Virus record (IMG/VR): IMGVR_UViG_3300044638_006750
Coordinates: 62,001-126,000 of that record
Direction: 5' to 3' (one strand)
DNA: 64,000 nucleotides
This document shows, piece after piece, positions 1 through 64,000 of this stretch. The notes beneath the pieces were generated by a model. That model worked only from the letters and a program-made list of their open reading frames with translations. It searched no databases and had not been told where the DNA came from. The translations under genes were made by a program, and so were the position numbers. Within the stretch, counting starts at the first letter, position 1, and every line of letters starts with the position of its first letter.

Positions 1-2
1 AA

Positions 3-713
3 CAATTAAAGCAATTATATAATCAGTTAGATAAAATACTCAGTCAAAAACAAGAATTATATCAGCATACTTTAGAAGGCTATGCTAATAGTATTCGTAA
101 TGAATATATTTTATGTAATTGTTTACTAGATGAAAAAAATAATAAAGTATTGTCTTTTAATAGCAATTCTTCATATATTCTTTTTAATGGACTTGTTGCC
201 GCCAGCAACGAGAAAATGATTACCGTTTCTCAACTTAGAGAGTTGGCAAGAGACAATCTATGGAAGTCCATATGGAACTGTAATAAAAGTAATCCATTTG
301 GAGAAAAAGGAGCAATATATCTTTCGGACGATCAACGAGGTCTGATTAATTTTTCAATTATGTATGATTCGGTGTATGATCATACGGAATGCCCGGAAGA
401 TTTTGTTATAGACGATGATGACATGTTGGACGGATGGATTTTGTATCAGAAAGAAAAAGTTAAGAGAGACAAAACAAGGGATGCTTTAAGCAAGACACAT
501 AAGAATGCTCAGGAAGTTTTTATAATGGCTCAAAATCAAGAAGATCTAGAGAGAATATCTGATCTTAACGATGACATCTCTAAGGGGATTATTAAGTCTA
601 GAATTAATGCCACCAAACAGAATGGAATAATTGATGAATTGGACCTACCAGATGTTAGGTCGGATATTGATCAACAGCTTGCTAGTAAAGCAGGAAATTA
701 TAATAGGAAATAA
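3..713 (+). CDS. Hypothetical phage protein, 5' partial (tail-assembly region)
   Basis: Frame 3 is open from the window start (QLKQLYNQLDKILSQKQELYQHTLEGYANSIRNEYILCNCLLDEKNNKVLSF...), so the TTG at 150 is not the true start. Contains the acidic motif YDHTECPEDFVIDDDDMLDGW. TAA at 711-713. Confidence 0.8.
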   Translation, partial: QLKQLYNQLDKILSQKQELYQHTLEGYANSIRNEYILCNCLLDEKNNKVLSFNSNSSYILFNGLVAASNEKMITVSQLRELARDNLWKSIWNCNKSNPFGEKGAIYLSDDQRGLINFSIMYDSVYDHTECPEDFVIDDDDMLDGWILYQKEKVKRDKTRDALSKTHKNAQEVFIMAQNQEDLERISDLNDDISKGIIKSRINATKQNGIIDELDLPDVRSDIDQQLASKAGNYNRK

Positions 714-715
714 TT

Positions 716-1045
716 ATGAAACATAATAAAAAAGATGAAGATTTAGATGATCTAATTTATAGTATCACTAAAAAATTTCAGACAACCATGATTGGAGCAT
801 TAGCTAAGTTTGAAGAATCTTTTGGATACTTATGGGATAACGATACCGAAAATGGTAAAGCATACTATAAGTTATGGCAACAAACACGAAACAATATACT
901 TAATAATGGAAATAATCAATTGAGATCGGCACTAGACGAATTGGAAGACTATGCCTATAATAAAGAAAAGGGCTATAAGTACCATTATAAATTCTATTTC
1001 AATAACAACAGACCAGAGGATAAAGGAGACCAATATGACAGGTAG
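716..1045 (+). CDS. Hypothetical protein (109 aa)
   Basis: ATG lies 2 nt after the previous stop. Helical, charged sequence. Overlaps the next gene by 11 nt. Confidence 0.8.
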   Translation: MKHNKKDEDLDDLIYSITKKFQTTMIGALAKFEESFGYLWDNDTENGKAYYKLWQQTRNNILNNGNNQLRSALDELEDYAYNKEKGYKYHYKFYFNNNRPEDKGDQYDR

Positions 1046-1928
1046 AACTTTTAAGGCCACAATCGACTCTAAGGAAACAGAAATTTTTGTAAGAAGTCCG
1101 AGTCTCCAGGACCAGAGAGAAGCTCAGAAACTATATAATCAGGCTTTTACAGATGCCATTAAGTCAAAAGCTGTTGTTAGAGCAAAGATGGATGATGTAT
1201 TAACAGAACAGGGTTTATGGAATAATGAGAAGCAGGCCAGACTGTCGGAACTACAACAAACCCTACTGGAGTCTGAAAGAAGACTTGCTCAGGGTGGTAT
1301 TAGTCTTAAAGAGGCCAAAAGTATCGCTATGAACATGAAAGGTGTTCGTGATGATATCAGAGAACTAATTAGCGCCAGATCATCTCTGGATAATCATAGT
1401 GCAGAAGGTCAAGCTGATAATACTAGGTTTAATTATCTAGTATCAGCATGTGTGGTGTATAATGATACTAAAGAGCCGGTTTTTAAGAATATGGAAGATT
1501 ACCTAAATAGAGCTACTGAACAAGTAGCAGTACTTGGTGCTCAAAATTTGGCTAATATGCTATATGGTTTGGATAGTGACTATGAAAATAATTTACCAGA
1601 AAACAAATTTTTAAAGAAGTATAAGTTTGTTGATGATAAATTACGACTAATAGACAAACAAGGCAGACTCATAGACGAAGAGGGAAGACTAATAGATGAA
1701 AGCGGAAGATTTATCAATGACAAAGGAGAATTTGTTGATAAATTCGGAAATAGAGTTGATTTTGACGGCAACTATGTGGTTGAATTTAAGCCATTCCTAG
1801 ACGATGACGGAAACCCAATCGTAGAAGAGACTAACAATGCAGCAGTTTCACAACAACCACCAGAAGTCAAGTTATCAGCTCCTCCAGAAAATCTCAAGAC
1901 TGAAGAATCAGCTGGTACTCCAGCTTAG
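1035..1928 (+). CDS. Probable tail assembly chaperone-like protein (297 aa) with heptad D-x-x-G repeats
   Basis: SD AGGAG at 1024-1028 precedes ATG 1035, which is a better start than 951. Lies directly upstream of the TMP and has a coiled-coil N-terminal half. Function is inferred from position only. Confidence 0.6.
   Translation: MTGRTFKATIDSKETEIFVRSPSLQDQREAQKLYNQAFTDAIKSKAVVRAKMDDVLTEQGLWNNEKQARLSELQQTLLESERRLAQGGISLKEAKSIAMNMKGVRDDIRELISARSSLDNHSAEGQADNTRFNYLVSACVVYNDTKEPVFKNMEDYLNRATEQVAVLGAQNLANMLYGLDSDYENNLPENKFLKKYKFVDDKLRLIDKQGRLIDEEGRLIDESGRFINDKGEFVDKFGNRVDFDGNYVVEFKPFLDDDGNPIVEETNNAAVSQQPPEVKLSAPPENLKTEESAGTPA
1632..1778 (+). repeat. Seven tandem 7-aa repeats (DDKLRLI DKQGRLI DEEGRLI DESGRFI NDKGEFV DKFGNRV DFDGNYV)
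   Basis: Read directly from the translation, 21-nt period. An eighth-like unit, DDDGNPI, follows at about 1800. Confidence 0.85.
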
Positions 1929-1963
1929 TTTTTGCTTGTATTGTTTTCTTATTACCGTAAATG

Positions 1964-1996
1964 AACCGGCTCGATTATTATCTGGGCCGGTTTTTT
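1964..1996 (+). terminator. Rho-independent terminator upstream of the TMP gene
   Basis: AACCGGCTC ... GGGCCGGTT stem (9 bp with one G-U pair, extendable by GAT/ATC past a bulge), followed by a T-run (TTTTTTATTT). Confidence 0.75.
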
Positions 1997-2019
1997 ATTT
2001 ATAAAGAGGATTACACAGT

Positions 2020-5000
2020 ATGGCTGGATTTAATTTAACCGCTCAGTTAAATATAGTTGGACCCAATAATCTTAAACCAGTCATATCTAATCTGCGTAAA
2101 CAGCTGAGTAGTGCTGGTGGTAGCATTACTCTAAATATTAATCCTAATATATCTACTTCTGTTAATAATTTAAATAAGTCATTACAGTCTTTGGATAGTA
2201 CATTAAAAAGCATCAATGCTTCTGCCTCTTCTGTCGCAGCATCTTTGAGACAAATAGGATCAGCAGCAGGTACGGTTAATATAAAATCTGTCCCTAAGGA
2301 TATCGCAGCAGTAACACAACAATCTCAAAAGCTACAACAGCAACAGTCACAAACAGCTGTCGCAACAAAAGCATCAACAGATTCTATGGTAGAATTTGGA
2401 AAGCAGTCTGCTTTAGCTATTCGCAGATTTGCTGCTTTTACATTAGTTACTGGGATTATTTATAAGGTTACAAGCGCGTTTGGAAATGCTTCCGCAGAAT
2501 TTATTAAATTCAATCAACAGATGGTACAACTATCTCAGGTTACTGGATCATCCCTACAAAATTTGGCTGGGCTAGAAAGAACCATTACGTCTTTATCAAC
2601 CAGTCTAGGTGTTTCTTCTAGTTCTTTGATAGATGTATCGAGTACCCTAGCGCAAGCAGGCTTATCTGCGCAAGAAACCGAAGAAGCATTATCTGCTCTT
2701 GCCAAGACCACCCTAGCTCCTTCGTTCGGGAATTTAAACAATACCGTAGAAGGTAGTATTGCTCTTATGCGACAGTTTGCGATTTCTACAGGACAACTCG
2801 AATCTGCACTAGGTTCGATAAACACAGTAGCTGCTAAATTTGCAGTAGAAGCAGATGATATTATTACGGCAATTCAGCGTACCGGTGGTGTGTTCGCCGC
2901 GTCTAGTAAAGGAGTAGCAGAAGGCACTGAGGCTCTGAATCAATTTATAGCAATTTTTACTAGTGTTAGAGCAACTACTCGTGAAAGCGCCGAAACGATT
3001 GCTACTGGCTTGAGAACAATTTTTACCAGAATACAAAGAAGAGATACAATAGAGCTATTAAAACAGTATGGTATACAATTAACAGATTTAGAAGGTAAAT
3101 TTGTTGGTCCTTATGAAGCTGTAAAAAGATTGAGTCAGGGTTTGGCTGGTTTAGATACAAGAGATGTCAGATTTTCCTCTATCATAGAAGAGCTTGGTGG
3201 GTTTCGTCAAGTAGGTAAAGTTATTCCATTATTACAACAATTTACTGTTGCTGAAAGAGCCCTAATGGTTGCTCAGAGAGGACAAGGGTCTCTGACCTCC
3301 GATGCTGCAAAAGCACAGCAAGCTTTAGCTATACAGATGGCAAAGGTACAAGAAGAATTTGTTGCGATGGTTCGTAAAATTGGTAGTTCTAATGAATTTC
3401 AGACAATGGTAAAGATGGCTTTAAATTTAGCTAGTGCCTTTATTCAGGTGGCTGATTCAGCTAAATATGCTTTACCAGCAATTACCGCTTTATTAGCTGT
3501 TAAGGGTACTATTGGAGCATTTAGGTTTGCCTCTGGTTTTGCAAGTGGCATGAGAAGAGGTGGAGGTGCTGCTGGATTAGGAGAAAGATTAAGCGGTGCT
3601 CCAAGAGGTTATGCTCAAGGTGGACAAATACCAGTTGCATTAGAACCAGGAGAGATGGTTTTCGTTGGAGAGTCTGCTCGTAGAGCAGGATATGGTAATC
3701 TAAGAAGATTGAACAGAGCCGGTGATCGTCCTAATCCAAGAGTAGCTTTAAATCGTGCCTCCGGAGGAGGCATATTTATGGTTCCTGGTTCTGGAAGAGG
3801 AGACACATTTAAGACTAATCTACCAGAAGGTTCTTTTGTTATAAAAAGAAAATCGGTTAGAGCAGTTGGTGCAGATAATATTGCTCAGATGGCTGCTACC
3901 GGTGGACAAATTAGACAAAATTTTGCCAGAGGAAGTTCCGGAGGACTATCGGCTGCTCCTAGGTTAGCTAGTGCCGGCAAAACTGTGAGAGCACATGTAT
4001 CTACTCCTACATCTATGACCGAAGAGATGAGGCAACAAATTCTAGACTATTATACTAAATCTGGTAAAAAAATTCCTAAAAAATTCCAACCGTCATTACT
4101 TGGTTCGTCATCAGCAGAACTTATAGAAAATCTTACAATAGGGTTACCCTATAGATATAATGAAGCCCTTAAGAGAGGATCTAATTCTGTTATTCCTCTA
4201 AGAGATTTCATCAAAAGTTTCGACAGGCCAGACTTTTTGAGGTCGTTAGGCACAAGTGGCAGGCAAAAAAAACAGTCACTACCACAATTATCGAAAACCG
4301 ATGAAGCAGAATTAATTAGATTACTCAAAAAAGAAACGATAAGAAACTCCACAAGACTCACCAAAGATATTCCAGGTCTTGCAAAAGGCTCTAGGATTAT
4401 ATCCAGTGATACTCAATTACAAAGTTTATCTGGTATAATTAAAGAATTCTATAAGAAAAAACAGACAGCACTAGTAAGACCAGTCGAAATGATGAGCTTC
4501 TATAGTCATCAGGGCAGAACACAACACAGAGACTTTTTACCAACATCATTATCTGAGGTTTTATCTCAAGGATTGTCTAAAAGATATATGGGTGGCTTAA
4601 TTCAGAGGTTAAGCGGAGGTTCAGACAAACCTCTTCAGGGTATGGGGAGGTCACAATTATTGACTGAGGCTAGAAGACTAGGAGTGAATTATGGAAATAT
4701 TGTCTCTTGGTCAGAGTTAGGGAAAAAAGGAGACATAGGAGCACAAGCTCGTTCTAGACTTATTGCAAAACTAGAAGAAGCTAGAATGCTTAGAAAAACT
4801 TCTCAAGCAGCAACATCTGCAAGAGCAAAAAGAACCAATGTTGCAGTTATAGGCGCTATGGCACCTCCCGGAGTTAGAGGTAGTAGCAGTGAAGTTATTA
4901 TTCCTGGTGCGAGAGATAGAAAAACAGGAAAAAGAACACAAGACACTCCAGCTACTCTTCATATAGGTGCTTTAGAGGGTAAAACAGCAGCTAGAGTTAC

Positions 5001-8000
5001 TGCTGTTATTAGAAATCAGACAGCCAGAATAACTCAAAAGGTTATGAAAATTATAGCTCAAGAAGCAAAAATGATTTTGCCAAACGATAATATGGCAAAG
5101 CTTAAAAGAAAACCTATGCATTCTGGTATTGCAGGAGGTTTATTAGAACAAGCTATTTTAGGTTTGATGGGTATAGACAAACCTATGGGCTCTATAGATT
5201 TAGGAGCATCTGGTCTCTCGCCAGAACTAGCCAATGTTTTTGGTATACCGTCTGCATCGGGCGTGCCAACAGATATTACATATGGAGGAGAAAAGGGGAG
5301 AACACTAGAAGAAGCAGCTAAGAGAAAAGCAGTAGGTAAGAGTAGAAACGCCAAAGGACAGAGAACATCTAGTCAGATAGGTAGGGGTTTAGCTGCTATT
5401 AGGGCTTCAAAAGCCATCGGAGGGATTGTACAAAGATTGGCAAATGGAGGAATCACCAGATCTGGTAAATTATCTAGGTCAACTTTCAAACTAATTCCTA
5501 ATGAGAAAGGTATTGGGCCAAGCCCGTTTGCATCAGGGCCAGTAGCCCAACCATTAGACTATAATGCATTAGAGAGATCTGGATTATCAATGGGCTTATC
5601 TCGTCCAATGATAACAAAAGCTATACAAGATGCTAAAATGCTTGGTATTAGTCCAGAAGAAAATATTAGAAAAATAGCATCTGAGGCCCAGTCTAAAAGA
5701 AGACCTGGTTTTACACACAGTACTGATTCTAGATCTATTTTATCTATGCTAAGAAAATCTGGTGGTCCAGTTAATTATGAAGGACCAGCCATGTTTTTTG
5801 CCAAGGGAGGCTCTGTAAAACCTGCTGTTCGCAATGTAGGTTGGATTGACAGTGATTTTCTGAGAAATAGTCCAAAAGCTAAGGCCGAGATGGATAAGCT
5901 CGGTATGAATGTAGATGAATATAAAAGATTTTTAACAGAAGAATCAATTAAAGCTAGAAAATCTGGATCAGTATCGAGATTAACAACGGTGGTCGGTTCT
6001 CCCGGTAGTGGCAAAAGTTCTTTTGCTGAGGGTAATCAAAGAACATCGGTAGCCGATAATGCTAGACTTAGAAAGACACATAGGTTTCCTATAGAAACAC
6101 CAGAAGATGTAGCCAAAGCGAACTCGATAATAGACACAGCGGCCTCTGTTTCTCCAGATAGATTGGTCGATTTGAATCAGTCAGACAGGATCGTTGCATT
6201 ATCTAGTAGCACAAAAGAAGAACAGAAAATATTAAGAAGGCAGTTAAGACATAGAACAGCTACAGGAGATAAACAATACGGTAGAACTCATACTATTACA
6301 GCTCAAGATAGTGGTGAAACTGAAGCGATGCTTCAAATGGGCTTAAGAGACAAAAAGAAATTAGTTACTCTGGGCCTTTTACCCAATTTCAAGAAAAGAA
6401 TTAAAAGACAGAACGAACTACCACTAGTACGAGAAGAACAGGTTAGTCTTGGATTTGGTAGTTTTTCTCCACCCACCAAAGCAGGCCATGATCAGGGCTT
6501 GATGTCCAATGCACAATATAAAAAGCTTGTTCTTGTTGGTCCGAATGAACCTGTTGGGGCCGACCCTCATTCCGCTCGTACAGCACTATTACCACAAGAT
6601 GTTAGACATAGATTGGCTACGAAGGCGTTTCCAGATGCATATGTGAGCAAGAAAACCTCAGGATTTGCTATACCACATGTTTTTGATGTTGGTACTGATC
6701 CAGAAACTGGCAGAAGACTATTTATTCGTAGAGCAAAGGGTAGTGAGGCTTTAGTAGCTGGAAAAGATGAGAAGTCACTCAAAAAATATGAAGAAGCTGG
6801 CTTTGGGGTTAGAGAAGTACCCAGAGACCCAAATGGAGAAAGCGGTACCGCAGCTAGAGAAAGAATATTACGAGGAGATTTTACTGGTTTCCATCCAGAA
6901 GTAGAAAAAGATTTAAGATCTAAAGCCACACAACTCTCTAATAGACAAGAAATATTGCCAAGAATTATTGAGAAAACACAAGAGAGAACTACTAAACAAG
7001 TATCCGAGATTGATAAATCTCTAAGTTCATATCCTTCAAGAATAACAGAGAAGATCAGACAAGAACAACCGGATATGGTTGCGGCTGTAGAATCTTTAAG
7101 AGCTAAAAAAACATCTATTAAAAGTAAAGCTGGTTCTAGACCTCATACAGTTTTAGCTAGACTAGCTAGAAGATATCCAGAAAGATATGGATTGGCACAA
7201 GGAGGTATGCCCCCGAAACCCCAAAAACAATTTGGTAAAATAGGACTAAGATCATCTGGTAAAGAAATAACAGCTTTTTATTTTAAAAATAATGTCAGAG
7301 AAGGATTTGTCACAGCTCATGAGATAGAAAAAGGTATTTGGAATATAGGATTGAGCAAAGCTACTAAAGGTTATGGTCCGAGACTTTACGATGCGGTTAT
7401 GGAAGCTGTAACAGCCAGAGGAGGGGTGTTAACCGCTCATAGAGGGAAGGTGAGTGGTCACGCTAAGAAAGTTTGGGATGTATATGCAAATGAAAGATCC
7501 AAGCCAGATAATAAATATGGTTCTCAGGTATCAAAAATTTCACTAGATTCCAAACACCATACATTAAGTCAAGACCCAAATGATTCTCTTAATTATGGAT
7601 ATCAACAACAGCCAAATATTATCAAGGGTCCAGATATTGTTGATATGAATGACCAAAAATATGATCGTTTTTTACAACAAATGCAGTTTGAGTTTTTAAG
7701 AGCTAATGGAGGAGGTGTCCAACGATCAGTTAGGGGTAATGTAAGACCAATTAAAAAACACTCAATGATTAAACCACAATTACAAAACAATGAACTATCT
7801 ACACTACAATCTCAAATTAATGATCTAGAGTCTAGAAGACAAGCTTTAGCTACTCATACAAAAACTGGATTTTTTGGAGGTAAAAGCAATCCATATCAAA
7901 GAGAAATATATGATTTAGAAGATGAAATAGCAAGATTATCACAAAGACGCTATCTATTATCTCAGAAGAGTGCTCCAACACCCACAGTACTAGCACAGCC

Positions 8001-11000
8001 CAGCGTGATCGCTAGATCCAAACCACAAGCAGTTGTTCCTGTAGCTAGGCCAAAAACAATAATGCCTCAACAGAGACAAAACGTTACTGCCTCATCTCGT
8101 CCTGGTTCAGTCACTATTATGCTGACAAAACAACAAAAATTGGAAATGCGTCAGACCATAGATAGACTTAATAAACAGATAGAACAAGCTAATAACACTA
8201 TAGCCACTTTGAAAAGTCATGATCGAAAACCAGGATTTATTGGTAAATTAACTGGTCAATCGACTAGAAATCCTTATCAAAATGAAATATGGGAAGCAGA
8301 AGCTGAGCAAAGTAGAGCACAAAATGAAAAACGTAAACTACTAGAATTGTATGGAGATCAACTAAATACATATACTGGATTTGCTGCTGGTGGTCATGTT
8401 ATGGCCATGTTGACTCCTGGAGAGGCAGTAATTCCTCCTCCTGAAACTAATCGTATTGGATTATCTACTTTAAGGCGTATGAATTTTGCCGATAAAAATG
8501 GAATGGGTAGAAGCAAATATGCCAAGGGTGGCAATATTGGTATAGTGCCGGGTTCTGGAGACTCAGATTCTTATGGGCCAGTAGCTCTTCCGGTTGGGTC
8601 TTTTGTTATTAGAAAAAGAGCAACAGCAGCCTTGGGGTTGGCCAAGTATTCCAGCGGCGGAGATGTTAAGAAATTTGCTACTGGAGGGTCAACCACAGTA
8701 TCTACATCTCAAACAAATTCTCGTATGCTTGACGTTAGGTCAGCAGGTGGTGTTGATCTTGGTAGCGTATTTGGTACTTCATCTATTGGTAAATTATTAG
8801 ATATAATTAAACCACAACTAGATAGTTTTGGAAATATGATAGATCGTACAACCAAAAGTTTTGGAAATTTGAAACCCGATGTTGTTCAGCAGTTATTTTA
8901 TGAGTATGCCAATGAACTAAAGAGTGGAGTATCTTCAGCAGAAGCACTACGTAATGCAGAAAATAAACTTGCTTCAAATCTTGCAGATTCGGTAGTTTCT
9001 AAAAAGGGTGTTAATGTAAGCAATTCTGGAGTAGAGCTTACATCTCCTATAAATACAAAAAATAAAGATAGTGTTAATGTTCGTAGTGCTGGTGGTATTG
9101 CTATTGGTAACATATCTACTACTAAGGGCCCAGCTGTATTAGATAGTGCTATACAACAACTTAAGCCTCATTTAGATAAGTTCGGATGGATGATAGATAA
9201 GACTACAGCAGAATTTGGAACACTCGATACCAAGGTCGTAAATCAAGCTTATCAGAAATATATTACAGCTATTCGTAACGGAACATCACAATTAGAGGCG
9301 TTGGAAGAAGCTACTCGCACAGTTAAGAGTAGTTCAACTATGGAACAAATGAGAAGAGATGATATCAAGACATCTCGGAGAAAATCACAGTCTGTATTAG
9401 GATCTATAATGGATCCTGTAGGAGCCTTGAATAGATATGGAAGATCTAGGGTATCTCTTGGTCAAGAAAAATTAGATAATCTTACTTTTAGTAAGCAGTC
9501 TCAACAAGTTTTATCTAGTGGGAAAGGTAATTTGGTAGGAGCAGCTACCAATCAAGTATTAAATAATTTAACTAAAGGACTTGGTAATGCATCATTAGCT
9601 GTTTCTGGTTTTATATCTGCTATTGGCAGAGGGGGTGGAGTAGGTAGTGCCATATCATTAATGAAGGCTGGATTTGCCCGCATGGCTGGGAACACTACAG
9701 GACTAGCCGCTAAATTTATTGGATTACAAAGAACTATTGTGGCTACAGAAGGTAAATTAAAGGGTATGACCAAAGGTCAAGCTCAACAAGCTCTTAAAGA
9801 AGGGAAAATTACTAAAGCCGAATATAAAGAGGCTTTTGGACTTAGAGGTAAAAGTAGAGCTGTATACCACAGTGCCAAAGATCAACCACCAGCGTATAAT
9901 GCTAAATTTGAACAAGAAACAAAAACGGCGCGAGCAAAAGCTAAAAAACAAGCTTTACAAGACGCTGGTTTTGGAAGACAAGCGGACACATATATCAAAG
10001 ACGGAAAAACCTATGTAAAAAGAGATGCATCCGGTAAGGCAGTAAATACACAAGTAGGAGCTAAGACACAAGCTATTATGGAAGCTAGGGATATGGCCAC
10101 GGTTAACCCTGCGTCATACGGACCCCAAAGCTCCAATGCTATTTTAGCCACTAGAAGAGCAGGGGCTACTGCTCAAGACCAGATGAGAGCAATAGTTCAT
10201 GGAGGTGGTGGCGGACCTCCTCCAAAAGGGCCAAGAGGAGCTAAAACAGCTGGAGCCGTTAAAGCACCAACCAATGTACCAGATCAACCAGGACAAAGAG
10301 GTGGTGGTGGCGGTGGTATGGGCGCATATATGGCCGAAATGGGATTATCCATGGCTGGTAGCGCTATCGCAGATCAATATGCTAAATCATTAGGAGGAGA
10401 AAAGACTTTAGCCGGTAGACAAGCGGCTAATTATGGCGGTAGTATTGTTGCTGGTGCTAGTACAGGCATGATGATGGGAAGTATGATTGGTTCAGTTGTC
10501 CCTGGTCTTGGCACCGTAGTTGGAGGAGCTATTGGAGCAGGAGTTGGAGGTCTAGCTGGTGCAGGATACGCCGCTCTTAATAGTAAAGAAGTAGCAGCAC
10601 AGTTTAGTAGTGAGCAAAGACAGGATAAAATAGGTAGACACACCACTAAACTTAATGAACAATTAACGACAATGAATAATAGAGATGTGTCTGTAGAAAC
10701 CCGCAATAGAGCCAGGGCAGAATCCAGACAAACTCTAATAAAAATGAATGAACTTTCATCTGAAGAACAAAAATCAGGAATGGAAAATGTTGGATATTTA
10801 TCTTATCAAGCAAGATCCACAGCTTCAGAAAGAGCTAATTCTGCTCAAGGAGTAGCGGACGCAAATTTATCTTCTATAGAAACGGAGATGCAGACTACTG
10901 GCAAAACGCTGGCTCAGGTTAGACAGTCTATGGATCCTGCACAGTGGGCTGCTATGACAAATACCATAGCTGATTCTGATCAAGCATATCAAGAACAAAA

Positions 11001-14000
11001 AGAAAAATTAAGAGGGAATAGTGCCGAACTAGAAAAAGAAAAACAAAAAGCCGTTGAGCGTCAAATGGCTTTCTTAAAGGTAAAAGAAGAAGCTATTCAA
11101 GCAGCCAGAGAAAATGCTAGACTAAATAAAGCGATGCAGAAAGTTACTGTATCGTTTGAAAAAATGGCAGATGCTATGAGCAATGCCGCAGCTAGAGCAA
11201 ATCAAGTTATGAAGAATGGACAGATAGGAATAGAATCCATAGACAATCCATTAGCTGCCAATCAAGTTGGTCAAATTTCTAAATCTGCCGATATAATCTC
11301 CAACCCTGAAGCATATTCGATTAAAGAAGTTGAGGACGCTGCTCGTCAATATGCTGGTGTAGCAGGTTCTAGCTCTGAACAAATGGTTCAAGCTGCTGTA
11401 TTACCTCGCAAATTAGAACAAAGTTTTGGCTCCGCTATGGTTGAAGCAAGAAGTTCTGGCAAGAATGATGAAGAGACCAGAAGCTCTGTTAAGTCCGCTG
11501 TTATGAATACTGTGAAAGCTGCATTTGGAGAAAATATAGGCAATGACATGCAAAAGAAGATAGATGACTTCCTAAACAGCAAGGCGGCATCTGGAGAATT
11601 ACAAAATATAGATTTTAACGATCTGTTAAAAGAAATTCCTGGTCTTGCAGACAAGATGGCCTCCTCTAGCAAAGTTATGAAAGCACTACAAGATCAGGCT
11701 CAATCTGCTGCCAATGCTATTGCAATGATGGGTGATGCTGCCCAGAAAACAGCATCTAAAGGCCAAGATATCAGAAATGCTAGAGCAGATACTTTTTCAA
11801 CTATTGCTAATAGTACCTTGGCATTTAGAAGAGGTACTGGAGAGAAAATTTCTTGGCAGGCTGATGCTGGAGTAAGAACACAAGCTCGTGCAATAAGATT
11901 AGGTACTACAGCTGATGTTGCAGCCAGTCCACAAAAAATGTTAGGAAGATACCTTGCTCTTCAACAGGGTGCCGACGCAGCCTCTAAGAGACAACAACAA
12001 GTGAATGAAGAACAAAAGGGGGCAATGCTTGCTGGAGGAGATCAAACTCAGGGTGCTATAGATAAGATGCAACAGGCTGCCAATACCACAGCAGAATTTG
12101 CACAAGCTACAAAACAAGCTCGTGAAGAAATTTTAGGATTGCCGAATGATATTAAAGATAACATTAATGGTATCTTAAGTGAATTACAAGACGTAATGCA
12201 AGAAAGAAGCGCTAAAATCGGAGCAGCTAGTGGATTCATGGAGAAGATGTTAACATCTACTCCTAAAGACCTTAGAAAGATGGGCAACACATTCAATAAT
12301 CTTAATCAAACTCTATCTGGGAAAGGTGTTAGTTTCGAAGAGTCATATTCTGCCAAAACTGCGTATGATCAAGTCAGGAATCAGGGCGGGACTCATATGC
12401 AAGCCCAAAGAGCCGCCCAAGAAGCATACGCTCAGGAAAGCAGTGATACGATTAGTATGGCTAAAGAATTAGCTCCTCTCCTAGGAGCCGTTGATCCAGA
12501 CGCACAAAATAAGATGATGGCTAGTGTTTATGAAAATATGTTTGCTGCTAGAGGCATGGATCCTTCGCAAATGAAGGTTGGCGATAAGAGCATGAAAGAC
12601 TACTTGGATATGATGAAGAAAGGAGCTAAAGAAGATCCAAAAGTTAAAGCTTTGAACGATGCTTTAGCAGCACAACAAGCAGCTCTTGTACAAGCTAATG
12701 CTGCTATTGAAGCAATTTATACTAAAGATCAGGCAGACATACAACAAAAAACAGGAGAAGTTATTCTAAATGCTATGCAACAAGGCGCAGAAGCTGTAAA
12801 AAAAGCTATGGAAGAAGCTAAAGTTGCTGGTATAAGCCCTCCGGGAGAAGCAGGAGCAGCTAACTCTCCACAAGCTCAGGCTCAAGCCCTTAATGAAGAA
12901 CAAACTCAACAAAGAAAGGATCAGAACCTCAATGATATAGAAGCAGCCAAAAAAGTTATTAATGATCCGGCAGCTTCTAAGGAAGACAAAGAAAAAGCTG
13001 AGAAAGTTATTGCAGAAAAAGAGCAAGAGAATGCGGTCCTTACAGGTGGACTAAGCGGCACAAGAGGACTATCGTCTGCTGAAAATATGACATTTAAAGA
13101 ACATGCTCTTCCGGGAGAAACTCCTGAAGATTTTACGAAGAGAAGGCGCAAATTGATGGATATGACAGGTCAATCTACTCCACAACAAGTGTCACAAAAT
13201 CCAACAACTCCACAACAAAACGCTGCTGGAAATGCGGCAGCAACACCTTCACCAACTACCACATCATCTACCCCATCATCCACATCTCCTGCTGGTTCAA
13301 CTTCTCCAGCCGGTCAGGCAGCAGCATCTCAAGCTGCTACTCCACAACCACCAGTAAGAGCAATTACTAGTCAGCAAAGAGAAGACGAGATTGTTCTACA
13401 ACAAGGAGAGATGGCACAAAACGAGAAAATTATTAACGATCTATCTTCTAGCGAAGAAGACAAAGAAAATGCTAGACTTGAGATACAAGGATCACAACAT
13501 AAAATAGCGATGTTACAAGGAAAAAGCAAGGAAGAAATAGCAGAAAGTGTTTATGGAACTAAATATGAAGACATGTCTCCTGAACAGAAAGAATACTTAG
13601 ATCTACAACATTCAGCTTACTCAAATAACTATAGTAGACAATATGGTAGTTTAGCTCCGCAGACCCCAGCTCCAACTTCTCAAGCCGCAAGTAATCAGGC
13701 TGCGGCACCAGCACCCAATACCGGCACTGGTCCATCTTCTCCTCCGTCGTTTGGTCAAACCATGCAAGCTGCTATGACAGCAGGACAGAATAATAATGTT
13801 GCTTATAGATCTCAAGATGGTTTATCAGGTGCTACTCGTAGTGTGATTGCAAATCTGCCTCCGCAAGTGCAAGGTATGGTTACTCAAGCCGCACAAAGCA
13901 ATCCAGCTTTAGCAACAGCAATACAAAATGGAGACCTAGCAGCTGCACAAGCAGCATTACCACCAGAAGCAATGGCTCAGATACAACAAGTAATGGCAGG

Positions 14001-14874
14001 GGCTGGTAATGCGGCATTAGCATCCGGTTCTATGCAAGCATTAAATACTGAAAGACAAGTTTCTGCCGCTCAAGGAGCAATGGCTACTGGTTCTGTTATG
14101 ACCAAACCCTCTACTAGTACTGGTCAAAAGACACCACAATGGCAGCCCTCAAGTGGTCCAATGGGATTAAATAATGTACATCAAGAGGCGTATCTCAGAG
14201 GTATGACCACGCAAGAAGTAAATTATGAAAGACAACAACAATATTTGAGTAGCTTGAATCCCGAGACTAGAGATATAGAAAAAAGGAAACTTGGTAAAAG
14301 ATTATTAAAACCAAGCGAACGACAAGAAGCTGCCATACAAGCACAGAAAGATAGTGCAGCTGCCGCGGCGGCACAACAGCCAGGGGTAGTTCCAGCCCCT
14401 GTAGGAAGTGCTCCACAAATGCCACAAACTGTACCCGGTCAAAATACCAATGGTCAGATGGTGCCTCCAACCGCACCTGCTACTCAAGCCGGATATGTTA
14501 CTCCTCCATCAGAAGCTGGTTCTCCGGTTCCGGCTCCAAGACCAGCACAAAACGTACCCGGACAACAAAATCAAGGCGCTGGTGTATTACCCGGTATGGG
14601 CGGATTCGAAGCCTTTGCCAGCAAATTGGATACATTATTGACCAAATTAGGAGAGGTAAATATTCCTACGGAAATTAGACTTACAAGCGAAAGTATAGGA
14701 GTCAATGTCACATTAAATGGTGCGGAAGTTATGAATAAGATGCCAGAACAAATTAGAGGTCAAATAGTACAAGAAGTTGTAGCAAAACTTCGAGAATACG
14801 ACAAGGGAACATCTGGAGAAGGTGCAGCACTAAGTCCAAAAATTGGTGGACAATCTACGAATACAGACGTATAA
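2020..14874 (+). CDS. Giant tape measure protein (4284 aa) with internal enzyme-like cargo domains
   Basis: SD AGAGGA at about 2005. The N-terminal region (about 2500-3360) has TP901/PhageMin_Tail-type motifs (LAQAGLSA..., INTVAAKFAVEADDI, AETIATGLRTIFTRIQR, LGGFRQVGK). Lambda gpH-like YAQGG...PGE.V / FAAGG motifs, long Ala/Gln/Lys-rich helical regions and a glycine-zipper hydrophobic segment are present. Confidence 0.92.
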   Translation: MAGFNLTAQLNIVGPNNLKPVISNLRKQLSSAGGSITLNINPNISTSVNNLNKSLQSLDSTLKSINASASSVAASLRQIGSAAGTVNIKSVPKDIAAVTQQSQKLQQQQSQTAVATKASTDSMVEFGKQSALAIRRFAAFTLVTGIIYKVTSAFGNASAEFIKFNQQMVQLSQVTGSSLQNLAGLERTITSLSTSLGVSSSSLIDVSSTLAQAGLSAQETEEALSALAKTTLAPSFGNLNNTVEGSIALMRQFAISTGQLESALGSINTVAAKFAVEADDIITAIQRTGGVFAASSKGVAEGTEALNQFIAIFTSVRATTRESAETIATGLRTIFTRIQRRDTIELLKQYGIQLTDLEGKFVGPYEAVKRLSQGLAGLDTRDVRFSSIIEELGGFRQVGKVIPLLQQFTVAERALMVAQRGQGSLTSDAAKAQQALAIQMAKVQEEFVAMVRKIGSSNEFQTMVKMALNLASAFIQVADSAKYALPAITALLAVKGTIGAFRFASGFASGMRRGGGAAGLGERLSGAPRGYAQGGQIPVALEPGEMVFVGESARRAGYGNLRRLNRAGDRPNPRVALNRASGGGIFMVPGSGRGDTFKTNLPEGSFVIKRKSVRAVGADNIAQMAATGGQIRQNFARGSSGGLSAAPRLASAGKTVRAHVSTPTSMTEEMRQQILDYYTKSGKKIPKKFQPSLLGSSSAELIENLTIGLPYRYNEALKRGSNSVIPLRDFIKSFDRPDFLRSLGTSGRQKKQSLPQLSKTDEAELIRLLKKETIRNSTRLTKDIPGLAKGSRIISSDTQLQSLSGIIKEFYKKKQTALVRPVEMMSFYSHQGRTQHRDFLPTSLSEVLSQGLSKRYMGGLIQRLSGGSDKPLQGMGRSQLLTEARRLGVNYGNIVSWSELGKKGDIGAQARSRLIAKLEEARMLRKTSQAATSARAKRTNVAVIGAMAPPGVRGSSSEVIIPGARDRKTGKRTQDTPATLHIGALEGKTAARVTAVIRNQTARITQKVMKIIAQEAKMILPNDNMAKLKRKPMHSGIAGGLLEQAILGLMGIDKPMGSIDLGASGLSPELANVFGIPSASGVPTDITYGGEKGRTLEEAAKRKAVGKSRNAKGQRTSSQIGRGLAAIRASKAIGGIVQRLANGGITRSGKLSRSTFKLIPNEKGIGPSPFASGPVAQPLDYNALERSGLSMGLSRPMITKAIQDAKMLGISPEENIRKIASEAQSKRRPGFTHSTDSRSILSMLRKSGGPVNYEGPAMFFAKGGSVKPAVRNVGWIDSDFLRNSPKAKAEMDKLGMNVDEYKRFLTEESIKARKSGSVSRLTTVVGSPGSGKSSFAEGNQRTSVADNARLRKTHRFPIETPEDVAKANSIIDTAASVSPDRLVDLNQSDRIVALSSSTKEEQKILRRQLRHRTATGDKQYGRTHTITAQDSGETEAMLQMGLRDKKKLVTLGLLPNFKKRIKRQNELPLVREEQVSLGFGSFSPPTKAGHDQGLMSNAQYKKLVLVGPNEPVGADPHSARTALLPQDVRHRLATKAFPDAYVSKKTSGFAIPHVFDVGTDPETGRRLFIRRAKGSEALVAGKDEKSLKKYEEAGFGVREVPRDPNGESGTAARERILRGDFTGFHPEVEKDLRSKATQLSNRQEILPRIIEKTQERTTKQVSEIDKSLSSYPSRITEKIRQEQPDMVAAVESLRAKKTSIKSKAGSRPHTVLARLARRYPERYGLAQGGMPPKPQKQFGKIGLRSSGKEITAFYFKNNVREGFVTAHEIEKGIWNIGLSKATKGYGPRLYDAVMEAVTARGGVLTAHRGKVSGHAKKVWDVYANERSKPDNKYGSQVSKISLDSKHHTLSQDPNDSLNYGYQQQPNIIKGPDIVDMNDQKYDRFLQQMQFEFLRANGGGVQRSVRGNVRPIKKHSMIKPQLQNNELSTLQSQINDLESRRQALATHTKTGFFGGKSNPYQREIYDLEDEIARLSQRRYLLSQKSAPTPTVLAQPSVIARSKPQAVVPVARPKTIMPQQRQNVTASSRPGSVTIMLTKQQKLEMRQTIDRLNKQIEQANNTIATLKSHDRKPGFIGKLTGQSTRNPYQNEIWEAEAEQSRAQNEKRKLLELYGDQLNTYTGFAAGGHVMAMLTPGEAVIPPPETNRIGLSTLRRMNFADKNGMGRSKYAKGGNIGIVPGSGDSDSYGPVALPVGSFVIRKRATAALGLAKYSSGGDVKKFATGGSTTVSTSQTNSRMLDVRSAGGVDLGSVFGTSSIGKLLDIIKPQLDSFGNMIDRTTKSFGNLKPDVVQQLFYEYANELKSGVSSAEALRNAENKLASNLADSVVSKKGVNVSNSGVELTSPINTKNKDSVNVRSAGGIAIGNISTTKGPAVLDSAIQQLKPHLDKFGWMIDKTTAEFGTLDTKVVNQAYQKYITAIRNGTSQLEALEEATRTVKSSSTMEQMRRDDIKTSRRKSQSVLGSIMDPVGALNRYGRSRVSLGQEKLDNLTFSKQSQQVLSSGKGNLVGAATNQVLNNLTKGLGNASLAVSGFISAIGRGGGVGSAISLMKAGFARMAGNTTGLAAKFIGLQRTIVATEGKLKGMTKGQAQQALKEGKITKAEYKEAFGLRGKSRAVYHSAKDQPPAYNAKFEQETKTARAKAKKQALQDAGFGRQADTYIKDGKTYVKRDASGKAVNTQVGAKTQAIMEARDMATVNPASYGPQSSNAILATRRAGATAQDQMRAIVHGGGGGPPPKGPRGAKTAGAVKAPTNVPDQPGQRGGGGGGMGAYMAEMGLSMAGSAIADQYAKSLGGEKTLAGRQAANYGGSIVAGASTGMMMGSMIGSVVPGLGTVVGGAIGAGVGGLAGAGYAALNSKEVAAQFSSEQRQDKIGRHTTKLNEQLTTMNNRDVSVETRNRARAESRQTLIKMNELSSEEQKSGMENVGYLSYQARSTASERANSAQGVADANLSSIETEMQTTGKTLAQVRQSMDPAQWAAMTNTIADSDQAYQEQKEKLRGNSAELEKEKQKAVERQMAFLKVKEEAIQAARENARLNKAMQKVTVSFEKMADAMSNAAARANQVMKNGQIGIESIDNPLAANQVGQISKSADIISNPEAYSIKEVEDAARQYAGVAGSSSEQMVQAAVLPRKLEQSFGSAMVEARSSGKNDEETRSSVKSAVMNTVKAAFGENIGNDMQKKIDDFLNSKAASGELQNIDFNDLLKEIPGLADKMASSSKVMKALQDQAQSAANAIAMMGDAAQKTASKGQDIRNARADTFSTIANSTLAFRRGTGEKISWQADAGVRTQARAIRLGTTADVAASPQKMLGRYLALQQGADAASKRQQQVNEEQKGAMLAGGDQTQGAIDKMQQAANTTAEFAQATKQAREEILGLPNDIKDNINGILSELQDVMQERSAKIGAASGFMEKMLTSTPKDLRKMGNTFNNLNQTLSGKGVSFEESYSAKTAYDQVRNQGGTHMQAQRAAQEAYAQESSDTISMAKELAPLLGAVDPDAQNKMMASVYENMFAARGMDPSQMKVGDKSMKDYLDMMKKGAKEDPKVKALNDALAAQQAALVQANAAIEAIYTKDQADIQQKTGEVILNAMQQGAEAVKKAMEEAKVAGISPPGEAGAANSPQAQAQALNEEQTQQRKDQNLNDIEAAKKVINDPAASKEDKEKAEKVIAEKEQENAVLTGGLSGTRGLSSAENMTFKEHALPGETPEDFTKRRRKLMDMTGQSTPQQVSQNPTTPQQNAAGNAAATPSPTTTSSTPSSTSPAGSTSPAGQAAASQAATPQPPVRAITSQQREDEIVLQQGEMAQNEKIINDLSSSEEDKENARLEIQGSQHKIAMLQGKSKEEIAESVYGTKYEDMSPEQKEYLDLQHSAYSNNYSRQYGSLAPQTPAPTSQAASNQAAAPAPNTGTGPSSPPSFGQTMQAAMTAGQNNNVAYRSQDGLSGATRSVIANLPPQVQGMVTQAAQSNPALATAIQNGDLAAAQAALPPEAMAQIQQVMAGAGNAALASGSMQALNTERQVSAAQGAMATGSVMTKPSTSTGQKTPQWQPSSGPMGLNNVHQEAYLRGMTTQEVNYERQQQYLSSLNPETRDIEKRKLGKRLLKPSERQEAAIQAQKDSAAAAAAQQPGVVPAPVGSAPQMPQTVPGQNTNGQMVPPTAPATQAGYVTPPSEAGSPVPAPRPAQNVPGQQNQGAGVLPGMGGFEAFASKLDTLLTKLGEVNIPTEIRLTSESIGVNVTLNGAEVMNKMPEQIRGQIVQEVVAKLREYDKGTSGEGAALSPKIGGQSTNTDV
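5812..6400 (+). other. P-loop NTPase/kinase-like domain within the TMP
   Basis: Walker A in TTVVGSPGSGKSSF (GSPGSGKS at 5995-6018), a Walker B-like IIDT, and a LID-like RRQLRHR, as in the NMP-kinase/AAA_33 fold. Confidence 0.7.
6440..6920 (+). other. HIGH-superfamily nucleotidyltransferase (cytidylyltransferase/NMNAT-like) domain within the TMP
   Basis: GFGSFSPPTKAGH (6451-6489) matches the G-x-F-x-P-P/T-x-x-G-H signature. LVAGKD matches the VxGxD strand. ESGTAARERILRGDF (6838-6882) matches the S-[AG]-[ST]-x-x-R...GD motif. Confidence 0.72.
7210..7700 (+). other. GNAT-like acetyltransferase domain within the TMP
   Basis: Motif A-like ATKGYGPRLYDAVME (about 7360-7404), then GVLTAHRGKVSGHAKKVWDVY (motif B-like). 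Confidence 0.62.
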
Positions 14875-14886
14875 AGAAAGAAAAAT

Positions 14887-17475
14887 ATGAACAATATTAT
14901 AAAACTATTTGATAATGTAGCCAGTCTTTTTAGCTATACAAATGGCACCATTGTTCCATCTGGTCCCACACAAGGATATAACCCCATAGGATCAGGATAT
15001 ATTGGTAGTAGAGTTTCTTATTTAGCCAGAAATATATTTAATAATGGGGATGTGGAATTCGAGTCTGGTATCGGAACCATAGTATCTAGCGGTACTGGAT
15101 TGGCCATACAAAGACAAACTATCGCCAGTTCTTCTAACAACAATAATATTGTATCGTTTAGCACAGCCGGCACAAAAGCAGTATATATTGTTCCAAACGA
15201 GATAAATAATAAAAATGCTTTCAATAACTTCGTAAATACATCTGGATCATTCAGTATAGACTCATACAGAGCCACATATGTAATAGATTTATCTTCTGTA
15301 GATAGTAGCGGCACTCTTCCTCCGTCATTATCAGAAAATGCTGGACTAATTATCGATTTTAAAACCCAAGACACAAATAATCACTCACTAACAATATTTC
15401 CATCTGGCTCTCAAACAATAGATGAATTATCCTCATATATTATTGATGAAAATGATTATGTTCAATTTTTATCAACAGGATCAGGCTGGATATCTCTTGC
15501 GCAAAATATTATAGTTCAATCAGGAACACCACACGGACAATCATACTCATTACAAATTAATGATGGCAATGGTGGTTTTGAAGGATCTAATTTATTTACC
15601 AATAATAATCATGATTTATTAATTGGAGATAAATCCACATATACATCAATACTAAGAGCTTCTGGAAATACTGAATTTAATTTGAATAATGGCTCATATA
15701 ATTTTATTGTAAATGGAAAAGCTGGTAAAAATTTAGTATTCGATTCAGATGGTAAGCTAGGTATAAATATGCCAGCTAGCTATGCTCCTCAGGTTCCACT
15801 ACACATTCTACAAACAGCTTGCGCAGAAAGTATCAGAGTAGAGAATAGACATTCCTCAAATCCATCAGTTTTCACTTTGTATCATAGACCGACTACTGTT
15901 CCTTCTGTTGGGTCATCCCCATCTATTATTAATTTAGCTGGTAAAAATGATAGCGCTAATCAAGTTAATTATGCCGTTATCAAATCAAAAATTTTGGATG
16001 TATCATCTGCTGGATCTCAGGGTGCAATAGCTGTAGACGTTAATGATAATGGAAGTCCAAGTAATATTTTAGATATTAGTACTTCCTATACAAAAATTGG
16101 ATATAACAATACGGCATCAGATTCTAGCGTAATTGTTGGAAGAAATAATAATCTATCAGGAACAAATAATATACTATTTGGTCAAAATATTATTTATTCA
16201 GGTATTAATTCTACTGTTATTGGAAATAACAATAATCATTTATTGCTAACGGACACTAATATACTCATAAAAAATAGTGGATATCCAGAGTTAGTGGTAT
16301 CTGAAGGACGCTTAGGAGTAGGTAAAAATCCCTCATCTTCATTAGATATAAACGGAGATATTAGAACATCTGGTATCGTTTCGGATGAATATAAATTCAG
16401 CACAACATCCACAGATGGTCAACTGGTTTTAACTAGTGGACAAAATATTTATCCTAGTAATTATAATATTAATAATCTTATTGTTGGAAATAATAGTGGG
16501 CTATTAATTAAAAATGGAGATGTTACAGCTTCGGGTTTAGATAATATCTATATGACCCCAAGCGGTTTAACGATCAATAATGATGTATTTATCCCTAGTC
16601 TAACGAATAATTATCTACTAACGCTATCAAATTCTCAATTAAGCAATTATACTGCTATTGAATTAAATGCTTCAAATATTAAATTTGATAAAAATATTAA
16701 AGTAAATACAGATGTAGAATATACTATCAATAGCAACGAACCAGATATCTTTACAGATGGTTATGTGGTAACTAGTGGCTTGGTGATAGATAGAGCCTCA
16801 ACAATGCCATCGGGCGCTATGCTTATGCATATGGGTAATGGCGTCGCTCAATGGAAGACTGTCACAGGAAGCGACTTAATATTTAGTAATTCAGAATTAT
16901 CATGGAACAAATATGCTATTAGAAATGCTACTATAAATAGTTCTACACAAATTACTATAACAAGCAGTATTAGTGCAGAAGAGTTTGTTACTGGTGATAC
17001 TGTGGTAGTCATTAAAGACAATACAACTTATTATACTACAATTACTAGTCAAAGCGTAGTAGCAGGACAAACAGTATTGATTGTATCTGCTATGGGCGTA
17101 TCTTCAGGATCGGCCACAATCTACTCCGCGACTAGAGGAGGATATCTACTATCATCTGTAACAAATGGAGCAACTACTAATAGGTTTAGTATAAGACCAG
17201 GGACACCATCTATTTTTAATACTGGCAAAGCAGAAATAGATTTTGGTATATATGGAGCTGCAACAAATTATGCTCTTTATATTAACGCTAATTATTTAGA
17301 TAATAGCGAAGATGAGTCTCAGGTTGTTATTAATGGATCGATACCATACTCTGTTGGAGAACAGCAATATGCTGCTCTAACCGTTAGAGGATACTTATAT
17401 GCAGAACAACTTAGAGTGAGCGGAGATGTGGATATAGACTGTGGAGTTATAGTATTTACAGGAGTACCGTCATAA
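14887..17475 (+). CDS. Tail fibre-like structural protein (862 aa)
   Basis: N-terminal phage fibre motif (EFESGIGTIV...IQRQTIASSSNNNNIVSFSTAGTKAVY), a TLPP...TIFPSGSQTID repeat, and GIN.P...PLHI / GVGKNPSSSLDING fibre repeats. Confidence 0.75.
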   Translation: MNNIIKLFDNVASLFSYTNGTIVPSGPTQGYNPIGSGYIGSRVSYLARNIFNNGDVEFESGIGTIVSSGTGLAIQRQTIASSSNNNNIVSFSTAGTKAVYIVPNEINNKNAFNNFVNTSGSFSIDSYRATYVIDLSSVDSSGTLPPSLSENAGLIIDFKTQDTNNHSLTIFPSGSQTIDELSSYIIDENDYVQFLSTGSGWISLAQNIIVQSGTPHGQSYSLQINDGNGGFEGSNLFTNNNHDLLIGDKSTYTSILRASGNTEFNLNNGSYNFIVNGKAGKNLVFDSDGKLGINMPASYAPQVPLHILQTACAESIRVENRHSSNPSVFTLYHRPTTVPSVGSSPSIINLAGKNDSANQVNYAVIKSKILDVSSAGSQGAIAVDVNDNGSPSNILDISTSYTKIGYNNTASDSSVIVGRNNNLSGTNNILFGQNIIYSGINSTVIGNNNNHLLLTDTNILIKNSGYPELVVSEGRLGVGKNPSSSLDINGDIRTSGIVSDEYKFSTTSTDGQLVLTSGQNIYPSNYNINNLIVGNNSGLLIKNGDVTASGLDNIYMTPSGLTINNDVFIPSLTNNYLLTLSNSQLSNYTAIELNASNIKFDKNIKVNTDVEYTINSNEPDIFTDGYVVTSGLVIDRASTMPSGAMLMHMGNGVAQWKTVTGSDLIFSNSELSWNKYAIRNATINSSTQITITSSISAEEFVTGDTVVVIKDNTTYYTTITSQSVVAGQTVLIVSAMGVSSGSATIYSATRGGYLLSSVTNGATTNRFSIRPGTPSIFNTGKAEIDFGIYGAATNYALYINANYLDNSEDESQVVINGSIPYSVGEQQYAALTVRGYLYAEQLRVSGDVDIDCGVIVFTGVPS

Positions 17476-17954
17476 TGTCGAGCTTTAAATTTTTAAGAGA
17501 CGAAACAACTACAAACCCTCCAGCGCCAGATCAGATCGAGGTTGGTCAATTAGCGATCAGTTCTGTTACCGGTATAATATATATGAAATTAACTAATGGT
17601 GTGATTGTAAAATATTTGCCGGTCTTTGCTTCTGCTTCTACAGTGCCACAAATTACATTTAGTGATTTTTCTACTTTCTGTTGCACGGGAGATACTTTGA
17701 CTGCTACAGTATCTAATTTAACCGTTGGGGAAAGCTATACTTATGAATTTGTGGATTTAAATAATAATGGAGTAGAATTTACAGGAGATATTACTGGATC
17801 TTTGACGCCCACGTCGTCTAGTAGTCGTGATGTCAGTATTATATTAAGTATGGATGGACCAGAGAGTGTTACTCTAATAAAATTTATAGTCAAACTCAAC
17901 AATGTTATTGTTGCAGAAAATATAGCTTCTATATGCTGTAGAGCTTGTTCATAA
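17475..17954 (+). CDS. Small structural protein with an Mtd-N/hyaluronidase-N-like motif and one Cys-capped module A
   Basis: TAATG overlap with the previous gene. PAPDQIEVGQLAISSVTGIIYMK resembles the P...L..GELAIN...GKLF.K fibre N-terminal motif. Ends in ICCRACS. Confidence 0.7.
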   Translation: MSSFKFLRDETTTNPPAPDQIEVGQLAISSVTGIIYMKLTNGVIVKYLPVFASASTVPQITFSDFSTFCCTGDTLTATVSNLTVGESYTYEFVDLNNNGVEFTGDITGSLTPTSSSSRDVSIILSMDGPESVTLIKFIVKLNNVIVAENIASICCRACS

Positions 17955-17966
17955 TAGGAATAAAAT

Positions 17967-18908
17967 ATGCCAAAAGTTTTCAACTATACGATTAGTAAAT
18001 GCATAGATGGAATAGTTATACCATTTAGTGGCATACCTTTATCTGTTAATGAAACATATGCAGTCACTTTTAGTCATCAAGGATCGACCCCTAGTGGATC
18101 TATTATCCTCAATCCGAGCGGATATGCGTATACTCCAAGTTCCACAGGCAGCAATATCTATACCACTGCCCAAATTAGCGGAGTACTTGATTTAGCAAGT
18201 TCTCATTTAATTAAACTATCTATTACAAAAAATGGTACCAATATATATACAGACTTTGCTTCTATAGAATGCGGAGAATTGTGTATTACTCAAACACCAA
18301 CATATACTCCAACTGGAACACCGACTCCGACACCACCAGAAACACCAACTAATACTCCCACACAAACATCAACACCAACTCCAACCAGTACTACAACACC
18401 GACACCGACCAATACAGTTACTAATAGTCCTACTCCGTCAGAAACAGCTACTAATACGCCTACTCCCACACAAACCCCAACAAACACTCCAACCAACAGT
18501 CCAACCAATACAATTACTCCTTCTCAGACATCTACCAATACTCCGACTCCATCTATCACGCCCAGTAATACAGAGACGCCTCTACCGAAGCCGGTCGATT
18601 TCTCTCTTAGTTTTCCTGAGCATATTATTGATCTCGAATGCTGCTCTTCTCCAAAACTAATCAATGTAGCCTTAAGTGGTCAATTAAATAATGAATACTC
18701 TTATACATTTAGTAGTATTGATAATCCTGATTATGTAGTTTTTGATAATCCTAGTGGTATAGTATTTTTATCAGAACCTACAATGAATATTTATACTAAT
18801 ATTCAAATTCTAAGTGATACAGTTGAAAGCCTTATTAAGTGTCGTATTTTTGATGGATTTAATAATATCGATTCTATGGCAGTAGTAAGGTGCAATAATG
18901 AGAAATAA
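17967..18908 (+). CDS. Structural protein: module A - Pro/Thr linker - module A (313 aa)
   Basis: SD AGGA. PT tract at about 18288-18580, flanked by two Cys-capped beta-rich modules. Confidence 0.8.
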
Positions 18909-18918
18909 CATCTTGAAC

Positions 18919-18928
18919 AGTGTATTAA
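18919..18928 (+). promoter_or_regulatory. Candidate late-promoter motif AGTGTATTAA
   Basis: The identical 10-mer occurs in the intergenic gap at 26271-26280. Lies 40 nt upstream of ATG 18968. Confidence 0.35.
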
Positions 18929-18967
18929 TTACTAAGAGGACAGTCGTACCATTAATAGGCCATAAAA

Positions 18968-19708
18968 ATGAACGATAATAATCTATCTATAGATTTTGAT
19001 TTTAGCCACTATTTTGATGCTGATACATTTGATATTAACAATAAAATTGTAGAGCTAACTACAGATCAGGTAAAATGTAAAAGAATTATAGTATCAGTTA
19101 TTGCAAATGGATTAGAGCTTGGCAGACAATATACAGTACAATATTCTCTCAAAAATCTAGACGATAACATATTTACCCCAGCAACTGAAACATTTTTTGC
19201 ATCCAAGACCACACAAAAATTCTCTACTGTGGCAACTATCAATGATAGTCAAGTATATATCATGAATGTACTTATCACGAGAACAGGATCTCCAACATCT
19301 GCATCAGATATGGTGACGGTAAAATGTGGTTCAATTATAAATTGTCCAGCTGTACCAGTACCTATTGTTTTGTCTGAATATGTTCGTTTTAGCAATAGAC
19401 CACTGCTAACGGTTGCAAGTCCATACAGGTGTGATGCACAAGTAAATATAGAAGCAGATATAAATAATGCAACTCTTGGAGAAAATTATACATATACATT
19501 TTCTTCCCTAGAAACTAATCCTAAAACCACCATATCCTTTGAGCCTGCTACTGGAGTTGTTTGTGCCGGAAGCGAGATACAAAATATCAATACAGTGGCT
19601 AAGTTTATTGGACAAAGCAATATATATTGTATTAAATTAGTAGTAGAAAATGAAAATGCTGAACAATTCGAAGATTATTTACTGGTTCAATGCGCTACAT
19701 GTAGCTAG
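18968..19708 (+). CDS. Structural protein with two module A copies (246 aa)
   Basis: Motifs GLELGRQYTVQY...FTPATETFFA and NATLGENYTYTF...FEPATGVVCA. Ends in VQCATCS. Confidence 0.8.
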   Translation: MNDNNLSIDFDFSHYFDADTFDINNKIVELTTDQVKCKRIIVSVIANGLELGRQYTVQYSLKNLDDNIFTPATETFFASKTTQKFSTVATINDSQVYIMNVLITRTGSPTSASDMVTVKCGSIINCPAVPVPIVLSEYVRFSNRPLLTVASPYRCDAQVNIEADINNATLGENYTYTFSSLETNPKTTISFEPATGVVCAGSEIQNINTVAKFIGQSNIYCIKLVVENENAEQFEDYLLVQCATCS

Positions 19709-19717
19709 GAATAAATA

Positions 19718-20365
19718 ATGTCAAAACTATCAATAAAATTCGACAATAGAAATCAAAAAGTAGATAACTACGAATGTTGTCCAAAAGGTATCATATTATC
19801 ATTTAAAATAGAGAATATGGTTCCGGGTGTTCAGTATAATTGCAATCTGAGCAATACTGGATCAGGAACAGCTGTTTTCAAACCCAATAACTTTAATATT
19901 ACTGGTACACAGATAGTAGAAAGTTTTATGGTGGTCGGAGAGCTAAAAGGGTCTAGAGTTCATGTAATTAAAGTTACAATAACAAACAATAATGATCCGA
20001 CAGACAAGGTTGAAGATATTATGACACTGGAGTGTGGACAACCTAAATTTGTTACAACATCCTTTGAACAAAATAATATTATTATAGATTGTGGAGGTCC
20101 TGACAATAGTTTGATAGGCAGGGCTTCTAATCTATTAATTGGAAATAGATATACATATAGTTTTACTCCATTGGATACTAGGGAAGTGGGCAATTTACAA
20201 TTTATGCCAGCTAGTGGTACTTTAATCGCTACTACAGAAAGCGAAAATATTAATACTTTAGTTCAATATACTGGAAGATCTAGATCAGTTATAGCCAAAT
20301 TAACGGTGACGGACTCATACAACAACTTTTCAGACAGCACGCTTGCCACATTAAAGTGTAAGTAA
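19718..20365 (+). CDS. Structural protein with two module A copies (215 aa)
   Basis: Motifs ECCPKGII...NMVPGVQY and NLLIGNRYTYSF...FMPASGTLIA. The SD overlaps the upstream TAG. Confidence 0.8.
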   Translation: MSKLSIKFDNRNQKVDNYECCPKGIILSFKIENMVPGVQYNCNLSNTGSGTAVFKPNNFNITGTQIVESFMVVGELKGSRVHVIKVTITNNNDPTDKVEDIMTLECGQPKFVTTSFEQNNIIIDCGGPDNSLIGRASNLLIGNRYTYSFTPLDTREVGNLQFMPASGTLIATTESENINTLVQYTGRSRSVIAKLTVTDSYNNFSDSTLATLKCK

Positions 20366-20374
20366 GGGGAATAA

Positions 20375-22675
20375 ATGTTAAGTTTACAATTTACAAAATC
20401 AATTATACAAACTAATAATCCAGATGTCTGCTCATTAGGAGTAGAAATCTTTTTAAATATTAGTGGTTTAATACCTGGACACAGTTATTCTCTAAATTTT
20501 GTCAAGATCACCGAAGATGGTATTGCTAGTTTTGATCCTCCTTCTGAAACTTTTGTCGCAAATTCTACAGCGATTGGTAATTTTCTGGTTAAAGTAGTAT
20601 GTCAGGATGCTCGATACTATATTTTCAATGCTTCTTTAGTCGATTTGTCTACAGAAGAAACCGTAGAAGATAACATTACTCTTGACTGCGGAGGCATACC
20701 TCCAGGTATCACTCCAACTCCAACCAATACTCCCACACCTACAAATACCCCAAGTGTTACTCCTACTACTACTCCGACCACAACAGTAACGTCTACAGTT
20801 ACTAATACTCCGACGAATACCGGAACGCCTACCTCCACGCCGACACCAACTGCTACCAATACTCAAACGCCAACCAATACTGTCACCAATACAGCAACCC
20901 CTTCACAAACACCAACTAATACTCCAACTCCAACACAGACACCAACGATTAGTATTACTCCTACACAGACAACAACAAATACTCCAACTATATCTGTGAG
21001 CCCCACAAATACACAAACACCAACAAATACTGCTACTCCTACACAAACGCCAACTAATAGTCCGACTAATACAACTACCCCAACGAATAGTGCAACTCCT
21101 ACTAACACCAAAACTCCCACAACCACACCAACAAATACCTCAACACCCACTCAATCTAATACTCCAACTATTACAGCATCTCAAACTGCTACTCCAACGA
21201 CAACCTTAACTCCTACAAATACAACATCTATTACTCCAACACCTAGTCCAACCAATTATCCTTTGGACGAATGTATTGGTACGGATAAACCAGCCTACTA
21301 TCTAGGATGCTGCACAAACAATAAGCTGATTTCTCCACACCACAGGATTCAGATTGTATTTGTTAACCTAAATATTGGAAATAGATACTTTTTTGACATT
21401 GTTGGAACAGATAATGTTAAAGTATATAATACTGAAGATAATTTTGTGGCTCAATATTATGAATATCTTACTACAGCATTTATTGCGGTTAAGACGGAAT
21501 TTTGTGAATTAAATTACTTAACTATCAATTTGTATGATGAAAATAGAAACTTGGTCAAGACAAGATCGGTCTCAGTATCTTGCGAGTCTGACCAGAATCA
21601 AAATGTAAATGATTGTCAAGGATCTTCTGTATTCTTTATAAATGAACCAGAAAATAGGAATATTTGTTTCTATTTTGATGATGAATGTCGTAAAATTATC
21701 AATGTTACTCCTACTCCTTCACCAACAAATACTGCTACTCCCACGACTACTCCAACATCGACTCCAACTCAAACATCGACTCCAACTCCAACGAATACAC
21801 AGACCCCAACTAATACTATAACTCCCAGTACTACCACAACCAATACTCCTACTCCAAGCGTAACCAGTACAAACACTCCAACCCCAACAACTACTACAAC
21901 CACAACTCCAACGGCAACTGTTACCAGTAGCCCCACAGCAACTAATACTCCTACTCCAAGTTTGGTTAATAGATGCGCTGCGAGAAGTTATTTACTGGTA
22001 AAAGTCGCAACAACAGAAAATTTAGGATATACTAATCTATCTGGTAGTTTTAGATCAGCAATTATGACTGGATTTAGAACTCCATTAACTATTGATGGTA
22101 TAATATTAAATGTTGGTGATTTAGTTTTAGTCAAGAATAATATAAGTAGTACTTGGACAGGATCAGATGTTTATACCGTACAGAATGTAGGAAGTCAATT
22201 CGCACCATGGGTTTTAATATCCTATGTTCCAACCTCTGGAGATTGGTGTACAACATTCTCTGACAATATAGGTGGTACAGAAGACAAGTATTGTCCTGTT
22301 TTTGTGCAACAAGGAAATACTAACGGTAAGACAGAATGGTTACTACCAACTAATTTCTCCACACAGGGCGCGATTCCATCAGCTTTAAGGTGTGTAGACG
22401 ATGTAATTATTAGACAGGTCAGATTAGCTACAACATCTAATATAACACTATCTGGTACTCCAGTTATAGATGGTGTTCAAACGGCAGAAAACGATAGAAT
22501 TCTAGTCAAAGATCAAGATGATCCTATACAAAATGGTATATATATTGTAGCAGGCAATAATACCGCATGGTATAGATCTGGTGATGTTAGAGATAATTTA
22601 AGCTTAATTACAGAACTTAGAGTATATGTGTCACAGGGTATCGTTAATAAAGACACTGTTTGGACTATAGGTTAA
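20375..22675 (+). CDS. Fibre-like protein (766 aa): module A, long PT linker, module A, PT linker, two phage fibre domains
   Basis: The C-terminal part has two copies of the common phage motif VR(V/L)ATT.N(I/L).LSG...IDG....GD(R/L)(I/V)LVK(D/N). Confidence 0.8.
20710..21252 (+). repeat. Pro/Thr-rich linker (TPTNTPT-like), about 180 aa
   Basis: Translation is almost entirely T/P/N/S. The DNA is synonymously scrambled rather than an exact tandem repeat. Confidence 0.9.
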
Positions 22676-22696
22676 ATAAATAAGGGGTTTTAAGAT

Positions 22697-24823
22697 ATGG
22701 TAAAACAGGTACAAATCGGAAAAGATCAATTACGTTTTTCAAAACATGAAAACTCTGGTATAAATTGTCAGCCATGCCAGACCCCAACACCAACACCCAC
22801 AGTGGCATGTATTACTGTAAACCTTAAGAGCAACATCTCCTGCAATAATTATACCATCAAAGACTGTCTCAAATCAGTGTCTACTGATAAATTAACTTCT
22901 TTAACAAAGCTTGCAGATAATCAGCTGGTTTTAGCTGGTTATGGATCATGTCTATCTATAAGTGATACTTTGCCGTTATCTAGAGGCATGGTAGGAAAGA
23001 TAGATCTACAAACTGTTCAACAATCAGACAACAAAACAGTTACATATTTTGCTGTAGATAATGACTTTGGTAGTAAGGGCAAAGTCAACAGTGTATTTTA
23101 CAACTCAAACAACCTCAAGGTTTCTGCAAAATTTGATCACGTTACCACTCAAACAGTTTCTGGTCAAATTAAAATATTGGCGGCTGGTCAAACAGACTAT
23201 AAGGCTTTAATTGCTCGATATTCAGTAAGCGGTGTTTTAGATAGAACATTTGGAAATGGTTCCGGCTATGTTAATATTGATACTATTGCAGAGTCCATTA
23301 AACTATTAGATGTATTTGGTCTGCATATCCAAACAGATAATCGTATTTTATTATTCTGTAATGGTTATGACATTATCAACAAACGATCAATTGGTGTTAT
23401 TCTTAGATTAACTAATTCTGGCAATATTGATGCCACATTTAATAATAACAAAGGATATTTATCTCTCAGATCAGATTTATCAGAATTTGATGGTAGCAGA
23501 TTTATTGGCAAGGATGTATATAGTTACAATAATTCTTTATATATTGTATTCGAAACATTTTCTTCGATAACGCAAAATACTGTAATAGTAGCTGAATATG
23601 ATTTGTCAGAAGGTAATTTAGTTTCATCATTTGGAAATAATGGATATGTATATGCTAACACTGACAAAAAAAATACATATTTCCAGAATATTCTTGTCAA
23701 AGACAATATGATATATCTTGTAATTAATAATAATAATACTAGTATTCAAATCAATAAATACTCGATGAATGGTGTTGTTGGCAACAGCACAGAAAATGTG
23801 GTTATCGCAAATAATATTTTTAATATATCAGACATTAATAATACTGTCGGATCACTAACTGTAAAATTTTCTAATATTAGATGCAATTATTTAGATTTAG
23901 GTACAGAATTTATTTTATTTTTGAATGTTTCTATAGAGAATGATCCATTCAATCAACTAGGAGGATCACGACAGTCTCTTCTACACTGGCTAGAACAACA
24001 GTCCTTAATTAGTGGTAATTTTGATTATTCTGGGTTAGAGTACAGAGATTGTACAATTGTACCCTGTGACAGACAGCCAGAAGATAGCTATGGAACAATA
24101 AAAGTTAATTCACAAAATATTACCAAACATAATACGTCCTCTAGAATACTCTTCGGATATGTTAAACTCTCTAACGATCTAAAAACTGTTTCGGCATTAA
24201 AACTAGATAGGTTTAGTGCTCTAGACGAACACAATATCGTAAGACGAGTAATAGAGATAGAGAATGGCAAGTATGCTATAGCTGGATATTATGGTAACAA
24301 CACATACTCTAATTTTGCCATAAAAACAATTACTACAACTTCGGATACTACGTCTTTTGGACCTAGACTTAACGAGATAATAGGCTCAATAGACTTTAGT
24401 GATTTTTGCAATACAACAATAGCTACAGATGATGGGATAGTTGTTGAAGAATGCCCTTGTGCTCCAGCACCCTCTCCGACGCCAACACCCACACCTCCTC
24501 CGGTTACGAGCGATATTTTTATAGATGCTATTACAGATAGTTGCGATAATCAAGCTCCAACAGTAAATATTTCATGGAAGAAAAATAAAGAGTCTTTGTC
24601 TGGATCATATGTTGTACAAATTTCACAAGCATCAGACAAGACAGAACTTATTGCTGCATCCTTTAATGTTGTAGAAGATAGCACAACTGGCACTGTTGAT
24701 ATTAATGTTACAGATATAGACAGGAAACTGAATAATAAAACATGTATAGCTTCGATTTTAGACAGTACTGGATCGTCTGTATTTAGTAAAATCTTTGTTC
24801 TCAATATCAGAAATTGTACATAA
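22697..24823 (+). CDS. Structural protein with delta-60 (DUF5122-like) beta-propeller repeats (708 aa)
   Basis: ILAAG...LIARYSVSGVLDRTFGNGSGYV, IQTDNRILL, ILRLTNSGNIDATFNNNKG and EYDLSEGNLVSSFGNNG match the RL...G.LD.TFG..G delta-60 consensus. Confidence 0.72.
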   Translation: MVKQVQIGKDQLRFSKHENSGINCQPCQTPTPTPTVACITVNLKSNISCNNYTIKDCLKSVSTDKLTSLTKLADNQLVLAGYGSCLSISDTLPLSRGMVGKIDLQTVQQSDNKTVTYFAVDNDFGSKGKVNSVFYNSNNLKVSAKFDHVTTQTVSGQIKILAAGQTDYKALIARYSVSGVLDRTFGNGSGYVNIDTIAESIKLLDVFGLHIQTDNRILLFCNGYDIINKRSIGVILRLTNSGNIDATFNNNKGYLSLRSDLSEFDGSRFIGKDVYSYNNSLYIVFETFSSITQNTVIVAEYDLSEGNLVSSFGNNGYVYANTDKKNTYFQNILVKDNMIYLVINNNNTSIQINKYSMNGVVGNSTENVVIANNIFNISDINNTVGSLTVKFSNIRCNYLDLGTEFILFLNVSIENDPFNQLGGSRQSLLHWLEQQSLISGNFDYSGLEYRDCTIVPCDRQPEDSYGTIKVNSQNITKHNTSSRILFGYVKLSNDLKTVSALKLDRFSALDEHNIVRRVIEIENGKYAIAGYYGNNTYSNFAIKTITTTSDTTSFGPRLNEIIGSIDFSDFCNTTIATDDGIVVEECPCAPAPSPTPTPTPPPVTSDIFIDAITDSCDNQAPTVNISWKKNKESLSGSYVVQISQASDKTELIAASFNVVEDSTTGTVDINVTDIDRKLNNKTCIASILDSTGSSVFSKIFVLNIRNCT

Positions 24824-24832
24824 GGTAGTATC

Positions 24833-26269
24833 ATGGAAAAAATTAAGTTTAAAAATAACACACTCAATACTGTCATTGTTCCGGATAGATTTACCCTAAA
24901 AGGGTATTCTGTAGAAGCTATATATGTACATAATCCGGTAGCTAATGCTCCATGTAGTGGTGGACACACATGCGACAGAGCAAGATTTAATGTGCTGATC
25001 AATAATGTTGTGGTCTTAGAAGCTAATTTAAACAATAAGACAGAAAACTCAGACGGTACAGAAAGACCCGATCACCCGATAGCACCACCTGCACCATTGA
25101 TGTCTGATGGTATAGGATCAGATCCGATGGATAGATACTCTATTAATATAATATCAGAATCTATGGCTAATGAAATAGCCAATAATGATCCTCTGAACTA
25201 TACAATTAATATTTTCCCCCATCCTACCAACACTGATCCTCACACAGATATTACATGGGTGAGAATCAAAGATCCAGAAGAAAATATTGTTTATAGTAGT
25301 TGTTCTGCTGCTGGACAAGCAGTATCAGTTACAGAAGCTATTCTAGCTAGTCTGGGAGCTATCAAAAGACTAGAATGTCTTGATAAAGTTGTTCTCGAAT
25401 TCGATATTACAGACATGACGCCCTCATCTGAATATGCTATTAAATATAGAGTTTTAGATATACAATCATTAAATACAATACCTCTTAATGAAAAAACATA
25501 TATATTCTCGAACCCATGCTGCTCTAACAGAATAGGAACAGAATATTTAAATGGATTTATGATTACGCCAACATCTAGAAATCTTAGTTGCCAAGTCGAA
25601 ATGAGTTTGAGATGTACTCAGTCGGCTCTAATAGAGATTTCATTGCTCAAAAATAATACAACAATCAGTAGAGATATTGCTCAGATTATTTGTCCAGTAT
25701 GTAGATTAGAGACATCTTTCAATCAGCCAATTATAGATAATCCAGTACTCAAAAATATTAATAAAAATTTTACTATTCGTTTTAATAATTTAAGTTCATT
25801 AGGAACTCAGATTAATCAATCAACGGCTTTTGGAAACTCAGAGGACGTTCCAATAATTATACAAAATAATACTAAATACTTAGATACCCCTATTAGTCTA
25901 TTAGCAGATAATCTGACTCTTAATGGATATTATGAATATAAATTTCATATGATACCAAATAATTCACCAATTAATATCGAACCTTTATCTGACAGATTTT
26001 TTGCCGGTAGTTCGCAACAGATAGTCACAGCAATGTTTAATATGACAAGTAATCAGATATCAATACTATATGCTTCATTAAAAGACTTAGAAACTGGTAT
26101 TGTACGAAATAGTTCATTAATATATCTTGTAAATATCAATAATTGTACAGAATTACCAAAAAATATTGAGCTAGTAGAATATCCTCAAAATATATCTACG
26201 GAATCTGGCCTAGAGCTTGGAGAGGAGTGCGACCTGACAAAATTGGCAGGAGGTTGTATCTTGCAGTAA
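24833..26269 (+). CDS. Structural protein (478 aa) with an N-terminal C-x-GGH-x-C domain and divergent module A copies
   Basis: Contains VEAIYVHN...PCSGGHTCDRARFNVLINN, then module A-like segments ending IICPVC and INNC. Confidence 0.75.
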   Translation: MEKIKFKNNTLNTVIVPDRFTLKGYSVEAIYVHNPVANAPCSGGHTCDRARFNVLINNVVVLEANLNNKTENSDGTERPDHPIAPPAPLMSDGIGSDPMDRYSINIISESMANEIANNDPLNYTINIFPHPTNTDPHTDITWVRIKDPEENIVYSSCSAAGQAVSVTEAILASLGAIKRLECLDKVVLEFDITDMTPSSEYAIKYRVLDIQSLNTIPLNEKTYIFSNPCCSNRIGTEYLNGFMITPTSRNLSCQVEMSLRCTQSALIEISLLKNNTTISRDIAQIICPVCRLETSFNQPIIDNPVLKNINKNFTIRFNNLSSLGTQINQSTAFGNSEDVPIIIQNNTKYLDTPISLLADNLTLNGYYEYKFHMIPNNSPINIEPLSDRFFAGSSQQIVTAMFNMTSNQISILYASLKDLETGIVRNSSLIYLVNINNCTELPKNIELVEYPQNISTESGLELGEECDLTKLAGGCILQ

Positions 26270-26270
26270 T

Positions 26271-26280
26271 AGTGTATTAA
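26271..26280 (+). promoter_or_regulatory. Candidate late-promoter motif AGTGTATTAA
   Basis: Intergenic, 20 nt upstream of ATG 26300. Identical to 18919-18928. Confidence 0.35.
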
Positions 26281-26299
26281 AGAATAAAGAGACCCTACT

Positions 26300-26776
26300 A
26301 TGCTTAATAATTTACTACTCAAAGTGTCATTATCAGACGGTTGTGCGGTTGCACAGGATATGTTGACCATAATATGTCCTACTAGCACCCCTACGCCCAC
26401 AGTTACCACAACCCCAACATTGACACCAACAACTACACCCACACCAACACCACTACCTATTGATCAGGTGGCCTATTTCCTTAACCAGACCAATAATTAT
26501 GTTTATACTGTTTCTGGTAATATAGTTGCCAGATTTGCCACCACAAATACTGATGTGTCTGATGTTAGTATTAAGTTGCCAATTGTTCAAACTAGTAGTC
26601 CTAATATTTTGACACCAATTACTATTATTTATCAGAATGTCGTTATTGGACAATTACAAATTGACCCATCTCGCATATTTATTGGCACACCCATAGACAT
26701 AACATTCGCCCTATCCAACGTCGTCTATCAATATACAAATGTTGTTATAACGTCCCCAGCAATCAATTTGAGCTAG
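26300..26776 (+). CDS. Small structural protein with a short PT linker (158 aa)
   Basis: Begins with the C-terminal half of a module A (LLKVSLSDGCAVAQDMLTIIC), followed by a PT tract. No clear SD. Confidence 0.65.
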   Translation: MLNNLLLKVSLSDGCAVAQDMLTIICPTSTPTPTVTTTPTLTPTTTPTPTPLPIDQVAYFLNQTNNYVYTVSGNIVARFATTNTDVSDVSIKLPIVQTSSPNILTPITIIYQNVVIGQLQIDPSRIFIGTPIDITFALSNVVYQYTNVVITSPAINLS

Positions 26777-26788
26777 GAGTTTAAATAA

Positions 26789-27871
26789 ATGATAATCACA
26801 ACCAGGTTTTTTATATTTACGTATTTGGGCAAAGATCCCCTGACGTTATTGACTCCTCCGGCTAATATGTCCTCAGATCAAACTGCTCAATATAATAATT
26901 TTATTCAAAATGTTGATTCTATTTATACATCTCAAAATACTGCTGGTATTATTCCTACTTTCTATAAAACTAATGGTGTTGGAGACAAAAATTCTACATT
27001 GACCCAATTGGAAACCAATAAGGCTTATTATGCCATCATGAGATCAACAGCAACATATCCTGTTTTTATACCGGCTATAGGTGGTTTGGTACAGGGTAGC
27101 GGAGCCACCGGATGTAGCGTCAGCCAGATTCCAATAATATCGTTTCCGGCCCCGTCATTCGTTTTGGAAGGAGAAAATCAAAATTATCAATATTTAACAA
27201 TCAATATTTCTCAATTACTTCCTGGCACTAAATATCAATACAAATTAAGCAATTTCCAGTCCAACTGGCCAGTTAAAATTCTACCCAAAGAAGGCATCAT
27301 CACTCCTCAGAGTACAAGTCAAAATATTAATGCCTATTTGATGTTTGCCCCCTCTTTAGATACAACAGACTGCCCAGACTGCTTCACTAATTATGTACTA
27401 GACCCTGACTATAAAGAAAATTATGGACAAAATAATCTTTATGCTATTCTACAAGTTTCTGTTGTGGCAGAACCATTTGATGCTTGTGTACCAATAGTTC
27501 AGTCTATACCAATAAGATGTAAATCTTGTCTACCCAGAAGAGTAGTAAATTATCCATCTGTCAAATTTACCAATGGTCCAAAGATTTCTTTATCTGGGAC
27601 TTGTGGAGATCAGGCGTTTCCGATTACTGTTGATGCTAGAAATTTTGATAAAGGAAAACCATATAAATATACTTTTAGTGTTGATAATGATAGCTCTATT
27701 ATAACTCCAGCTAGTGGTGTTGTTGGTTTTGGAGACGGCGTTGGACAAATTAGCGCCCTTGTTAATATAAAAAATGTATCACCAATAGTGGCAAAGATTG
27801 AGGTAGTATCTCAAGACGGTATGAACAAAACATCTACGGATTTTATAACTATAGAATGTAGTAACTGCTAA
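26789..27871 (+). CDS. Structural protein with two module A copies (360 aa)
   Basis: Motifs QLLPGTKYQYKL...ILPKEGII and NFDKGKPYKYTF...ITPASGVV. Ends in IECSNC. SD AGGAG. Confidence 0.8.
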   Translation: MIITTRFFIFTYLGKDPLTLLTPPANMSSDQTAQYNNFIQNVDSIYTSQNTAGIIPTFYKTNGVGDKNSTLTQLETNKAYYAIMRSTATYPVFIPAIGGLVQGSGATGCSVSQIPIISFPAPSFVLEGENQNYQYLTINISQLLPGTKYQYKLSNFQSNWPVKILPKEGIITPQSTSQNINAYLMFAPSLDTTDCPDCFTNYVLDPDYKENYGQNNLYAILQVSVVAEPFDACVPIVQSIPIRCKSCLPRRVVNYPSVKFTNGPKISLSGTCGDQAFPITVDARNFDKGKPYKYTFSVDNDSSIITPASGVVGFGDGVGQISALVNIKNVSPIVAKIEVVSQDGMNKTSTDFITIECSNC

Positions 27872-27882
27872 GAGGATAAAGC

Positions 27883-30800
27883 ATGGCGATATATGTTAAA
27901 GGATATAATCCCTGGAATAATCCACAGATATACGGCAGTTTTGGAGACACAAGTTGTGGACAATATCTAGGCGCTGGTGGTATCTATAATGTAACAGCCT
28001 CGTCTTTATTTTATCATAACACTTTTGCTCCAGAGTCTATTGATATTAGCACTGGGGTACAGTCATTTAGCTCTTGTTATACAAATCCGATGGCTGCTGG
28101 TTATAATAATTCTCCAGATTCATGTCCACCATATGTAGGGTCTTATGCCATAGTAGATAATAATGGGGACGTCTATCTACATGCTCCCAAGCATTATGTT
28201 TATGCTGGTCAGTTTGATGCTAATCCTTATCAAACTATGTTTAATAAGTTTGCTTCTTGGCCAAAGCTTGCAGATAAAAAATGGCAAAAAGTTATATTAA
28301 CTCCATTCTCTCTTCATGCCCTTACAACAACTGGACAGTTATGGACTATTATCAACAACAATGTCTATCAAAGTCTTTCTCAGAGTAGTCTAGAGGCATA
28401 TAGTGGTTTAGGTTTAGCATACAGAAGAAGAGTTCCAACTATTTTCGGTAGTATAGCTGGTGGTGATACTTTTATCAGTAGAACATATCCTATGTATGAT
28501 CGTCCATTATCATCGGTATTTAGTTATGCAAATACTATAGATATTTATAGCCCACAAAGAATCGCTTTGTTTGGACCGGAATATAGGAAGACAATTGGAG
28601 ATGGTAATCAAGGAACACTTACGACCATACTTAACGCTAAGGCTGGCATATCTTCATGTTCAAATGGACCTAGTTGGAGATTTAACGATGGTGGTAATTA
28701 TGCTAAAATTTTAGATATGTATAATTCAGTTTACATTTCTTCTCATAGTAGTGTTGCTAATGATGGTAGAACTAATTATACCTCTCCAGGAGATAATCAG
28801 CACAGATCATATACTGTTCCTAGTCCTTATTATACTGATTGGCCCAATATCAGGTCTGGTTCACCAACCTGTGTTCCTGCAAGTAGCGGCAATTGGTTAA
28901 CAAGAATTACTTTAGAAGGTTCTATAGCAGATAATTGGAAAGATATATATCATGTCCATGGATGTTTTTATGGGATCAATACTCTAAACCAAGTTTATGT
29001 TTGGGGTCCAAACGTCCCTACTCTCGGAGTAGTAGACTATCCTAGATTAACGACCTTGGGCGCAGACGGAGGATTAAGGAATATACAAGGAGGATCTACT
29101 GGCCCAGGCTACTCAGCATATACAGCATATGGCATAGACGGTAATGATGATCTAAAATTATGGACCGATATTTCATTAACGCCTGTAACTGTTTATGGTT
29201 CATTTAAAAAAGTTATAGCTGTAAATTCTCTTATGGGCTATAAAAGTGCAGCAAATGGTTTTTTCATAGCTTTAACCAAAACAAATGAAATAGTATTATT
29301 ATACAACATATCATATAATCCAGGTATTGCATTCGATAGTAATCTGAGACCAGCACATAGTTTATCTACCATACCACTAGCATCAACACGAGGAGCGACA
29401 TGGACAGATATTGCTCTAAGTGCTCCGTGGTTTGGATCCGGATCGGGTGTTAGTATAGACGCTATTAGGAGCGACGGTACGGTATTCAATATCTCTGGTA
29501 TTACTACGACATTTGCTGGTATAGTAACACAGCTATCTAATCAACTATCTGCAAATTCATATTTTGCAATGACATCTAACGATGAATTTAGTCAAACCTA
29601 TGCAAATTATTCTGGCTCAAGTATCTTTTCAAATTCTTTAAGTAATATTAATAATACTACTACGAAATATATTACATTCCCCAATGTAGTATATAGCGAT
29701 ACCAATTCATTGATTCCCACACCAACTCCAACCGTAACAAGTACAAGCACACCACCTCCAACACCAACAGCTACTCCAACTAGAACTCCTCCTCCAACCC
29801 AAACTACGACGAATACTTCTACAGTATCTGTTACTCCTACTCAAACACCAACCGGAACAACTACATCAACACCAACCAATACCACAACTCCAACTGTTAC
29901 GCCGACCACAACTCCTACTGCTACCAATACAAGAACACCAACCAATACTTCCACTCCGACTAATACTACAACTCCGACTAATACTCCCACAATCAGTCAA
30001 ACACCAACCAACACCCCCACCATTAGTTTGACACCAACTAATACCGTCACAAGCAGCACTACACCAACTAATACTGCTACTAATACACAAACCCCAACTA
30101 ATACTGTTACGTCTACTATCACTAGCACTCCGACACGTACACAATGTTATTTTACCGACGTTATAAAAAATCCCAGTTTTGAAAATAATGATACTAAAAT
30201 ATTAGATAATTGGGATTATTATAATGTTTATGTATTAGGTGGGCCACAATTAACTGCCGGCTACCTCGGTGGTCAAGGAGGAGTAGGACCAATAAACGAT
30301 GGTAAATATGCTGTTAGTTTAACAGGAAATGCAAATGGCTGGATAAGTCAGGCATTCTATACCAATGTTGGAGATGCGTATGCTATACGCTTCAAATATA
30401 CTGGAAATCCAGGCAACACTAACACACCCAATAATGTATTGAAAACATTAAGAGTCGGTATTGGAGAAAATGATAAATCTATAAATTGGTCTAATGTTAG
30501 TGATAGAGATAATATTAATCCAATATCTTCTACAATGCAAGTGACAGACTTCTCGTTCTCTGCTTCATCTTATCCTTCTCATAGCTTAACAAATTTACAA
30601 TGGGAAGACGGAATCATAACATACACAGCAACGTCCGAATTAACTAGAGTTGTTTTTCAGGATTTATCTACAAGTGTCGATGGTAATGATGGAATCATAA
30701 TAGATAACATCATATCATGTGGTGCTCAATATATAACAAAAACTCCAACGCCAACTTTTACGAATACTCCAACCAATACTCCCACTCAAACAGCAACAGC

Positions 30801-33174
30801 AACTAATACTCCCACCAACACCCCAACTCCTACTCAAACCCCTTCTTCTCCAGAAGATAAGTATTTGTACTTCTGGGGTAAAAATATAGTAAGCGATACT
30901 GCTGGAAAAACTTTTAGAGTTATTCCAGATAGTAGAACATATGTTCAAGTAGCAGACAACCCAAGAATAGATTCTAAATTAGCAACACAGTTATGGTCTA
31001 AAACCTTGGCATTATCCATAGGAGAAAATTTAACATTTAGTTTTGCTGCTAGTGAAAATGGGTCAGAACTATACGGCTGGGGCGGTGCTGATGATAGAGA
31101 AACAGATATCTTTACAGAATTTTATTATCCAGAACTAATTTACAGATTTAATAAGCAAAGAATTCTAGATATTAATTATGGTCAGACAAGTAGAAATATG
31201 TATGTATTATATGTTCTGACCAAGGTGACTGGCGATGATATTGTAAGCTTTCCTGGATTTGGTTTGATATTACCGGGTTATAACCATACCGTTAACCCTC
31301 CATCTAGTATTTATCCCAACATTATTAGAAGCGGGAGTGCAGTCTTACCATTACCAAATGGTGTTAGAGTTCAAGCTGTAAGAGGCACGAATATTCTGTA
31401 CTCAATACCAATTGGCAACAACAGTAGTTCATTGGGTAAATTAGCTAATATAGAAGATATGGTTAACGGCATAGGAACAGGGCTTTCTGACCCCAAGACT
31501 TCGATCAGAATACTTAATACTATTGTCTACTCTGGTGGTAAAATAGTAACAGGTGTAGGCACACTTGTAGAACTTAGTGGATATAATGCCGTAGAAACTT
31601 CATTCCCATCCCTAGACCTAACAAATATTAGTTCGGCTAAAGATATTGATGTGGTTACTAAATTTGATAGAACTACAGGCATTAAAACGGTTACCAGCAG
31701 AATTCCTCGTGCTCCAGATAATAATCTCCCTCCATTATCTTATAGTGAGGGTCCATACCATTCTATGATGATTAGTCAAACAGGTAAGCTATTCGCTAGA
31801 GGATCAAATGAAGGACGTTTTGGCAACAATGGTACTGGTGGAACAACATCTTTTGTGCAAATAGGTTCAGACAATAATTGGAAAAACGTAATCTGTGGCG
31901 TTAACCACACACTTGCCCTAAAACAAGACAACTCGCTATGGAGTTGGGGCTGGAATAACAATGGACAGTTGGGTTTAGGAGATAATTTAGACAGATACAT
32001 TCCTGTTCAGGTGCCGGGAGACTGGAGAAAAGTCAAGGTATTTGATGGTAATATTGGACAACATATTAACTATGGTATTCAAGGAGATGGTTCTATTTGG
32101 TATTGGGGATCCTATATAGGAAATGCTCCGGTTTTATTAGATAACTCTATAGAGTATGACGATTTTTCATTTAGTTGCAGATCATATGATCCTACGCCAA
32201 CACCAACTAATACCGCAACACCAACACTAACACCGAGTAATACGGCTACAAATACTCCTACAAATACTCCCACAATATCTAGTACTCCTAGTCAGACTCC
32301 GACAAATACCAGAACTCCCACAATCACTCCGAGCAACACACCTACTATCAGTATCACTCCAACTAATAGTCCTACAATAAGCCTGTCTCCAACAAATACC
32401 CCGACTATTAGCATTACGCCAACTAATACAAAGACTCCTACCAGAACTCCTACAACAACACCAACTAACACAGTAACACCTGGTTTAACAGCGACACCTA
32501 CCGCTACACCAACACAAACGCCAACAAACAGCGTAACTCCATCGAGAACTCCAAGTAACACTCCTACAAACACATTTACTCCAACCAACACAAGAACACC
32601 CACTAATACTCCAAGCTATTCTCCGACTAACACTGTGACTCCAAGTAATACTCCGACCAATACTATTACTCCTTCGAATACGGCTACTCCAACTCCAAGT
32701 CCCAGATATGTCAATGTATTAACAGCAAGTCAAACCAATAAATCGGCTATTATAGGTTTATCAGTGTCTCATACCTGGAGTCAAAGTTTTGTTAATAATA
32801 TTTTTGGTAGACTTTCTAGAATAGAAACTATGTTTGTTGGATTCTATGCTGGTACGGGCCAATTAGAGGTATATAGTGGACAACCAGGGAATAATTTAAC
32901 ACTATTACATAGTCAGAATGTTAGCATTTCTGCTAGCAATTCTTATGATTATACTATATGGGATATTACCTCTGGCGTTAATATTAATTTAATTCCTGGA
33001 AATACATATACTATTAAATTTATTCCTAATAATGACTTACCAGATCCATATGGTATGGTAATTAGTTTGAATAATCAATATATTGGAGGAACCTTCTGTG
33101 AAGATGAATTGTGTATTAAAACTGATAGAGATCTAGTCTTTAGGGCTTATGTTGGGGTGTTGGCCACATCCTAG
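27883..33174 (+). CDS. Large fibre/adhesin protein (1763 aa): RCC1-like repeats, PT linkers, intact DUF642/choice-of-anchor-C-like domain, C-terminal beta-sandwich
   Basis: RCC1 consensus [30 protein letters not shown] (about 31890-31980). DUF642-like KNPSFEN...[23 protein letters not shown]...IIDNI (about 30160-30720). Three long PT tracts. Confidence 0.8.
29715..30140 (+). repeat. Pro/Thr-rich linker in 27883..33174
   Basis: Direct translation. Confidence 0.9.
32190..32703 (+). repeat. Pro/Thr-rich linker in 27883..33174
   Basis: Direct translation. Confidence 0.9.
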
Positions 33175-33185
33175 GAGAATTATAG

Positions 33186-36100
33186 ATGCTTGAAATTGTA
33201 CAAGTTATAAATGGATCAATCAGTAATGGTGTTCTACCTCCACTAAATGGTAGCATTATTTCATCATATAATTATCATGGATGTGATAATGCCGTATTTG
33301 ATTATTTTTTAACTATTACTGCTTCTGATGGAGTTTCTAATAAAAGAGAAATATTTTTATTTACTATTAATCACAATACATCTAGATCAATAAACATTGG
33401 TGGAGTAATATACCCACCATATGGAGGAAGAATACCAGCACAACAAACTCTGACCGGTATTCCTGTCCCATTAAGCGGAGAAAGATATTTTATAAATGTA
33501 AAACCTAATAGATTAACGCCCAATCCTCATTGGGGTCCAATGAATCTATGTATTACTAATAGTCAATATAATTTAGGGTTTGCCACAGCGTCAAGATCAG
33601 CTTCTGGTAGATGCGCTGATCCATTGGGCGGAATAACACAGGTTTTTCCTACCCCATTACCTACAACAACGCCGACCCCAACTCCTACAAGGATTATTTC
33701 TCAATGCAAATATAATTTAATACTAAATCCAAGAATTAATAATTTATCTAATCCATTAGATACTGGTGTTGATATAGCAGCAGATTTGGTTAATCGAAGT
33801 ACACCTCTATCTATTACTTCCACAGGTACTATTAGTGTCAATCTGGCCGGAACCCCAGCAACAAATGCGGATGGATTTTCTGCAATAATATCTCCTCTTG
33901 GATTTCCGATACAGAGCCTATTAGGTAGAATAGGAACTTCAGGTAAAATTTTTAGAGTCGGATCATCTTACCTTAATTTTCCTACAGAGACCGGTAGACT
34001 TTATTTATTTATAGAAGATGGTATCCCGTCAGATAATAGTGGACAATTTATTATCTCTGTAAGCTATGGATTTACTCCATGTATCAGTCAAACCCCGACA
34101 TCATCGGCAACTCCGACACAGACGCCACCAACAACACCGTGTATATTCAATAATAGTATACTTAGTAATAATAGTTTTGAAAATGGTATAGTTGACTGGG
34201 ATAAATATGTGGTTTCTTTGGCTCCCAACAAAGGCAAAATAGCTTTATCTCTTGGGATGAATGGACCAAATGGATCTAAAAATTTTATAGACAGCAGCCC
34301 ACTAGCCAAAACTATTAAATTATATGGCGACCCGATAATTACAAACTTAAACTATAAAGTAGGTACATCAAGCGGTTACTTCAACCAATCTGCTATAATT
34401 CCAGACTCTATTTCGTGTAATAATTTTTTCTTAGATGCTACTAAAACAGGACTCTTTAATACTGGTGTTTATTTCGATGTTGGAGACGATATTTTCGTTT
34501 CGGTTGAAGGCTGCGGAACCTTTAATGGATCAACTCCTTTTAGTAATGATTATATCAATGGGATTATATTCGATTCACCGGTCTCAGCTATAGGTCCGGT
34601 GTCTGGTAGTTCGGTTCTATATTTTGGTCAAGAATATACAGGAAAAGCCACGTCATCTGGATATTTATTTTTGGGGATTAGAGACACAGATAATATATAC
34701 TCAAATAATACAGGAGGATATTGTGCCTGTGTTAAGAAAAACATAAACGACCCAGACTGTAACAGTATTACCAATAGTCCTAATAGGTTTATAGATCAAA
34801 CCAGATGTAAACAAAATATTCAAAACTGGATTTATTTAGATGATAATAAAGATTGGGATTTTATATGCAGTGGAGACTTTACTCTCGAAATGTGGATTAA
34901 TTTTGATGATGTTTCCAAACTTATAGGTATCTGTGGACAGTCAGATGGAAGATTATTACAAAATAAATGGGGATTATATTATAATGGATTATCATCAACA
35001 AGTGTCGTTAGTGCTGGACATATAGGTATATTAGTAGCAGATAAAACTTTCTCGTCGTCTATTAGCGTACCATGGAAACCTATAGTTGGAAGATGGTATA
35101 ATTTAGTTATTACTAGAGAAGATGATAATTGGAGATTTTTTATAGATGGTGTCCAAATTGGATCAACAATTGTTTCATCTGTTAGACCAGGAAGATCTGT
35201 TGGAGAATTAAGAATAGGTGCAGATGGTGAAAATTTTGCTAGATTCAGTGGGTTTATGAATAGCTTTAGAATAGTTAAAGGTTATGTGGTCTACAGAAAT
35301 AACTTCACCCCCTCCACTGTCCCACTAACCAATAATTTACCTATAACAGTAAGTAATTCTGATATTGATTCTGTTGTAGATGGTAATGAAAGTATACTTC
35401 TTAATGCTGGTGGATGGGTGTCTCAAAAATTCTTAGCTAGCCCAGGTCAGAGATATTTAGTTAAATTTAAATATAGTTCGGATACTGCTAATAAAAATAT
35501 TTTACTTCCAACGCCTACAGTCACACCCAGTATCACCCCATCAAGAAGAAATTTTGCTCCTTCTGACTTAAACGACCAACAAATTACTGTCGGTAGTGGA
35601 CCTGTTGATTTAGTTTCGGATCCATCGAATCGTAAATTATATGTAGCTAATTCATTAAGCAATACTATTAGTGTCATAGATCCTTATGGATACAAAATAC
35701 TTAATACTTTTCAAACATCTGCTAGTCCTGTTAGTTTGAGCATCAATAAGAAAACAAATAAATTATATATAGCTAATAGTACGAGTAATTTAATTACTAT
35801 TATTGATACTAATACAGACGCGTTCATCAAAACTATCAATATTAATGATGGTCCGAAGCATATAACCGTAGATGATATTTTGAATAAAGTATATGTATGT
35901 ACAAACACGTCTGTAGTAGTTTTAGACGGATACACTGATCAAGTGCTGTATATAGTAGATTGTAGAAGCTATGGAGGTATCCCCACTAAGACTGTTCTGG
36001 ATATCTCGCTCAACAGGGTGTTTGTGTTATTAGATTATCAATCTTATAATACTAATATTACATCTTTTATCTATTTCGATGGTAATGCCAACACCAACCC

Positions 36101-39100
36101 TTCAGTTTCTACGATAGCAGGAGAACCTCTTAAAGACTTCTATATTGATTCAACAGTTAACTCACTACATGCCACATATAAATTCACTGGCAGAAGCACA
36201 GACTACCAGCTTTTCAGACTAAACACAATAACCCTCGACAGATCTTTGTCTGCTGAATTTTTTCTATCTGGTGGAACCACCAAGCTAGTTGTTAGCGGAT
36301 TAGATTTACTATATGATCAGTCTAATGGCAAAACATATCTATACAATAAGTCCACAAATAGTTTGTATGCCACATACTCCGCATATATCACTGGATCAAT
36401 TAATAAAGTTTTTGTCGCTTTGGCATTATCATATGCTGGATCATTTATCAGGCTTAATGAGGTTTATACTGACTCTAGAATCATATTTATTAATAGCAGT
36501 AATTCAAGAATCTTTTTGATCAATGTTCCAAACCAATTACCTCTATCAGTATCTCTAGATACTGTCGCAACTGGTAATAGACCCATAGATGGAGATATTA
36601 ATCCAACCACGCTAAAAGCATATATAACTAATTTTAACAGCGAAGACATTACTGTACTTAATGGTTTAACCAATAATCCTCTATCCACTATAAGTAGACA
36701 AACTATTGTAGTAGGCAAGAATCCGAGAGCCTCAGCGATAAATAAAAATACTAATAAGATTTATGTTGCTTTAATTACTACTAGTCAAATTGCTGTTATA
36801 GATGGAGATACCGACACAGTAGAACAATATATTTCAGTATCTAAATTCCCACAATATATAACAGTAGATCATGCTTTAAACAGAATTTATGTCTCCACCG
36901 CTTCTACAATCGACATCATTGACTGCACAAATAATAGTGTTATAGCTTCTGTGGCTCATGGCATCAAAAGCGGACAGTTAGGCAAAGGGATTGTAGATTC
37001 TAGTGCTCAAAGAGTATTCTTTATTGTAGATTATAGTTCTTTAGTAAATCCAACCACAAATAGCTTTAGGGTTGATGCAGACTCCACAGACATTTCTTTT
37101 GTTTATTTTAACACAAACTTCACTACCGCACCAGATTTACAATCTATTAATTATGGACCAATAAGTGATTTCTTTATTGATGAATTCTTTAATAATTTAT
37201 ATGGTATTCCTTTTAATCCAACAACTACATCTTTTGTAAGAATAAATACTATTACGTTAGCTAATAGTGTGTCTCCTGATCTATTAAATAATAGCGGCGT
37301 ACCAATAACTATAGGACGATCATCTATATATTTCAATAGTGTATCGGGCAGAGTTTTGGTATATAATATTGATACAACAACAATTTATAGTTTTTATGTG
37401 TTAAGCTTAAATGGCGTTGCTGACTTTAAGGTTTCTACATATTTGAGCAATGTTATCAACATTAAATCTTTATTTATCAATACTGCATTTGATGATAATA
37501 GAGTTTATTTATTAAATAGTGATTATGATAGGATCAATATAGCCGATCCATCCACAGTACTTAATGTTACGTTTACGCCCACTCCGACTAGGGCTACGGC
37601 GACTCCTACCGCAACTCCAACAATTACTCCTCCAAATAATACCAAAGATTTGTTGGTCGGATTAGGCGCAGATAATAATTCAGTGTTGTGGGCTAATCCT
37701 ACATCTTCTTTTGATCCAATGGCTGGTCTATCAACCACAAACTTTAGCTATAATCCAGATTCATACACAGGTCATTCTCTTAATAATGTAGTTTGGGCAG
37801 AGGGGACCGTCTTGTTTAGTCCCACAGTTCCTACAAATAGAATAGTATTTAAGAGTAATTCGGGCAATATCTTGCTTGATTCAATTACAGTTTGTGGACA
37901 GTTGAATATAACAAAAACTCCTACTCCAACAAATACGGTCACTCCTAGTATTACTCCAACAAAAACCCCAACTAGTAGTGTTACACCTAGTATTACCCCT
38001 ACTATTTATTCTGATCCAGCCTTAAATATTAAACACTATCTTGGAGTAAGTAGAAAAAAGAATTTATATAGTTGGGGATTGAATAATAATGGTGAGCTAG
38101 GCCAAGGCGACACAATATCTCGTATTGCTCCAACATTATTTAGAGTGCCGGGTTGGAAAAAAGTTATTAGCAATCCATATTTCTTAACTGCCGATCCTGG
38201 AAAAAATATCGGTAATTTATGGTATGGTATTAAAAATAACTTTACTCTATGGGAATGGAGAGAAAACTCTCCCTCTAGTTTGGATGGTGAGCTACTTTTT
38301 GTTACCCCTAATGTATTTACATTTGTATATAAAAATGCTAGTTCTATATACTATATACATAGTAATTCTCGTAAATTATATAGCTATGACTTAGTAAACT
38401 ACAAGAGGAGCGATAATCCAATTATAGAGGAAAAAGTTTATGATGTAGTTAGTATAGCTCAAAATTTCTTTGCTATTTTATATGAAGGCGAAACCGATTT
38501 GCTTATCAGAATCAATGGAGAAGATAGTTTCTTAAAGTTTAATAAAGACGAATTTTTACAACTATCTGCTAATAGCAATGGTACATTATTTGCTATTAGA
38601 AATGACCAAAAACTATATGCTTTAGGGAATAACGCTAATGGGCAGATAGGAAATAATAGTAAACAATATGTTCAATTTTTAACTCAAATCGGAAATATCT
38701 CTTGGAAATACATAAGTAGTGGTTCTAGACATACTCTTGGCATTACAGTAGACGGTCTCCTATACGGATGGGGGGATAATTTTTACGGACAATTGGGAGA
38801 CGGTACTGCTAGAGAAAGACTGGTGCCTACCGCATCTTCTAATGTTTCTGTCGATTGGACAGAGGTTTTTGCCGGTAATCAATACTCTCTAGGGAAGAAA
38901 GAAGACAATACTCTATACGGCTGGGGTTTGAATAATGAATTTATGTTGGGATTATTCCCGCCGACCACAAACAATTTTTCTGTACCGACCCCTCTTCTTG
39001 GAGTATGGACAGATATTACTTTGTCTAATAATAGCATATTTGCCCTTGGCGAACCACCACCAACACCAACACCATCTGTTACTACCACTGTTACTCCGTC

Positions 39101-39845
39101 TATTACTACGACTAGAACACCAACAGTAACGCCAACTACTAGTAATACGCCAACAAAAACTCCAACATGTACGGGAACTTCGACACCAACTAATACTGCT
39201 ACACCAACAAATACAGTTACAAATAGTGCTACCCCAACAAACACTCCAACTCCAACCCTTACAGGAACTGCAACCGTTACGCCCACAATTACAAATACTC
39301 CCACCAACACATCTACTCCGACCAACACTCCAACAAAAACTGTTACTAGAACCCCAACTAATACTCCTACAAATACCGTTACTCCTAGTGCTACGAGTAC
39401 TCAGACTCCTACATCTACTATAACAAATACTCCAACAAATAGTGCTACTCCAACTAATACGCCTACCATGACCCCAACACGCACTATGACATTAACACCA
39501 AGTAATTCACCTACACCAACAGTTACTCCATCAACAAGTCCACTACTGACAGTATTTTTCTACTATATCTCTGAAGACCAAACAGATATATGCAATAATA
39601 AAGAGGCTAATACTGTTAGAGTGATAAGTGTATACGATAGAGACAATAATCTACAAAGCGGATCTTTCTTATACAAAGATAAAAATGCCAACAATAAGTG
39701 GGAATTTGACGATTTACAAACGATACTAAATACCAGTGCTTCTATAATATACATGCTAGAATTAAATTCTAATAAACTATCAACACTTATTGCAGATAAT
39801 AGTGGTTATGCTATAATAGATCAACAGGACATCAGCTGCTCTTAA
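33186..39845 (+). CDS. Giant multi-lectin fibre/adhesin protein (2219 aa): two LecA/PA-IL-like domains, LamG, split DUF642, two YVTN propellers, RCC1 repeats, PT linkers, module B
   Basis: LecA-like SLLGRIG...FRVG...GRLYL..ED...DNSGQF. Lam[10 protein letters not shown]...WYNLVITRE...FIDGV...[15 protein letters not shown] blades [19 protein letters not shown]1 [28 protein letters not shown]. Confidence 0.85.
39055..39540 (+). repeat. Pro/Thr-rich linker in 33186..39845
   Basis: Direct translation. Confidence 0.9.
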
Positions 39846-39860
39846 ATAGTAGAATAAATA

Positions 39861-41924
39861 ATGATATACAATATAAATACTACACAATATAATCTATGTC
39901 ACACAATAACAGTTACAACTGTGGATATAGATGTTACAGATCTCAGCGTCGGCAGCTATTTGTATAAAACCACAAAATTGCCATGGCTATGGACAGAATT
40001 AAAAGCTATTAGTGGAAGTTTTTCAACCGCTAAAAGCTTTTATTTAAACGAGTCTAATAATACGACTATTACCTTACAAGTTAAAGAAGACTTAACAAAT
40101 GGATATGCATTAATTATAGAAATTAATTCAACGTGTCCTACACAAACTCCTACTCCATCTATTACATCATCCAATACTCCTACACCCACCAATAGTCCAA
40201 CTCCGACGAATACTCGCACTCCTACACAAACTCCGACAGTTACTCCAAGTTCTCCTCTTAATAGGTATTTATACTATATTTCTTCTAATCTGGAAGATGT
40301 TTGCTATAACAGATCCTCATCTATAGTAAATCCTATAAGTTTATATGATAGAAACACAATTTTAGAAGTTGGGTCTTTTATCTATAAAAATGCTTCTGCT
40401 TCTAGTAGATGGTTATTTACTGAGCTTCTATCAAGACTCGGAGTATCTGTTTCAAAACTATATCTTATTCAGAGTTCTACGGGTTTGGTTTATAGTATTG
40501 TGTCCGGCACTGGAGGCTTTGCTGTTGTTGATTCCGATAATATACAGTGTCCATCTATGCAGATGTCAGATGAGACATATTTATTATGTCATACAAACTC
40601 ATACGTTAATATACAGATAAGCACAAAAAGCCTGACTATTGGTAATTATATTTACAAAAATAATGGCATAGACTATTGGACATGGACAGAGCTTGTAGCT
40701 CTTGACCCCTCTTTTTCTGGAGCTATTAAATTATTTCTAAAAAGAAATACATATATTATTCGTATAGAACAAGATATTGCTACAGATTATGCTGTCATTA
40801 CCAATACGACTACCATTTGCCCTACTCAAACGCCAACTCCTACAAAAACTAGTACTCCTACTATAAGTTTGAGTCCTAGTCCAACAATAACTCCGTCAGT
40901 TAGCAATACTCCGACTCCTAGTATTACTCTAACCAGAACGCCAACAAACACCCCTACTCCTTCACATTCTGCAACACCGACACCAACAGCTACGGATCCA
41001 CTGAATGGTGTTTATTATTATTTATCTAATGACCCATATAATTTATGTCATAATAATCCATCTACAATTGTTTTAGTATATGATAATGATGGTATACTAA
41101 ATATTGGAGAAATATTATATGAAACTTCTAATGCTTTAAATATATGGTTATATAGTGAGTTATTATCTAAGCTAGGAATACAATCTGCAAGTAATTTATA
41201 TATAAGAAGACAGGTAGGAACAACAACAACAGTATATACTCTTGAAGAAAATCAAGATGGCGAATCAGAAATTGTAGATATTCAGATTTGTGTTACCACT
41301 ACACCCACTCCTACGAATACTCCAACGGTAACTCCGACTAATACTTCTACAGAGACTCCTACTCCAACTAATACCGCCACTATAACGAACACCGCTACTC
41401 CTAGCGAAACACCTACAAATACTCCGACCCCAACTAATACTCCTACTCCAACAGAAACCCCAACCTGTACGCCTACGACAACCAACACTGAAACACCAAC
41501 GTCTACTCCAAGTCAAACACCAACAAATACAAATACTCCCAGCGAAACGCCGACGAATACTCCGACTCCTACAAATACGATTACAACAACACCAACAACC
41601 ACGGCGACAGCGACAACAACGATTACGCCTTCTCCAACGGCTGTTTATATTTACAAAGCTATTAATATGAAGATTAATCGTGTTATTATTGGACATCAGT
41701 ATCGAGTTGAATTATCTACAGATGATATTGGTTTGGGTAAAGTAGAACCTTCCACGATTACGTTTACAGGAACGTCTGATCCTCAAAATATAGCTTTTAA
41801 AATAGGTTTTTCAGCAGCCTTAGCCACGATTATTCTTAATGCCAAAGTAACAGATCTGGATACTGGCCTAATAGAATACAATACTGTGTTCATTAAGTGT
41901 AATGAAATACAGGATTGTTATTAA
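39861..41924 (+). CDS. Structural protein (687 aa): four module B copies, PT linkers, C-terminal module A
   Basis: Repeated LC(H/Y)...L.(V/I)G..(L/I)YK....W.(W/F)(T/S)EL...C units. Ends in IKCNEIQDCY. Confidence 0.8.
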   Translation: MIYNINTTQYNLCHTITVTTVDIDVTDLSVGSYLYKTTKLPWLWTELKAISGSFSTAKSFYLNESNNTTITLQVKEDLTNGYALIIEINSTCPTQTPTPSITSSNTPTPTNSPTPTNTRTPTQTPTVTPSSPLNRYLYYISSNLEDVCYNRSSSIVNPISLYDRNTILEVGSFIYKNASASSRWLFTELLSRLGVSVSKLYLIQSSTGLVYSIVSGTGGFAVVDSDNIQCPSMQMSDETYLLCHTNSYVNIQISTKSLTIGNYIYKNNGIDYWTWTELVALDPSFSGAIKLFLKRNTYIIRIEQDIATDYAVITNTTTICPTQTPTPTKTSTPTISLSPSPTITPSVSNTPTPSITLTRTPTNTPTPSHSATPTPTATDPLNGVYYYLSNDPYNLCHNNPSTIVLVYDNDGILNIGEILYETSNALNIWLYSELLSKLGIQSASNLYIRRQVGTTTTVYTLEENQDGESEIVDIQICVTTTPTPTNTPTVTPTNTSTETPTPTNTATITNTATPSETPTNTPTPTNTPTPTETPTCTPTTTNTETPTSTPSQTPTNTNTPSETPTNTPTPTNTITTTPTTTATATTTITPSPTAVYIYKAINMKINRVIIGHQYRVELSTDDIGLGKVEPSTITFTGTSDPQNIAFKIGFSAALATIILNAKVTDLDTGLIEYNTVFIKCNEIQDCY
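41295..41640 (+). repeat. Pro/Thr/Glu-rich linker in 39861..41924
   Basis: Direct translation. Confidence 0.9.
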
Positions 41925-41938
41925 ACAGGGGACTAATT

Positions 41939-42163
41939 ATGGCCATTCAAAACATAGGATTAAACGACATAGTAGACAGGATTATACTCAGTAGTGCTAA
42001 TACCAACGAAACTTCCTCAATAGACAGGAAGAACGGTATTTTTAATACAGCATCCTATTTCCTTTTCTCGATTAATAAACCAGCCTTTGCTATAGAAATT
42101 GCTAATAAAATTGATCCATTAGAATCTAGTCCATCTAGGGACTCACAACCGTTATCCACTTAA
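41939..42163 (+). CDS. Small hypothetical protein (74 aa)
   Basis: SD AGGGGA at about 41927 precedes ATG 41939, which is preferred over the 41915 start. Fills the gap between two long genes. Confidence 0.55.
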   Translation: MAIQNIGLNDIVDRIILSSANTNETSSIDRKNGIFNTASYFLFSINKPAFAIEIANKIDPLESSPSRDSQPLST

Positions 42164-42164
42164 T

Positions 42165-44885
42165 ATGATAAATAATAATCTTCAAATTTACAGTTGGACA
42201 TATGGGTACTATATCGACAATATCACTAACAAAAAAATATCCATTGGTGATATCGTTAGATATAGAACTCTTAGTCAGGGAAAGATATTATTCAATAACA
42301 ATATAGATATTGTATCTAGACCTAGGGGCGGTGGTCAACCTACTGGTGATGCTGTACAAGATTATAATGGTATATTTAGCGATAATGATTTATTAAATAA
42401 GTCTAGACAATATATTAGCATACCATTTTCAAATCCTGTTCATATTTTATCAATAGAATTTAATGCAGATATTTTTACAGACATAGACGGAGTATCTCAA
42501 GGTTCGTTAAGTAAATTGTCTTCAGAGGATGCTTCGTACATATCTCTAATTTTTTCAGACAATACAACAAAAGATATTGCTATTGATCTTTGTGAATATA
42601 ATAGTGTCAATACTTTAAAATTTACAGCACCAGAAACACTTTATTATATTAAGGAAATCAGATTTTACGGACCTAAACCAAGAAAACATCAGGCTTTCGG
42701 CTCTACTATACAACCACTAATAGACGTTCCTGCTGATTATACAAGCAATCAAAGTGGTATTAATAGATTGTGGGGTTATCAACCAGATAAGTATTCTTTA
42801 AATCAAACCTCTTTTGTTTTAACTGATCCATCTCTTAATGGTAGAAATAATCTGATTTTTAAAGAAAACATAGCAACCGCATTTCAAACATACGCTCGTA
42901 ATAGAAAATCAACCCTGGATATAAATAAAGACGCTTTGCTTAATATTGCGTCGTCTACTCCATTGTTTATATCTGATTCTGTTCGTACATATGGGTCGTT
43001 ATACGGATATATCGAACTTATTTCACAAGACGTTGTTGATACTACGAATCTATTTTTAAAAAATATAACATTTAATTCACCATCATATTTTTATATCAAT
43101 AGTGAAAATCTAATACCTCCAAAAGACCCTCTGCTAGTTACCGGAGGTCTTTATCTATCGAGTACTGATAACAAAAATTTGAAGCAGAGAGTGGTGCATC
43201 TTTTTGCTCGTAGGTGGGATTCTTATGCCTCATCTATAGAAGACAACTGGATAAATGATGCTATTATACTTATCAAAAATCCTCAACATAGTGAAGTTGT
43301 CTCTACATATTTTAATCTAGACGACTTTGAATTTTTGGACGTATATGAAGCATCGGCTGTTAGTTTAAAGCATCTTAATATAGCAGTAGAAACCGAAGAA
43401 CCAACTCCTACACCAACAGCCACAATCACTAATACTCCAACTCCAACAAATACTCCAACACCAACAACATCTCCATCAGCATCCGCAGAACCTGTTAAAG
43501 CAGGATATGTCTATATTTGGGGAACCAATGGATATAAAGATGATATAATTGTTAATCCTCAAAAAATAGATCAAGATAATAATTTTATGGGTGTTGATCT
43601 ATCATTTACTAATATTTTTACTGGTATTAATCATGCAATAGCAGCAAGACAAGATAGGGTTTTATTCCCGATTAAAGACAACAGAAATTCTCAGTTAGGT
43701 CTACCATTTTCCGACAATATAACACAACTCAATAAACTAAATACGGTTATCAGTACAATTAATAGTCGCTGGAGAAACATATCTCTAGGGGATGACTTCA
43801 CATATCTGCTCAATATCGACTATGAAGTATACAGATGGGGAAATAATAAATACTATCAATTAGACTCAGATTTCGATAAGCTGCCATTACCGACTCAATT
43901 ATTAGTCGATGGCAAGGTTCGCTTTTTAGATATAGCCTGTGGTAAAACTCATGCATTTGTTATTCGAGATGATGGTTCTTTGTATGTTTGCGGAACTGTT
44001 GATGGTAATGTCATCAATCATTTTACTAGGTATACAAATGAAGTGGGCTGGGAGAAGATATTTACTAATGAGACTCATACATTTGGTATTAAACAAAATG
44101 ACACATCTCTATATGTATTAAGAGGTAGACTTAAGGATAACAGAATATCTATAAACTCCCAACCAGAATCTATAGATCCAGACATAGCACAATATAGAAG
44201 CATAGCTGTTGGAGATAGTCATATTTTAGTTGTTAAAAAAGATGGCACATTATGGGTTTTTGGAGATAATAATTACGGTCAACTAGGTACAGGGAATTAT
44301 GATCCTATATTTGACAAATTAACTTCCAGAGATAGTTATCAAAGTTGGTCCAAAGTTGCTGCTGGTAGTAGACATTCTTTGGCAATAAATAGTATTGGGG
44401 TATTATATGGTTGGGGATCTGGAGAAGATTACCAGTTCGGATTTGTACAAACTAATTTTGATAAACCAACATTAATTTGGGGAGGCAATTGGATAGACAT
44501 ATCGGCTAAGGGTAATATGAGCGGTGCTGTTGCTGGAGACTATATTTTCCAGGAACTTACTACTCAAACACCTACCCCAACGCCGACAAACACCGCAACT
44601 CCATCATTAACTCCTAGTGTTAGTGATACTCCTCCACCAACCCCTCCGCCTCCGTCACAATCAGCTACTGTTACTAAAACCCCTACAAATACACCAACGC
44701 CAACTGTTACTACTTCACCGACACCAACACCAACACCCACACAACCCATATTTTTATTTAAGATTATAGATGTATTACCAGTTACTCCACCACCAACTCA
44801 ATCGGCTTCTCCTCCGCCACCGTCTCCGGAACCAACACCTCCGGTCGAAGTATATGATTTTACAAATATAACATTTCCAGTATAG
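42165..44885 (+). CDS. RCC1-repeat structural protein with PT linkers (906 aa)
   Basis: IAVGDSHILVVKKDGTLWVFGDNNYGQLG and VAAGSRHSLAINSIGVLYGWG match the RCC1_2 consensus. Confidence 0.82.
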   Translation: MINNNLQIYSWTYGYYIDNITNKKISIGDIVRYRTLSQGKILFNNNIDIVSRPRGGGQPTGDAVQDYNGIFSDNDLLNKSRQYISIPFSNPVHILSIEFNADIFTDIDGVSQGSLSKLSSEDASYISLIFSDNTTKDIAIDLCEYNSVNTLKFTAPETLYYIKEIRFYGPKPRKHQAFGSTIQPLIDVPADYTSNQSGINRLWGYQPDKYSLNQTSFVLTDPSLNGRNNLIFKENIATAFQTYARNRKSTLDINKDALLNIASSTPLFISDSVRTYGSLYGYIELISQDVVDTTNLFLKNITFNSPSYFYINSENLIPPKDPLLVTGGLYLSSTDNKNLKQRVVHLFARRWDSYASSIEDNWINDAIILIKNPQHSEVVSTYFNLDDFEFLDVYEASAVSLKHLNIAVETEEPTPTPTATITNTPTPTNTPTPTTSPSASAEPVKAGYVYIWGTNGYKDDIIVNPQKIDQDNNFMGVDLSFTNIFTGINHAIAARQDRVLFPIKDNRNSQLGLPFSDNITQLNKLNTVISTINSRWRNISLGDDFTYLLNIDYEVYRWGNNKYYQLDSDFDKLPLPTQLLVDGKVRFLDIACGKTHAFVIRDDGSLYVCGTVDGNVINHFTRYTNEVGWEKIFTNETHTFGIKQNDTSLYVLRGRLKDNRISINSQPESIDPDIAQYRSIAVGDSHILVVKKDGTLWVFGDNNYGQLGTGNYDPIFDKLTSRDSYQSWSKVAAGSRHSLAINSIGVLYGWGSGEDYQFGFVQTNFDKPTLIWGGNWIDISAKGNMSGAVAGDYIFQELTTQTPTPTPTNTATPSLTPSVSDTPPPTPPPPSQSATVTKTPTNTPTPTVTTSPTPTPTPTQPIFLFKIIDVLPVTPPPTQSASPPPPSPEPTPPVEVYDFTNITFPV

Positions 44886-44896
44886 GATAATTAACT

Positions 44897-47800
44897 ATGG
44901 CACTAGTAGACGCAGTAGCAGACAACAGTTTAGTTTATATTATTTCTAATTCTAGACAGAACTTGCATGTACTGAATACTAGAAATCAGATAGACGATAT
45001 CAATCTTGACGGTTTGGCTGAAACAGTAACCATATCAGGAAAACCATATGCGGCTAAAAGAATATACAGTGTGATAGTATATGCTGGAGAAGTTTTGGCT
45101 GGCGGCGACTTTGGTTTAAAAAGATGGAATGTTGGCAGTAGAAAATGGGAAAGATATGCTACATTTACTGGAGGTATAAGTAGTTTAGTAGATAAGGGAT
45201 TATTTCCTAATAGCGTTCTTAGCATGAAGACATACAACGGTAAGTTATATATTTTTGGTAATTTTGTAGATAGTCTTATAGGTAGCACCCCGTCTGCGGT
45301 TACATCCAGATATATTGTGGTATACAACGGATCATTTTTTGAACCTGTCAATGGGGCGAATACACTTCCGATCATAAATCTTTCTGCGTATGGTCTTTTA
45401 AGCAAATCTAGTGTGAATCCTGCTTTAAATGACAATATTTTTTCTTTGTATATTTACAATAATAATATCTACATCTTAGATAAGGGTATTTTTAACGGAA
45501 AGTCCACCCTGCAAGATGTGGTTAAGGCAGATGCTTTAACAGATGTGGCTAATGATGGTACTACTTTGGTTTATTGTTTATTAGATGGTGCTACCACCTT
45601 CTCTACAAGAAAAATTAATGGTCAAATTCTCAATGATTATCAAATAGATAGTACTCTTTATATTACATCGGCGGTTAAAAAATCAGGATCTCAATATCAG
45701 CAAAATTTATTTTCTTCTATTGATTTAAATACATCAGATATAACTAGAGGATATGAAGTATTTTTAGGTACAACGTATGCTTCTGTTACTGGGGATATTT
45801 TTACAAATTATAATGTAGAAGGTAATTCGACAACATCTGCGATCAGCAATAAAGCAACAAGATTCTTAAAACAAAACAATGTTAAATTTAGAAAAATTCA
45901 TAATGGTATTTCTATACAAAATGGAACATATGAACAAACCAAAGCTGCCATTCTTATAGATACTAATAACAATCTATGGGCTCTGAAATCTCAATGGGTA
46001 GAGACGAATTCGAGTGCGGCATACTATGTACCTCTGTCTCAAGAAATTTCGTATCAAGCTTTTGTTCAATATAATTTAGATTATGGTCCACTAACTTTAA
46101 ACGGTAGAATTGTTGATGCTGTAATGGGATTAGATACCGTTGCAGTTTTAACAACTTCTGGAGAAATTTATATTTGGGGTAAAAATAGTTATGGTCAATT
46201 AGGTCCAGATATTCCTTTGGGCTCTATTATAGACTCTCCAGTCAAAGTTGCTGGAAATGGATATAAGAAATTATATGTGTGCGACAATACATATTATGCT
46301 ATCAAAGATGATAATACATTATACGCCTGGGGCCAAAGCACTACTGACTTAGGCGGTCAGTTAATTCCAGGAGTTGTCGGTAATGCTTTATTGCCTACTC
46401 AGATTGAAATAGCTATAGGGACTAATGATACTCCGATTAATAGAACTGGTAGTAGTGTTGTATCCGACCAGATGGGCTCATTCTGGAAAAGTATTAGTTT
46501 ATCTCCTGTTGGAATCTATGGAATAGATATCACTGGACTACTATATTATTGGGGTGGCCCAGAGGGAACATCTGCTTATCCTATTACTAGAACGGTATCG
46601 GGCAACTCAGAAAAACACACAGGCTTGTTCGATATAGAAAATATCAAACCTATTCCAGCTCCATCTGCTCCCGGTAATCCAGTATTGTTGGGTTGTCCAG
46701 CTTTTGTTAATGATGAAACTCCAATCATCGGAGATCCTGGTCAATATATTGATATTAGTCATGATAGTTGTTGGTATAATCATAATTATGTATTCAATTT
46801 CTCTATTCAGTCTAATACTACTGGTGTTCCTAGTACAGTATTCAGCTTGACTCAAAAATCTATTAATGCTGATTTAATTCATGTTAGTAGTTTTGTAACA
46901 TATACATACGTATTAAATGATAAAACTTATACAACATATTGGCACAAAAATTTGCTTAATGATGAAACTGGAGATAATTCTGTAGGCAAGATCAACACAT
47001 CTGCGTGGGTAAAAACAGCCAATGTATCCAGTTATATTATAAGTTTGCCTATTCCGCAGGCAAAAACCCTAGCAACCGGAAATATATATGAATTAAATTT
47101 AAATACTAATAATCATAAACAATTATTAATCAAGTTTCGTTTCAATAACAAACCATATTGGACTATCAATAGTCTCAGTGGAATAAGCACATTAGGATCA
47201 GTAAATACATTATCGGGTTTAGGACTAACTAATATTAGATTGTGTGCTATAGACGCTGCGTCTGCTCTGAGAATAGACACGGGCAGTCCTGTTAGATATG
47301 ACTATTTGACTAGAAATAAAAAATGGGATAGTACAAATGAATACTATGCTATAGATGATGATGGCGAATTGTATGGACTGCCATATTCTGGTTATCCTGG
47401 GGTATCAAATAAATATCCTTTTGTATTACCATATAAATATTATATCACTAAAGATAATAGTTTTACTGGGTCTACGTCTTTGTTTGATATTAATAATTCT
47501 TATATTTCTGACATACTAATAGATAATAATAGGCTTATTATTGCTGGATCTATTCCAAATGGTAACAGTTTTTATTCATATAAAAGTTTGGCTATTTATG
47601 ATTTAGAACAAAGTTCAGTAGTTAATTTAACCATAGATACTACATCTGCTATTAATACTGTTATCAATAAAATATTACCGCAGTCTGATTGGGTTCAACC
47701 ACCACCTCCTCCAACGCCCACTCCGACCCCTACTCAAACGCCAACAACTAGTTTAACACCATCTAATACTCCTACTATTAGTTTAAGTCCCACTAATACA

Positions 47801-48166
47801 GCAAGTCCCACTAATACTAGGACGCCGACTCCTACTATTAGTGAAACGCCGACATTAACTCCTACAATAAGTCAAACCCCAACAACAACCACTACTACAA
47901 CTCCAACAGGAACCCCACAACCTACTCCAACAAGAACTCCTACTAGAACGGTTTCTGCTACTCCTACTAATACTAGAACGCCTACCCCGACACCTACACA
48001 TACTCAGACTCAAACTCCGAGTAACAGTCCTACTCCAAGAAATTCTTGGGATATTGACGGACAGCAAATTGTCTTTACGGATGCAGAAAGAAATTCTGTG
48101 GATCTTAGTTGCAAGTGTATAGCAGAAGAGACCCTTGCCAGAGAGGGTAGGTCTGATGGTGTATAA
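44897..48166 (+). CDS. Beta-propeller/RCC1-repeat structural protein with a C-terminal PT linker (1089 aa)
   Basis: N-terminal propeller blades (VYAGEVLAGGDF, YNGKLYIFGNF) and RCC1-like VAVLTTSGEIYIWGKNSYGQLG. PT tract at about 47698-48040. Confidence 0.78.
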   Translation: MALVDAVADNSLVYIISNSRQNLHVLNTRNQIDDINLDGLAETVTISGKPYAAKRIYSVIVYAGEVLAGGDFGLKRWNVGSRKWERYATFTGGISSLVDKGLFPNSVLSMKTYNGKLYIFGNFVDSLIGSTPSAVTSRYIVVYNGSFFEPVNGANTLPIINLSAYGLLSKSSVNPALNDNIFSLYIYNNNIYILDKGIFNGKSTLQDVVKADALTDVANDGTTLVYCLLDGATTFSTRKINGQILNDYQIDSTLYITSAVKKSGSQYQQNLFSSIDLNTSDITRGYEVFLGTTYASVTGDIFTNYNVEGNSTTSAISNKATRFLKQNNVKFRKIHNGISIQNGTYEQTKAAILIDTNNNLWALKSQWVETNSSAAYYVPLSQEISYQAFVQYNLDYGPLTLNGRIVDAVMGLDTVAVLTTSGEIYIWGKNSYGQLGPDIPLGSIIDSPVKVAGNGYKKLYVCDNTYYAIKDDNTLYAWGQSTTDLGGQLIPGVVGNALLPTQIEIAIGTNDTPINRTGSSVVSDQMGSFWKSISLSPVGIYGIDITGLLYYWGGPEGTSAYPITRTVSGNSEKHTGLFDIENIKPIPAPSAPGNPVLLGCPAFVNDETPIIGDPGQYIDISHDSCWYNHNYVFNFSIQSNTTGVPSTVFSLTQKSINADLIHVSSFVTYTYVLNDKTYTTYWHKNLLNDETGDNSVGKINTSAWVKTANVSSYIISLPIPQAKTLATGNIYELNLNTNNHKQLLIKFRFNNKPYWTINSLSGISTLGSVNTLSGLGLTNIRLCAIDAASALRIDTGSPVRYDYLTRNKKWDSTNEYYAIDDDGELYGLPYSGYPGVSNKYPFVLPYKYYITKDNSFTGSTSLFDINNSYISDILIDNNRLIIAGSIPNGNSFYSYKSLAIYDLEQSSVVNLTIDTTSAINTVINKILPQSDWVQPPPPPTPTPTPTQTPTTSLTPSNTPTISLSPTNTASPTNTRTPTPTISETPTLTPTISQTPTTTTTTTPTGTPQPTPTRTPTRTVSATPTNTRTPTPTPTHTQTQTPSNSPTPRNSWDIDGQQIVFTDAERNSVDLSCKCIAEETLAREGRSDGV
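47698..48040 (+). repeat. Pro/Thr-rich linker in 44897..48166
   Basis: Direct translation. Confidence 0.9.
48158..48166 (+). promoter_or_regulatory. Candidate late-promoter motif GGTGTATAA
   Basis: Variant of GTGTAT(T)AA overlapping the stop codon, 31 nt upstream of ATG 48197. Confidence 0.25.
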
Positions 48167-48196
48167 CAGTATATTGACATTATAAGGAATATAAAT

Positions 48197-49063
48197 ATGG
48201 CTAATTTCAAAGTTAATTTCGTCACCAGTGGCAAAGTCATCAACTTTACAGATTGTTGCTGTCCAAATCTTATCAATGTTGTCTGTAGAGACATGGAGAT
48301 GGGACAAAAATATTATGTAACTTTTCAGGATACACCAACTTATAGAGCCCAAATTTTTCCATCTAAATACTCGTTCATCGCTGAATCTCGCGTAGTTGGC
48401 TTTAAGGTTATCAATGGAGGACTCGGTTTTACTTCAACACCAACAGTAGAAATTGTGGGTGGTGGAGCATCCACGGTTGCTACCGCTACTGCTGTTGTGT
48501 CAGAAAAATCTTTTCCTAATGATACCAAGGTCAAAACTATTACAGATATTATTTTGACCAATGGAGGTAAAGGATATACAAGTATGCCAACGGTTAATAT
48601 CGTTGGAGGGGGTGGACGAGGAGCCATAATAAAACCGATATTGAGCACACCTGTTAAAAATTTAACATTTTTTGTTGCTTTTGGATGCAACGATAAAAAT
48701 ATGCCAATACCAACACCATATCCCAGTAACACTCCTACGATTACACCAACTGCTACTCTTACTCAAACTCCTACACTTACTCCAACACCAACTTCTATAG
48801 CTCTAGAAATATTGCCAGCTAATGTTTCAACGTACTCCTCCGCATTGACAGAAAATCCTATAGCTTTAGATGATTATTTTGCGGACAGATCAACATATCC
48901 TGTGAGAGTATATTTGGGTGTTACAGGACAGAGTATTGTAGTGCCAACTGGTTATGATTATGCTATATATATTAAGCCAGATGGCAGTATTACGGATGGC
49001 GCTGTTATTGCTGGCACCAGTATCAAATTTAAGAGTCAAATTTTATTAGGCAAGGGTATATAA
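48197..49063 (+). CDS. Structural protein (288 aa): module A interrupted by two NGGxGYTSxPTV repeats
   Basis: TDCCCPNLINV...MEMGQKYYVTF...IFPSKYSFIAES, then INGGLGFTSTPTVEIVGGG / TNGGKGYTSMPTVNIVGGGG, then STPVKNLTF. Confidence 0.75.
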   Translation: MANFKVNFVTSGKVINFTDCCCPNLINVVCRDMEMGQKYYVTFQDTPTYRAQIFPSKYSFIAESRVVGFKVINGGLGFTSTPTVEIVGGGASTVATATAVVSEKSFPNDTKVKTITDIILTNGGKGYTSMPTVNIVGGGGRGAIIKPILSTPVKNLTFFVAFGCNDKNMPIPTPYPSNTPTITPTATLTQTPTLTPTPTSIALEILPANVSTYSSALTENPIALDDYFADRSTYPVRVYLGVTGQSIVVPTGYDYAIYIKPDGSITDGAVIAGTSIKFKSQILLGKGI

Positions 49064-49102
49064 AGATAGTAAGATAAAAGAAGAATTCTAAGGATTTAAA
49101 AG

Positions 49103-50938
49103 ATGGCAGGAACAATACTAAATCCAGGCGGATCTAACAGACAAGCCTGTATAGATGTAAAATTTGCTCATAGTGGACTTAATGCTGACCTAGGATTAGG
49201 TGCTGCTCCTTTAGTTACTCTCAATAGAGAATTTCTTCAAGATGGTGCTGGTACCTTTATTGGTGTTAACAATAAAATCAATTTATCTGGACAAATACGT
49301 CCCAGCGGTACCCAATTAGGATTTTCTCTTTTAATGCAGAGAGAAAAGAGATTAAGGGATTTATTTTCTAATGGGGCTGGGGATTTTGAAATCACTACAT
49401 CTGGAACCCCAATTTTTAGTGGTGTTAATGCCAAAGTAATATCCTATAATACGGAAAAAAGCGACAATAATTGGGTTATGAGTATGGGCTACTCTATAGA
49501 TCTAGAGTTTTACGAACCGATACAAAACCCAAATGAAACCGGTAAAAAATATAGAGTAAGCAGTATAACTGAAGGATGGTCTATAGAACCAATAGAAGAT
49601 AATATTTATACAAAGATAGACACCCCTGCCTCAGATCCTGATCCAGATTCTGTTGGTGGCCAAACACAAATAGAGAATATTCCTCAATTTAGACTGACTC
49701 GTAGAGTATCAGCTGTTGGCGTTCCAGATTCTGGTTTTTTTTCTCATTTTGACCCAAAAAGAAATGCCGACTCAGAATATAATTTTCGTACAATAACCCA
49801 ATCTCCTTCAAAAGATGCCTACCAGAAGGCAAAAGAATGGGTAGACGATAGGCTGAATTTACCGTTTAATACAACACAAAATTCTAATGGTAGATATACG
49901 GCACTAGTAAGCTCTTCGGACTCGTCATTTGGATCTATGTTCAATAGTTTTAGCAGCTTATACTTATATAATCATACTAGAAACATCAATTATAGTATTA
50001 CTGAGGGCTCGTATGAAGTGAATGATAGTTGGCTAGCCTTACCAAAAGCTTCAAGGTTTACAGAAACTTTTACTATAGAAACATCTACAGATAATAAAAA
50101 TGTTAGAAATGTTAGAATACAAGGAACCATAAATGGGTTACAGATTACTAATGGAAATTTATATGCAACAGGAATGAAAATACCTTATAGTGGAGATGGC
50201 AAAATATATTTAAGTGGATATAATGTAACTGGGGAAACATATGAAAATATTGTTGGTGAAAAATACAATAATGCTGTCTCAGGATGGATATATGATGTTA
50301 AACCAGCTTTATACAAAAGAGCTTGTTTAGCTATTAATAGCCGAGATAGAACTCAGCCATGGTATGATCCTAATAATAGTAATGGCTTATTACCTCCTGG
50401 TAATCCTGTATTTAGAAAAGAAAATGTATTAAATTATATTCCAATTTCTACATCAGAAAATTATGATATTTTTAATGGTACAGTTTCTTATAACTATGAA
50501 TATAATAATATAATTAAAATTATAAGTGGCGTTATATCAGAATCATATAAGATAGAAACTACCGGGCCATCTGACAGCATAGCAGAATTATTTATTCTTA
50601 ATAGGCCATTAGGCCCAGCTTTCCAATATCTGGGAACAAAAACTAGCACTTCTCGTAAGGTGGAAATAGATTTGGTTTTGGTTCCTCCATCAAGCATAGA
50701 TGGGTTTTCGATGGATGACACGAATTGTCCAGTTCATTATAATAGTTATGTATTCCAAAAATGCCAAGAATTTATTGAGTCTCAAAAACCATATGAAGAA
50801 TCTGGTAACGGTATGATAGTAATTAAAAAAAGTGATACATATGGATGGAGTCCAACAGACGGCAGATTTAGCAGAAGTGTGGAGTGGCTTTATCAGCCCT
50901 GTGCTAAAGATAGCAACCCTTATCAATTTTTAAGGTAA
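49103..50938 (+). CDS. Putative distal-tail/baseplate structural protein, paralog 1 (611 aa)
   Basis: Beta-strand-rich alternating pattern; precedes the hub-like gene; clearly homologous to 50942..52900. Function is inferred from position. Confidence 0.55.
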   Translation: MAGTILNPGGSNRQACIDVKFAHSGLNADLGLGAAPLVTLNREFLQDGAGTFIGVNNKINLSGQIRPSGTQLGFSLLMQREKRLRDLFSNGAGDFEITTSGTPIFSGVNAKVISYNTEKSDNNWVMSMGYSIDLEFYEPIQNPNETGKKYRVSSITEGWSIEPIEDNIYTKIDTPASDPDPDSVGGQTQIENIPQFRLTRRVSAVGVPDSGFFSHFDPKRNADSEYNFRTITQSPSKDAYQKAKEWVDDRLNLPFNTTQNSNGRYTALVSSSDSSFGSMFNSFSSLYLYNHTRNINYSITEGSYEVNDSWLALPKASRFTETFTIETSTDNKNVRNVRIQGTINGLQITNGNLYATGMKIPYSGDGKIYLSGYNVTGETYENIVGEKYNNAVSGWIYDVKPALYKRACLAINSRDRTQPWYDPNNSNGLLPPGNPVFRKENVLNYIPISTSENYDIFNGTVSYNYEYNNIIKIISGVISESYKIETTGPSDSIAELFILNRPLGPAFQYLGTKTSTSRKVEIDLVLVPPSSIDGFSMDDTNCPVHYNSYVFQKCQEFIESQKPYEESGNGMIVIKKSDTYGWSPTDGRFSRSVEWLYQPCAKDSNPYQFLR

Positions 50939-50941
50939 GAC

Positions 50942-52900
50942 ATGGTAGTACCACTAATTCTTAATAATAATCAATCCAATAATAATTTTAATATTTTAAC
51001 TACGGCAAAACCAGGAGACGGTACTGGCTCTTTGAGGGATGAGCAGATAGACATCTATTTCTGTGGTAGTGGTTTTGGCAGTCACCTTAAATTAGGCCCA
51101 GTGCCATTAATTTCAATATCCAGAGATTTTATTAGAGATGGTGCCGGATCATATATAGGAATTAATAATAAAATTAATTTATCTGGTAAAATATATGATA
51201 GTGGTAATCCGGGTATTAGTGGTATTTTAGTAGGTAAAGAAGATAATCTAAAAAGCCTTATAAAAAGAGGTGTCGGAGATCTGGAAATTAAAAAAAGTGG
51301 TGGTAGTAACTTATTGGGAGAAAAAGGAGGAAAAAATGCTAAGGTTGTAGGCTATACCATAGATAAGACCCCAGATCATTGGGTTTATACTGCCGACTAT
51401 TCTATAGATTTCTCATATTACGAATCTATAGCCAAGTCTGACTATCGTGTTAGTAGTGTAAACGAATCGTGGTCTTTAGAGCCAGTCGGAGAGCTTGTTT
51501 ATTTGGCTTTAAGTAAATCTGTAGGAAAACGCACAGAAACAGAACCAGCATCTGCTACAACAATGACTAATGTGATGGTGACAGGATTGCCACAGTTTAG
51601 ACTAACAAGAAAATTATCAGCAGTAGGTGTAAGAACTGATACATTTGTTTCTCATGATCGCACATCTCGTCATGAATACAATCTAACAGCTGCATCAGAC
51701 GAAAAAGCAGAAAACGATGCTTATTTACAAGCAAAAAAATGGATAGACGATAGGCTTAATCTTCCTTTTGAGACATCACAAAATAATAAAGGAGATTATA
51801 CTACTAAAATTGCTGATGCATACAATATTAGTAGTTTCACTAATTTATTTGTTTGTAATCATAGTAGATCTATTAATTTTAGTATAACTGAAGGTTCTTA
51901 TGAGGTTAATGATACATGGTTAGCTTTGCCTAGTGGTATCAGACATACTGAAGAATTCACTATAGAAAGTTCTACAGATGAAAAGTTTATTAAAACAGTT
52001 AAGGTTCAGGGATTAATTAAGGGACTACATGTTGCTAATAGTAATATAGTAACAAAAAATGCAGACCTGCCCGATGCTAATGGTAAACTAAAACTAGGTC
52101 AATACAGTACTAGTGGAACATCTGGCACTGTTGGGGGCAAAACCTTTAAAGGAGAAAAATACCAAAATGCACTAGATGCATGGATAGATGATATAAAACC
52201 ATCTCTATATACTCGTGCATGTTTAGCTTTAAATACGCCTGACAGAACACAAGATTACTATCCTAGTAACTATAATGGTGGTACAACACCTCCGGGAAAT
52301 CCGGCATTCCGAAAAGAAAATCTGTTGAACATTATTCCTGTGTCTTCATCTGAATCTCATGACACCTTAAAAGGTGCTGTTGGTTACACTTATGAATATA
52401 ACAATGCTACAAAAATTTTTAGTGGTGTTATTTCTGAAAGTGTTAGTATTAATACAAATGGCCCTGGAGATATTGCGGTAGAATTATTTGTACTAGGCAG
52501 ACCACTTGGTCCTGTATTACAATCATTAGGTACTAAAACAGCTACTACTAAAAGCGTTAATATAGAATTAATTATACCTCCTCCAACAACAGCTGCTGCT
52601 TTTAATATGAGAAATAATACATGTCCTGTATGGACTGGAGGATATATTTTTCAAACATGTGAAGCTATAATAGAAGGACAAAAACCCTTCGGTAAAAGAT
52701 TTTCCAAGAATGAAACTTTGCCAAATTCTCCTAGTAAAGGAGTTTATACATCTAGCAAAGGCGGTTTTCAAGGGGATGTTTATGTCAAATCTGATACTTA
52801 TTCATGGAACCCTTCAGAAGGAAGATATACAAGAAATATTGAATGGATATTTGAGCCCGGAAGCGCAGATCAATATAGCTGCCTAAAACAAGAAGGATAA
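50942..52900 (+). CDS. Putative distal-tail/baseplate structural protein, paralog 2 (652 aa)
   Basis: Shares blocks with paralog 1, e.g. PQFRLTR, W.DDRLNLPF, IN.SITEGSYEVND.WLALP, PPGNP.FRKEN, RPLGP. Confidence 0.55.
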   Translation: MVVPLILNNNQSNNNFNILTTAKPGDGTGSLRDEQIDIYFCGSGFGSHLKLGPVPLISISRDFIRDGAGSYIGINNKINLSGKIYDSGNPGISGILVGKEDNLKSLIKRGVGDLEIKKSGGSNLLGEKGGKNAKVVGYTIDKTPDHWVYTADYSIDFSYYESIAKSDYRVSSVNESWSLEPVGELVYLALSKSVGKRTETEPASATTMTNVMVTGLPQFRLTRKLSAVGVRTDTFVSHDRTSRHEYNLTAASDEKAENDAYLQAKKWIDDRLNLPFETSQNNKGDYTTKIADAYNISSFTNLFVCNHSRSINFSITEGSYEVNDTWLALPSGIRHTEEFTIESSTDEKFIKTVKVQGLIKGLHVANSNIVTKNADLPDANGKLKLGQYSTSGTSGTVGGKTFKGEKYQNALDAWIDDIKPSLYTRACLALNTPDRTQDYYPSNYNGGTTPPGNPAFRKENLLNIIPVSSSESHDTLKGAVGYTYEYNNATKIFSGVISESVSINTNGPGDIAVELFVLGRPLGPVLQSLGTKTATTKSVNIELIIPPPTTAAAFNMRNNTCPVWTGGYIFQTCEAIIEGQKPFGKRFSKNETLPNSPSKGVYTSSKGGFQGDVYVKSDTYSWNPSEGRYTRNIEWIFEPGSADQYSCLKQEG

Positions 52901-52903
52901 AAG

Positions 52904-55900
52904 ATGTCACTAGCATATACTGGAAACAGTTCATCAAATAGAACACAGCCGAAAAATCAAAGAAAAACTGTACCTCAAATTATGTTTTTGGGGGCTAGTG
53001 TAGCAAATTTTACTACAAATTTAGGATGGGGCGCACAGGCATCTTCGTTGAATGTGAATTTAGTGACAGATAATTCTGGCTGTACAGTTACAGATGATGT
53101 GATTAAAATAGAAGGACAGGCAGGTGGAGGATTTGATAATGATAATCATTATTATGATACTCCTGATGGAGATAATTTATATGTCTCTAGAGATCCAAGT
53201 ACTGGAAGAGGGATCTTATACGGGAAAATACATCATAAATGGAGTACAAGTAAAGGAAAATTTGTTTCAGTATATCACAGGAAAAAAGATCCTGGATTCT
53301 TTGGACTAAAAAATAATTGGGTTACAACAAATAATGCCGGTTATGATATCACTGGAACACCAGTTTATTTTAGATGCGGAGACTTTGAATATTCAGGACT
53401 GATAAAGAACTGGGAGACTAGCGCAGGAAGCGGAGGGGAGACAACAACTGTAACTATAGAAAGTCCAGCTTCTTTATTAGCAAATTCTTATATTATTGTC
53501 GGAGAATATGCCGGATCCGTTTTTGCAAGATCGACTAGTGCAGCCACAATAGGCGCTCCTAGAAATTATTATGGAGATAAGGCAAACTATGATGGAAAAA
53601 TAGAGTATGGAGCAATCCATAATTTGTTTAATGTATATGGTTTTCTGGAATCCTTTGAATTTGGTTTTTCTGACCAAAATGAACAAGGTATTCCAATATC
53701 ATATATTATTAATGCTATGCAGATTTTAACAAGCGAAAAAAATAAAGCTATTTCAAAAGCTTTTACTCCTTTCCAAAGAATTATAGGTCGTGCAGCAATG
53801 CAGTCGGACCAATCCTTTTGTCCTACTGGTTTTTATGACGGACACGGATTGTTCCCCTATGTGTCGGATGGTGCTGGTGGGTATAGGCACGAATATATAC
53901 TAGACTTATCAGAATTACCTAGACCAAATAATTTACTCAGAATGAATGGTCCAGTTATCAGCATATTGGATCTAGTGACCCAGGTTTGCGACATGACATC
54001 GAGAGATTTCTTTATTGAATTGATACCTATGCCATCTGAAAATGGCAACCTTTGTATACCTGTAATAAAAGTAAGAACAGTTAATAGATATACACAGCCC
54101 GCTCCTAATCAAGTTAAAAATATTATCAATAGTATTATGAATACATATGCTATTAGTAATATTAGCTATGGTCAGGAGTCAGGAGAAGCTTTAAATAGAA
54201 CAATGCTTATTGGGGGACCACAACAAAGACTATATCAGGCAAAGAATTTTAGACTAGCATATACTCAGTGCAATTATATTTTAGATCCTTCTGCTGTTAA
54301 GGCGGTAAATTTTTATTCCTATAATATGTCTAAGTATAGGGTTCCAAGTGGTTTGTCTACAAGATTAGCGACAAACGCTAATTTAGTTGCTAGCGATTAT
54401 TCTTGGTTAATTGCAGATGATGAGATTATTAAAAATAAAGTAGAGGACTGCTATACTTATACTACATCTACTGTTTTTCAGGATACAGACAATGGACCAG
54501 GATTATCCAGTATAGTGGTGGGGGCGGGAGGTAAGAAATTAGGAAACTATCAAAAAGATTCTTCCTATAACCCTATTCCTCTTTATACTTTTGCTCCAAG
54601 TATTGCGGGGTCACCTGTTGATAATATTAGAGCAAGATGGATGCCATTAGATAACGATGTTATATCTCCGTTTTTTGGTTTTGAGTTTGAAGAAAAATCT
54701 GCCACAACAGACGGCCTACCAGAAGAAAGCTTGAAAAGACCAAGAAAGGTTTATCTTGATACATTTACAGGTCAGCAAGTCATAGTATTTGATATAGCAG
54801 AATTACCTCCTCTCAGATACGGTATCAACACAATATATCCTAATAGTAAGTTTGTGGTAACAGAAACAGAGATTAGAGCTGCTATGGCAGGATTTGATAA
54901 TCTTGTTCTATATTATGCTTCAAAAACATACAAGCCAGACCTTATCCTTATGTTACAAAAAACATATGTAACTAACAGAATGTCTATTGTTTCAACACCA
55001 GATGGTCCGATGGCAATGGGTCCATGGGGTATGGTTGAAGATCAAAATGCGGCAGATACAGAGGGTGGGCCTTCTCCAGATGTTTTTGCGGATCAGGATG
55101 AGGAGGTGAATGTTACAAATCTTTTATTAAGTAAATCATTTACGGAAGATTTAATGGCTATTCATGCTTTTATTGCTGATATTGGGGCCAAGTATTATGG
55201 TAAAGCCTATTCTGTCAAATTACCAGGAGTCAATGGATATAGAGATTGGACAAGTGGGGGTAACCAAGAAATAGGAACAGACTCAAATGGCAACCCCGTA
55301 TATGTATGGGCTGGAGTACCAAAGACATACTACAATTATGAGGTTGCTCAAGATGGTGCTTGGGAAGAACCAGGAAATTATATTGATGATGATATTATTG
55401 TTGGATCAACAGACTCATATCACCTAATGGATGAAACAGGCAGAATTCAAACCACTTTGGGATATAATGCTTCTGATAACTTCGACCACACTGCACAAAA
55501 AATGTGTAGCAGTGCTGCTTTACTCGATGCTGCTTATCGTAGTCGCAAATTAAATCCTGTATTCGGAGTAGAGTTATATTCTATGCAGGCTATAGAGTTT
55601 CAAGATTGTGATAATGCTAAGTTTTATTATCCTTCGATTGATCTTAGTGGAGTAGCCGAGGATGTTTTAGTGGTTAATAATAGGAATGAAATAAAAAATC
55701 CATATGGCGTTGGAGCAAATATACCAACACAACATGGACGGAAAGCCTATGTAAAAGCCACGACAAGACCTAATTTTTATTTTAGTAACGCTAATACACT
55801 ATCCGACCCTAGAGTAATAGTTGATTCACCCGGACTCTTTTTAAATAGTAGTAGTTTAGAATATACTCAAGATCCAAACAAAACAGTAGTATCTAATGCT

Positions 55901-58675
55901 GCTTTAGAGGATTTATTAATATATATTTATACAACACCATCTAATTTCAGAGTATTAGATATTATGAGAGTATGGTCTTCTAGACTAAGCCATATGTATA
56001 ATGGCTATTTACTAAGATCAAAACACAAAAAATCTGAATCAGCACAAATGGTTGAGTTAGCGCCAAAAGCTGCCCAGCCATTTTTTGCTGCGATCCCTCT
56101 TAAGCATAATAGATTTGTTTATGGGCCATGGACTGACTATCCTCATATCTATAAAGCAAATATATTTCCCGGATCCTCTAATCAAGATAATATGATAAAA
56201 AATCTTCTTAGTGGTATTAGGGTTGAGGTTGATCCAGAGATGGTTCCGTGGAATTACGGAGGTTCGTCTCTCATGGATAAAGCTGCAATGTTAAAGCTCT
56301 ATGAGGGACAAACGTATCAAAATGTTATAGAGTCTGGATCATTCGAAATTCCCGGTCTACCAGTATTTGGTTTGGGCGGCAGGCTAGCGTCTCCATATGC
56401 TACTAAAAATTATAGTAACCAATATTTTCTAAGAAAAACAGATAGTTTTACCTATAAAAATAGTACCTATAATTTTAACTATTTACAAGATCAAAACTTT
56501 AATGATGTTAATCCTGTCATTAGCAATATACAAGTTACTGTGTCCGAAAGTAAAATCTCTACATCTTACTCTTTGAAAGTTTACTCAAAGCCTTTAAGCA
56601 GATTTAATAAAGAAGCTGCTGATAGACTTAAGAAAATAGCTAAACAAAACTTAATGATTACTCAAAGAAGCTCTACAGCTGTCAAGAAAATAGTTGCAGA
56701 GAATATTAGAACATTACAGGGTCAGATAGGTCGTAGAGAATCTGGTTTTACTGGTTATTCCACAGAGGGCGCTTCCAAAAAGCTATTAGGCTGGAGTCCT
56801 GTTCGTTTACTAATTGGTAGTGCAGAATACCATGTTTCGCCTCCAACCAAAATTGCTGCTAGAACTACTAGAACAAATATTAATAATGATCAGCAGTCTC
56901 GTGCCACAGGCACTGGAACCAGTAGTCAAAATAATACCAATGTTACAGCCAAGGTATACGAAGGCAGTAGAGGAGATTGGGATATTAATGGATCTTTTAA
57001 TAGTAGTAATTCTAATGTTCCGTATGATCAGGCGAGTGGCCCTATCAACACGATGATTAAAGACGTTAGACATTACGCTACTGTCAGTATACATCAACCA
57101 AAAGAACGAGGTTTGGACGAACTGAATAATTATGGTAACAAAGCCGTAATGAGTTTGGACGGCATATTGTCTCCAATATCTTTTTATCCAACCACATATA
57201 ATTCTTGTTATAGTTTGGCTAAATGGCCAAGATCAAAATGTCCTGTTTGTTGTGGTTCAAAAATTTTAAATGAAAAATTTAGAGACTATAAAAGTAATTC
57301 AGAAATTGATATTAAAAAATTCTGTCCATATTGCTATGATGAGACTACTACACAAGCACAGAAAACTCTTCCCAAAAAGAGCAATAGCAATTTGCCTCTA
57401 CCACCATATATTACTGTAAAAAATACAGGCGATACAAATATTTTAGGTATAAGCGCTGATCAGTATGGATTGAATAAGGTTAGTGGAGCTACTATTAATG
57501 TTTTTAGTTTACAGCCAGTTCTTCAAAGCAATGGTGATTTTAAAAACCCAAATGCTCAACCTTCTGATAAGAAGCGTCATTCGATAAGTGTCGTTGGAAG
57601 AGGAGGGGTGCATCATGGAGAAACAATAGGAGGTATGACCGACCTCATTATTAAAAATAATTTAGAGAATAATAGATATGGTGCTAATCCAGACTTTAAT
57701 GGAGAAGTGGATCTTAAATTACAGCAATATTTATCGGCTTGTAGTAATACACAGGCCGTTAACATAGCTGGCAATTGTGGTTTTCAATCATACCCACTAA
57801 ATAATAGATTTATGGGTTTAAGAGGACCACTAATGTTACACGCTTGGGGATATGACTTAGACGGCTATCCTGTACCCAACGCCGCAGAGGAGCCTAAAGA
57901 AGTTAATGATAAAGGCATGTTTAAAAGACACAAGAAAAAACAGGCTACACATGCAGATGGTAGTCTGGTAGTAGATGCTGATAATAATCCTGTCTACGAA
58001 GATGATTATGATCATGCAGGAGATTTTCCAGGAGGATCATTATCGGCTGATCAGCTTGGTAGTATTATTGGGAAAAGTCAAGTTTGGTCAGCAACGGATA
58101 ATAAGTGGAGTAAACCTGTAAGAAGCGATAAGTTCTATCTTAATTGGGGAGAAAGGCCAGATTTATGGCCAGTTGGACCGATAGATTTAAGATGGGACAA
58201 AGAGAGAAAAGTATGGGTGGCCCCACAACCAAAAGTTTATAAGAATGTATATATAACACTAGAAGAAGATTTGGTTACAGTACAAAATCCAGAAGATACA
58301 CTAAAACCTTGTAGGGGATTCATAACAGACTTAGAATATGATACAACAAGCGAAGATGTGAGAAAACTAGTTTTTGTAGTCGATAAATCAGGATATACAG
58401 CGCCTAAAGGAGCTAAATTATTATGTATGTATAATCCGGATAGCGGATTTTATGAAATATTAAGCAAGCCTACCTTTACTGCTTTTGGAACAATAGAATC
58501 AAACGGATCAAATGCTACACTAACATTAACATATATGCAAAGTAGGAACAGGAGTATAGATACAAACACCGTCTCTGTGCCATTCAGCAATCCATTTAGT
58601 TTCGGGGTCTCTGCCGAACAAAAGGGTTTATTTATGTATATTGATGGTGCATGGAATTTGATATCTACTAATTAA
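52904..58675 (+). CDS. Putative baseplate hub / tail tip protein (1923 aa)
   Basis: N-terminal FLGASVANFTTNLGWGAQASSLNVNLV and FEYSGLIKNWE...TTVTIESP are hub-like beta segments. Contains a CxxC-x24-CxxC motif. Size and position fit a Tal/gpJ-like role (inference). Confidence 0.55.
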   Translation: MSLAYTGNSSSNRTQPKNQRKTVPQIMFLGASVANFTTNLGWGAQASSLNVNLVTDNSGCTVTDDVIKIEGQAGGGFDNDNHYYDTPDGDNLYVSRDPSTGRGILYGKIHHKWSTSKGKFVSVYHRKKDPGFFGLKNNWVTTNNAGYDITGTPVYFRCGDFEYSGLIKNWETSAGSGGETTTVTIESPASLLANSYIIVGEYAGSVFARSTSAATIGAPRNYYGDKANYDGKIEYGAIHNLFNVYGFLESFEFGFSDQNEQGIPISYIINAMQILTSEKNKAISKAFTPFQRIIGRAAMQSDQSFCPTGFYDGHGLFPYVSDGAGGYRHEYILDLSELPRPNNLLRMNGPVISILDLVTQVCDMTSRDFFIELIPMPSENGNLCIPVIKVRTVNRYTQPAPNQVKNIINSIMNTYAISNISYGQESGEALNRTMLIGGPQQRLYQAKNFRLAYTQCNYILDPSAVKAVNFYSYNMSKYRVPSGLSTRLATNANLVASDYSWLIADDEIIKNKVEDCYTYTTSTVFQDTDNGPGLSSIVVGAGGKKLGNYQKDSSYNPIPLYTFAPSIAGSPVDNIRARWMPLDNDVISPFFGFEFEEKSATTDGLPEESLKRPRKVYLDTFTGQQVIVFDIAELPPLRYGINTIYPNSKFVVTETEIRAAMAGFDNLVLYYASKTYKPDLILMLQKTYVTNRMSIVSTPDGPMAMGPWGMVEDQNAADTEGGPSPDVFADQDEEVNVTNLLLSKSFTEDLMAIHAFIADIGAKYYGKAYSVKLPGVNGYRDWTSGGNQEIGTDSNGNPVYVWAGVPKTYYNYEVAQDGAWEEPGNYIDDDIIVGSTDSYHLMDETGRIQTTLGYNASDNFDHTAQKMCSSAALLDAAYRSRKLNPVFGVELYSMQAIEFQDCDNAKFYYPSIDLSGVAEDVLVVNNRNEIKNPYGVGANIPTQHGRKAYVKATTRPNFYFSNANTLSDPRVIVDSPGLFLNSSSLEYTQDPNKTVVSNAALEDLLIYIYTTPSNFRVLDIMRVWSSRLSHMYNGYLLRSKHKKSESAQMVELAPKAAQPFFAAIPLKHNRFVYGPWTDYPHIYKANIFPGSSNQDNMIKNLLSGIRVEVDPEMVPWNYGGSSLMDKAAMLKLYEGQTYQNVIESGSFEIPGLPVFGLGGRLASPYATKNYSNQYFLRKTDSFTYKNSTYNFNYLQDQNFNDVNPVISNIQVTVSESKISTSYSLKVYSKPLSRFNKEAADRLKKIAKQNLMITQRSSTAVKKIVAENIRTLQGQIGRRESGFTGYSTEGASKKLLGWSPVRLLIGSAEYHVSPPTKIAARTTRTNINNDQQSRATGTGTSSQNNTNVTAKVYEGSRGDWDINGSFNSSNSNVPYDQASGPINTMIKDVRHYATVSIHQPKERGLDELNNYGNKAVMSLDGILSPISFYPTTYNSCYSLAKWPRSKCPVCCGSKILNEKFRDYKSNSEIDIKKFCPYCYDETTTQAQKTLPKKSNSNLPLPPYITVKNTGDTNILGISADQYGLNKVSGATINVFSLQPVLQSNGDFKNPNAQPSDKKRHSISVVGRGGVHHGETIGGMTDLIIKNNLENNRYGANPDFNGEVDLKLQQYLSACSNTQAVNIAGNCGFQSYPLNNRFMGLRGPLMLHAWGYDLDGYPVPNAAEEPKEVNDKGMFKRHKKKQATHADGSLVVDADNNPVYEDDYDHAGDFPGGSLSADQLGSIIGKSQVWSATDNKWSKPVRSDKFYLNWGERPDLWPVGPIDLRWDKERKVWVAPQPKVYKNVYITLEEDLVTVQNPEDTLKPCRGFITDLEYDTTSEDVRKLVFVVDKSGYTAPKGAKLLCMYNPDSGFYEILSKPTFTAFGTIESNGSNATLTLTYMQSRNRSIDTNTVSVPFSNPFSFGVSAEQKGLFMYIDGAWNLISTN

Positions 58676-58677
58676 AA

Positions 58678-61600
58678 ATGTTACATAAAGATACTAAAAA
58701 ATGCAGTTTATTCAAAACACAAATATATGATAATCTATATCCCTTCTACTTATTTTCTAGCGGTGGAACAGCTATAAGCTCCAGATTCGGAAGTTCTGTA
58801 CAGCCATTAACCGTAAATAAGTTATCTAGTCTCACAGCATATTTAAGAGCAGACACAGAAGAAGAAGTTTGGACTCCAGCATTTATCTATGCTGGCACTC
58901 TTGCAACAATGCCGTATCTTGAGGGACAGGTCAACAGAAAACCAGTCTTGGGTTTTGATCAATTTTTTGTTATAGGCAATCCCGCATTTAAAGATATAAC
59001 ACTAGAAAACAATATTAAGGTTGGAGTTGACTGGTTTTTAAATGATCCTCTCAATACCGATATTACTCCGGACAAAGGGATTTTTTTCTGGTATAAAAAA
59101 CGTAGCAGCGATCCCAGAACCACACAATTATCTAATGTGGCTATTGGAGAATGGATATATTCGGGATCAGCTTTTAATGCTAAAACAGATACTCAAAAAA
59201 ATATTACTATTCCAGCCGGACAAATACTAGTAAAACTAAATAATAAAGAATTACAGGTTTTACCATCTAATATCACCACGCTTTCCAATGCAAGTCTAAT
59301 TAGAGATATTAAACTATACAATAATCCATTGGGCTCCGGCACTAATATATATGAGCCTACAAAAATTAATTTAGATAGTTCGTCAAATAAACCATCTACA
59401 TGGAATATATATAATAATTTTCATTACTTAAATGCTAACAATGCATATTTTAGTATTCATATTCCAGATGGAGACTACTTCTCATACTATGGTTTAGATA
59501 GTTCATTAAACTATTATTTATCTTTTAATTTAATGCCAACATATAGAACTATCTATAATAATATTTTAAATATTACTAGATTAACAAGTCTTACATCGTC
59601 TCAAGCTAAACAACTACAAAAGCTATGTTATGTACTAGCTACTGGTCCTCAGAACGACAAAGTAACACTAAACATAGACGGATATAATTCTTCTGGAAAC
59701 TATATTCCTAGTATAATTGCTTTTATCAACGACCCTTCGGCATCAGATAGTTCTTTAGTAGCCATTTGTCAAAATGCATATAGAGAAATAAAACACTTAG
59801 AAAAAAATAGAGTTTATAATACATCTATAGTACCATATAAAATTAACCCATCTGATATAAGTACTAATTATTCTAAAGTTCCTAATGATATTTTTAATAA
59901 ATTAGCATCTAAATATGGTTTATATTTAAGAATATCTGGAGATAATGCTAAAATTACCGTAAACAGACTATTAAGATGGAAAACCAGTAAAAATGGTACA
60001 GACTATAGCGGTGGACCAAATATATCTATAGATTCTCGATATGTCTATTGGACCACCTCCAGAGATATTTCTGGTGAAGCTACTAGCAGACCAACTCCTG
60101 GAAACGTTGGTCATCGTTATTATGATCAGCACATACAGGCCGGTTCTATGAGAATAGAAACAGATATGGCTAACCAACTAGTATATTTCAAAGCTGTAGA
60201 TGCTGGTAGCGAAAATGCGACTATTAAAGCTGGCATTATTAAGGCATCTCAAAATCCCAGAATAAATACTAGTGAGAGTAATTTTTTATTGTTGCCAGAA
60301 ATTAAGTACTGTATGTTTTATAAACAGGGAGGTTTTAAAATAATTAGCAGTACATGCTATATAGATGAGCCGGTTGGTCAATCAAGCATTTATAATGGGA
60401 AATTGGATGGTAAACCAATATTTTTAAAAACTGATAAATTAGCATCTAGATGGGGTTCTTCTGGTACAAAAGAATTTAACTTTGATAATGCAGACACAGA
60501 TCTATATAAAAAACCATCTTTAAAATTTAAAGTATATGATTCATCTGATATTATTAAACTAGAAAGTTTGGACATAAATTTTTTAAGATATAAAGAAGAA
60601 ACATTGTGTGGGTGTGAATCCTTTTATAAAGAAGTTATCAGCAGAAGTGAAAATTATACTAAAGAAATAGGTGTTAATAGATTTTTAGGTATAGACGTAT
60701 TTGAGCAAACTCCGAAGAAGGTTGGATACGGGAGGGCTGGATATTGCGATACAATATATCTTGGCAAAGTAAAGAATACAGTAGCTGGAGTAGAAATAGA
60801 GGAGATGTCTAGCACTTCGGTGCCGGGTGTTTCTACTAAATATTCTCCTCCTATTCTAGCCTACGGTGGATATGATGCGTCTATTGTTTCCGAACTTGGT
60901 ATTAAATTGCCTAGTCATCCTATGCCGGGAGATAAATTACCTATATTAGATACTAGAAATCCGAATTATACAGATGAGACCAAGTGTTATCAAAGAACAG
61001 GATATATAGAGGATGGATCATACTTTTCTCACAGCGCCGATAATACATCATCTGATAATATTATAGGTTCAATAGATTTTGAAAGAGGATTTTTCCATCC
61101 TCATTATGGTTGGATTGGGGTGGGGCATCCAATGTATGCAGACTATAAGAATAAAACAGCGGTAGTATCATATAGACCGGATTTTAAATCTAAGTTTACT
61201 TTTAAGGGGGTAGGTTTTATATTTGCTCCAGAATACAGCTCTTATCATAGTACTGTTAATATAAAATTAGGAGCACAAAAAACAAATTCTGAAGAGGTTA
61301 ATATTCAAACAGGGGCCAGAGATATTACGACATATCAGTCAAAATATCCTCATGAGTATCTCACTGAAGAATGCATTCCGTATAGAGGTAAAAGAGATGC
61401 AAATGGCAACTTTGTAGATACTACAGAAAGGCTTAGAGACAACGATTGTAGTAATAACTATCAGCCCAAAATAGATTACTATATATATCCCTTGAAAGAT
61501 GCTGCTACATCAGAAGTGATTGTAAATCAAACAGATATAGAAAATTTAAGAATAAAAGACATAGAAATTAAATTAAACTTTGTTAATTTTGATAATATTC

Positions 61601-64000
61601 AAGATATTAAGCTTACCTTAGAGTATACCAATACCGCCTATAATAACGTAACGACACCAAGTGCCTATTATGCGTCTGTTGGAACGCAACCGTTTCCAGG
61701 AGAATCCGGAATCAACAACTATGTAACAGCACTAGCCAACCAGAATACTTCTAATACTATAATTTTATTAAATAAAGAACATATCAAACAATATGGTGCT
61801 GAATTTGTACTAAGATTTTCTGACTACGCCAGCCCATATACTTTTCCTAATCCTCTAAATAAATATGATCAGGAACTTAACCACAGCTCACTGCTTAATA
61901 GTAGTTTAGCGGATGGTGAGGTTATTCACCCGTCATTTAAGCCAGACGGATACACAGATAAAGATGTTCAGTATTATAAAGAAATTATGAATTCTTATAA
62001 TATGTCAATTATAAACAATAAATTTAGAAAATGGTATGGTCAGTCAGTAATTAATAGTACATTTAAACTGAAAGTAGAATTAGTAAATTCATACCCTAAA
62101 GGAAATTATGGAAATATCCCAGACCTTCATCTTAAAAATAATAGAGATTTTGATCTATTAAAATCAAATATTGCCAGAAATTCTATTTGTAATTGGGAAA
62201 TTATATTAGATACATATAAGACAACAGATGCAACACATAGAAAAGAACAGAGAATAAACATTAATCATACGGCAGCGAATCATATTGACTACACTCGTAC
62301 AGATACATCTTTATCCAATACTTCTGGCAGCTATCCAGATGGTTATAATTTTATTGGTGATTTTACTGATCGTAAATTTCTAGTACCTCCAGTAAACATA
62401 AATGCTCCGCACCAATATTTAACAGATTACAATTCATGTGTTTATCCTACTCAAGAATATAATAATTTCGGGTTTGCCAGAGTAGAGGACAATGCATTAA
62501 GATTTATTTATCAAGCATTTAATCTTTTTTCTGCTGGTATTGGTATGGCAGCTGGTATGGGTGCGATTGGTGGTTTAACAGGTGCGTTTGTCGGAGGAAC
62601 TATATTTGGGGCGGCGTCTAGTCTTGCCGTAAATAGCATAGTATCATATTACAATAATGCTAGAAGAACTAGACTAGTAGATGCTTTTGATGATAGTTTC
62701 TATGACCCATCGTATGATAATTATGGTTATGGAGTACCAGATAAAGCGCTGATAGAAATTTCAGTAGACGGTGGATATAAATGGTATATATTTGATGCTA
62801 AAATTTTCAAATATAACCAGTACTGTTCTCCAGTATATAAGCCTCTTAAAATACAGTACAATGGAGCCGGCCCAGTATCAGAAACTACTTGTTCTAAACT
62901 AAGTACGTCTTTGGTCCCAACCACGCCATCGGCAACTTCTCCAATTATTGTCGATCCTAATACTTATAACAATATTACTGGATTGATCCTACCCGCAAAG
63001 AGCATTAAAGCCAAAGAGTTGTATATACATAAAAATATTAGATTATTAAATAATAAACCCAACATAACTAACATTTCTAATGTATTTATAGGTTTTAATA
63101 CATATGATCCGGAAAGCACAGTATGTATCGAGATTCCTCATGTTAAAGCATTTTATTATTTAAAAACTGGTACCATAACAACGAATGCTCAAATAGATAT
63201 CATATATCATGATCAGAATGGTTATGGATATAGAAACTTAATCCAAAAAACAATTAATAATATTGCTATTCTCAATAAAAATAATCAATATAATACATAT
63301 ATTTTATTTAACGATAAAACTCTTAAAAATACTTTAGACAAAAATTTAGATTCTAATATATTAATTCAAAAAAGCAATGCTGAAGATTTATTAGGGGTAG
63401 TTTTGTATAAGGGAGGTAATTTATTTACGGCGGCTAGTGTCAAAGCTTTAATAAACAATAATGTCTTCACGCCGGACTATACTATGCCGGTATATGGAGA
63501 AGGTGCTTGGGGCAGGGGTTCTTCCTCTAACAATCTTTATCCAGCTAAAAAACTTACAATACCTAAAGACTATAGCTTAATTGATTTTGCTAGAGGTTAT
63601 AGTCCAAATAGATATGTTGGACGAATTCAGGTAGGAAATAATTCTCCAATACTAACATCTTCTTTAGAAATAGGTTTGTTCGATAATATCAATGGGTGGC
63701 CGCTATACAAGAATCCAGAAAAATTTAACTTATATTCAATTAGTAGCGACAATAAACAATATCTATATAAAAATATTAGTGATTTAAATTCTATTTTTTA
63801 TTTTTATACAATGACAAGTATAGAAGGTTTAAAAAATAAAGATATGCCGACAGCTGGATCAATTACTTTATTAGACCATTTGATTCCTGCGAAATTGGGT
63901 AGTAGTAGTGGAGGTTTGTCTGGAGCTAAAATAGAAGCTATATATAGCAGTCTAGATGTTGAGGGCGCTAACGGTTGTTTTGGTGGCCACTATTGTAACA
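58678..64000 (+). CDS. Very large tail-tip/fibre-like protein, 3' partial (at least 1774 aa), absent from the supplied ORF track
   Basis: ATG lies 2 nt after the previous TAA. I read frame 1 codon by codon and found no stop before the window end (MLHKDTKKCSLFKTQIYDNLYPF...GCFGGHYCN). Contains a P-domain-like region, a glycine-zipper hairpin and an Asp-box. Confidence 0.9.
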   Translation, partial: MLHKDTKKCSLFKTQIYDNLYPFYLFSSGGTAISSRFGSSVQPLTVNKLSSLTAYLRADTEEEVWTPAFIYAGTLATMPYLEGQVNRKPVLGFDQFFVIGNPAFKDITLENNIKVGVDWFLNDPLNTDITPDKGIFFWYKKRSSDPRTTQLSNVAIGEWIYSGSAFNAKTDTQKNITIPAGQILVKLNNKELQVLPSNITTLSNASLIRDIKLYNNPLGSGTNIYEPTKINLDSSSNKPSTWNIYNNFHYLNANNAYFSIHIPDGDYFSYYGLDSSLNYYLSFNLMPTYRTIYNNILNITRLTSLTSSQAKQLQKLCYVLATGPQNDKVTLNIDGYNSSGNYIPSIIAFINDPSASDSSLVAICQNAYREIKHLEKNRVYNTSIVPYKINPSDISTNYSKVPNDIFNKLASKYGLYLRISGDNAKITVNRLLRWKTSKNGTDYSGGPNISIDSRYVYWTTSRDISGEATSRPTPGNVGHRYYDQHIQAGSMRIETDMANQLVYFKAVDAGSENATIKAGIIKASQNPRINTSESNFLLLPEIKYCMFYKQGGFKIISSTCYIDEPVGQSSIYNGKLDGKPIFLKTDKLASRWGSSGTKEFNFDNADTDLYKKPSLKFKVYDSSDIIKLESLDINFLRYKEETLCGCESFYKEVISRSENYTKEIGVNRFLGIDVFEQTPKKVGYGRAGYCDTIYLGKVKNTVAGVEIEEMSSTSVPGVSTKYSPPILAYGGYDASIVSELGIKLPSHPMPGDKLPILDTRNPNYTDETKCYQRTGYIEDGSYFSHSADNTSSDNIIGSIDFERGFFHPHYGWIGVGHPMYADYKNKTAVVSYRPDFKSKFTFKGVGFIFAPEYSSYHSTVNIKLGAQKTNSEEVNIQTGARDITTYQSKYPHEYLTEECIPYRGKRDANGNFVDTTERLRDNDCSNNYQPKIDYYIYPLKDAATSEVIVNQTDIENLRIKDIEIKLNFVNFDNIQDIKLTLEYTNTAYNNVTTPSAYYASVGTQPFPGESGINNYVTALANQNTSNTIILLNKEHIKQYGAEFVLRFSDYASPYTFPNPLNKYDQELNHSSLLNSSLADGEVIHPSFKPDGYTDKDVQYYKEIMNSYNMSIINNKFRKWYGQSVINSTFKLKVELVNSYPKGNYGNIPDLHLKNNRDFDLLKSNIARNSICNWEIILDTYKTTDATHRKEQRININHTAANHIDYTRTDTSLSNTSGSYPDGYNFIGDFTDRKFLVPPVNINAPHQYLTDYNSCVYPTQEYNNFGFARVEDNALRFIYQAFNLFSAGIGMAAGMGAIGGLTGAFVGGTIFGAASSLAVNSIVSYYNNARRTRLVDAFDDSFYDPSYDNYGYGVPDKALIEISVDGGYKWYIFDAKIFKYNQYCSPVYKPLKIQYNGAGPVSETTCSKLSTSLVPTTPSATSPIIVDPNTYNNITGLILPAKSIKAKELYIHKNIRLLNNKPNITNISNVFIGFNTYDPESTVCIEIPHVKAFYYLKTGTITTNAQIDIIYHDQNGYGYRNLIQKTINNIAILNKNNQYNTYILFNDKTLKNTLDKNLDSNILIQKSNAEDLLGVVLYKGGNLFTAASVKALINNNVFTPDYTMPVYGEGAWGRGSSSNNLYPAKKLTIPKDYSLIDFARGYSPNRYVGRIQVGNNSPILTSSLEIGLFDNINGWPLYKNPEKFNLYSISSDNKQYLYKNISDLNSIFYFYTMTSIEGLKNKDMPTAGSITLLDHLIPAKLGSSSGGLSGAKIEAIYSSLDVEGANGCFGGHYCN

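Follow-up and report, generated by a model that had tools for sequence, protein, structure and literature searches.

The window analysed here is a stretch of 64,000 nucleotides (positions 62,001 to 126,000 of IMG/VR record IMGVR_UViG_3300044638_006750) from the 232,683-bp genome of an uncultured phage, in which a repeated protein module, here called module A, is encoded by a group of genes confined to window positions 17.6-48.5 kb. The gene directly upstream encodes a 4284-aa tape-measure protein whose match to Pfam PF10145 PhageMin_Tail scores 81 bits (cut-off 33), and this location places the module A genes in the tail-distal gene block. Orthologs of the tape-measure protein, 4450-5711 aa in length, share the PhageMin_Tail family, and P0039, a diverged module A member, is likewise encoded downstream of a 4450-aa tape-measure protein. 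Within the block, residues 681-765 of the protein encoded by gene 20375-22675 match phrog_11518, tail fiber protein, at E 2e-19. Lectin-like and β-propeller proteins are encoded nearby, the domains of neighboring genes including RCC1 propellers, Laminin_G_3 and DUF642, and gene 48197 carries repeats of baseplate or virion-protein type. A second repeat in the block, module B, is unrelated to module A and has Cys at its start and end. The block is followed by a gene for a Cys-rich 144-aa protein with three CxxC motifs and a sub-threshold match to DUF6171 (18.7 bits, cut-off 27), for which a Pfam redox-enzyme match is absent. TerL is just 24% identical to that of Bacillus siphophages, and our literature search found no description of the phage lineage or of module A.

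We built a profile HMM from eight hand-cut copies, named here by gene start and module number (17475, 17967 m2, 18968 m1/m2, 19718 m1/m2, 20375 m1/m2), and ran it over every stop-to-stop frame of 50 aa or longer in the window (275 in all). It recovered the non-seed copies with the first-pass values given below, while the best non-gene frame reached E 0.18; after iteration copies reach E 1e-15 to 1e-28. The original prediction counted about 15 copies in 9-10 genes, in good agreement with our tally of 13 clear full copies, one weak copy, one N-terminal half and two marginal copies in 9-11 genes. A profile search of the whole genome found no further copies. The relevant features are as follows.

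2020..14874, plus strand: tape-measure protein, 4284 aa, Pfam PF10145 PhageMin_Tail, E 1.1e-22
17679..17951, plus strand: copy in gene 17475-17954 (aa 69-159), E 3e-24, caps CC ... CCRACS; 5/5 Cys conserved in orthologs
17997..18281, plus strand: copy 1 of gene 17967-18908, E 4.6e-8 first pass and 1e-18 iterated, caps KC ... CGELC
18639..18905, plus strand: copy 2 of gene 17967-18908, E 1e-24, caps CC ... C, preceded by a 107-aa PT linker
19073..19333, plus strand: copy 1 of gene 18968-19708, E 8e-27, with C37, C120 and C126
19427..19705, plus strand: copy 2 of gene 18968-19708, E 5e-28, with C155, C242 and C245; modelled domain aa 132-246
19775..20041, plus strand: copy 1 of gene 19718-20365, E 5e-25
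20087..20362, plus strand: copy 2 of gene 19718-20365, E 6e-27; protein ends CK
20426..20695, plus strand: copy 1 of gene 20375-22675, E 3e-24
21308..21619, plus strand: copy 2 of gene 20375-22675, E 3e-15, PT linkers on both sides; the protein has a tail-fibre-type domain at its end
24536..24820, plus strand: possible C-terminal copy, divergent, of gene 22697-24823, E 0.1-0.6, caps DSC ... NCT
25373..25696, plus strand: weak divergent copy 1 of gene 24833-26269, E 2.2 first pass and 0.15 iterated, alone not significant
25877..26149, plus strand: copy 2 of gene 24833-26269, E 3e-4 first pass and 7e-19 iterated; lacks the N-side Cys and ends NINNC
26300..26386, plus strand: possible half copy at the N-terminus of gene 26300-26776, last two strands and C-cap Cys
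27179..27529, plus strand: long variant in gene 26789-27871 (m1), E 3e-5 first pass, N-half E 7e-15 iterated; ends CKSC
27599..27868, plus strand: copy 2 of gene 26789-27871 (m2), E 2.5e-6 first pass and 2e-21 iterated; ends CSNC
41649..41921, plus strand: C-terminal copy of gene 39861-41924, E 1.7e-6 first pass and 7e-22 iterated, preceded by a 125-aa PT linker; ends CNEIQDCY
48254..48412, plus strand: N-terminal half (CCC...) in gene 48197-49063, E 0.014 first pass and 4e-15 iterated

The consensus derived earlier agrees with the family profile, whose characteristic residues are C2, N14, G18, Y21, Y23, F25, F36, P38, G41, A45, I52, T54, K68, D82, C88 and C91, and the C-terminal Cys motifs listed with it are present as stated in the module proteins. 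Two of the proposed copies are marginal. The candidate at the C-terminus of gene 22697 aligns over its full length with both Cys in place, and C616 and C707 are conserved in orthologs. For the half copy in gene 26300 the window profile gives E 1.4; the family profile, which scores the PT linker too, gives 2e-4. C15 and C26 of this copy are conserved in orthologs. We rejected stop-codon read-through joining genes 24833 and 26300, since the frame that the two genes share here is not shared by their orthologs in L001 and L003. In the long variant 26789 m1 about 24 aa of Cys-rich sequence are inserted; with this insert left out, profile positions 7-74 align at E 1e-9, and P0033 and P0036 carry the long variant as 9-11 copies in tandem. 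Gene 48197 contains, as had been noticed, an interrupted copy: only profile positions 1-54 are present, the module being broken after position ~55 by two GGxGY(T/S)xxPTVxIVGGG repeats.

The module was described as unrecognised, and it remains so, since module A matched no Pfam, PHROG or PDB sequence family; scattered single matches aside, 12 modules searched against Pfam at E<=10 hit no family. Full-length module A occurs in about 100 representative metagenome proteins. The number of copies per protein among relatives ranges from 1 to about 11, and of the 136 proteins containing a full-length copy, 105 have one at the C-terminus, to within 12 residues. Searches of a phage collection by megablast and tblastn found no cultured phage with the module genes or the diverged member, a single scan of prokaryote genomes with an ortholog alignment found no module-bearing genome, and the corresponding scan of IMG/VR found 2 contigs only. 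Proteins of 3,700-4,500 aa with many partial matches were rejected as motif cross-matches, as they consist of fn3, Big_9 and PKD arrays; one of them is encoded in a 7.8-Mb bacterial chromosome. PF22544 appeared only on an unrelated bacterial giant protein of planctomycete size, itself a weak cross-match. Language-model neighbors (Big_9, PKD and Big_13, with scores of 0.84-0.87) provide a lead only. Comparison of the module A genes with two orthologous loci gives dN/dS of 0.04-0.35 with dS near saturation, a result that marks them as genuine genes subject to purifying selection.

AF2 modelled the two-module 18968 protein with a pLDDT of 84 (28 sequences) and its second domain (aa 132-246) with a pLDDT of 91.5 and a pTM of 0.83 (87 sequences). 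The Ig/Fn3-like β-sandwich suggested earlier is thus confidently predicted as a sandwich, of a type nearest not to Fn3 but to PapD-like/ASH/MSP domains, a resemblance of the model at the fold level only. The best structural neighbors include N-domains of Caf1M, FaeE and FimC together with a ciliary ASH protein, superposing over 97-104 residues with Z of 9.5-10.7 and rmsd of 2.5-2.8 Å; ASH/PapD-like domains of CEP192 and hydin and MSP/VAP domains reach TM 0.5-0.6 to the model, and fold matches in the Atlas fall into CARDB/NPCBM_assoc/DUF11 clusters. The domain comprises about 110 residues, namely two short strands, A and A', followed by a C-to-C core of about 90 residues. Since the fold begins about 20 residues before the N-cap Cys, that residue lies in the A'-B loop rather than at the N-terminus, so the term "Cys-capped" holds for the C-terminal side, where the Cys ends strand G, but not for the N-terminal one. 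Residues 138..246 of the model align to FimC 1..119, indicating that strand A' adjoins the C-terminal half of strand G. In the AF2 model Cys155 follows A' by 6 residues, Cys242 is at the end of strand G, and confidence is lowest in the CxxC tail (pLDDT ~65). We conclude that module A, which had no annotation before, is very probably a sequence family of Ig-like β-sandwich domains belonging to tail-distal proteins.

The importance attached to the cysteines from the outset was borne out, as they are the most constrained feature of these proteins. In orthologs from the two diverged loci L001 and L003 (proteins 48-91% identical), 79 of 81 Cys in the nine genes are kept in both, compared with 50% of other residues (Fisher p = 3e-21). 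Among 197 distinct full-length domain instances, Cys is present at position 2 in 83% and at position 88 in 94%; a further Cys lies within 13 residues in 140 (75%) of the 186 with Cys88, and in 134 of these the distance is 2-5 residues. The number of cap Cys varies from 0+2 to 2+3 (N-side plus C-side), 1+2 being the commonest pattern (73 of 197), and C-side spacing is 2-5 residues and more. The N-side and C-side counts do not co-vary among these instances, and therefore no pairing scheme can be read from them. In five orthologs module 1 has lost its N-side Cys and kept both C-side Cys, which implies that Cys88 can function without Cys2.

We put at roughly 55% the probability that the modules are adhesion or building units of tail-tip appendages, each covalently clamped by a disulfide at one pole. 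At least nine proteins encoded right after the tape-measure gene are built from repeats of module A; the modules are often carried on long Pro/Thr linkers and usually lie at the extreme C-terminus. From this arrangement we infer a virion location and a binding role, as exposed structural or adhesion units on tail-tip appendages, and by analogy with the Ig-like accessory domains of other phages a role in such appendages is most likely. Loop variability among orthologs singles out neither pole as a binding face. Judged from the topology, Cys2 in the A'-B loop and Cys88 at the end of strand G should be close together at the same pole of the sandwich, and in a virion exposed to oxic water they could be oxidized to an intradomain disulfide. 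Such a bond would fasten the last strand to the domain body as a clamp against unfolding, pulling and proteases. The third conserved Cys, usually present 2-5 residues past Cys88, would then be free to make a second bond, bind a metal or link to another chain.

We place the probability that the core Cys pair forms this disulfide slightly below even. The module proteins fold in a reducing cytoplasm, which counts against it. The genome search for a thiol oxidoreductase proposed with the original prediction turned up no member of the thioredoxin, glutaredoxin or DsbA families; an Erv1 search likewise gave nothing but is uninformative, its control being silent too. Moreover, the prevalence of the 1+2 pattern and the odd number of conserved Cys in 7 of 9 proteins mean that intradomain disulfides alone cannot use all conserved Cys. 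The orthologs that keep Cys88 after losing Cys2, and the independent N-side and C-side counts, also speak against the pairing.

In an unlikely alternative, strand G would be held to the A'-B loop by a metal (Zn or Fe) and not by a disulfide. The three or four Cys of one pole would be its ligands (Cys3-4), and loading would take place in the reducing cytoplasm. At least three cap Cys are present in 76% of the 197 instances, CxxC is the most frequent C-side spacing (55 cases), and the third Cys is conserved as well as the other two; synthesis in a reducing compartment and the lack of the redox proteins named above are also consistent with metal binding. However, 27 instances of 1+1 and 11 of 0+2 have too few Cys, there is no conserved His or Asp to complete triads, and the CxxC tail is the weakest part of the model. 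The C-side spacing of 2, 3, 4 or 5 residues is also unlike that of fixed zinc knuckles, and the 197 instances do not all share the three or four ligands at fixed knuckle spacing that a Cys-based zinc site would have.

It is also improbable that, as in the third option of the original prediction, the cap Cys, or the odd third Cys, form inter-chain disulfides after lysis, giving a covalent tail-tip mesh with other module proteins or the large fibre proteins as partners. Disulfide cross-links between subunits are known from the capsids of Qβ and PP7. The odd number of fully conserved Cys in 7 of 9 proteins would suit such a mesh, as would the position of the third Cys in what is modelled as a flexible tail or linker, the many proteins with a Cys motif 1-5 residues from the C-terminus, and the Cys at both ends of module B. 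Nevertheless, the spare Cys of two-module proteins could equally pair within one chain, and PT-tethered modules look free-swinging rather than lattice-like.

We consider it quite improbable that the conserved odd third Cys turn the module into a thiol-disulfide exchange unit, through which some 80 invariant Cys of the tail-tip proteins would form a covalent inter-chain network or a redox- or force-triggered switch. The network or switch would arise after lysis, at the tip of a tail whose predicted length is 0.6 µm or more. In this reading two proteins might also dock where their split half-modules, the C-terminal one of 24833 and the N-terminal one of 26300, join into a single sandwich. Finally, it is very improbable that the modules are ordinary Fn3, PKD or Big_x members missed by profiles and that their cysteines are incidental: marginal profile matches to fibronectin, tenascin and titin Fn3 (E 0.02-0.1), faint Pur_ac_phosph_N, fn3 and PhoD_N matches on long-variant proteins, and the weak multi-stretch matches of the module profile to fn3, Big_9 and PKD arrays are outweighed by the Pfam result at E<=10, by structural neighbors that are PapD-like/ASH/MSP rather than Fn3, and by the rank of Cys as the most conserved residues.

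Returning to the clamped tail-tip units, if the Cys clamp is true then a tailed phage would harden its adsorption apparatus by post-lysis disulfide (or metal) chemistry. The family provides a domain with boundaries for much of the unannotated tail-distal region in a clade of uncultured jumbo phages with tape-measure proteins of 4,300-5,700 aa, and merits a Pfam/DUF entry. The C-terminal modules are candidate host-binding probes for tracing the host, and module proteins of 160-250 aa are small and expected to be easy to express.

Module A can be compared with several known systems. It shares with Fn3 a short L.PG..Y.Y.[FV] motif and marginal profile matches, but there is no whole-domain match, and both the motif position and the strand order of the model differ. 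Module proteins have no match to fn3 (PF00041) at E<=1, nor do the 12 modules at E<=10, and PDB Fn3 chains give local matches only to the module profile. The register differs from that of Fn3, as L.PG..Y.Y.F lies on strands 3-4 of the module and on E-F near the end in Fn3. Y.Y.F occupies profile positions 21-25 of 92 and falls on the model strand at 42-49 of the 115-aa domain; because five strands follow it, its position is not that of the Fn3 tyrosine corner near the C-terminal end.

The PapD-like/ASH/MSP superfamily is closer in that the model superposes on its members and has short, split A/A' strands. However, identity is 5-17%, the PapD_N, Motile_Sperm, ASH and HYDIN_VesB_CFA65-like_Ig profiles are unmatched, and the members, which lack the Cys pair, are chaperones of the periplasm or cytoplasmic modules of eukaryotes.

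The Ig-like accessory domains of phages, such as T4 Hoc and the C-terminal domain of lambda gpV, look dispensable and are thought to be weakly adhesive to surface carbohydrates, and also to act in spacing. Fraser et al. 2006 reportedly found such domains (Big_2, I-set, Fn3) on tail, fibre and decoration proteins of tailed phages. Like them, module A is a small β-sandwich present in one or more copies, often C-terminal and variable in number. Unlike them, it has no sequence match to Big_2, I-set, fn3 or Big_3, its subtype is PapD-like/ASH with a conserved Cys triad, and some of the small proteins here consist of one or two modules and nothing else.

A further comparison is with the Ig-like domains of Gram-positive pilins and adhesins, such as Cpe0147 (PDB 4mkm, which is listed among the fold matches of the module A model), which carry an intramolecular isopeptide or ester lock. 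The chemistry in module A would be Cys-Cys and not Lys-Asn or Thr-Gln, and the sequences are unrelated; nevertheless, module A may parallel this lock, with its last strand tied to the start of the sandwich and resistance to force and proteases as the result.

A profile built from eight clear copies of the Cys-capped, Ig-like repeat (module A, hereafter the module), excised by hand, was searched against all stop-to-stop frames of the window. Non-seed copies were recovered at E-values between 4.6e-8 and 3e-4, and the copy in gene 48197 (genes are named by their window start) at 0.014, compared with 0.18 for the best non-gene frame in this first pass; the iterated profile converged on the identical copy set at 1e-15 to 1e-28. 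The repeat proposed in the original prediction is thus confirmed, and both its consensus, which agrees with the family profile, and its list of C-terminal Cys motifs proved accurate. Scanning the complete genome in six frames turned up no copies beyond the window. Thirteen copies are clear and full-length, and the first module of gene 24833 is the sole weak one. Gene 26789 has as its first module a long variant, extended by a Cys-rich insert, and alignments at the C-terminus of gene 22697 (full-length) and the N-terminus of gene 26300 (half a copy) are marginal.

Gene 48197 encodes one N-terminal half module, interrupted by two GGxGY-type repeats of the form GG.G[FY]TS.PTV.IVGGG (window 48410-48650, amino acids 73-150). 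PHROGs that match these repeats (E 1e-13) carry virion structural, baseplate wedge or head closure annotations. In a related metagenome protein, P0087, the N-terminus is 18968-like and is followed by dozens of such repeats. A further module appears to be divided between two genes at window 26150-26390: gene 24833 ends in what resemble the first module strands with the N-side Cys, and gene 26300 begins with what resemble the last two strands with the C-cap Cys, whereas the middle part is missing. This split module and its four Cys are kept in orthologs; it may be a deletion relic, or it may serve to dock the two proteins.

Window copies share 15-29% pairwise identity. Two other contigs contain orthologs of each module gene, 48-91% identical; dN/dS is 0.04-0.35, with dS near saturation. 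The low identity between copies, together with the conserved orthologs of each gene, indicates that the duplications are old and that every copy has been maintained.

The module had been described as unrecognised, and profile searches bear this out, as no known family emerged from Pfam, PHROGs or PDB sequences. In Pfam, ten module proteins had no match at E<=1 and 12 excised modules nothing coherent at E<=10; PHROGs gave no match for the modules, and all PDB sequences just local, marginal Fn3 matches (E 0.02-0.1). Among 1.84 billion representative proteins, 365 matched at E<=1e-3, and 98 of the best 149 of these contain a full-length module. Many of the remaining representatives are large fn3, Big_9 or PKD arrays with weak matches to the short L.PG..Y.Y.F motif, which we treated as cross-hits. 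True members are either small proteins with one or two modules, which are orthologs of window genes, or proteins of 360-1,300 amino acids; in the larger ones, 1-11 long-variant copies precede a single standard module or a pair of them. No module was found in cultured phages, nor in prokaryote genomes scanned with an alignment of gene 18968 orthologs. In related contigs (proteins P0033, P0036 (L009)), the equivalent of gene 26789 is enlarged to 1,172-1,283 amino acids, with 9-11 tandem long-variant modules (each about 130 amino acids with some 4-6 Cys) before the terminal standard modules. These tandem arrays suggest a fibre whose length would be determined by module number.

Structure prediction supports the β-sandwich that had been proposed for the module. 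AlphaFold2 modelled the 18968 protein with 28 orthologs as two β-sandwiches (mean pLDDT 84), and one domain (amino acids 132-246) with 87 diverse family members as nine strands (pLDDT 91.5, pTM 0.83). The modelled domain starts with two short strands about 20 residues upstream of the N-cap Cys, and the corresponding pattern, φxφxF...φφφxφ..C, also occurs upstream of the other copies. The predicted structural unit is therefore about 110 amino acids long, and its N-side Cys falls within the loop that joins strand A' (the second) to strand B (the third). Structural neighbours are PapD-like chaperone N-domains (Z about 10; some 100 residues superposed at an rmsd of 2.5-2.8 Å), hydin and CEP192 ASH/PapD-like domains and MSP domains (TM 0.5-0.6, E >= 1e-4), and assorted Ig-like clusters from AFDB and Atlas; viral structural matches are weak. 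The module resembles these chaperone, ASH and MSP domains in fold, with sequence identity of at most 17%. The fold is thus a common one, and the sequence family that adopts it had gone unrecognised.

The virus record is a single contig of 232,683 bp with 35% G+C, of which the window covers bases 62,001-126,000; it is 100% complete according to CheckV and linear according to IMG/VR. A large terminase gene and a portal gene lie upstream. Judged by the large terminase, the nearest cultured relatives are Bacillus siphophages at 24% identity, which places the phage in an undescribed lineage. The genome encodes ten tRNAs, one with a four-base anticodon (gaga) as reported by ARAGORN. Its tmRNA is complete and one-piece (Rfam RF00023, 120 bits; tag GANQLALAA), and the one-piece form is indicative of a bacterial host.

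The tape-measure protein, 4284 amino acids long, is encoded at window 2020-14874 and recognised by its PhageMin_Tail domain (E 1e-22). It contains no Cys; its counterparts in related contigs (L001, L003, L013) have 4450-5711 amino acids. Tail length per tape-measure residue is usually 1.5 Å, and these sizes predict tails of about 0.64-0.86 µm, which would rank with the greatest lengths so far implied for phage tails. Same-strand genes follow over about 65 kb, with the module genes in the first half of this block; in a 189-kb contig, a diverged module protein (P0039) is encoded directly 3' of a gene for a 4450-aa tape-measure protein. Neighbours of the module genes include a fibre-like 862-aa protein (a lead only), a DUF5122 propeller protein (sub-threshold match) and, at window 27883-48166, four large RCC1-type β-propeller proteins of 906-2219 amino acids. 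Among the latter, gene 33186 adds a ConA-like lectin domain (Laminin_G_3) and gene 27883 has a weak, sub-threshold DUF642 match. Gene 20375 ends in a domain common to tail-fibre PHROGs. Pro/Thr-rich low-complexity linkers of 27-195 amino acids, about 1,600 residues in all, separate folded modules of tail-distal proteins in 11 proteins. A second repeat of about 75-90 amino acids, unrelated to the first (module B, YY.S....LC...G..LYK....W.W.EL), has Cys at both start and end, adjoining these linkers. Gene 39861 carries four copies of module B and gene 33186 one, at its C-terminus; another lies outside the window, in a 695-aa protein (E 1e-20 to 1e-30).

Locations of RNA genes, linkers and module B copies
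Genome 217291-217643 (L011), 22115-29085, 205108-205193: tmRNA and tRNAs
Window 18270-18590, 20680-21270, 21690-21965, 29700-30075, 41280-41650 and others: Pro/Thr-rich linkers
Window 39558-39779, 39864-40073, 40269-40487, 40557-40760, 41013-41231; genome 128006-128260: module B

Across 197 distinct full-length instances of the module, profile position 2 is Cys in 83% and position 88 in 94%. A further Cys lies within 13 residues of Cys88 in 140 of 186 instances (2-5 residues on in 134), and Cys at other module positions is rare. Both diverged orthologous loci keep 79 of the 81 Cys encoded by the nine window genes, compared with 50% of other residues (p ~1e-21). The block is not Cys-rich overall (1.35%, versus 1.8% in the rest of the proteome). 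Clearly, the module cysteines are functional.

The terminal cysteines had been proposed to staple the domain, bind metal or cross-link chains. In an alignment of the model with FimC (138..246 to 1..119), A' adjoins the C-terminal half of strand G; Cys155 lies six residues past A', and Cys242 ends strand G in the model. The two cysteines would thus share one pole of the domain, and from this topology a bond linking them is plausible on geometric grounds. A simple staple is complicated by the commonest cap pattern of one N-side and two C-side Cys, by odd numbers of conserved Cys in seven of nine proteins, by five orthologs in which module 1 has lost its N-side Cys and kept both C-side ones, and by the lack of co-variation between N-side and C-side counts. 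One or more of the conserved Cys in each module must therefore have another job, in a second local bond, as a metal ligand or in an inter-chain bond. A canonical zinc knuckle is disfavoured by the variation in Cys number and spacing. Looking for a thiol oxidoreductase elsewhere in the genome had also been suggested; a genome search found no thioredoxin, glutaredoxin or DsbA family protein, and any oxidation of the cysteines would therefore have to follow lysis. Erv1 also gave no match, but the control of that search was silent too, and this negative therefore carries no weight. Directly after the structural block (genome 129582-130016; L006 3582-4016) lies a gene for a 144-aa protein with 10 Cys and three CxxC motifs, whose sole Pfam match is DUF6171, below threshold; it matched no Pfam redox-enzyme family.

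The module stands at the protein end in 105 of 136 module-bearing proteins, and ortholog variability is spread over loops at both poles, indicating no single binding face. In the simplest reading, the module proteins would form a set of Ig-like units, tethered to and exposed on appendages of the tail tip, where they would aid adsorption, each unit hardened by a Cys-based clamp. The module adds a new family to a known kind of domain, the Ig-like accessory domains of phage tails; its very strongly conserved Cys triad is unusual.

Follow-up and report, generated by a model that had tools for sequence, protein, structure and literature searches.

Nested domain insertions in a 2219-residue probable tail fibre protein of an uncultivated phage

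The stretch of DNA analysed here (the window: 64,000 nucleotides, positions 62,001 to 126,000 of IMG/VR record IMGVR_UViG_3300044638_006750) raises the question of whether three widely separated segments of one 2219-aa protein belong to a single domain that has been interrupted twice, and whether one of the interrupting domains has itself been interrupted. The gene (33186–39845) lies in the tail module of the 232,683-bp uncultivated phage contig, downstream of a gene for a 4284-aa tape-measure protein (PF10145), and its translation contains no stops or frameshifts. On the basis of gene position the product is probably a tail fibre or adhesin; none of the PHROG tail-fibre families matched the protein, and when the gene was compared with 50,697 phage records by megablast no match was obtained. 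A preliminary description, made by reading the sequence, had proposed a three-level nested architecture with boundaries that proved correct to within a few residues (Table 1). The nested architecture is supported here by profiles, intact homologs, AlphaFold2 and Foldseek, with the exception of one identity, that of the inner module as a LecA/PA-IL domain, which was not borne out by the Pfam HMM.

Table 1. Features of the nested module and its surroundings, numbered from the first nucleotide of the window
Feature	Coordinates	Strand	Residues and basis
Intact host-domain paralog	30145..30735	+	residues 755-951 of adjoining gene 27883-33174
Carrier ORF	33186..39845	+	2219 aa, open; probable jumbo phage tail fibre or adhesin
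N-terminal beta-rich domain	33702..34085	+	residues 173-300; possibly the fold of the innermost insert
Piece a	34140..34223	+	residues 319-346; Cys319, N-x-SFE first-strand motif
LamG N-terminal strands	34224..34391	+	residues 347-402; phmmer, MAFFT, model
Innermost insert	34392..34823	+	residues 403-546, 144 aa; PA-IL-like as a lead only
LamG C-terminal part	34824..35333	+	residues 547-716; PF13385, model, Foldseek
Piece b	35343..35498	+	residues 720-771; profile, Pfam, BLASTP, model
Pro/Thr linker 1	35499..35561	+	residues 772-792; translation; pLDDT 31-39
Beta-propeller 1	35568..36560	+	residues 795-1125; YVTN-type repeats
Beta-propeller 2	36564..37565	+	residues 1127-1460; tandem duplicate of propeller 1
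Pro/Thr linker 2, back to host domain	37569..37637	+	residues 1462-1484; pLDDT 31-44
Piece c	37638..37904	+	residues 1485-1573; Cys1570 near end; profile, BLASTP, model

A custom profile HMM of outside DUF642 domains, from which the 2219-aa protein and its orthologs were left out, was used to locate the pieces of the putative host domain. The hits followed one another in profile order, with piece a matching weakly (hmm 4–31, residues 323–346), piece b at 28.1 bits (hmm 40–93, residues 720–771) and piece c at 41.7 bits (hmm 89–195, residues 1478–1573). When the three colinear DUF642-like pieces of the preliminary description were joined and scored with this profile of DUF642 members, a+b+c reached 90.9 bits over hmm 4–194, that is, as one full-length domain. 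BLASTP with the intact paralog domain, the sole other copy of the host domain in the window, found pieces c (E 3e-12) and b (E 9e-7) in the 2219-aa protein. This paralog itself scores 29.1 bits against Pfam DUF642 when excised (threshold 27) and 20.7 bits within its full protein. Piece b alone gives 18 bits with the Pfam model (E 0.0027, profile positions 56–94) and piece c gives no match with it. In the alignment used for structure prediction, 20 of the 21 outside rows (from the same source proteins as the profile) match Pfam DUF642, with a best E of 1.9e-21. Independently, MAFFT aligned the intact homologs of the host domain with one clean gap in them, about 720 columns long, and both insertion points, as mapped, fall between consecutive predicted beta-strands. 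The host domain is about 170 aa long and its two inserts about 370 and about 710 aa.

Piece a is the least certain part, its assignment from sequence being weak when taken alone (p about 0.03–0.04). It contributes only 3.6 bits to the joined score, a gain equalled in 7 of 200 shuffles, and the weak profile match recurs at the matching position in all four orthologs. The best local alignment of the first 45 residues of the template anywhere in the protein is to residues 319–360, with a score that 32 of 1000 shuffles attained when the whole protein was considered and 5 of 5000 when only the expected site was. The segment bears the N-x-SFE motif, and a Cys pair at the domain ends is present in seven out of seven phage-type copies as against none of six other DUF642 domains. 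It is because of the site at which the template N-terminus aligns, together with the motif and the Cys pair, that we accept piece a despite its weak score.

The first insert, which separates piece a from piece b, is a LamG domain that the preliminary description had described as split by an inner module. Its C-terminal part matches PF13385 (Laminin_G_3) at 55.1 bits (cutoff 27.6) over profile positions 15–141 of 151. Four lines of evidence uphold the split. First, of 38 phmmer matches to repeats of unrelated proteins, about 30 have the N-terminal piece directly abutting the C-terminal piece, the projected gap between them being −21 to +4 and mostly −4, as against 136–146 aa in the 2219-aa protein and its orthologs. 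Second, a MAFFT alignment with 31 intact LamG repeats from seven unrelated proteins shows one clean gap at about residues 402–546. Third, AlphaFold2 modelled both halves confidently (pLDDT 84–96 for the N-terminal strands and 78–97 for the C-terminal part). Finally, intact phage LamG domains of 232–249 aa superpose on the two halves across 387–402 alignment columns with TM scores of 0.74–0.79 (Foldseek, target-length normalised). The interruption falls after the ‘YF(D/N)G’ strand and before the strand that follows it. Foldseek searches with the LamG domain found ConA-like and CBM40 domains in the PDB at E 1e-7 and phage LamG proteins at E values down to 1e-16. Clostridial neurotoxins were matched as well, at their N-terminal receptor-binding subdomain, which we put down solely to the ConA-like jelly-roll fold common to both and not to kinship with the toxins.

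In the innermost insert a beta-rich core of about 113 aa is followed by a tail of 31 aa that is conserved and rich in Cys; AlphaFold2 predicted eight strands for the insert, at a pLDDT of only 42–74. The preliminary description had called it LecA/PA-IL-like, a label for which no HMM support was obtained: PF07828 gave nothing at E ≤10 with any of six sequences (the insert, two orthologous copies and three N-terminal look-alike domains). The lead is a language-model one and comes from the ESM atlas alone, in which all 10 of the best matches that carry a family are PA-IL (score 0.93), at a level of recognition below the reliability mark of the tool. The insert had no Pfam match at E ≤10, no sequence match in the PDB and no standalone homolog among 5.8 billion proteins. 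The look-alike in the 2219-aa protein is its N-terminal domain (residues 173–300), for which no Pfam match and, by homolog search, no relative were found. Its nearest ESM-atlas clusters are identical to those of the insert, and hhalign pairs the two over 87 columns (E 0.0015, probability 17%), which is a hint only.

The second insert, between pieces b and c, has the order given in the preliminary description, two YVTN-type propellers with a Pro/Thr linker on either side, and is supported by internal duplication, by the model and by structural matches. The two propellers are 29% identical over 329 aa (E 2e-34). Pfam scores for them lie close to or below threshold, with propeller 1 at 20.6 bits for YNCE (threshold 27.1), and Lactonase at 22.0 or 20.9 bits depending on how the segment was excised (threshold 21.7). 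AlphaFold2 gave about 25 strands for propeller 1 (pLDDT 70–96) and about 27 for propeller 2 (pLDDT 71–96), and Foldseek matched the pair to the tandem propellers of LRP6, Utp21 and Aip1 at E 1e-18 to 1e-17. A recent insertion or recombination via the linkers gained no support: direct repeats were sought at the borders of the insert and none were found, and the linkers share no DNA identity longer than 14–16 nt with the rest of the window. Recombination of this kind is speculative only.

The complete nested layout is kept in four orthologs. It is shared by P0002, P0003 and L003, and in L002 and L003 an intact host-domain paralog is present in the upstream gene. Linker 1 is 98% identical among the orthologs. 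Mean ortholog identity is 77% for piece a and 77–79% for pieces a and b, above that of the LamG, insert and propeller segments. L003 carries in addition a 160-aa SPRY-like block in a loop of propeller 1, from which it would appear that insertions are continuing in this protein family.

With pieces b and c modelled in one chain (piece a being outside the model) the pLDDT was 83–86 for b and 66–91 for c, contact between the host pieces being read from pLDDT only. Piece b modelled without c had a pLDDT of 37–58; it should be noted that the alignment in that case was also without the DUF642 homolog rows, and the deeper alignment may be partly responsible for the rise seen with c. The overall pTM of the model running from b through the propellers to c was 0.44, a low value that is expected from the floppy Pro/Thr linkers. 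Taking these results together with the profile matches, we consider, with a probability of about 0.8, that residues 319–1573 (1255 aa) make up a single jelly roll of DUF642 (galactose-binding-like) type that is discontinuous in sequence and has large autonomous inserts in two inter-strand loops.

Three other explanations were weighed. If the DUF642-like pieces were relics of module shuffling that never fold together and serve as spacers between independent domains, the weak detectability of piece a would be understandable, as would a modelled chain that holds only b and c and has a low pTM. This is nevertheless very unlikely, as the greater conservation of a and b than of the neighbouring segments in four orthologs is not what would be expected of relics, the pieces are fully colinear and between them cover hmm 4–194 with the terminal Cys pair kept, and b and c together reach pLDDT values of 83–91, the pTM being accounted for by the linkers. 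Alternatively, pieces a, b and c of different chains might complement one another by domain swapping and so lock an oligomeric fibre. Phage fibres are commonly trimers and the long Pro/Thr linkers would permit such an exchange, but the intact paralog, like every one of the outside DUF642 domains, is an ordinary domain within a single chain, the monomer model is already confident for b and c, and no coiled-coil or trimerization motif was seen beside the module, so that we regard assembly in trans as highly improbable. An assembly or gene-calling artefact, such as a chimeric contig or fused ORFs, might be suspected of a contig of metagenome origin, but can be dismissed since four independent contigs, drawn from different samples, bear the same uninterrupted ORF with its pieces in identical order (65–77% identity), and the ORF in the window is free of stops and frameshifts.

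In the single-chain, discontinuous jelly roll that we favour, pieces a, b and c would meet in the folded protein as one domain, with the conserved end cysteines (C319 and C1570) probably clasping the host pieces through a putative disulphide. Loop 1, from a to b, would carry the LamG/ConA-like domain, a hairpin of which would in turn carry the 144-aa beta-rich, Cys-containing module, and loop 2, from b to c, would carry the tandem beta-propellers with a flexible Pro/Thr linker on each side. The putative binding-type domains would in this way branch off one small hub rather than follow one another like beads on a string. The nested module may be a multi-lectin head, its sugar binding being putative, and may bind host surface glycans during adsorption. 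It could have arisen step by step, through insertions into a duplicated copy of the intact domain in the neighbouring gene.

More generally, it is possible, although doubtful on present evidence, that this fibre family is a natural insertion scaffold in which small jelly-roll and propeller loops repeatedly accept whole binding domains that can become hosts in their turn; the extra SPRY-like block in propeller 1 of L003 speaks for it, and the Pro/Thr linkers on either side of the propeller cassette hint that cassettes flanked in this way could be the mobile unit. If this were true, phages would alter or broaden the range of hosts they recognise by branching from a single hub and not by swapping terminal tips. 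Whatever the case, the locus is relevant to the ways in which phage adhesion proteins acquire further binding modules, and provides a clean natural example of a domain of about 170 aa that tolerates more than 1000 aa of inserts in two loops, in a set that includes the adjoining intact paralog and an ortholog with one insert more. Such a set should be of value as a benchmark for domain parsers and for structure predictors applied to discontinuous domains, and also for annotation, as the host domain is wholly missed by standard Pfam scans.

With regard to known systems, a search of the literature under the name ‘Russian doll’ gave no match. The phage-type subfamily differs from Pfam DUF642 (PF04862) in its extra terminal Cys pair, and the copy in the 2219-aa protein is discontinuous and thus goes unreported as a domain by the Pfam model. 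The LamG domain shares fold and sequence family with phage LamG tail and baseplate proteins (for instance the LamG protein of Ralstonia phage RSL2 and the baseplate wedge initiators of cyanophages in BFVD), and is distinguished from the uninterrupted LamG repeats of seven unrelated proteins (n = 31) by its 144-aa module. In evolved distal tail (evoDit) proteins the added modules sit in one of the loops of the galectin-like domain of Dit. The evoDits of siphophages that infect Gram-positive hosts are structural tail proteins holding carbohydrate-binding modules that have a part in adsorption (PMC9863714). The likeness is one of analogy only, as the host here is of DUF642 type in a 2219-aa fibre-like protein with deeper nesting and propeller inserts, and the Dit family was not among the Pfam or PHROG matches of this protein. 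A catalogue based on ECOD and AlphaFold found insertions in 20% of multidomain proteins, nesting of up to six levels in a cyanobacterial RNA polymerase, and inserts that were consistently smaller than their hosts (Protein Sci 2026, PMC13114784). Like the A1-B1-C-B2-A2 cases of that catalogue, in which the host still folds, the phage protein has an autonomous domain set into the sequence of a host and a further break within that domain, but it departs from them in that its inserts are two to four times larger than the host, that the setting is a phage tail protein and that Pro/Thr linkers join one of the inserts to its host. The phage module involves no new mechanism and adds a conserved instance to a known nested-insertion architecture.

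A DUF642-like domain cut into three colinear pieces (a, b and c) had been proposed for the target, the 2219-aa product of the intact ORF 33186-39845, and this is upheld by ordered profile matches, BLASTP (for b and c) and a gap in the MAFFT alignment. The template, the uninterrupted domain of the adjacent gene, scores 29.1 bits when excised (Pfam DUF642 threshold 27 bits); a standard Pfam scan of the full-length target did not detect the host domain. BLASTP with the template gave two colinear matches in the target (template 52-93 to residues 732-771, E 9e-7; template 100-193 to residues 1487-1571, E 3e-12). An exhaustive search found only 37 relatives of the template among 1.84 billion representative proteins, and a custom profile was made from these without the target or its orthologs (the same proteins form the outside rows of the alignment used for structure prediction; Pfam DUF642 matches 20 of 21 such rows, best E 1.9e-21). 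The profile matched the target three times in profile order, with hmm 4-31 at residues 323-346 (-3.1 bits), hmm 40-93 at 720-771 (28.1 bits) and hmm 89-195 at 1478-1573 (41.7 bits), and gave the same three-match pattern in the orthologs P0002, P0003 and L003. For the HMM search of the concatenated pieces suggested in the preliminary description we used this profile of DUF642 relatives in place of the Pfam model; joined by script, a+b+c scored as one full-length domain over hmm 4-194 (90.9 bits; b+c 87.3, c 46.5, b 34.1). When residues 718-1578 were aligned with 21 intact homolog domains, MAFFT opened a single clean gap, about 720 columns wide and flanked by '...KFKYSSD' and 'KDLLVGLG...'.

Features of the target and related sequences (identity is the mean pairwise value among four orthologs; residue number in the target = (nt - 33186)/3 + 1)
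Feature	Coordinates	Strand	Mean identity	Basis or context
Intact template domain	residues 755-951 of gene 27883-33174, window:30145-30735	+		Pfam DUF642
Cys codons	window 34140-34142, 37893-37895; paralog 30148-30150	+		ends of DUF642-type domain
N-terminal 165 aa			0.51	
N-terminal domain, target	residues 173-300, window 33702-34085	+		ESM-atlas clusters, hhalign
Piece a	residues 319-346		0.77	
LamG N-part / C-part			0.66 / 0.71	
Innermost insert core			0.58	
Piece b	residues 720-771		0.79	
Propeller 1 / propeller 2			0.65 / 0.61	
Piece c	residues 1485-1573		0.67	
RCC1 propeller, C-terminal			0.82	
C-terminal domain, last 94 aa			0.81	
Extra 160-aa block	L003:11330-11809, within ORF L003:8813-15925			metagenome contig Ga0164293_10000011

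At the sequence level piece a is the weak link of the three-piece split. It contributes 3.6 bits, a gain matched by 7 of 200 shuffles and by 8 of 200 windows chosen at random. When the first 45 template residues were aligned locally against the whole target, the best position was 319-360; 32 of 1000 shuffles scored as high over the full protein, and 5 of 5000 did so at the site where the piece should lie. The piece carries the N-x-SFE motif (present in 12 of 13 aligned domains) and is 77% identical among orthologs. One cysteine (C319) stands just before piece a and another (C1570), 1251 residues away, in the final '(V/S/I)CG'. The two occur together in 7/7 phage-type copies, including three split ones, and are both absent from 6/6 other aligned DUF642 domains, which is a pattern among related sequences rather than a statistical test. 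The covariation is consistent with a clasp that joins both termini of a single domain, with the pair as a candidate disulfide; assembly of the pieces in trans within an oligomer is unlikely.

The LamG domain between a and b had also been described as split, and the evidence agrees. Pfam Laminin_G_3 covers residues 560-697 over profile positions 15-141 of 151, scoring 48.2 bits in the full-length target and 55.1 bits when excised. Judged by the Pfam boundaries, the C-part would be nearly a whole domain by itself; structurally, the domain includes additional strands at its N-terminus. With residues 344-404 and 545-716 as phmmer queries against LamG-rich proteins, about 30 of 38 repeat matches from unrelated proteins had the N-piece immediately preceding the C-piece, at a projected gap of -21 to +4 residues (mostly -4); the gap is 140 residues in the target, 136 in P0002 and 146 in P0003. 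Alignment with 31 intact LamG domains (MAFFT) gave one clean gap at residues 402-546, between '...GYFNQ' and 'NWIYLDD...', and an AlphaFold2 model of residues 318-775 run on this alignment had pLDDT values of 84-96 in the N-strands and 78-97 in the C-part, against 42-74 in the insert and less than 50 in pieces a and b. Foldseek matches in the PDB were ConA-like jelly rolls (E ~1e-7), namely CBM40 of sialidases and the N-terminal receptor-binding subdomain of clostridial neurotoxins, a likeness at the fold level only. Because intact phage LamG proteins in BFVD (232-249 aa) align over 387-402 columns (TM 0.74-0.79, target-length normalised), the two halves make up a single domain in the model, from which the insert loops out; this was the AlphaFold test that had been suggested for them. 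The BFVD matches also indicate that phage tail and baseplate proteins often contain LamG domains.

Between b and c (residues 772-1484) the expected order of Pro/Thr linker, two YVTN propellers and Pro/Thr linker was recovered. The two units, each about 330 aa long, share 29% identity (E 2e-34), with borderline Pfam matches to Lactonase and YNCE, and Foldseek matched the tandem propellers of LRP6, Utp21 and Aip1 at E 1e-18 to 1e-17. A second AlphaFold2 model (residues 718-1578, alignment with DUF642 homolog rows) gave each unit pLDDT 70-96 with about 25 and 27 strands, and the linkers 26-44. Pieces b and c reached 83-86 and 66-91, and it is unlikely that the three pieces are non-folding relics. 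In the first model, which lacked c, b had 37-58; the rise is not purely due to the presence of c, since that alignment also lacked DUF642 rows. Both insertion sites are inter-strand loops in the models, as each falls between predicted strands (396-399 and 548-551 in LamG; 757-765 and 1487-1495 for b and c). With models that cover 318-775 and 718-1578 separately, the small jelly roll is the predicted hub from which LamG, with its own inserted module, and the linker-tethered propeller pair branch off.

The 'LecA/PA-IL-like' label given to the innermost insert (residues 403-546) was not borne out. Its core is beta-rich, with eight strands in the AlphaFold2 model (pLDDT 42-74), and is followed by a 31-aa tail with conserved cysteines, which is 80% identical among orthologs compared with 58% for the core. 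Pfam gave no match at E<=10, PF07828 included, and there was neither a PDB sequence match nor a standalone homolog in the protein search. The ESM atlas placed the insert beside clusters whose family-bearing best matches are 10/10 PA-IL (score 0.93). Because PF07828 is unmatched and this recognition falls below the reliability mark, the label is a lead. The N-terminal domain at 173-300 goes to the same PA-IL-containing clusters and, with a weak hhalign match to the insert (E 0.0015, probability 17%), may be a second copy of its fold.

All pieces occur in order in three further orthologs from other samples (P0002, 2222 aa; P0003, 2226 aa; L003, 2370 aa; 65-77% identity), and it is unlikely that the split layout is an assembly artefact. 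Since the upstream gene carries the intact domain in the related contigs L002 and L003 too, the pair of intact and split copies is older than the divergence of these phages. Loop insertion appears to be still ongoing among the orthologs, as L003 carries one more block, of 160 aa, which sits cleanly between two YVTN repeats of propeller 1, following the position that corresponds to residue 846. The block has no Pfam match; its first ESM-atlas match (0.98) is a phage protein cluster, and SPRY is the only Pfam family among neighbouring clusters. At the DNA level, nothing in the window sequence pointed to a recent event or to linkers having recombined. The longest linker-region match there is a 16-nt exact identity (37906-37921 and 30731-30746) at the C-terminal boundary of the split domain and the intact paralog. 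An outside protein of 2839 aa (P0122) has one intact DUF642-type domain (residues 1250-1413) and partial matches at 1895-2005 (hmm 62-178) and 2177-2233 (hmm 135-194), about 170 aa apart, which may be another interrupted copy. The conservation gradient of the target reverses the usual fibre pattern, being lowest in the N-terminal 165 aa and highest in the C-terminal RCC1 propeller and last 94 aa; the virion-proximal end may be the C-terminus.

The window is part of the 232,683-bp viral contig IMGVR_UViG_3300044638_006750. All large ORFs of the window are on the + strand. A 4284-aa ORF (2020-14874) carries PF10145, a phage minor-tail/tape-measure domain, at residues 188-393; for a tape-measure candidate it is exceptionally long, and the tail implied would be very long too. 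Large proteins bearing RCC1-type propellers and Pro/Thr linkers are numerous 3' of it, the neighbouring tail-module ORFs 27883-33174, 42165-44885 and 44897-48166 among them. We infer from its position that the target is a tail fibre or adhesin; none of the PHROG tail-fibre families matches it, and phrog_15511 matches regions including the Pro/Thr linkers in four proteins, probably an effect of low-complexity sequence. As DUF642, LamG/ConA-like and PA-IL-like folds typically bind carbohydrate, the branched domains would bind host surface glycans.

Of multidomain proteins, 20% contain a domain insertion, and nested A1-B1-C-B2-A2 cases are documented with up to six levels, the maximum being in cyanobacterial RNA polymerase (PMC13114784); evolved Dit proteins are phage tail proteins with carbohydrate-binding modules inside a structural protein (PMC9863714). 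The target is a further case of a known architecture. In PMC13114784 the inserts are reported as consistently the smaller partner; here they are two to four times the host's size, and this is unusual, as are a host that is a DUF642-type domain of a jumbo-phage protein and its invisibility to standard domain scans.

What the first reader, a model, noticed from the sequence alone, without database searches (positions are those of the whole stretch)
58678..64000. Untracked ORF of at least 1774 aa with a P-domain-like region, glycine-zipper hairpin and Asp-box
Seen: an uninterrupted frame to the window end. IKDIEIKLNFVNF...IKLTL (61552-61620), IILLNKEHI...LRFSDYA, FRKWYG...FKLKVE and NSICNWEIIL (~62180-62210) follow the pattern of a proprotein-convertase P-domain jelly roll spread out by inserts. 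FSAGIGMAAGMGAIGGLTGAFVGGTIFGAASSLAVNSIV (62527-62643) is a hydrophobic glycine-zipper hairpin. EISVDGGYKW (~62755-62784) is an Asp-box. Inference: a central tail-tip protein with a membrane-inserting hairpin that could pair with the TMP glycine zipper during DNA entry.
Basis: partly seen in the sequence, partly recalled or inferred. Interest (0 to 1): 0.6.

Follow-up and report, generated by a model that had tools for sequence, protein, structure and literature searches.

The report
Giant phage tail protein, hydrophobic core segment
The open frame is a real 2,266-residue gene at the end of the tail-gene block of a 233-kb freshwater-lake phage. It founds a large unnamed protein family that combines two sugar-binding-type beta-sandwich domains (one related to the furin P-domain) with a conserved greasy, glycine-rich segment that may contact the host membrane.

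Summary
The frame starting at 58678 runs 1,479 nt past the window, giving a 2,266-aa protein. All quoted motifs sit at the stated coordinates.

The protein has no Pfam, PHROG, PDB-sequence or GenBank-phage match. It nevertheless belongs to a big family: 329 clusters at 50% identity, nearly all 2,100-2,750 aa. The family occurs only in uncultivated phages and always lies last in a conserved trio of tail genes.

The P-domain guess is supported three ways for residues about 835-1184:
- furin P-domain alignment: Z 7.5, 123 aa, rmsd 3.1 Å;
- ESM-Atlas phage clusters that carry PF01483;
- hhalign probability 92% against a true PF01483 domain in the same phage, with a null maximum score of 18.7 against 47.4.

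The N-terminus is a ConA-like lectin jelly roll.

The glycine-rich hydrophobic stretch is the greasiest window of the whole protein in 102 of 123 family members. It is modelled as one long low-confidence helix, not a hairpin.

The Asp-box is a single conserved beta-hairpin whose canonical spacing is not kept across the family.

"Central tail-tip protein" is not supported: 19 genes separate it from the tape measure gene, and no hub fold was found. Membrane insertion remains an inference.

The parts
58678..64000 (+). First 1774 codons of a 2266-codon gene. The full gene is G000:C1:120678-127478 = L002:678-7478 (protein P0002). It starts 2 nt after the stop of the upstream 1923-aa ORF.
58690..60627 (+). 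N-terminal ConA-like (legume-lectin/LamG-type) jelly roll with inserts, residues about 5-650, of which about 170-185 residues align.
   Evidence: VIA-align Z 9.6-8.8 to NTNH 8c8g_B, ERGIC-53 8jp4_A, phage J-1 Dit CBM2 5ly8_A and TM4 gp23 receptor-binding domain 9n6a_A; Z 8.2 to Douge baseplate 8zdo_a. Model pLDDT is mostly 70-90.
61180..62229 (+). P-domain-like beta-sandwich with large inserts, residues about 835-1184.
   Evidence: Furin 4omc_A residues 448-574: Z 7.5, rmsd 3.1 A, 123 aligned. Atlas cluster of phage proteins, 95% with PF01483: 157 aligned, rmsd 3.3 A. hhalign A5 against P0167:160-310: probability 91.8%, score 47.4, against a null maximum of 18.7 in 110 controls. PF01483 itself does not hit.
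62386..62409 (+). Nearly invariant P-P-V-N-x-N-A-P motif (residues 1237-1244) just upstream of the hydrophobic segment.
   Evidence: P, N, N, A and P are invariant or at least 90% conserved in 60 family sequences and in 26 full-length sequences.
62503..62643 (+). Uncharged Gly/Ala-rich hydrophobic segment (residues 1276-1322) with G1298-x3-G1302-x3-G1306, followed by a basic patch (R1328, R1329, R1331).
   Evidence: It holds the top 15 hydropathy windows of the protein. The global hydropathy maximum falls here in 102 of 123 family members, median 1.65. The uncharged stretch has a median of 37 aa, against 26 for the longest run elsewhere. Zipper motifs occur in 73 of 106 segments, against 52 expected. 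It is modelled as part of one helix, 1273-1341, at pLDDT 55-64.
62743..62811 (+). Asp-box-like beta-hairpin: strand 1356-1362, turn, strand 1370-1378. S1362 and W1369 are conserved.
   Evidence: Secondary structure E177-183 and E191-199 of the C-half model at pLDDT 76-86. Conservation. Regex statistics.
62983..63378 (+). Small beta-barrel domain, residues about 1436-1567, with no informative match.
   Evidence: VIA-align Z 7.0-7.5 to unrelated small barrels (6tek_B, ribosomal L3-type). This is a common arrangement only.
52904..58675 (+). Upstream 1923-aa ORF, a syntenic partner in every full relative's locus (29-77% identity).
   Evidence: tblastn to loci. Alignment A8. No Pfam, PHROG or PDB match.
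49103..52900 (+). Two tandem paralogous ORFs (611 and 652 aa, 44% identical). Distant relatives carry one copy of about 650 aa just upstream of the two giant genes.
10444..10563 (+). For comparison: Gly-rich hydrophobic stretch of the 4284-aa tape measure protein (residues 2809-2848). It is the only other such stretch among 42 structural-block ORFs.
   Evidence: The tape measure assignment rests on PF10145 at residues 188-393. There is no sequence similarity to the target's segment beyond composition.

Best explanation
The gene encodes a conserved, giant, beta-rich structural protein of the distal tail or baseplate of a long-tailed freshwater jumbo phage. It is the last member of a conserved gene trio: about 650 aa, about 2000 aa, about 2300 aa.

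Shown:
- It carries two beta-sandwich modules of the kinds phages use to hold cell-surface glycans. One is an N-terminal ConA-like jelly roll. The other is a diverged P-domain-like sandwich with large inserts.
- After these comes an invariant P-P-V-N-x-N-A-P motif, then a 30-45-residue uncharged Gly/Ala-rich hydrophobic segment, then an Asp-box-like hairpin.
- The C-terminal half is about 900 residues of beta-rich sequence with no recognisable fold.

Inferred:
- The lectin-like modules bind the host envelope.
- The hydrophobic segment is kept out of water in the virion, inside an oligomer or against a partner. On triggering it is exposed and enters a host membrane. It then anchors the tail or helps the tape measure protein's own glycine-rich segment to open the DNA channel.
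- This would resemble the way T5 uses pb3 legs together with the 46-residue hydrophobic stretch of pb2.

The protein is not the hub or tip directly below the tape measure.
For: Real, conserved gene.

Tail-module position:
- Terminase and portal lie upstream.
- A 4284-aa tape measure protein with PF10145 is present.
- Proteins with RCC1 repeats, and one also with a LamG-type lectin domain, lie between the tape measure gene and the target.
- The same gene order holds in distant relatives, followed by a strand switch.

Lectin-type folds: ConA-like Z 8.2-9.6, including phage baseplate carbohydrate modules. P-domain-like.

Hydrophobic segment:
- Its position and character are conserved while its sequence drifts.
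- It is the single greasiest part of a protein that is otherwise polar.

Divergence is uniform along the length, with no swapped tip, which fits a core machine part rather than a host-range cassette.

Precedents:
- T5 pb2 hydrophobic stretch and pb3 membrane legs (PMC10038345).
- Glycine zippers in tape measure proteins and in a membrane-translocating T6SS effector (PMC10240207).
Against: - There is no virion proteomics or image. Structural status rests on gene position and fold type.
- No TM predictor was available. Kyte-Doolittle reaches 1.51 in this protein, just under the usual 1.6, although the family median is 1.65.
- In close relatives the second half of the stretch carries Asp and Arg, and a few members have a very short stretch.
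- The model gives a single low-confidence helix whose packing cannot be judged.
- The trimer test gave no answer.
- Fold matches are of middling strength (Z 7.5-9.6) on 1200-residue models.
- Much of the glycine-zipper periodicity is explained by composition (73 observed against 52 expected).
Confidence: 0.4

Rival explanations
1. Purely architectural protein. The Gly/Ala-rich helix is a tightly packed oligomerisation or partner-binding core, for example against the 1923-aa neighbour. It never meets a membrane, and the protein is a baseplate strut or fibre with glycan-binding modules.
For: - Small-residue helices pack tightly in soluble bundles as well.
- The segment is modelled as part of a 69-residue straight helix.
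- Close relatives have Asp/Arg in its second half.
- The most conserved stretches (762-831 and 2075-2196) are modelled with pLDDT under 50, as expected for parts that fold only in an assembly.
- Synteny with two partner genes is strict.
Against: - The sequence of the segment drifts freely while only hydrophobicity, lack of charge and small residues are kept. That is more typical of lipid-facing than of protein-core segments.
- The only comparable stretch in the structural block is in the tape measure protein.
Confidence: 0.33
2. A central tail-tip protein (hub, central fibre, Tal/gpJ-like) whose hairpin pairs with the tape measure zipper during DNA entry.
For: - Both proteins carry Gly-rich hydrophobic stretches.
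- The T5 precedent shows cooperation between tip protein and tape measure protein.
Against: - 19 ORFs separate it from the tape measure gene.
- No hub-type fold appears among the listed matches of the N-half.
- There is no similarity between the two segments beyond composition.
- The size and lectin-type modules look like peripheral baseplate parts.
Confidence: 0.1
3. Not a virion part. A membrane-anchored protein made in the infected cell, for example an assembly platform for the very large baseplate or a surface-modifying or exclusion factor, with the hydrophobic stretch as its anchor.
For: - There is a hydrophobic stretch followed by a basic patch.
- It is the last large gene of the operon.
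- A conserved Cys-rich 144-aa gene lies downstream.
Against: - There is no N-terminal signal or anchor.
- It is tightly coupled to tail genes with a 2-nt spacer.
- It is 2266 aa of beta-sandwich modules typical of virion proteins.
- The trio is conserved inside tail modules.
Confidence: 0.1
4. An internal protein ejected through the tail, like T7 gp16 or N4 vRNAP-type cargo, that forms the trans-envelope conduit.
For: Giant size and a hydrophobic segment.
Against: - It is beta-rich and multi-domain rather than helical or extended.
- The phage already has a 4284-aa tape measure protein for that role.
- No polymerase or lysin motif was found.
Confidence: 0.05

Closest known systems
Proprotein-convertase P domain (Pfam PF01483; furin residues 448-574, PDB 4omc)
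   Same: The beta-sandwich of residues about 835-1184 superposes on 123 of about 127 P-domain residues at 3.1 A. The first two strand pairs align at profile level with a true PF01483 domain of the same phage. Atlas neighbours are PF01483 proteins, including phage ones.
   Different: There is no PF01483 hit at E<=1. The domain is stretched to about 350 residues by inserts with helices. No subtilisin domain is attached. Only the N-terminal half aligns at sequence-profile level.
ConA-like lectin/glucanase modules of siphophage baseplates (phage J-1 evolved Dit CBM2, 5ly8; TM4 gp23 receptor-binding domain, 9n6a; Douge baseplate, 8zdo)
   Same: The jelly-roll fold matches at Z 8.2-9.1 over 171-185 residues. 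It sits in a tail-module protein.
   Different: Sequence identity is 5-8%. The module is at the N-terminus of a 2266-aa chain and is interrupted by inserts. Sugar binding is untested.
Hydrophobic stretch of tape measure proteins (T5 pb2: 46 hydrophobic residues read as two TM helices; glycine zippers in Burkholderia prophage tape measure proteins)
   Same: It is an uncharged Gly/Ala-rich stretch of 30-47 residues in a tail-gene product, with GxxxG spacing. The same phage's tape measure protein has one too.
   Different: The host protein is not a tape measure. It has no PF10145, is beta-rich, and lies 44 kb downstream. The segment is internal, at 57% of the chain. It has no sequence similarity to the tape measure protein's segment.
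Asp-box (BNR) motif S-x-D-x-G-x-T-W of sialidase-type propellers
   Same: This protein matches S-x-D-x-G-x-K-W on a predicted beta-hairpin.
   Different: It is a single copy and not in a propeller. There is no BNR Pfam hit. Most family members are one residue shorter.
Class I viral fusion peptides (Gly/Ala-rich, followed by a long helix). This comparison comes from my own knowledge and was not tested.
   Same: Composition, length, and position at the start of a long predicted helix.
   Different: It is internal with no known cleavage site, no trimeric coiled coil was shown (one search gave no answer), and the target membrane is bacterial.

Membership tests
P_proprotein (PF01483) P domain | Scores above the Pfam gathering threshold (21 bits). 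| tested here: not met
   There is no hit at E<=1 in P0002 or in 13 relatives. The genome-wide six-frame scan at E<=10 finds only the 461-aa ORF P0167 (33.4 bits).
P_proprotein (PF01483) P domain | Eight-stranded jelly-roll beta-sandwich superposable on a convertase P domain. | tested here: met
   4omc_A residues 448-574 against model 838-1181: Z 7.5, rmsd 3.1 A, 123 aligned. An Atlas PF01483 cluster aligns over 157 residues at rmsd 3.3 A. The Z-score is middling and the domain was not folded alone.
P_proprotein (PF01483) P domain | Profile-level sequence homology to a bona fide member. | tested here: met
   hhalign of the 60-sequence profile A5 against P0167:160-310: probability 91.8%, E 7.3e-7, 82 columns. 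110 control segments reach at most score 18.7. Only the first half of the domain aligns.
P_proprotein (PF01483) P domain | Follows a subtilisin/kexin catalytic domain. | tested here: not met
   No Peptidase_S8 hit. Stand-alone P domains are common outside convertases, so this bears on 'convertase' and not on the fold.
ConA-like lectin/glucanase superfamily | Curved two-sheet jelly roll. | tested here: met
   Z 9.6-8.0 to many lectins, GH16 enzymes and phage carbohydrate modules, with 160-185 residues aligned. There is no Pfam hit.
ConA-like lectin/glucanase superfamily | Carbohydrate binding, or GH16 catalytic E-x-D-x-x-E. | not tested
   No coordinates or ligand modelling were available.
Asp-box / BNR repeat | S-x-D-x-G-x-T-W on a beta-hairpin. 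| tested here: met
   Residues 1362-1369 match with K in place of T. The model has strand-turn-strand there.
Asp-box / BNR repeat | Motif kept across homologues; usually repeated in a propeller. | tested here: not met
   S and W are at least 90% conserved, but the spacing is one residue shorter in most members. It is a single copy. No BNR family hit.
Transmembrane glycine zipper | (G/A/S)xxxGxxx(G/A/S) inside a hydrophobic stretch of TM length. | tested here: met
   There are six overlapping matches in residues 1284-1322. The motif is present in 73 of 106 family segments, against 52 expected from composition. Hydropathy is covered.
Transmembrane glycine zipper | Actually spans or enters a membrane and self-associates there. 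| not testable with these tools
   No TM predictor or experiment was available. The oligomer prediction gave no answer.
Tail hub / Tal / gpJ-type central tip protein | Gene directly downstream of the tape measure and Dit genes. | tested here: not met
   19 ORFs lie between the tape measure gene (2020-14874) and the target (58678-).
Tail hub / Tal / gpJ-type central tip protein | gp27-like hub domains at the N-terminus. | tested here: inconclusive
   None appears among the 50 listed matches of the N-half model or in Foldseek. One dominant domain can fill such lists.
Tape measure protein | PF10145 or another tape measure family hit; long helical chain. | tested here: not met
   There is no such hit, and the models are beta-rich. 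The phage's tape measure protein is the 4284-aa ORF.

The most novel reading that the evidence does not exclude
A whole clade of long-tailed aquatic jumbo phages carries, besides the tape measure protein, a second membrane-active virion component. This would be an external 2,300-residue baseplate protein that first binds envelope glycans through lectin-type modules. It would then deploy an internal fusion-peptide-like Gly/Ala segment into the host membrane, a kind of entry device not described for tailed phages.
Probability: 0.25. Interest if true: 0.7.

Novelty: new variant of a known kind. Interest (0 to 1): 0.45.

Why it matters
How siphophage-type tails breach the envelope is known in structural detail for very few phages, T5 and lambda among them. 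There the membrane-active parts are the tape measure protein and short legs of the hub.

This family is large (329 clusters at 50% identity), strictly phage-borne and wholly unannotated. It offers a candidate additional player with a clear, mutable element: the Gly/Ala segment and the invariant motif before it.

It also gives a name and a domain map to one of the biggest 'dark' genes of a phage group that recurs in lake metagenomes. It shows as well that P-domain-type sandwiches are reused in phage virion proteins in a form too diverged for Pfam to detect.

Tried and rejected
Searches that found nothing:
- Pfam and PHROGs on the protein and its relatives.
- PDB sequence profiles A1, A3 and A4: nothing meaningful, best E 0.05.
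- tblastn against 50,697 GenBank phage records.
- 185,579 prokaryote species genomes: no relative, hence no prophage or host clue.
- Foldseek against PDB and BFVD with both half-models: nothing at E<=1e-3 except one implausible capsid row.
- ESM-Atlas feature search on residues 930-1420 and 1860-2266: no usable hit.
- VIA-align on the C-half: only single-long-helix look-alikes and a generic small barrel.
- Profiles of the two syntenic neighbours against PDB and Pfam.
- Rfam and promoter/terminator scans of the gene and its surroundings: nothing above chance.
- No tRNA in the window.

Tests without a verdict:
- Homotrimer prediction of residues 1230-1400 returned 'no answer'. It counts neither for nor against.
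- Similarity between the tape measure protein's and the target's hydrophobic segments: not significant.

Ideas considered and dropped:
- A crAss-type virion RNA polymerase, because of the size and a D-G-D string near residue 265. That string lies on strands of the lectin sandwich, is D-G-E in most relatives, and there is no DxDxD motif.

Technical failures:
- Two control scripts timed out before the sampled control ran.

Not used:
- No alternative genetic code was needed.
Full report
**1. Observation**

The window is bases 62001-126000 of a 232,683-bp virus record rated complete by CheckV.
- The frame opening at 58678 is uninterrupted to the window end. In the parent record it runs on to genome position 127478, giving a 2266-residue protein, P0002.
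- Its ATG lies 2 nt after the stop of the preceding 1923-aa ORF. No sigma-70-like or terminator signal above chance is nearby.

**2. A real gene and a large family**

No named family or cultured phage matches it.
- Pfam, PHROGs and a PDB sequence profile give nothing.
- tblastn finds nothing in 50,697 GenBank phage records.

Relatives are nevertheless plentiful.
- A word search finds 13 full-length relatives at 23-68% identity.
- IMG/VR holds 27 loci, most with full-length relatives at 22-28% identity and 2250-2700 aa. All start with a similar N-terminus that has a conserved Cys at position 9.
- A profile of the C-terminal half retrieves 329 cluster representatives at 50% identity, 150 of them at E<=1e-30. 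Nearly all are 2100-2750 aa with the same layout.
- None is found in 185,579 prokaryote species genomes.
- Near-identical DNA occurs in lake and freshwater metagenomes of at least seven studies.

Divergence among close relatives is even along the chain, 0.51-0.81 per 60-residue window. There is no swapped or hypervariable tip.

**3. Context**

- Upstream lie the large terminase and the portal.
- A 4284-aa tape measure protein carries PF10145 at residues 188-393.
- About 20 further + strand ORFs follow. Four of them are large proteins with RCC1 repeats, and one of these also has a LamG-type lectin domain.
- The target is the 20th ORF after the tape measure gene.
- Its immediate neighbourhood is conserved across the clade. 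The order is a roughly 650-aa gene (duplicated here into 611- and 652-aa paralogues, 44% identical), a roughly 2000-aa gene (1923 aa here), then the target.
- In many loci a 144-aa Cys-rich gene follows, and then the strand switches.
- Neither neighbour has any Pfam or PDB match.
- By terminase, the nearest cultured phages are long-tailed Bacillus siphophages at about 24% identity.

**4. Anatomy from structure prediction**

Two AlphaFold2 models were built on 25-sequence alignments.
- Residues 1-1200: mean pLDDT 69.6, pTM 0.68.
- Residues 1180-2266: mean pLDDT 61.2.
- Foldseek finds nothing significant in the PDB or BFVD.

Exhaustive alignment of the N-half against 48,161 PDB representatives gives two domain-level results.

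(a) Residues about 5-650 contain a ConA-like jelly roll.
- Z is 9.6-8.8 with 170-185 residues aligned.
- Matches include ERGIC-53 and legume lectins, GH16 enzymes, the CBM2 of the phage J-1 'evolved' Dit and the TM4 gp23 receptor-binding domain.
- A mycobacteriophage Douge baseplate chain matches at Z 8.2.

(b) Outside that first domain, the one distinct match listed is human furin.
- Precisely its P domain (residues 448-574) aligns to model residues 838-1181, with Z 7.5, rmsd 3.1 Å and 123 residues aligned.

**5. Independent tests of the P-domain idea**

- A shape search of the ESM Atlas returns PCSK6 in row 1. Row 2 is a cluster of phage proteins, 95% of which carry PF01483, aligned to residues 835-1184 over 157 residues at rmsd 3.3 Å.
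- PF01483 itself does not hit the target. It does hit another gene of the same phage above threshold: a 461-aa ORF between the portal and tail genes, residues 182-302, at 33-34 bits.
- A 60-sequence profile of the target's region (A5) aligns to that domain with hhalign probability 91.8%, E 7.3e-7 and score 47.4.
- 110 random 151-residue pieces of this phage's own ORFs score at most 18.7, with a median of 11.6.

I conclude that residues about 835-1184 are a diverged P-domain-type sandwich expanded by inserts. It fails the formal Pfam test and has no protease attached.

**6. The hydrophobic segment**

In this protein:
- All 15 highest Kyte-Doolittle windows fall at residues 1280-1305, with a maximum of 1.51.
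- Among the 42 ORFs of the structural block, the only other long Gly-rich hydrophobic stretch is in the tape measure protein, residues 2809-2848.

Across 123 full-length family representatives:
- The global hydropathy maximum lies in the aligned region in 102, with a median of 1.65. It reaches at least 1.6 in 73.
- The uncharged run has a median of 37 residues (interquartile range 30-43). The longest uncharged run anywhere else has a median of 26.
- About 45% of the residues in the run are Gly, Ala, Ser or Thr.

The sequence drifts and the length varies, while three things are kept: the flanking motifs, one central Gly (G1302) and the hydrophobic character. Glycine-zipper spacing is present in 73 of 106 segments, against 52 expected from composition alone, so it is only partly a periodicity signal.

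AlphaFold2 draws residues 1273-1341 as one helix at pLDDT 55-64 between linkers under 50. Structural neighbours of that part are simply long single helices. Hairpin geometry is therefore not supported, and burial cannot be judged. A three-copy prediction of residues 1230-1400 returned 'no answer'. The tape measure protein's segment and the target's share composition only.

**7. The Asp-box**

- The pattern occurs once, against 0.0066 expected in shuffles.
- It sits on a confidently modelled strand-turn-strand.
- S1362 and W1369 are conserved in at least 90% of members. Most members have the motif one residue shorter.
- It is best described as an Asp-box-like hairpin and says nothing about function.

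**8. Other points on the protein**

- The two most conserved stretches, residues 762-831 and above all 2075-2196, are modelled with very low confidence. The second includes a run of invariant residues at 2141-2175. This is what one expects of parts that fold only in an assembly.
- The rest of the C-terminal half is beta-rich with a terminal helical bundle and has no informative match.

**9. Interpretation**

The best-supported reading is a core structural protein of the distal tail or baseplate that carries glycan-binding-type modules. A conserved hydrophobic element is its most distinctive feature.

Published precedent makes membrane insertion a reasonable mechanism.
- In T5, the tape measure protein pb2 has a 46-residue hydrophobic stretch, read as two TM helices that form the outer-membrane channel. 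The hub pb3 refolds into membrane-anchoring legs (PMC10038345).
- Glycine zippers overlap TM segments in tape measure proteins and drive membrane translocation of the T6SS effector Tde1 (PMC10240207).

Membrane insertion here remains inference. The main rival, a buried packing helix, is nearly as likely.

**10. Limits**

- Only two structure jobs were available, so the domains were not folded singly.
- Model coordinates could not be inspected.
- No TM predictor was at hand.
- No cultured relative exists.
- Comparisons with viral fusion peptides and with the usual Dit/Tal gene order rest on my own knowledge.

Noticed in passing
window 2020-14874: The tape measure protein is 4284 aa (PF10145 at residues 188-393). 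By the usual rule of about 1.5 A per residue (my own knowledge), this implies a tail of roughly 0.6 micrometres. It has a Gly-rich hydrophobic stretch at residues 2809-2848 (window 10444-10563).
   Followed up: partly
window 27883-33174, 33186-39845, 42165-44885, 44897-48166: Four large tail-module proteins (1763, 2219, 906 and 1089 aa) carry RCC1-repeat beta-propeller signatures. The 2219-aa one also has a Laminin_G_3 lectin domain. They are probably the real host-recognition fibres.
   Followed up: no
L003:11525-12907 (genome 55525-56910, upstream of the window): A 461-aa protein between the portal and tail genes has a bona fide P_proprotein domain (PF01483, residues 182-302), followed by a Pro/Thr-rich linker and a Cys-containing C-terminal domain. 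It may be a head or neck decoration.
   Followed up: partly
L003:13116-14027 (genome 57116-58030): An RgpF-like (rhamnan synthesis protein F) glycosyltransferase domain, E 1.8e-19, sits inside the structural gene block. Together with the Pro/Thr-rich virion proteins this hints at glycosylated virions.
   Followed up: no
L002:7484-9571 (directly downstream of the target, beyond the window): A 695-aa ORF is made largely of Pro/Thr repeats with short structured islands. It is present only in the closest relatives. The PHROG 15511 hits in several proteins of this phage probably reflect such low-complexity linkers.
   Followed up: partly
L002:9582-10016: A 144-aa Cys-rich protein with several CxxC pairs, zinc-ribbon-like, gives a weak DUF6171 hit and a phrog_13558 hit. 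It is conserved shortly downstream of the target in 14 loci.
   Followed up: partly
window 49103-50938 and 50942-52900: A tandem duplication: the 611- and 652-aa ORFs are 44% identical, and both match a single roughly 650-aa ORF in distant relatives.
   Followed up: yes
window 52904-58675: The upstream 1923-aa protein is better conserved than the target (29-41% identity in distant loci), with very many invariant residues including CxxC pairs near residues 1446-1477. It has no match in Pfam, PHROGs or the PDB. It is an equally 'dark' giant gene.
   Followed up: partly
P0002 residues 762-831 and 2075-2196 (the latter beyond the window; L002 about 6900-7265): The most conserved stretches of the target are the worst-modelled ones (pLDDT 25-50), suggesting interface regions.
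   Followed up: no
whole record: Near-identical copies of the gene occur in lake and freshwater metagenomes from at least seven separate studies between 2016 and 2025. No RNA run holds it.
   Followed up: partly
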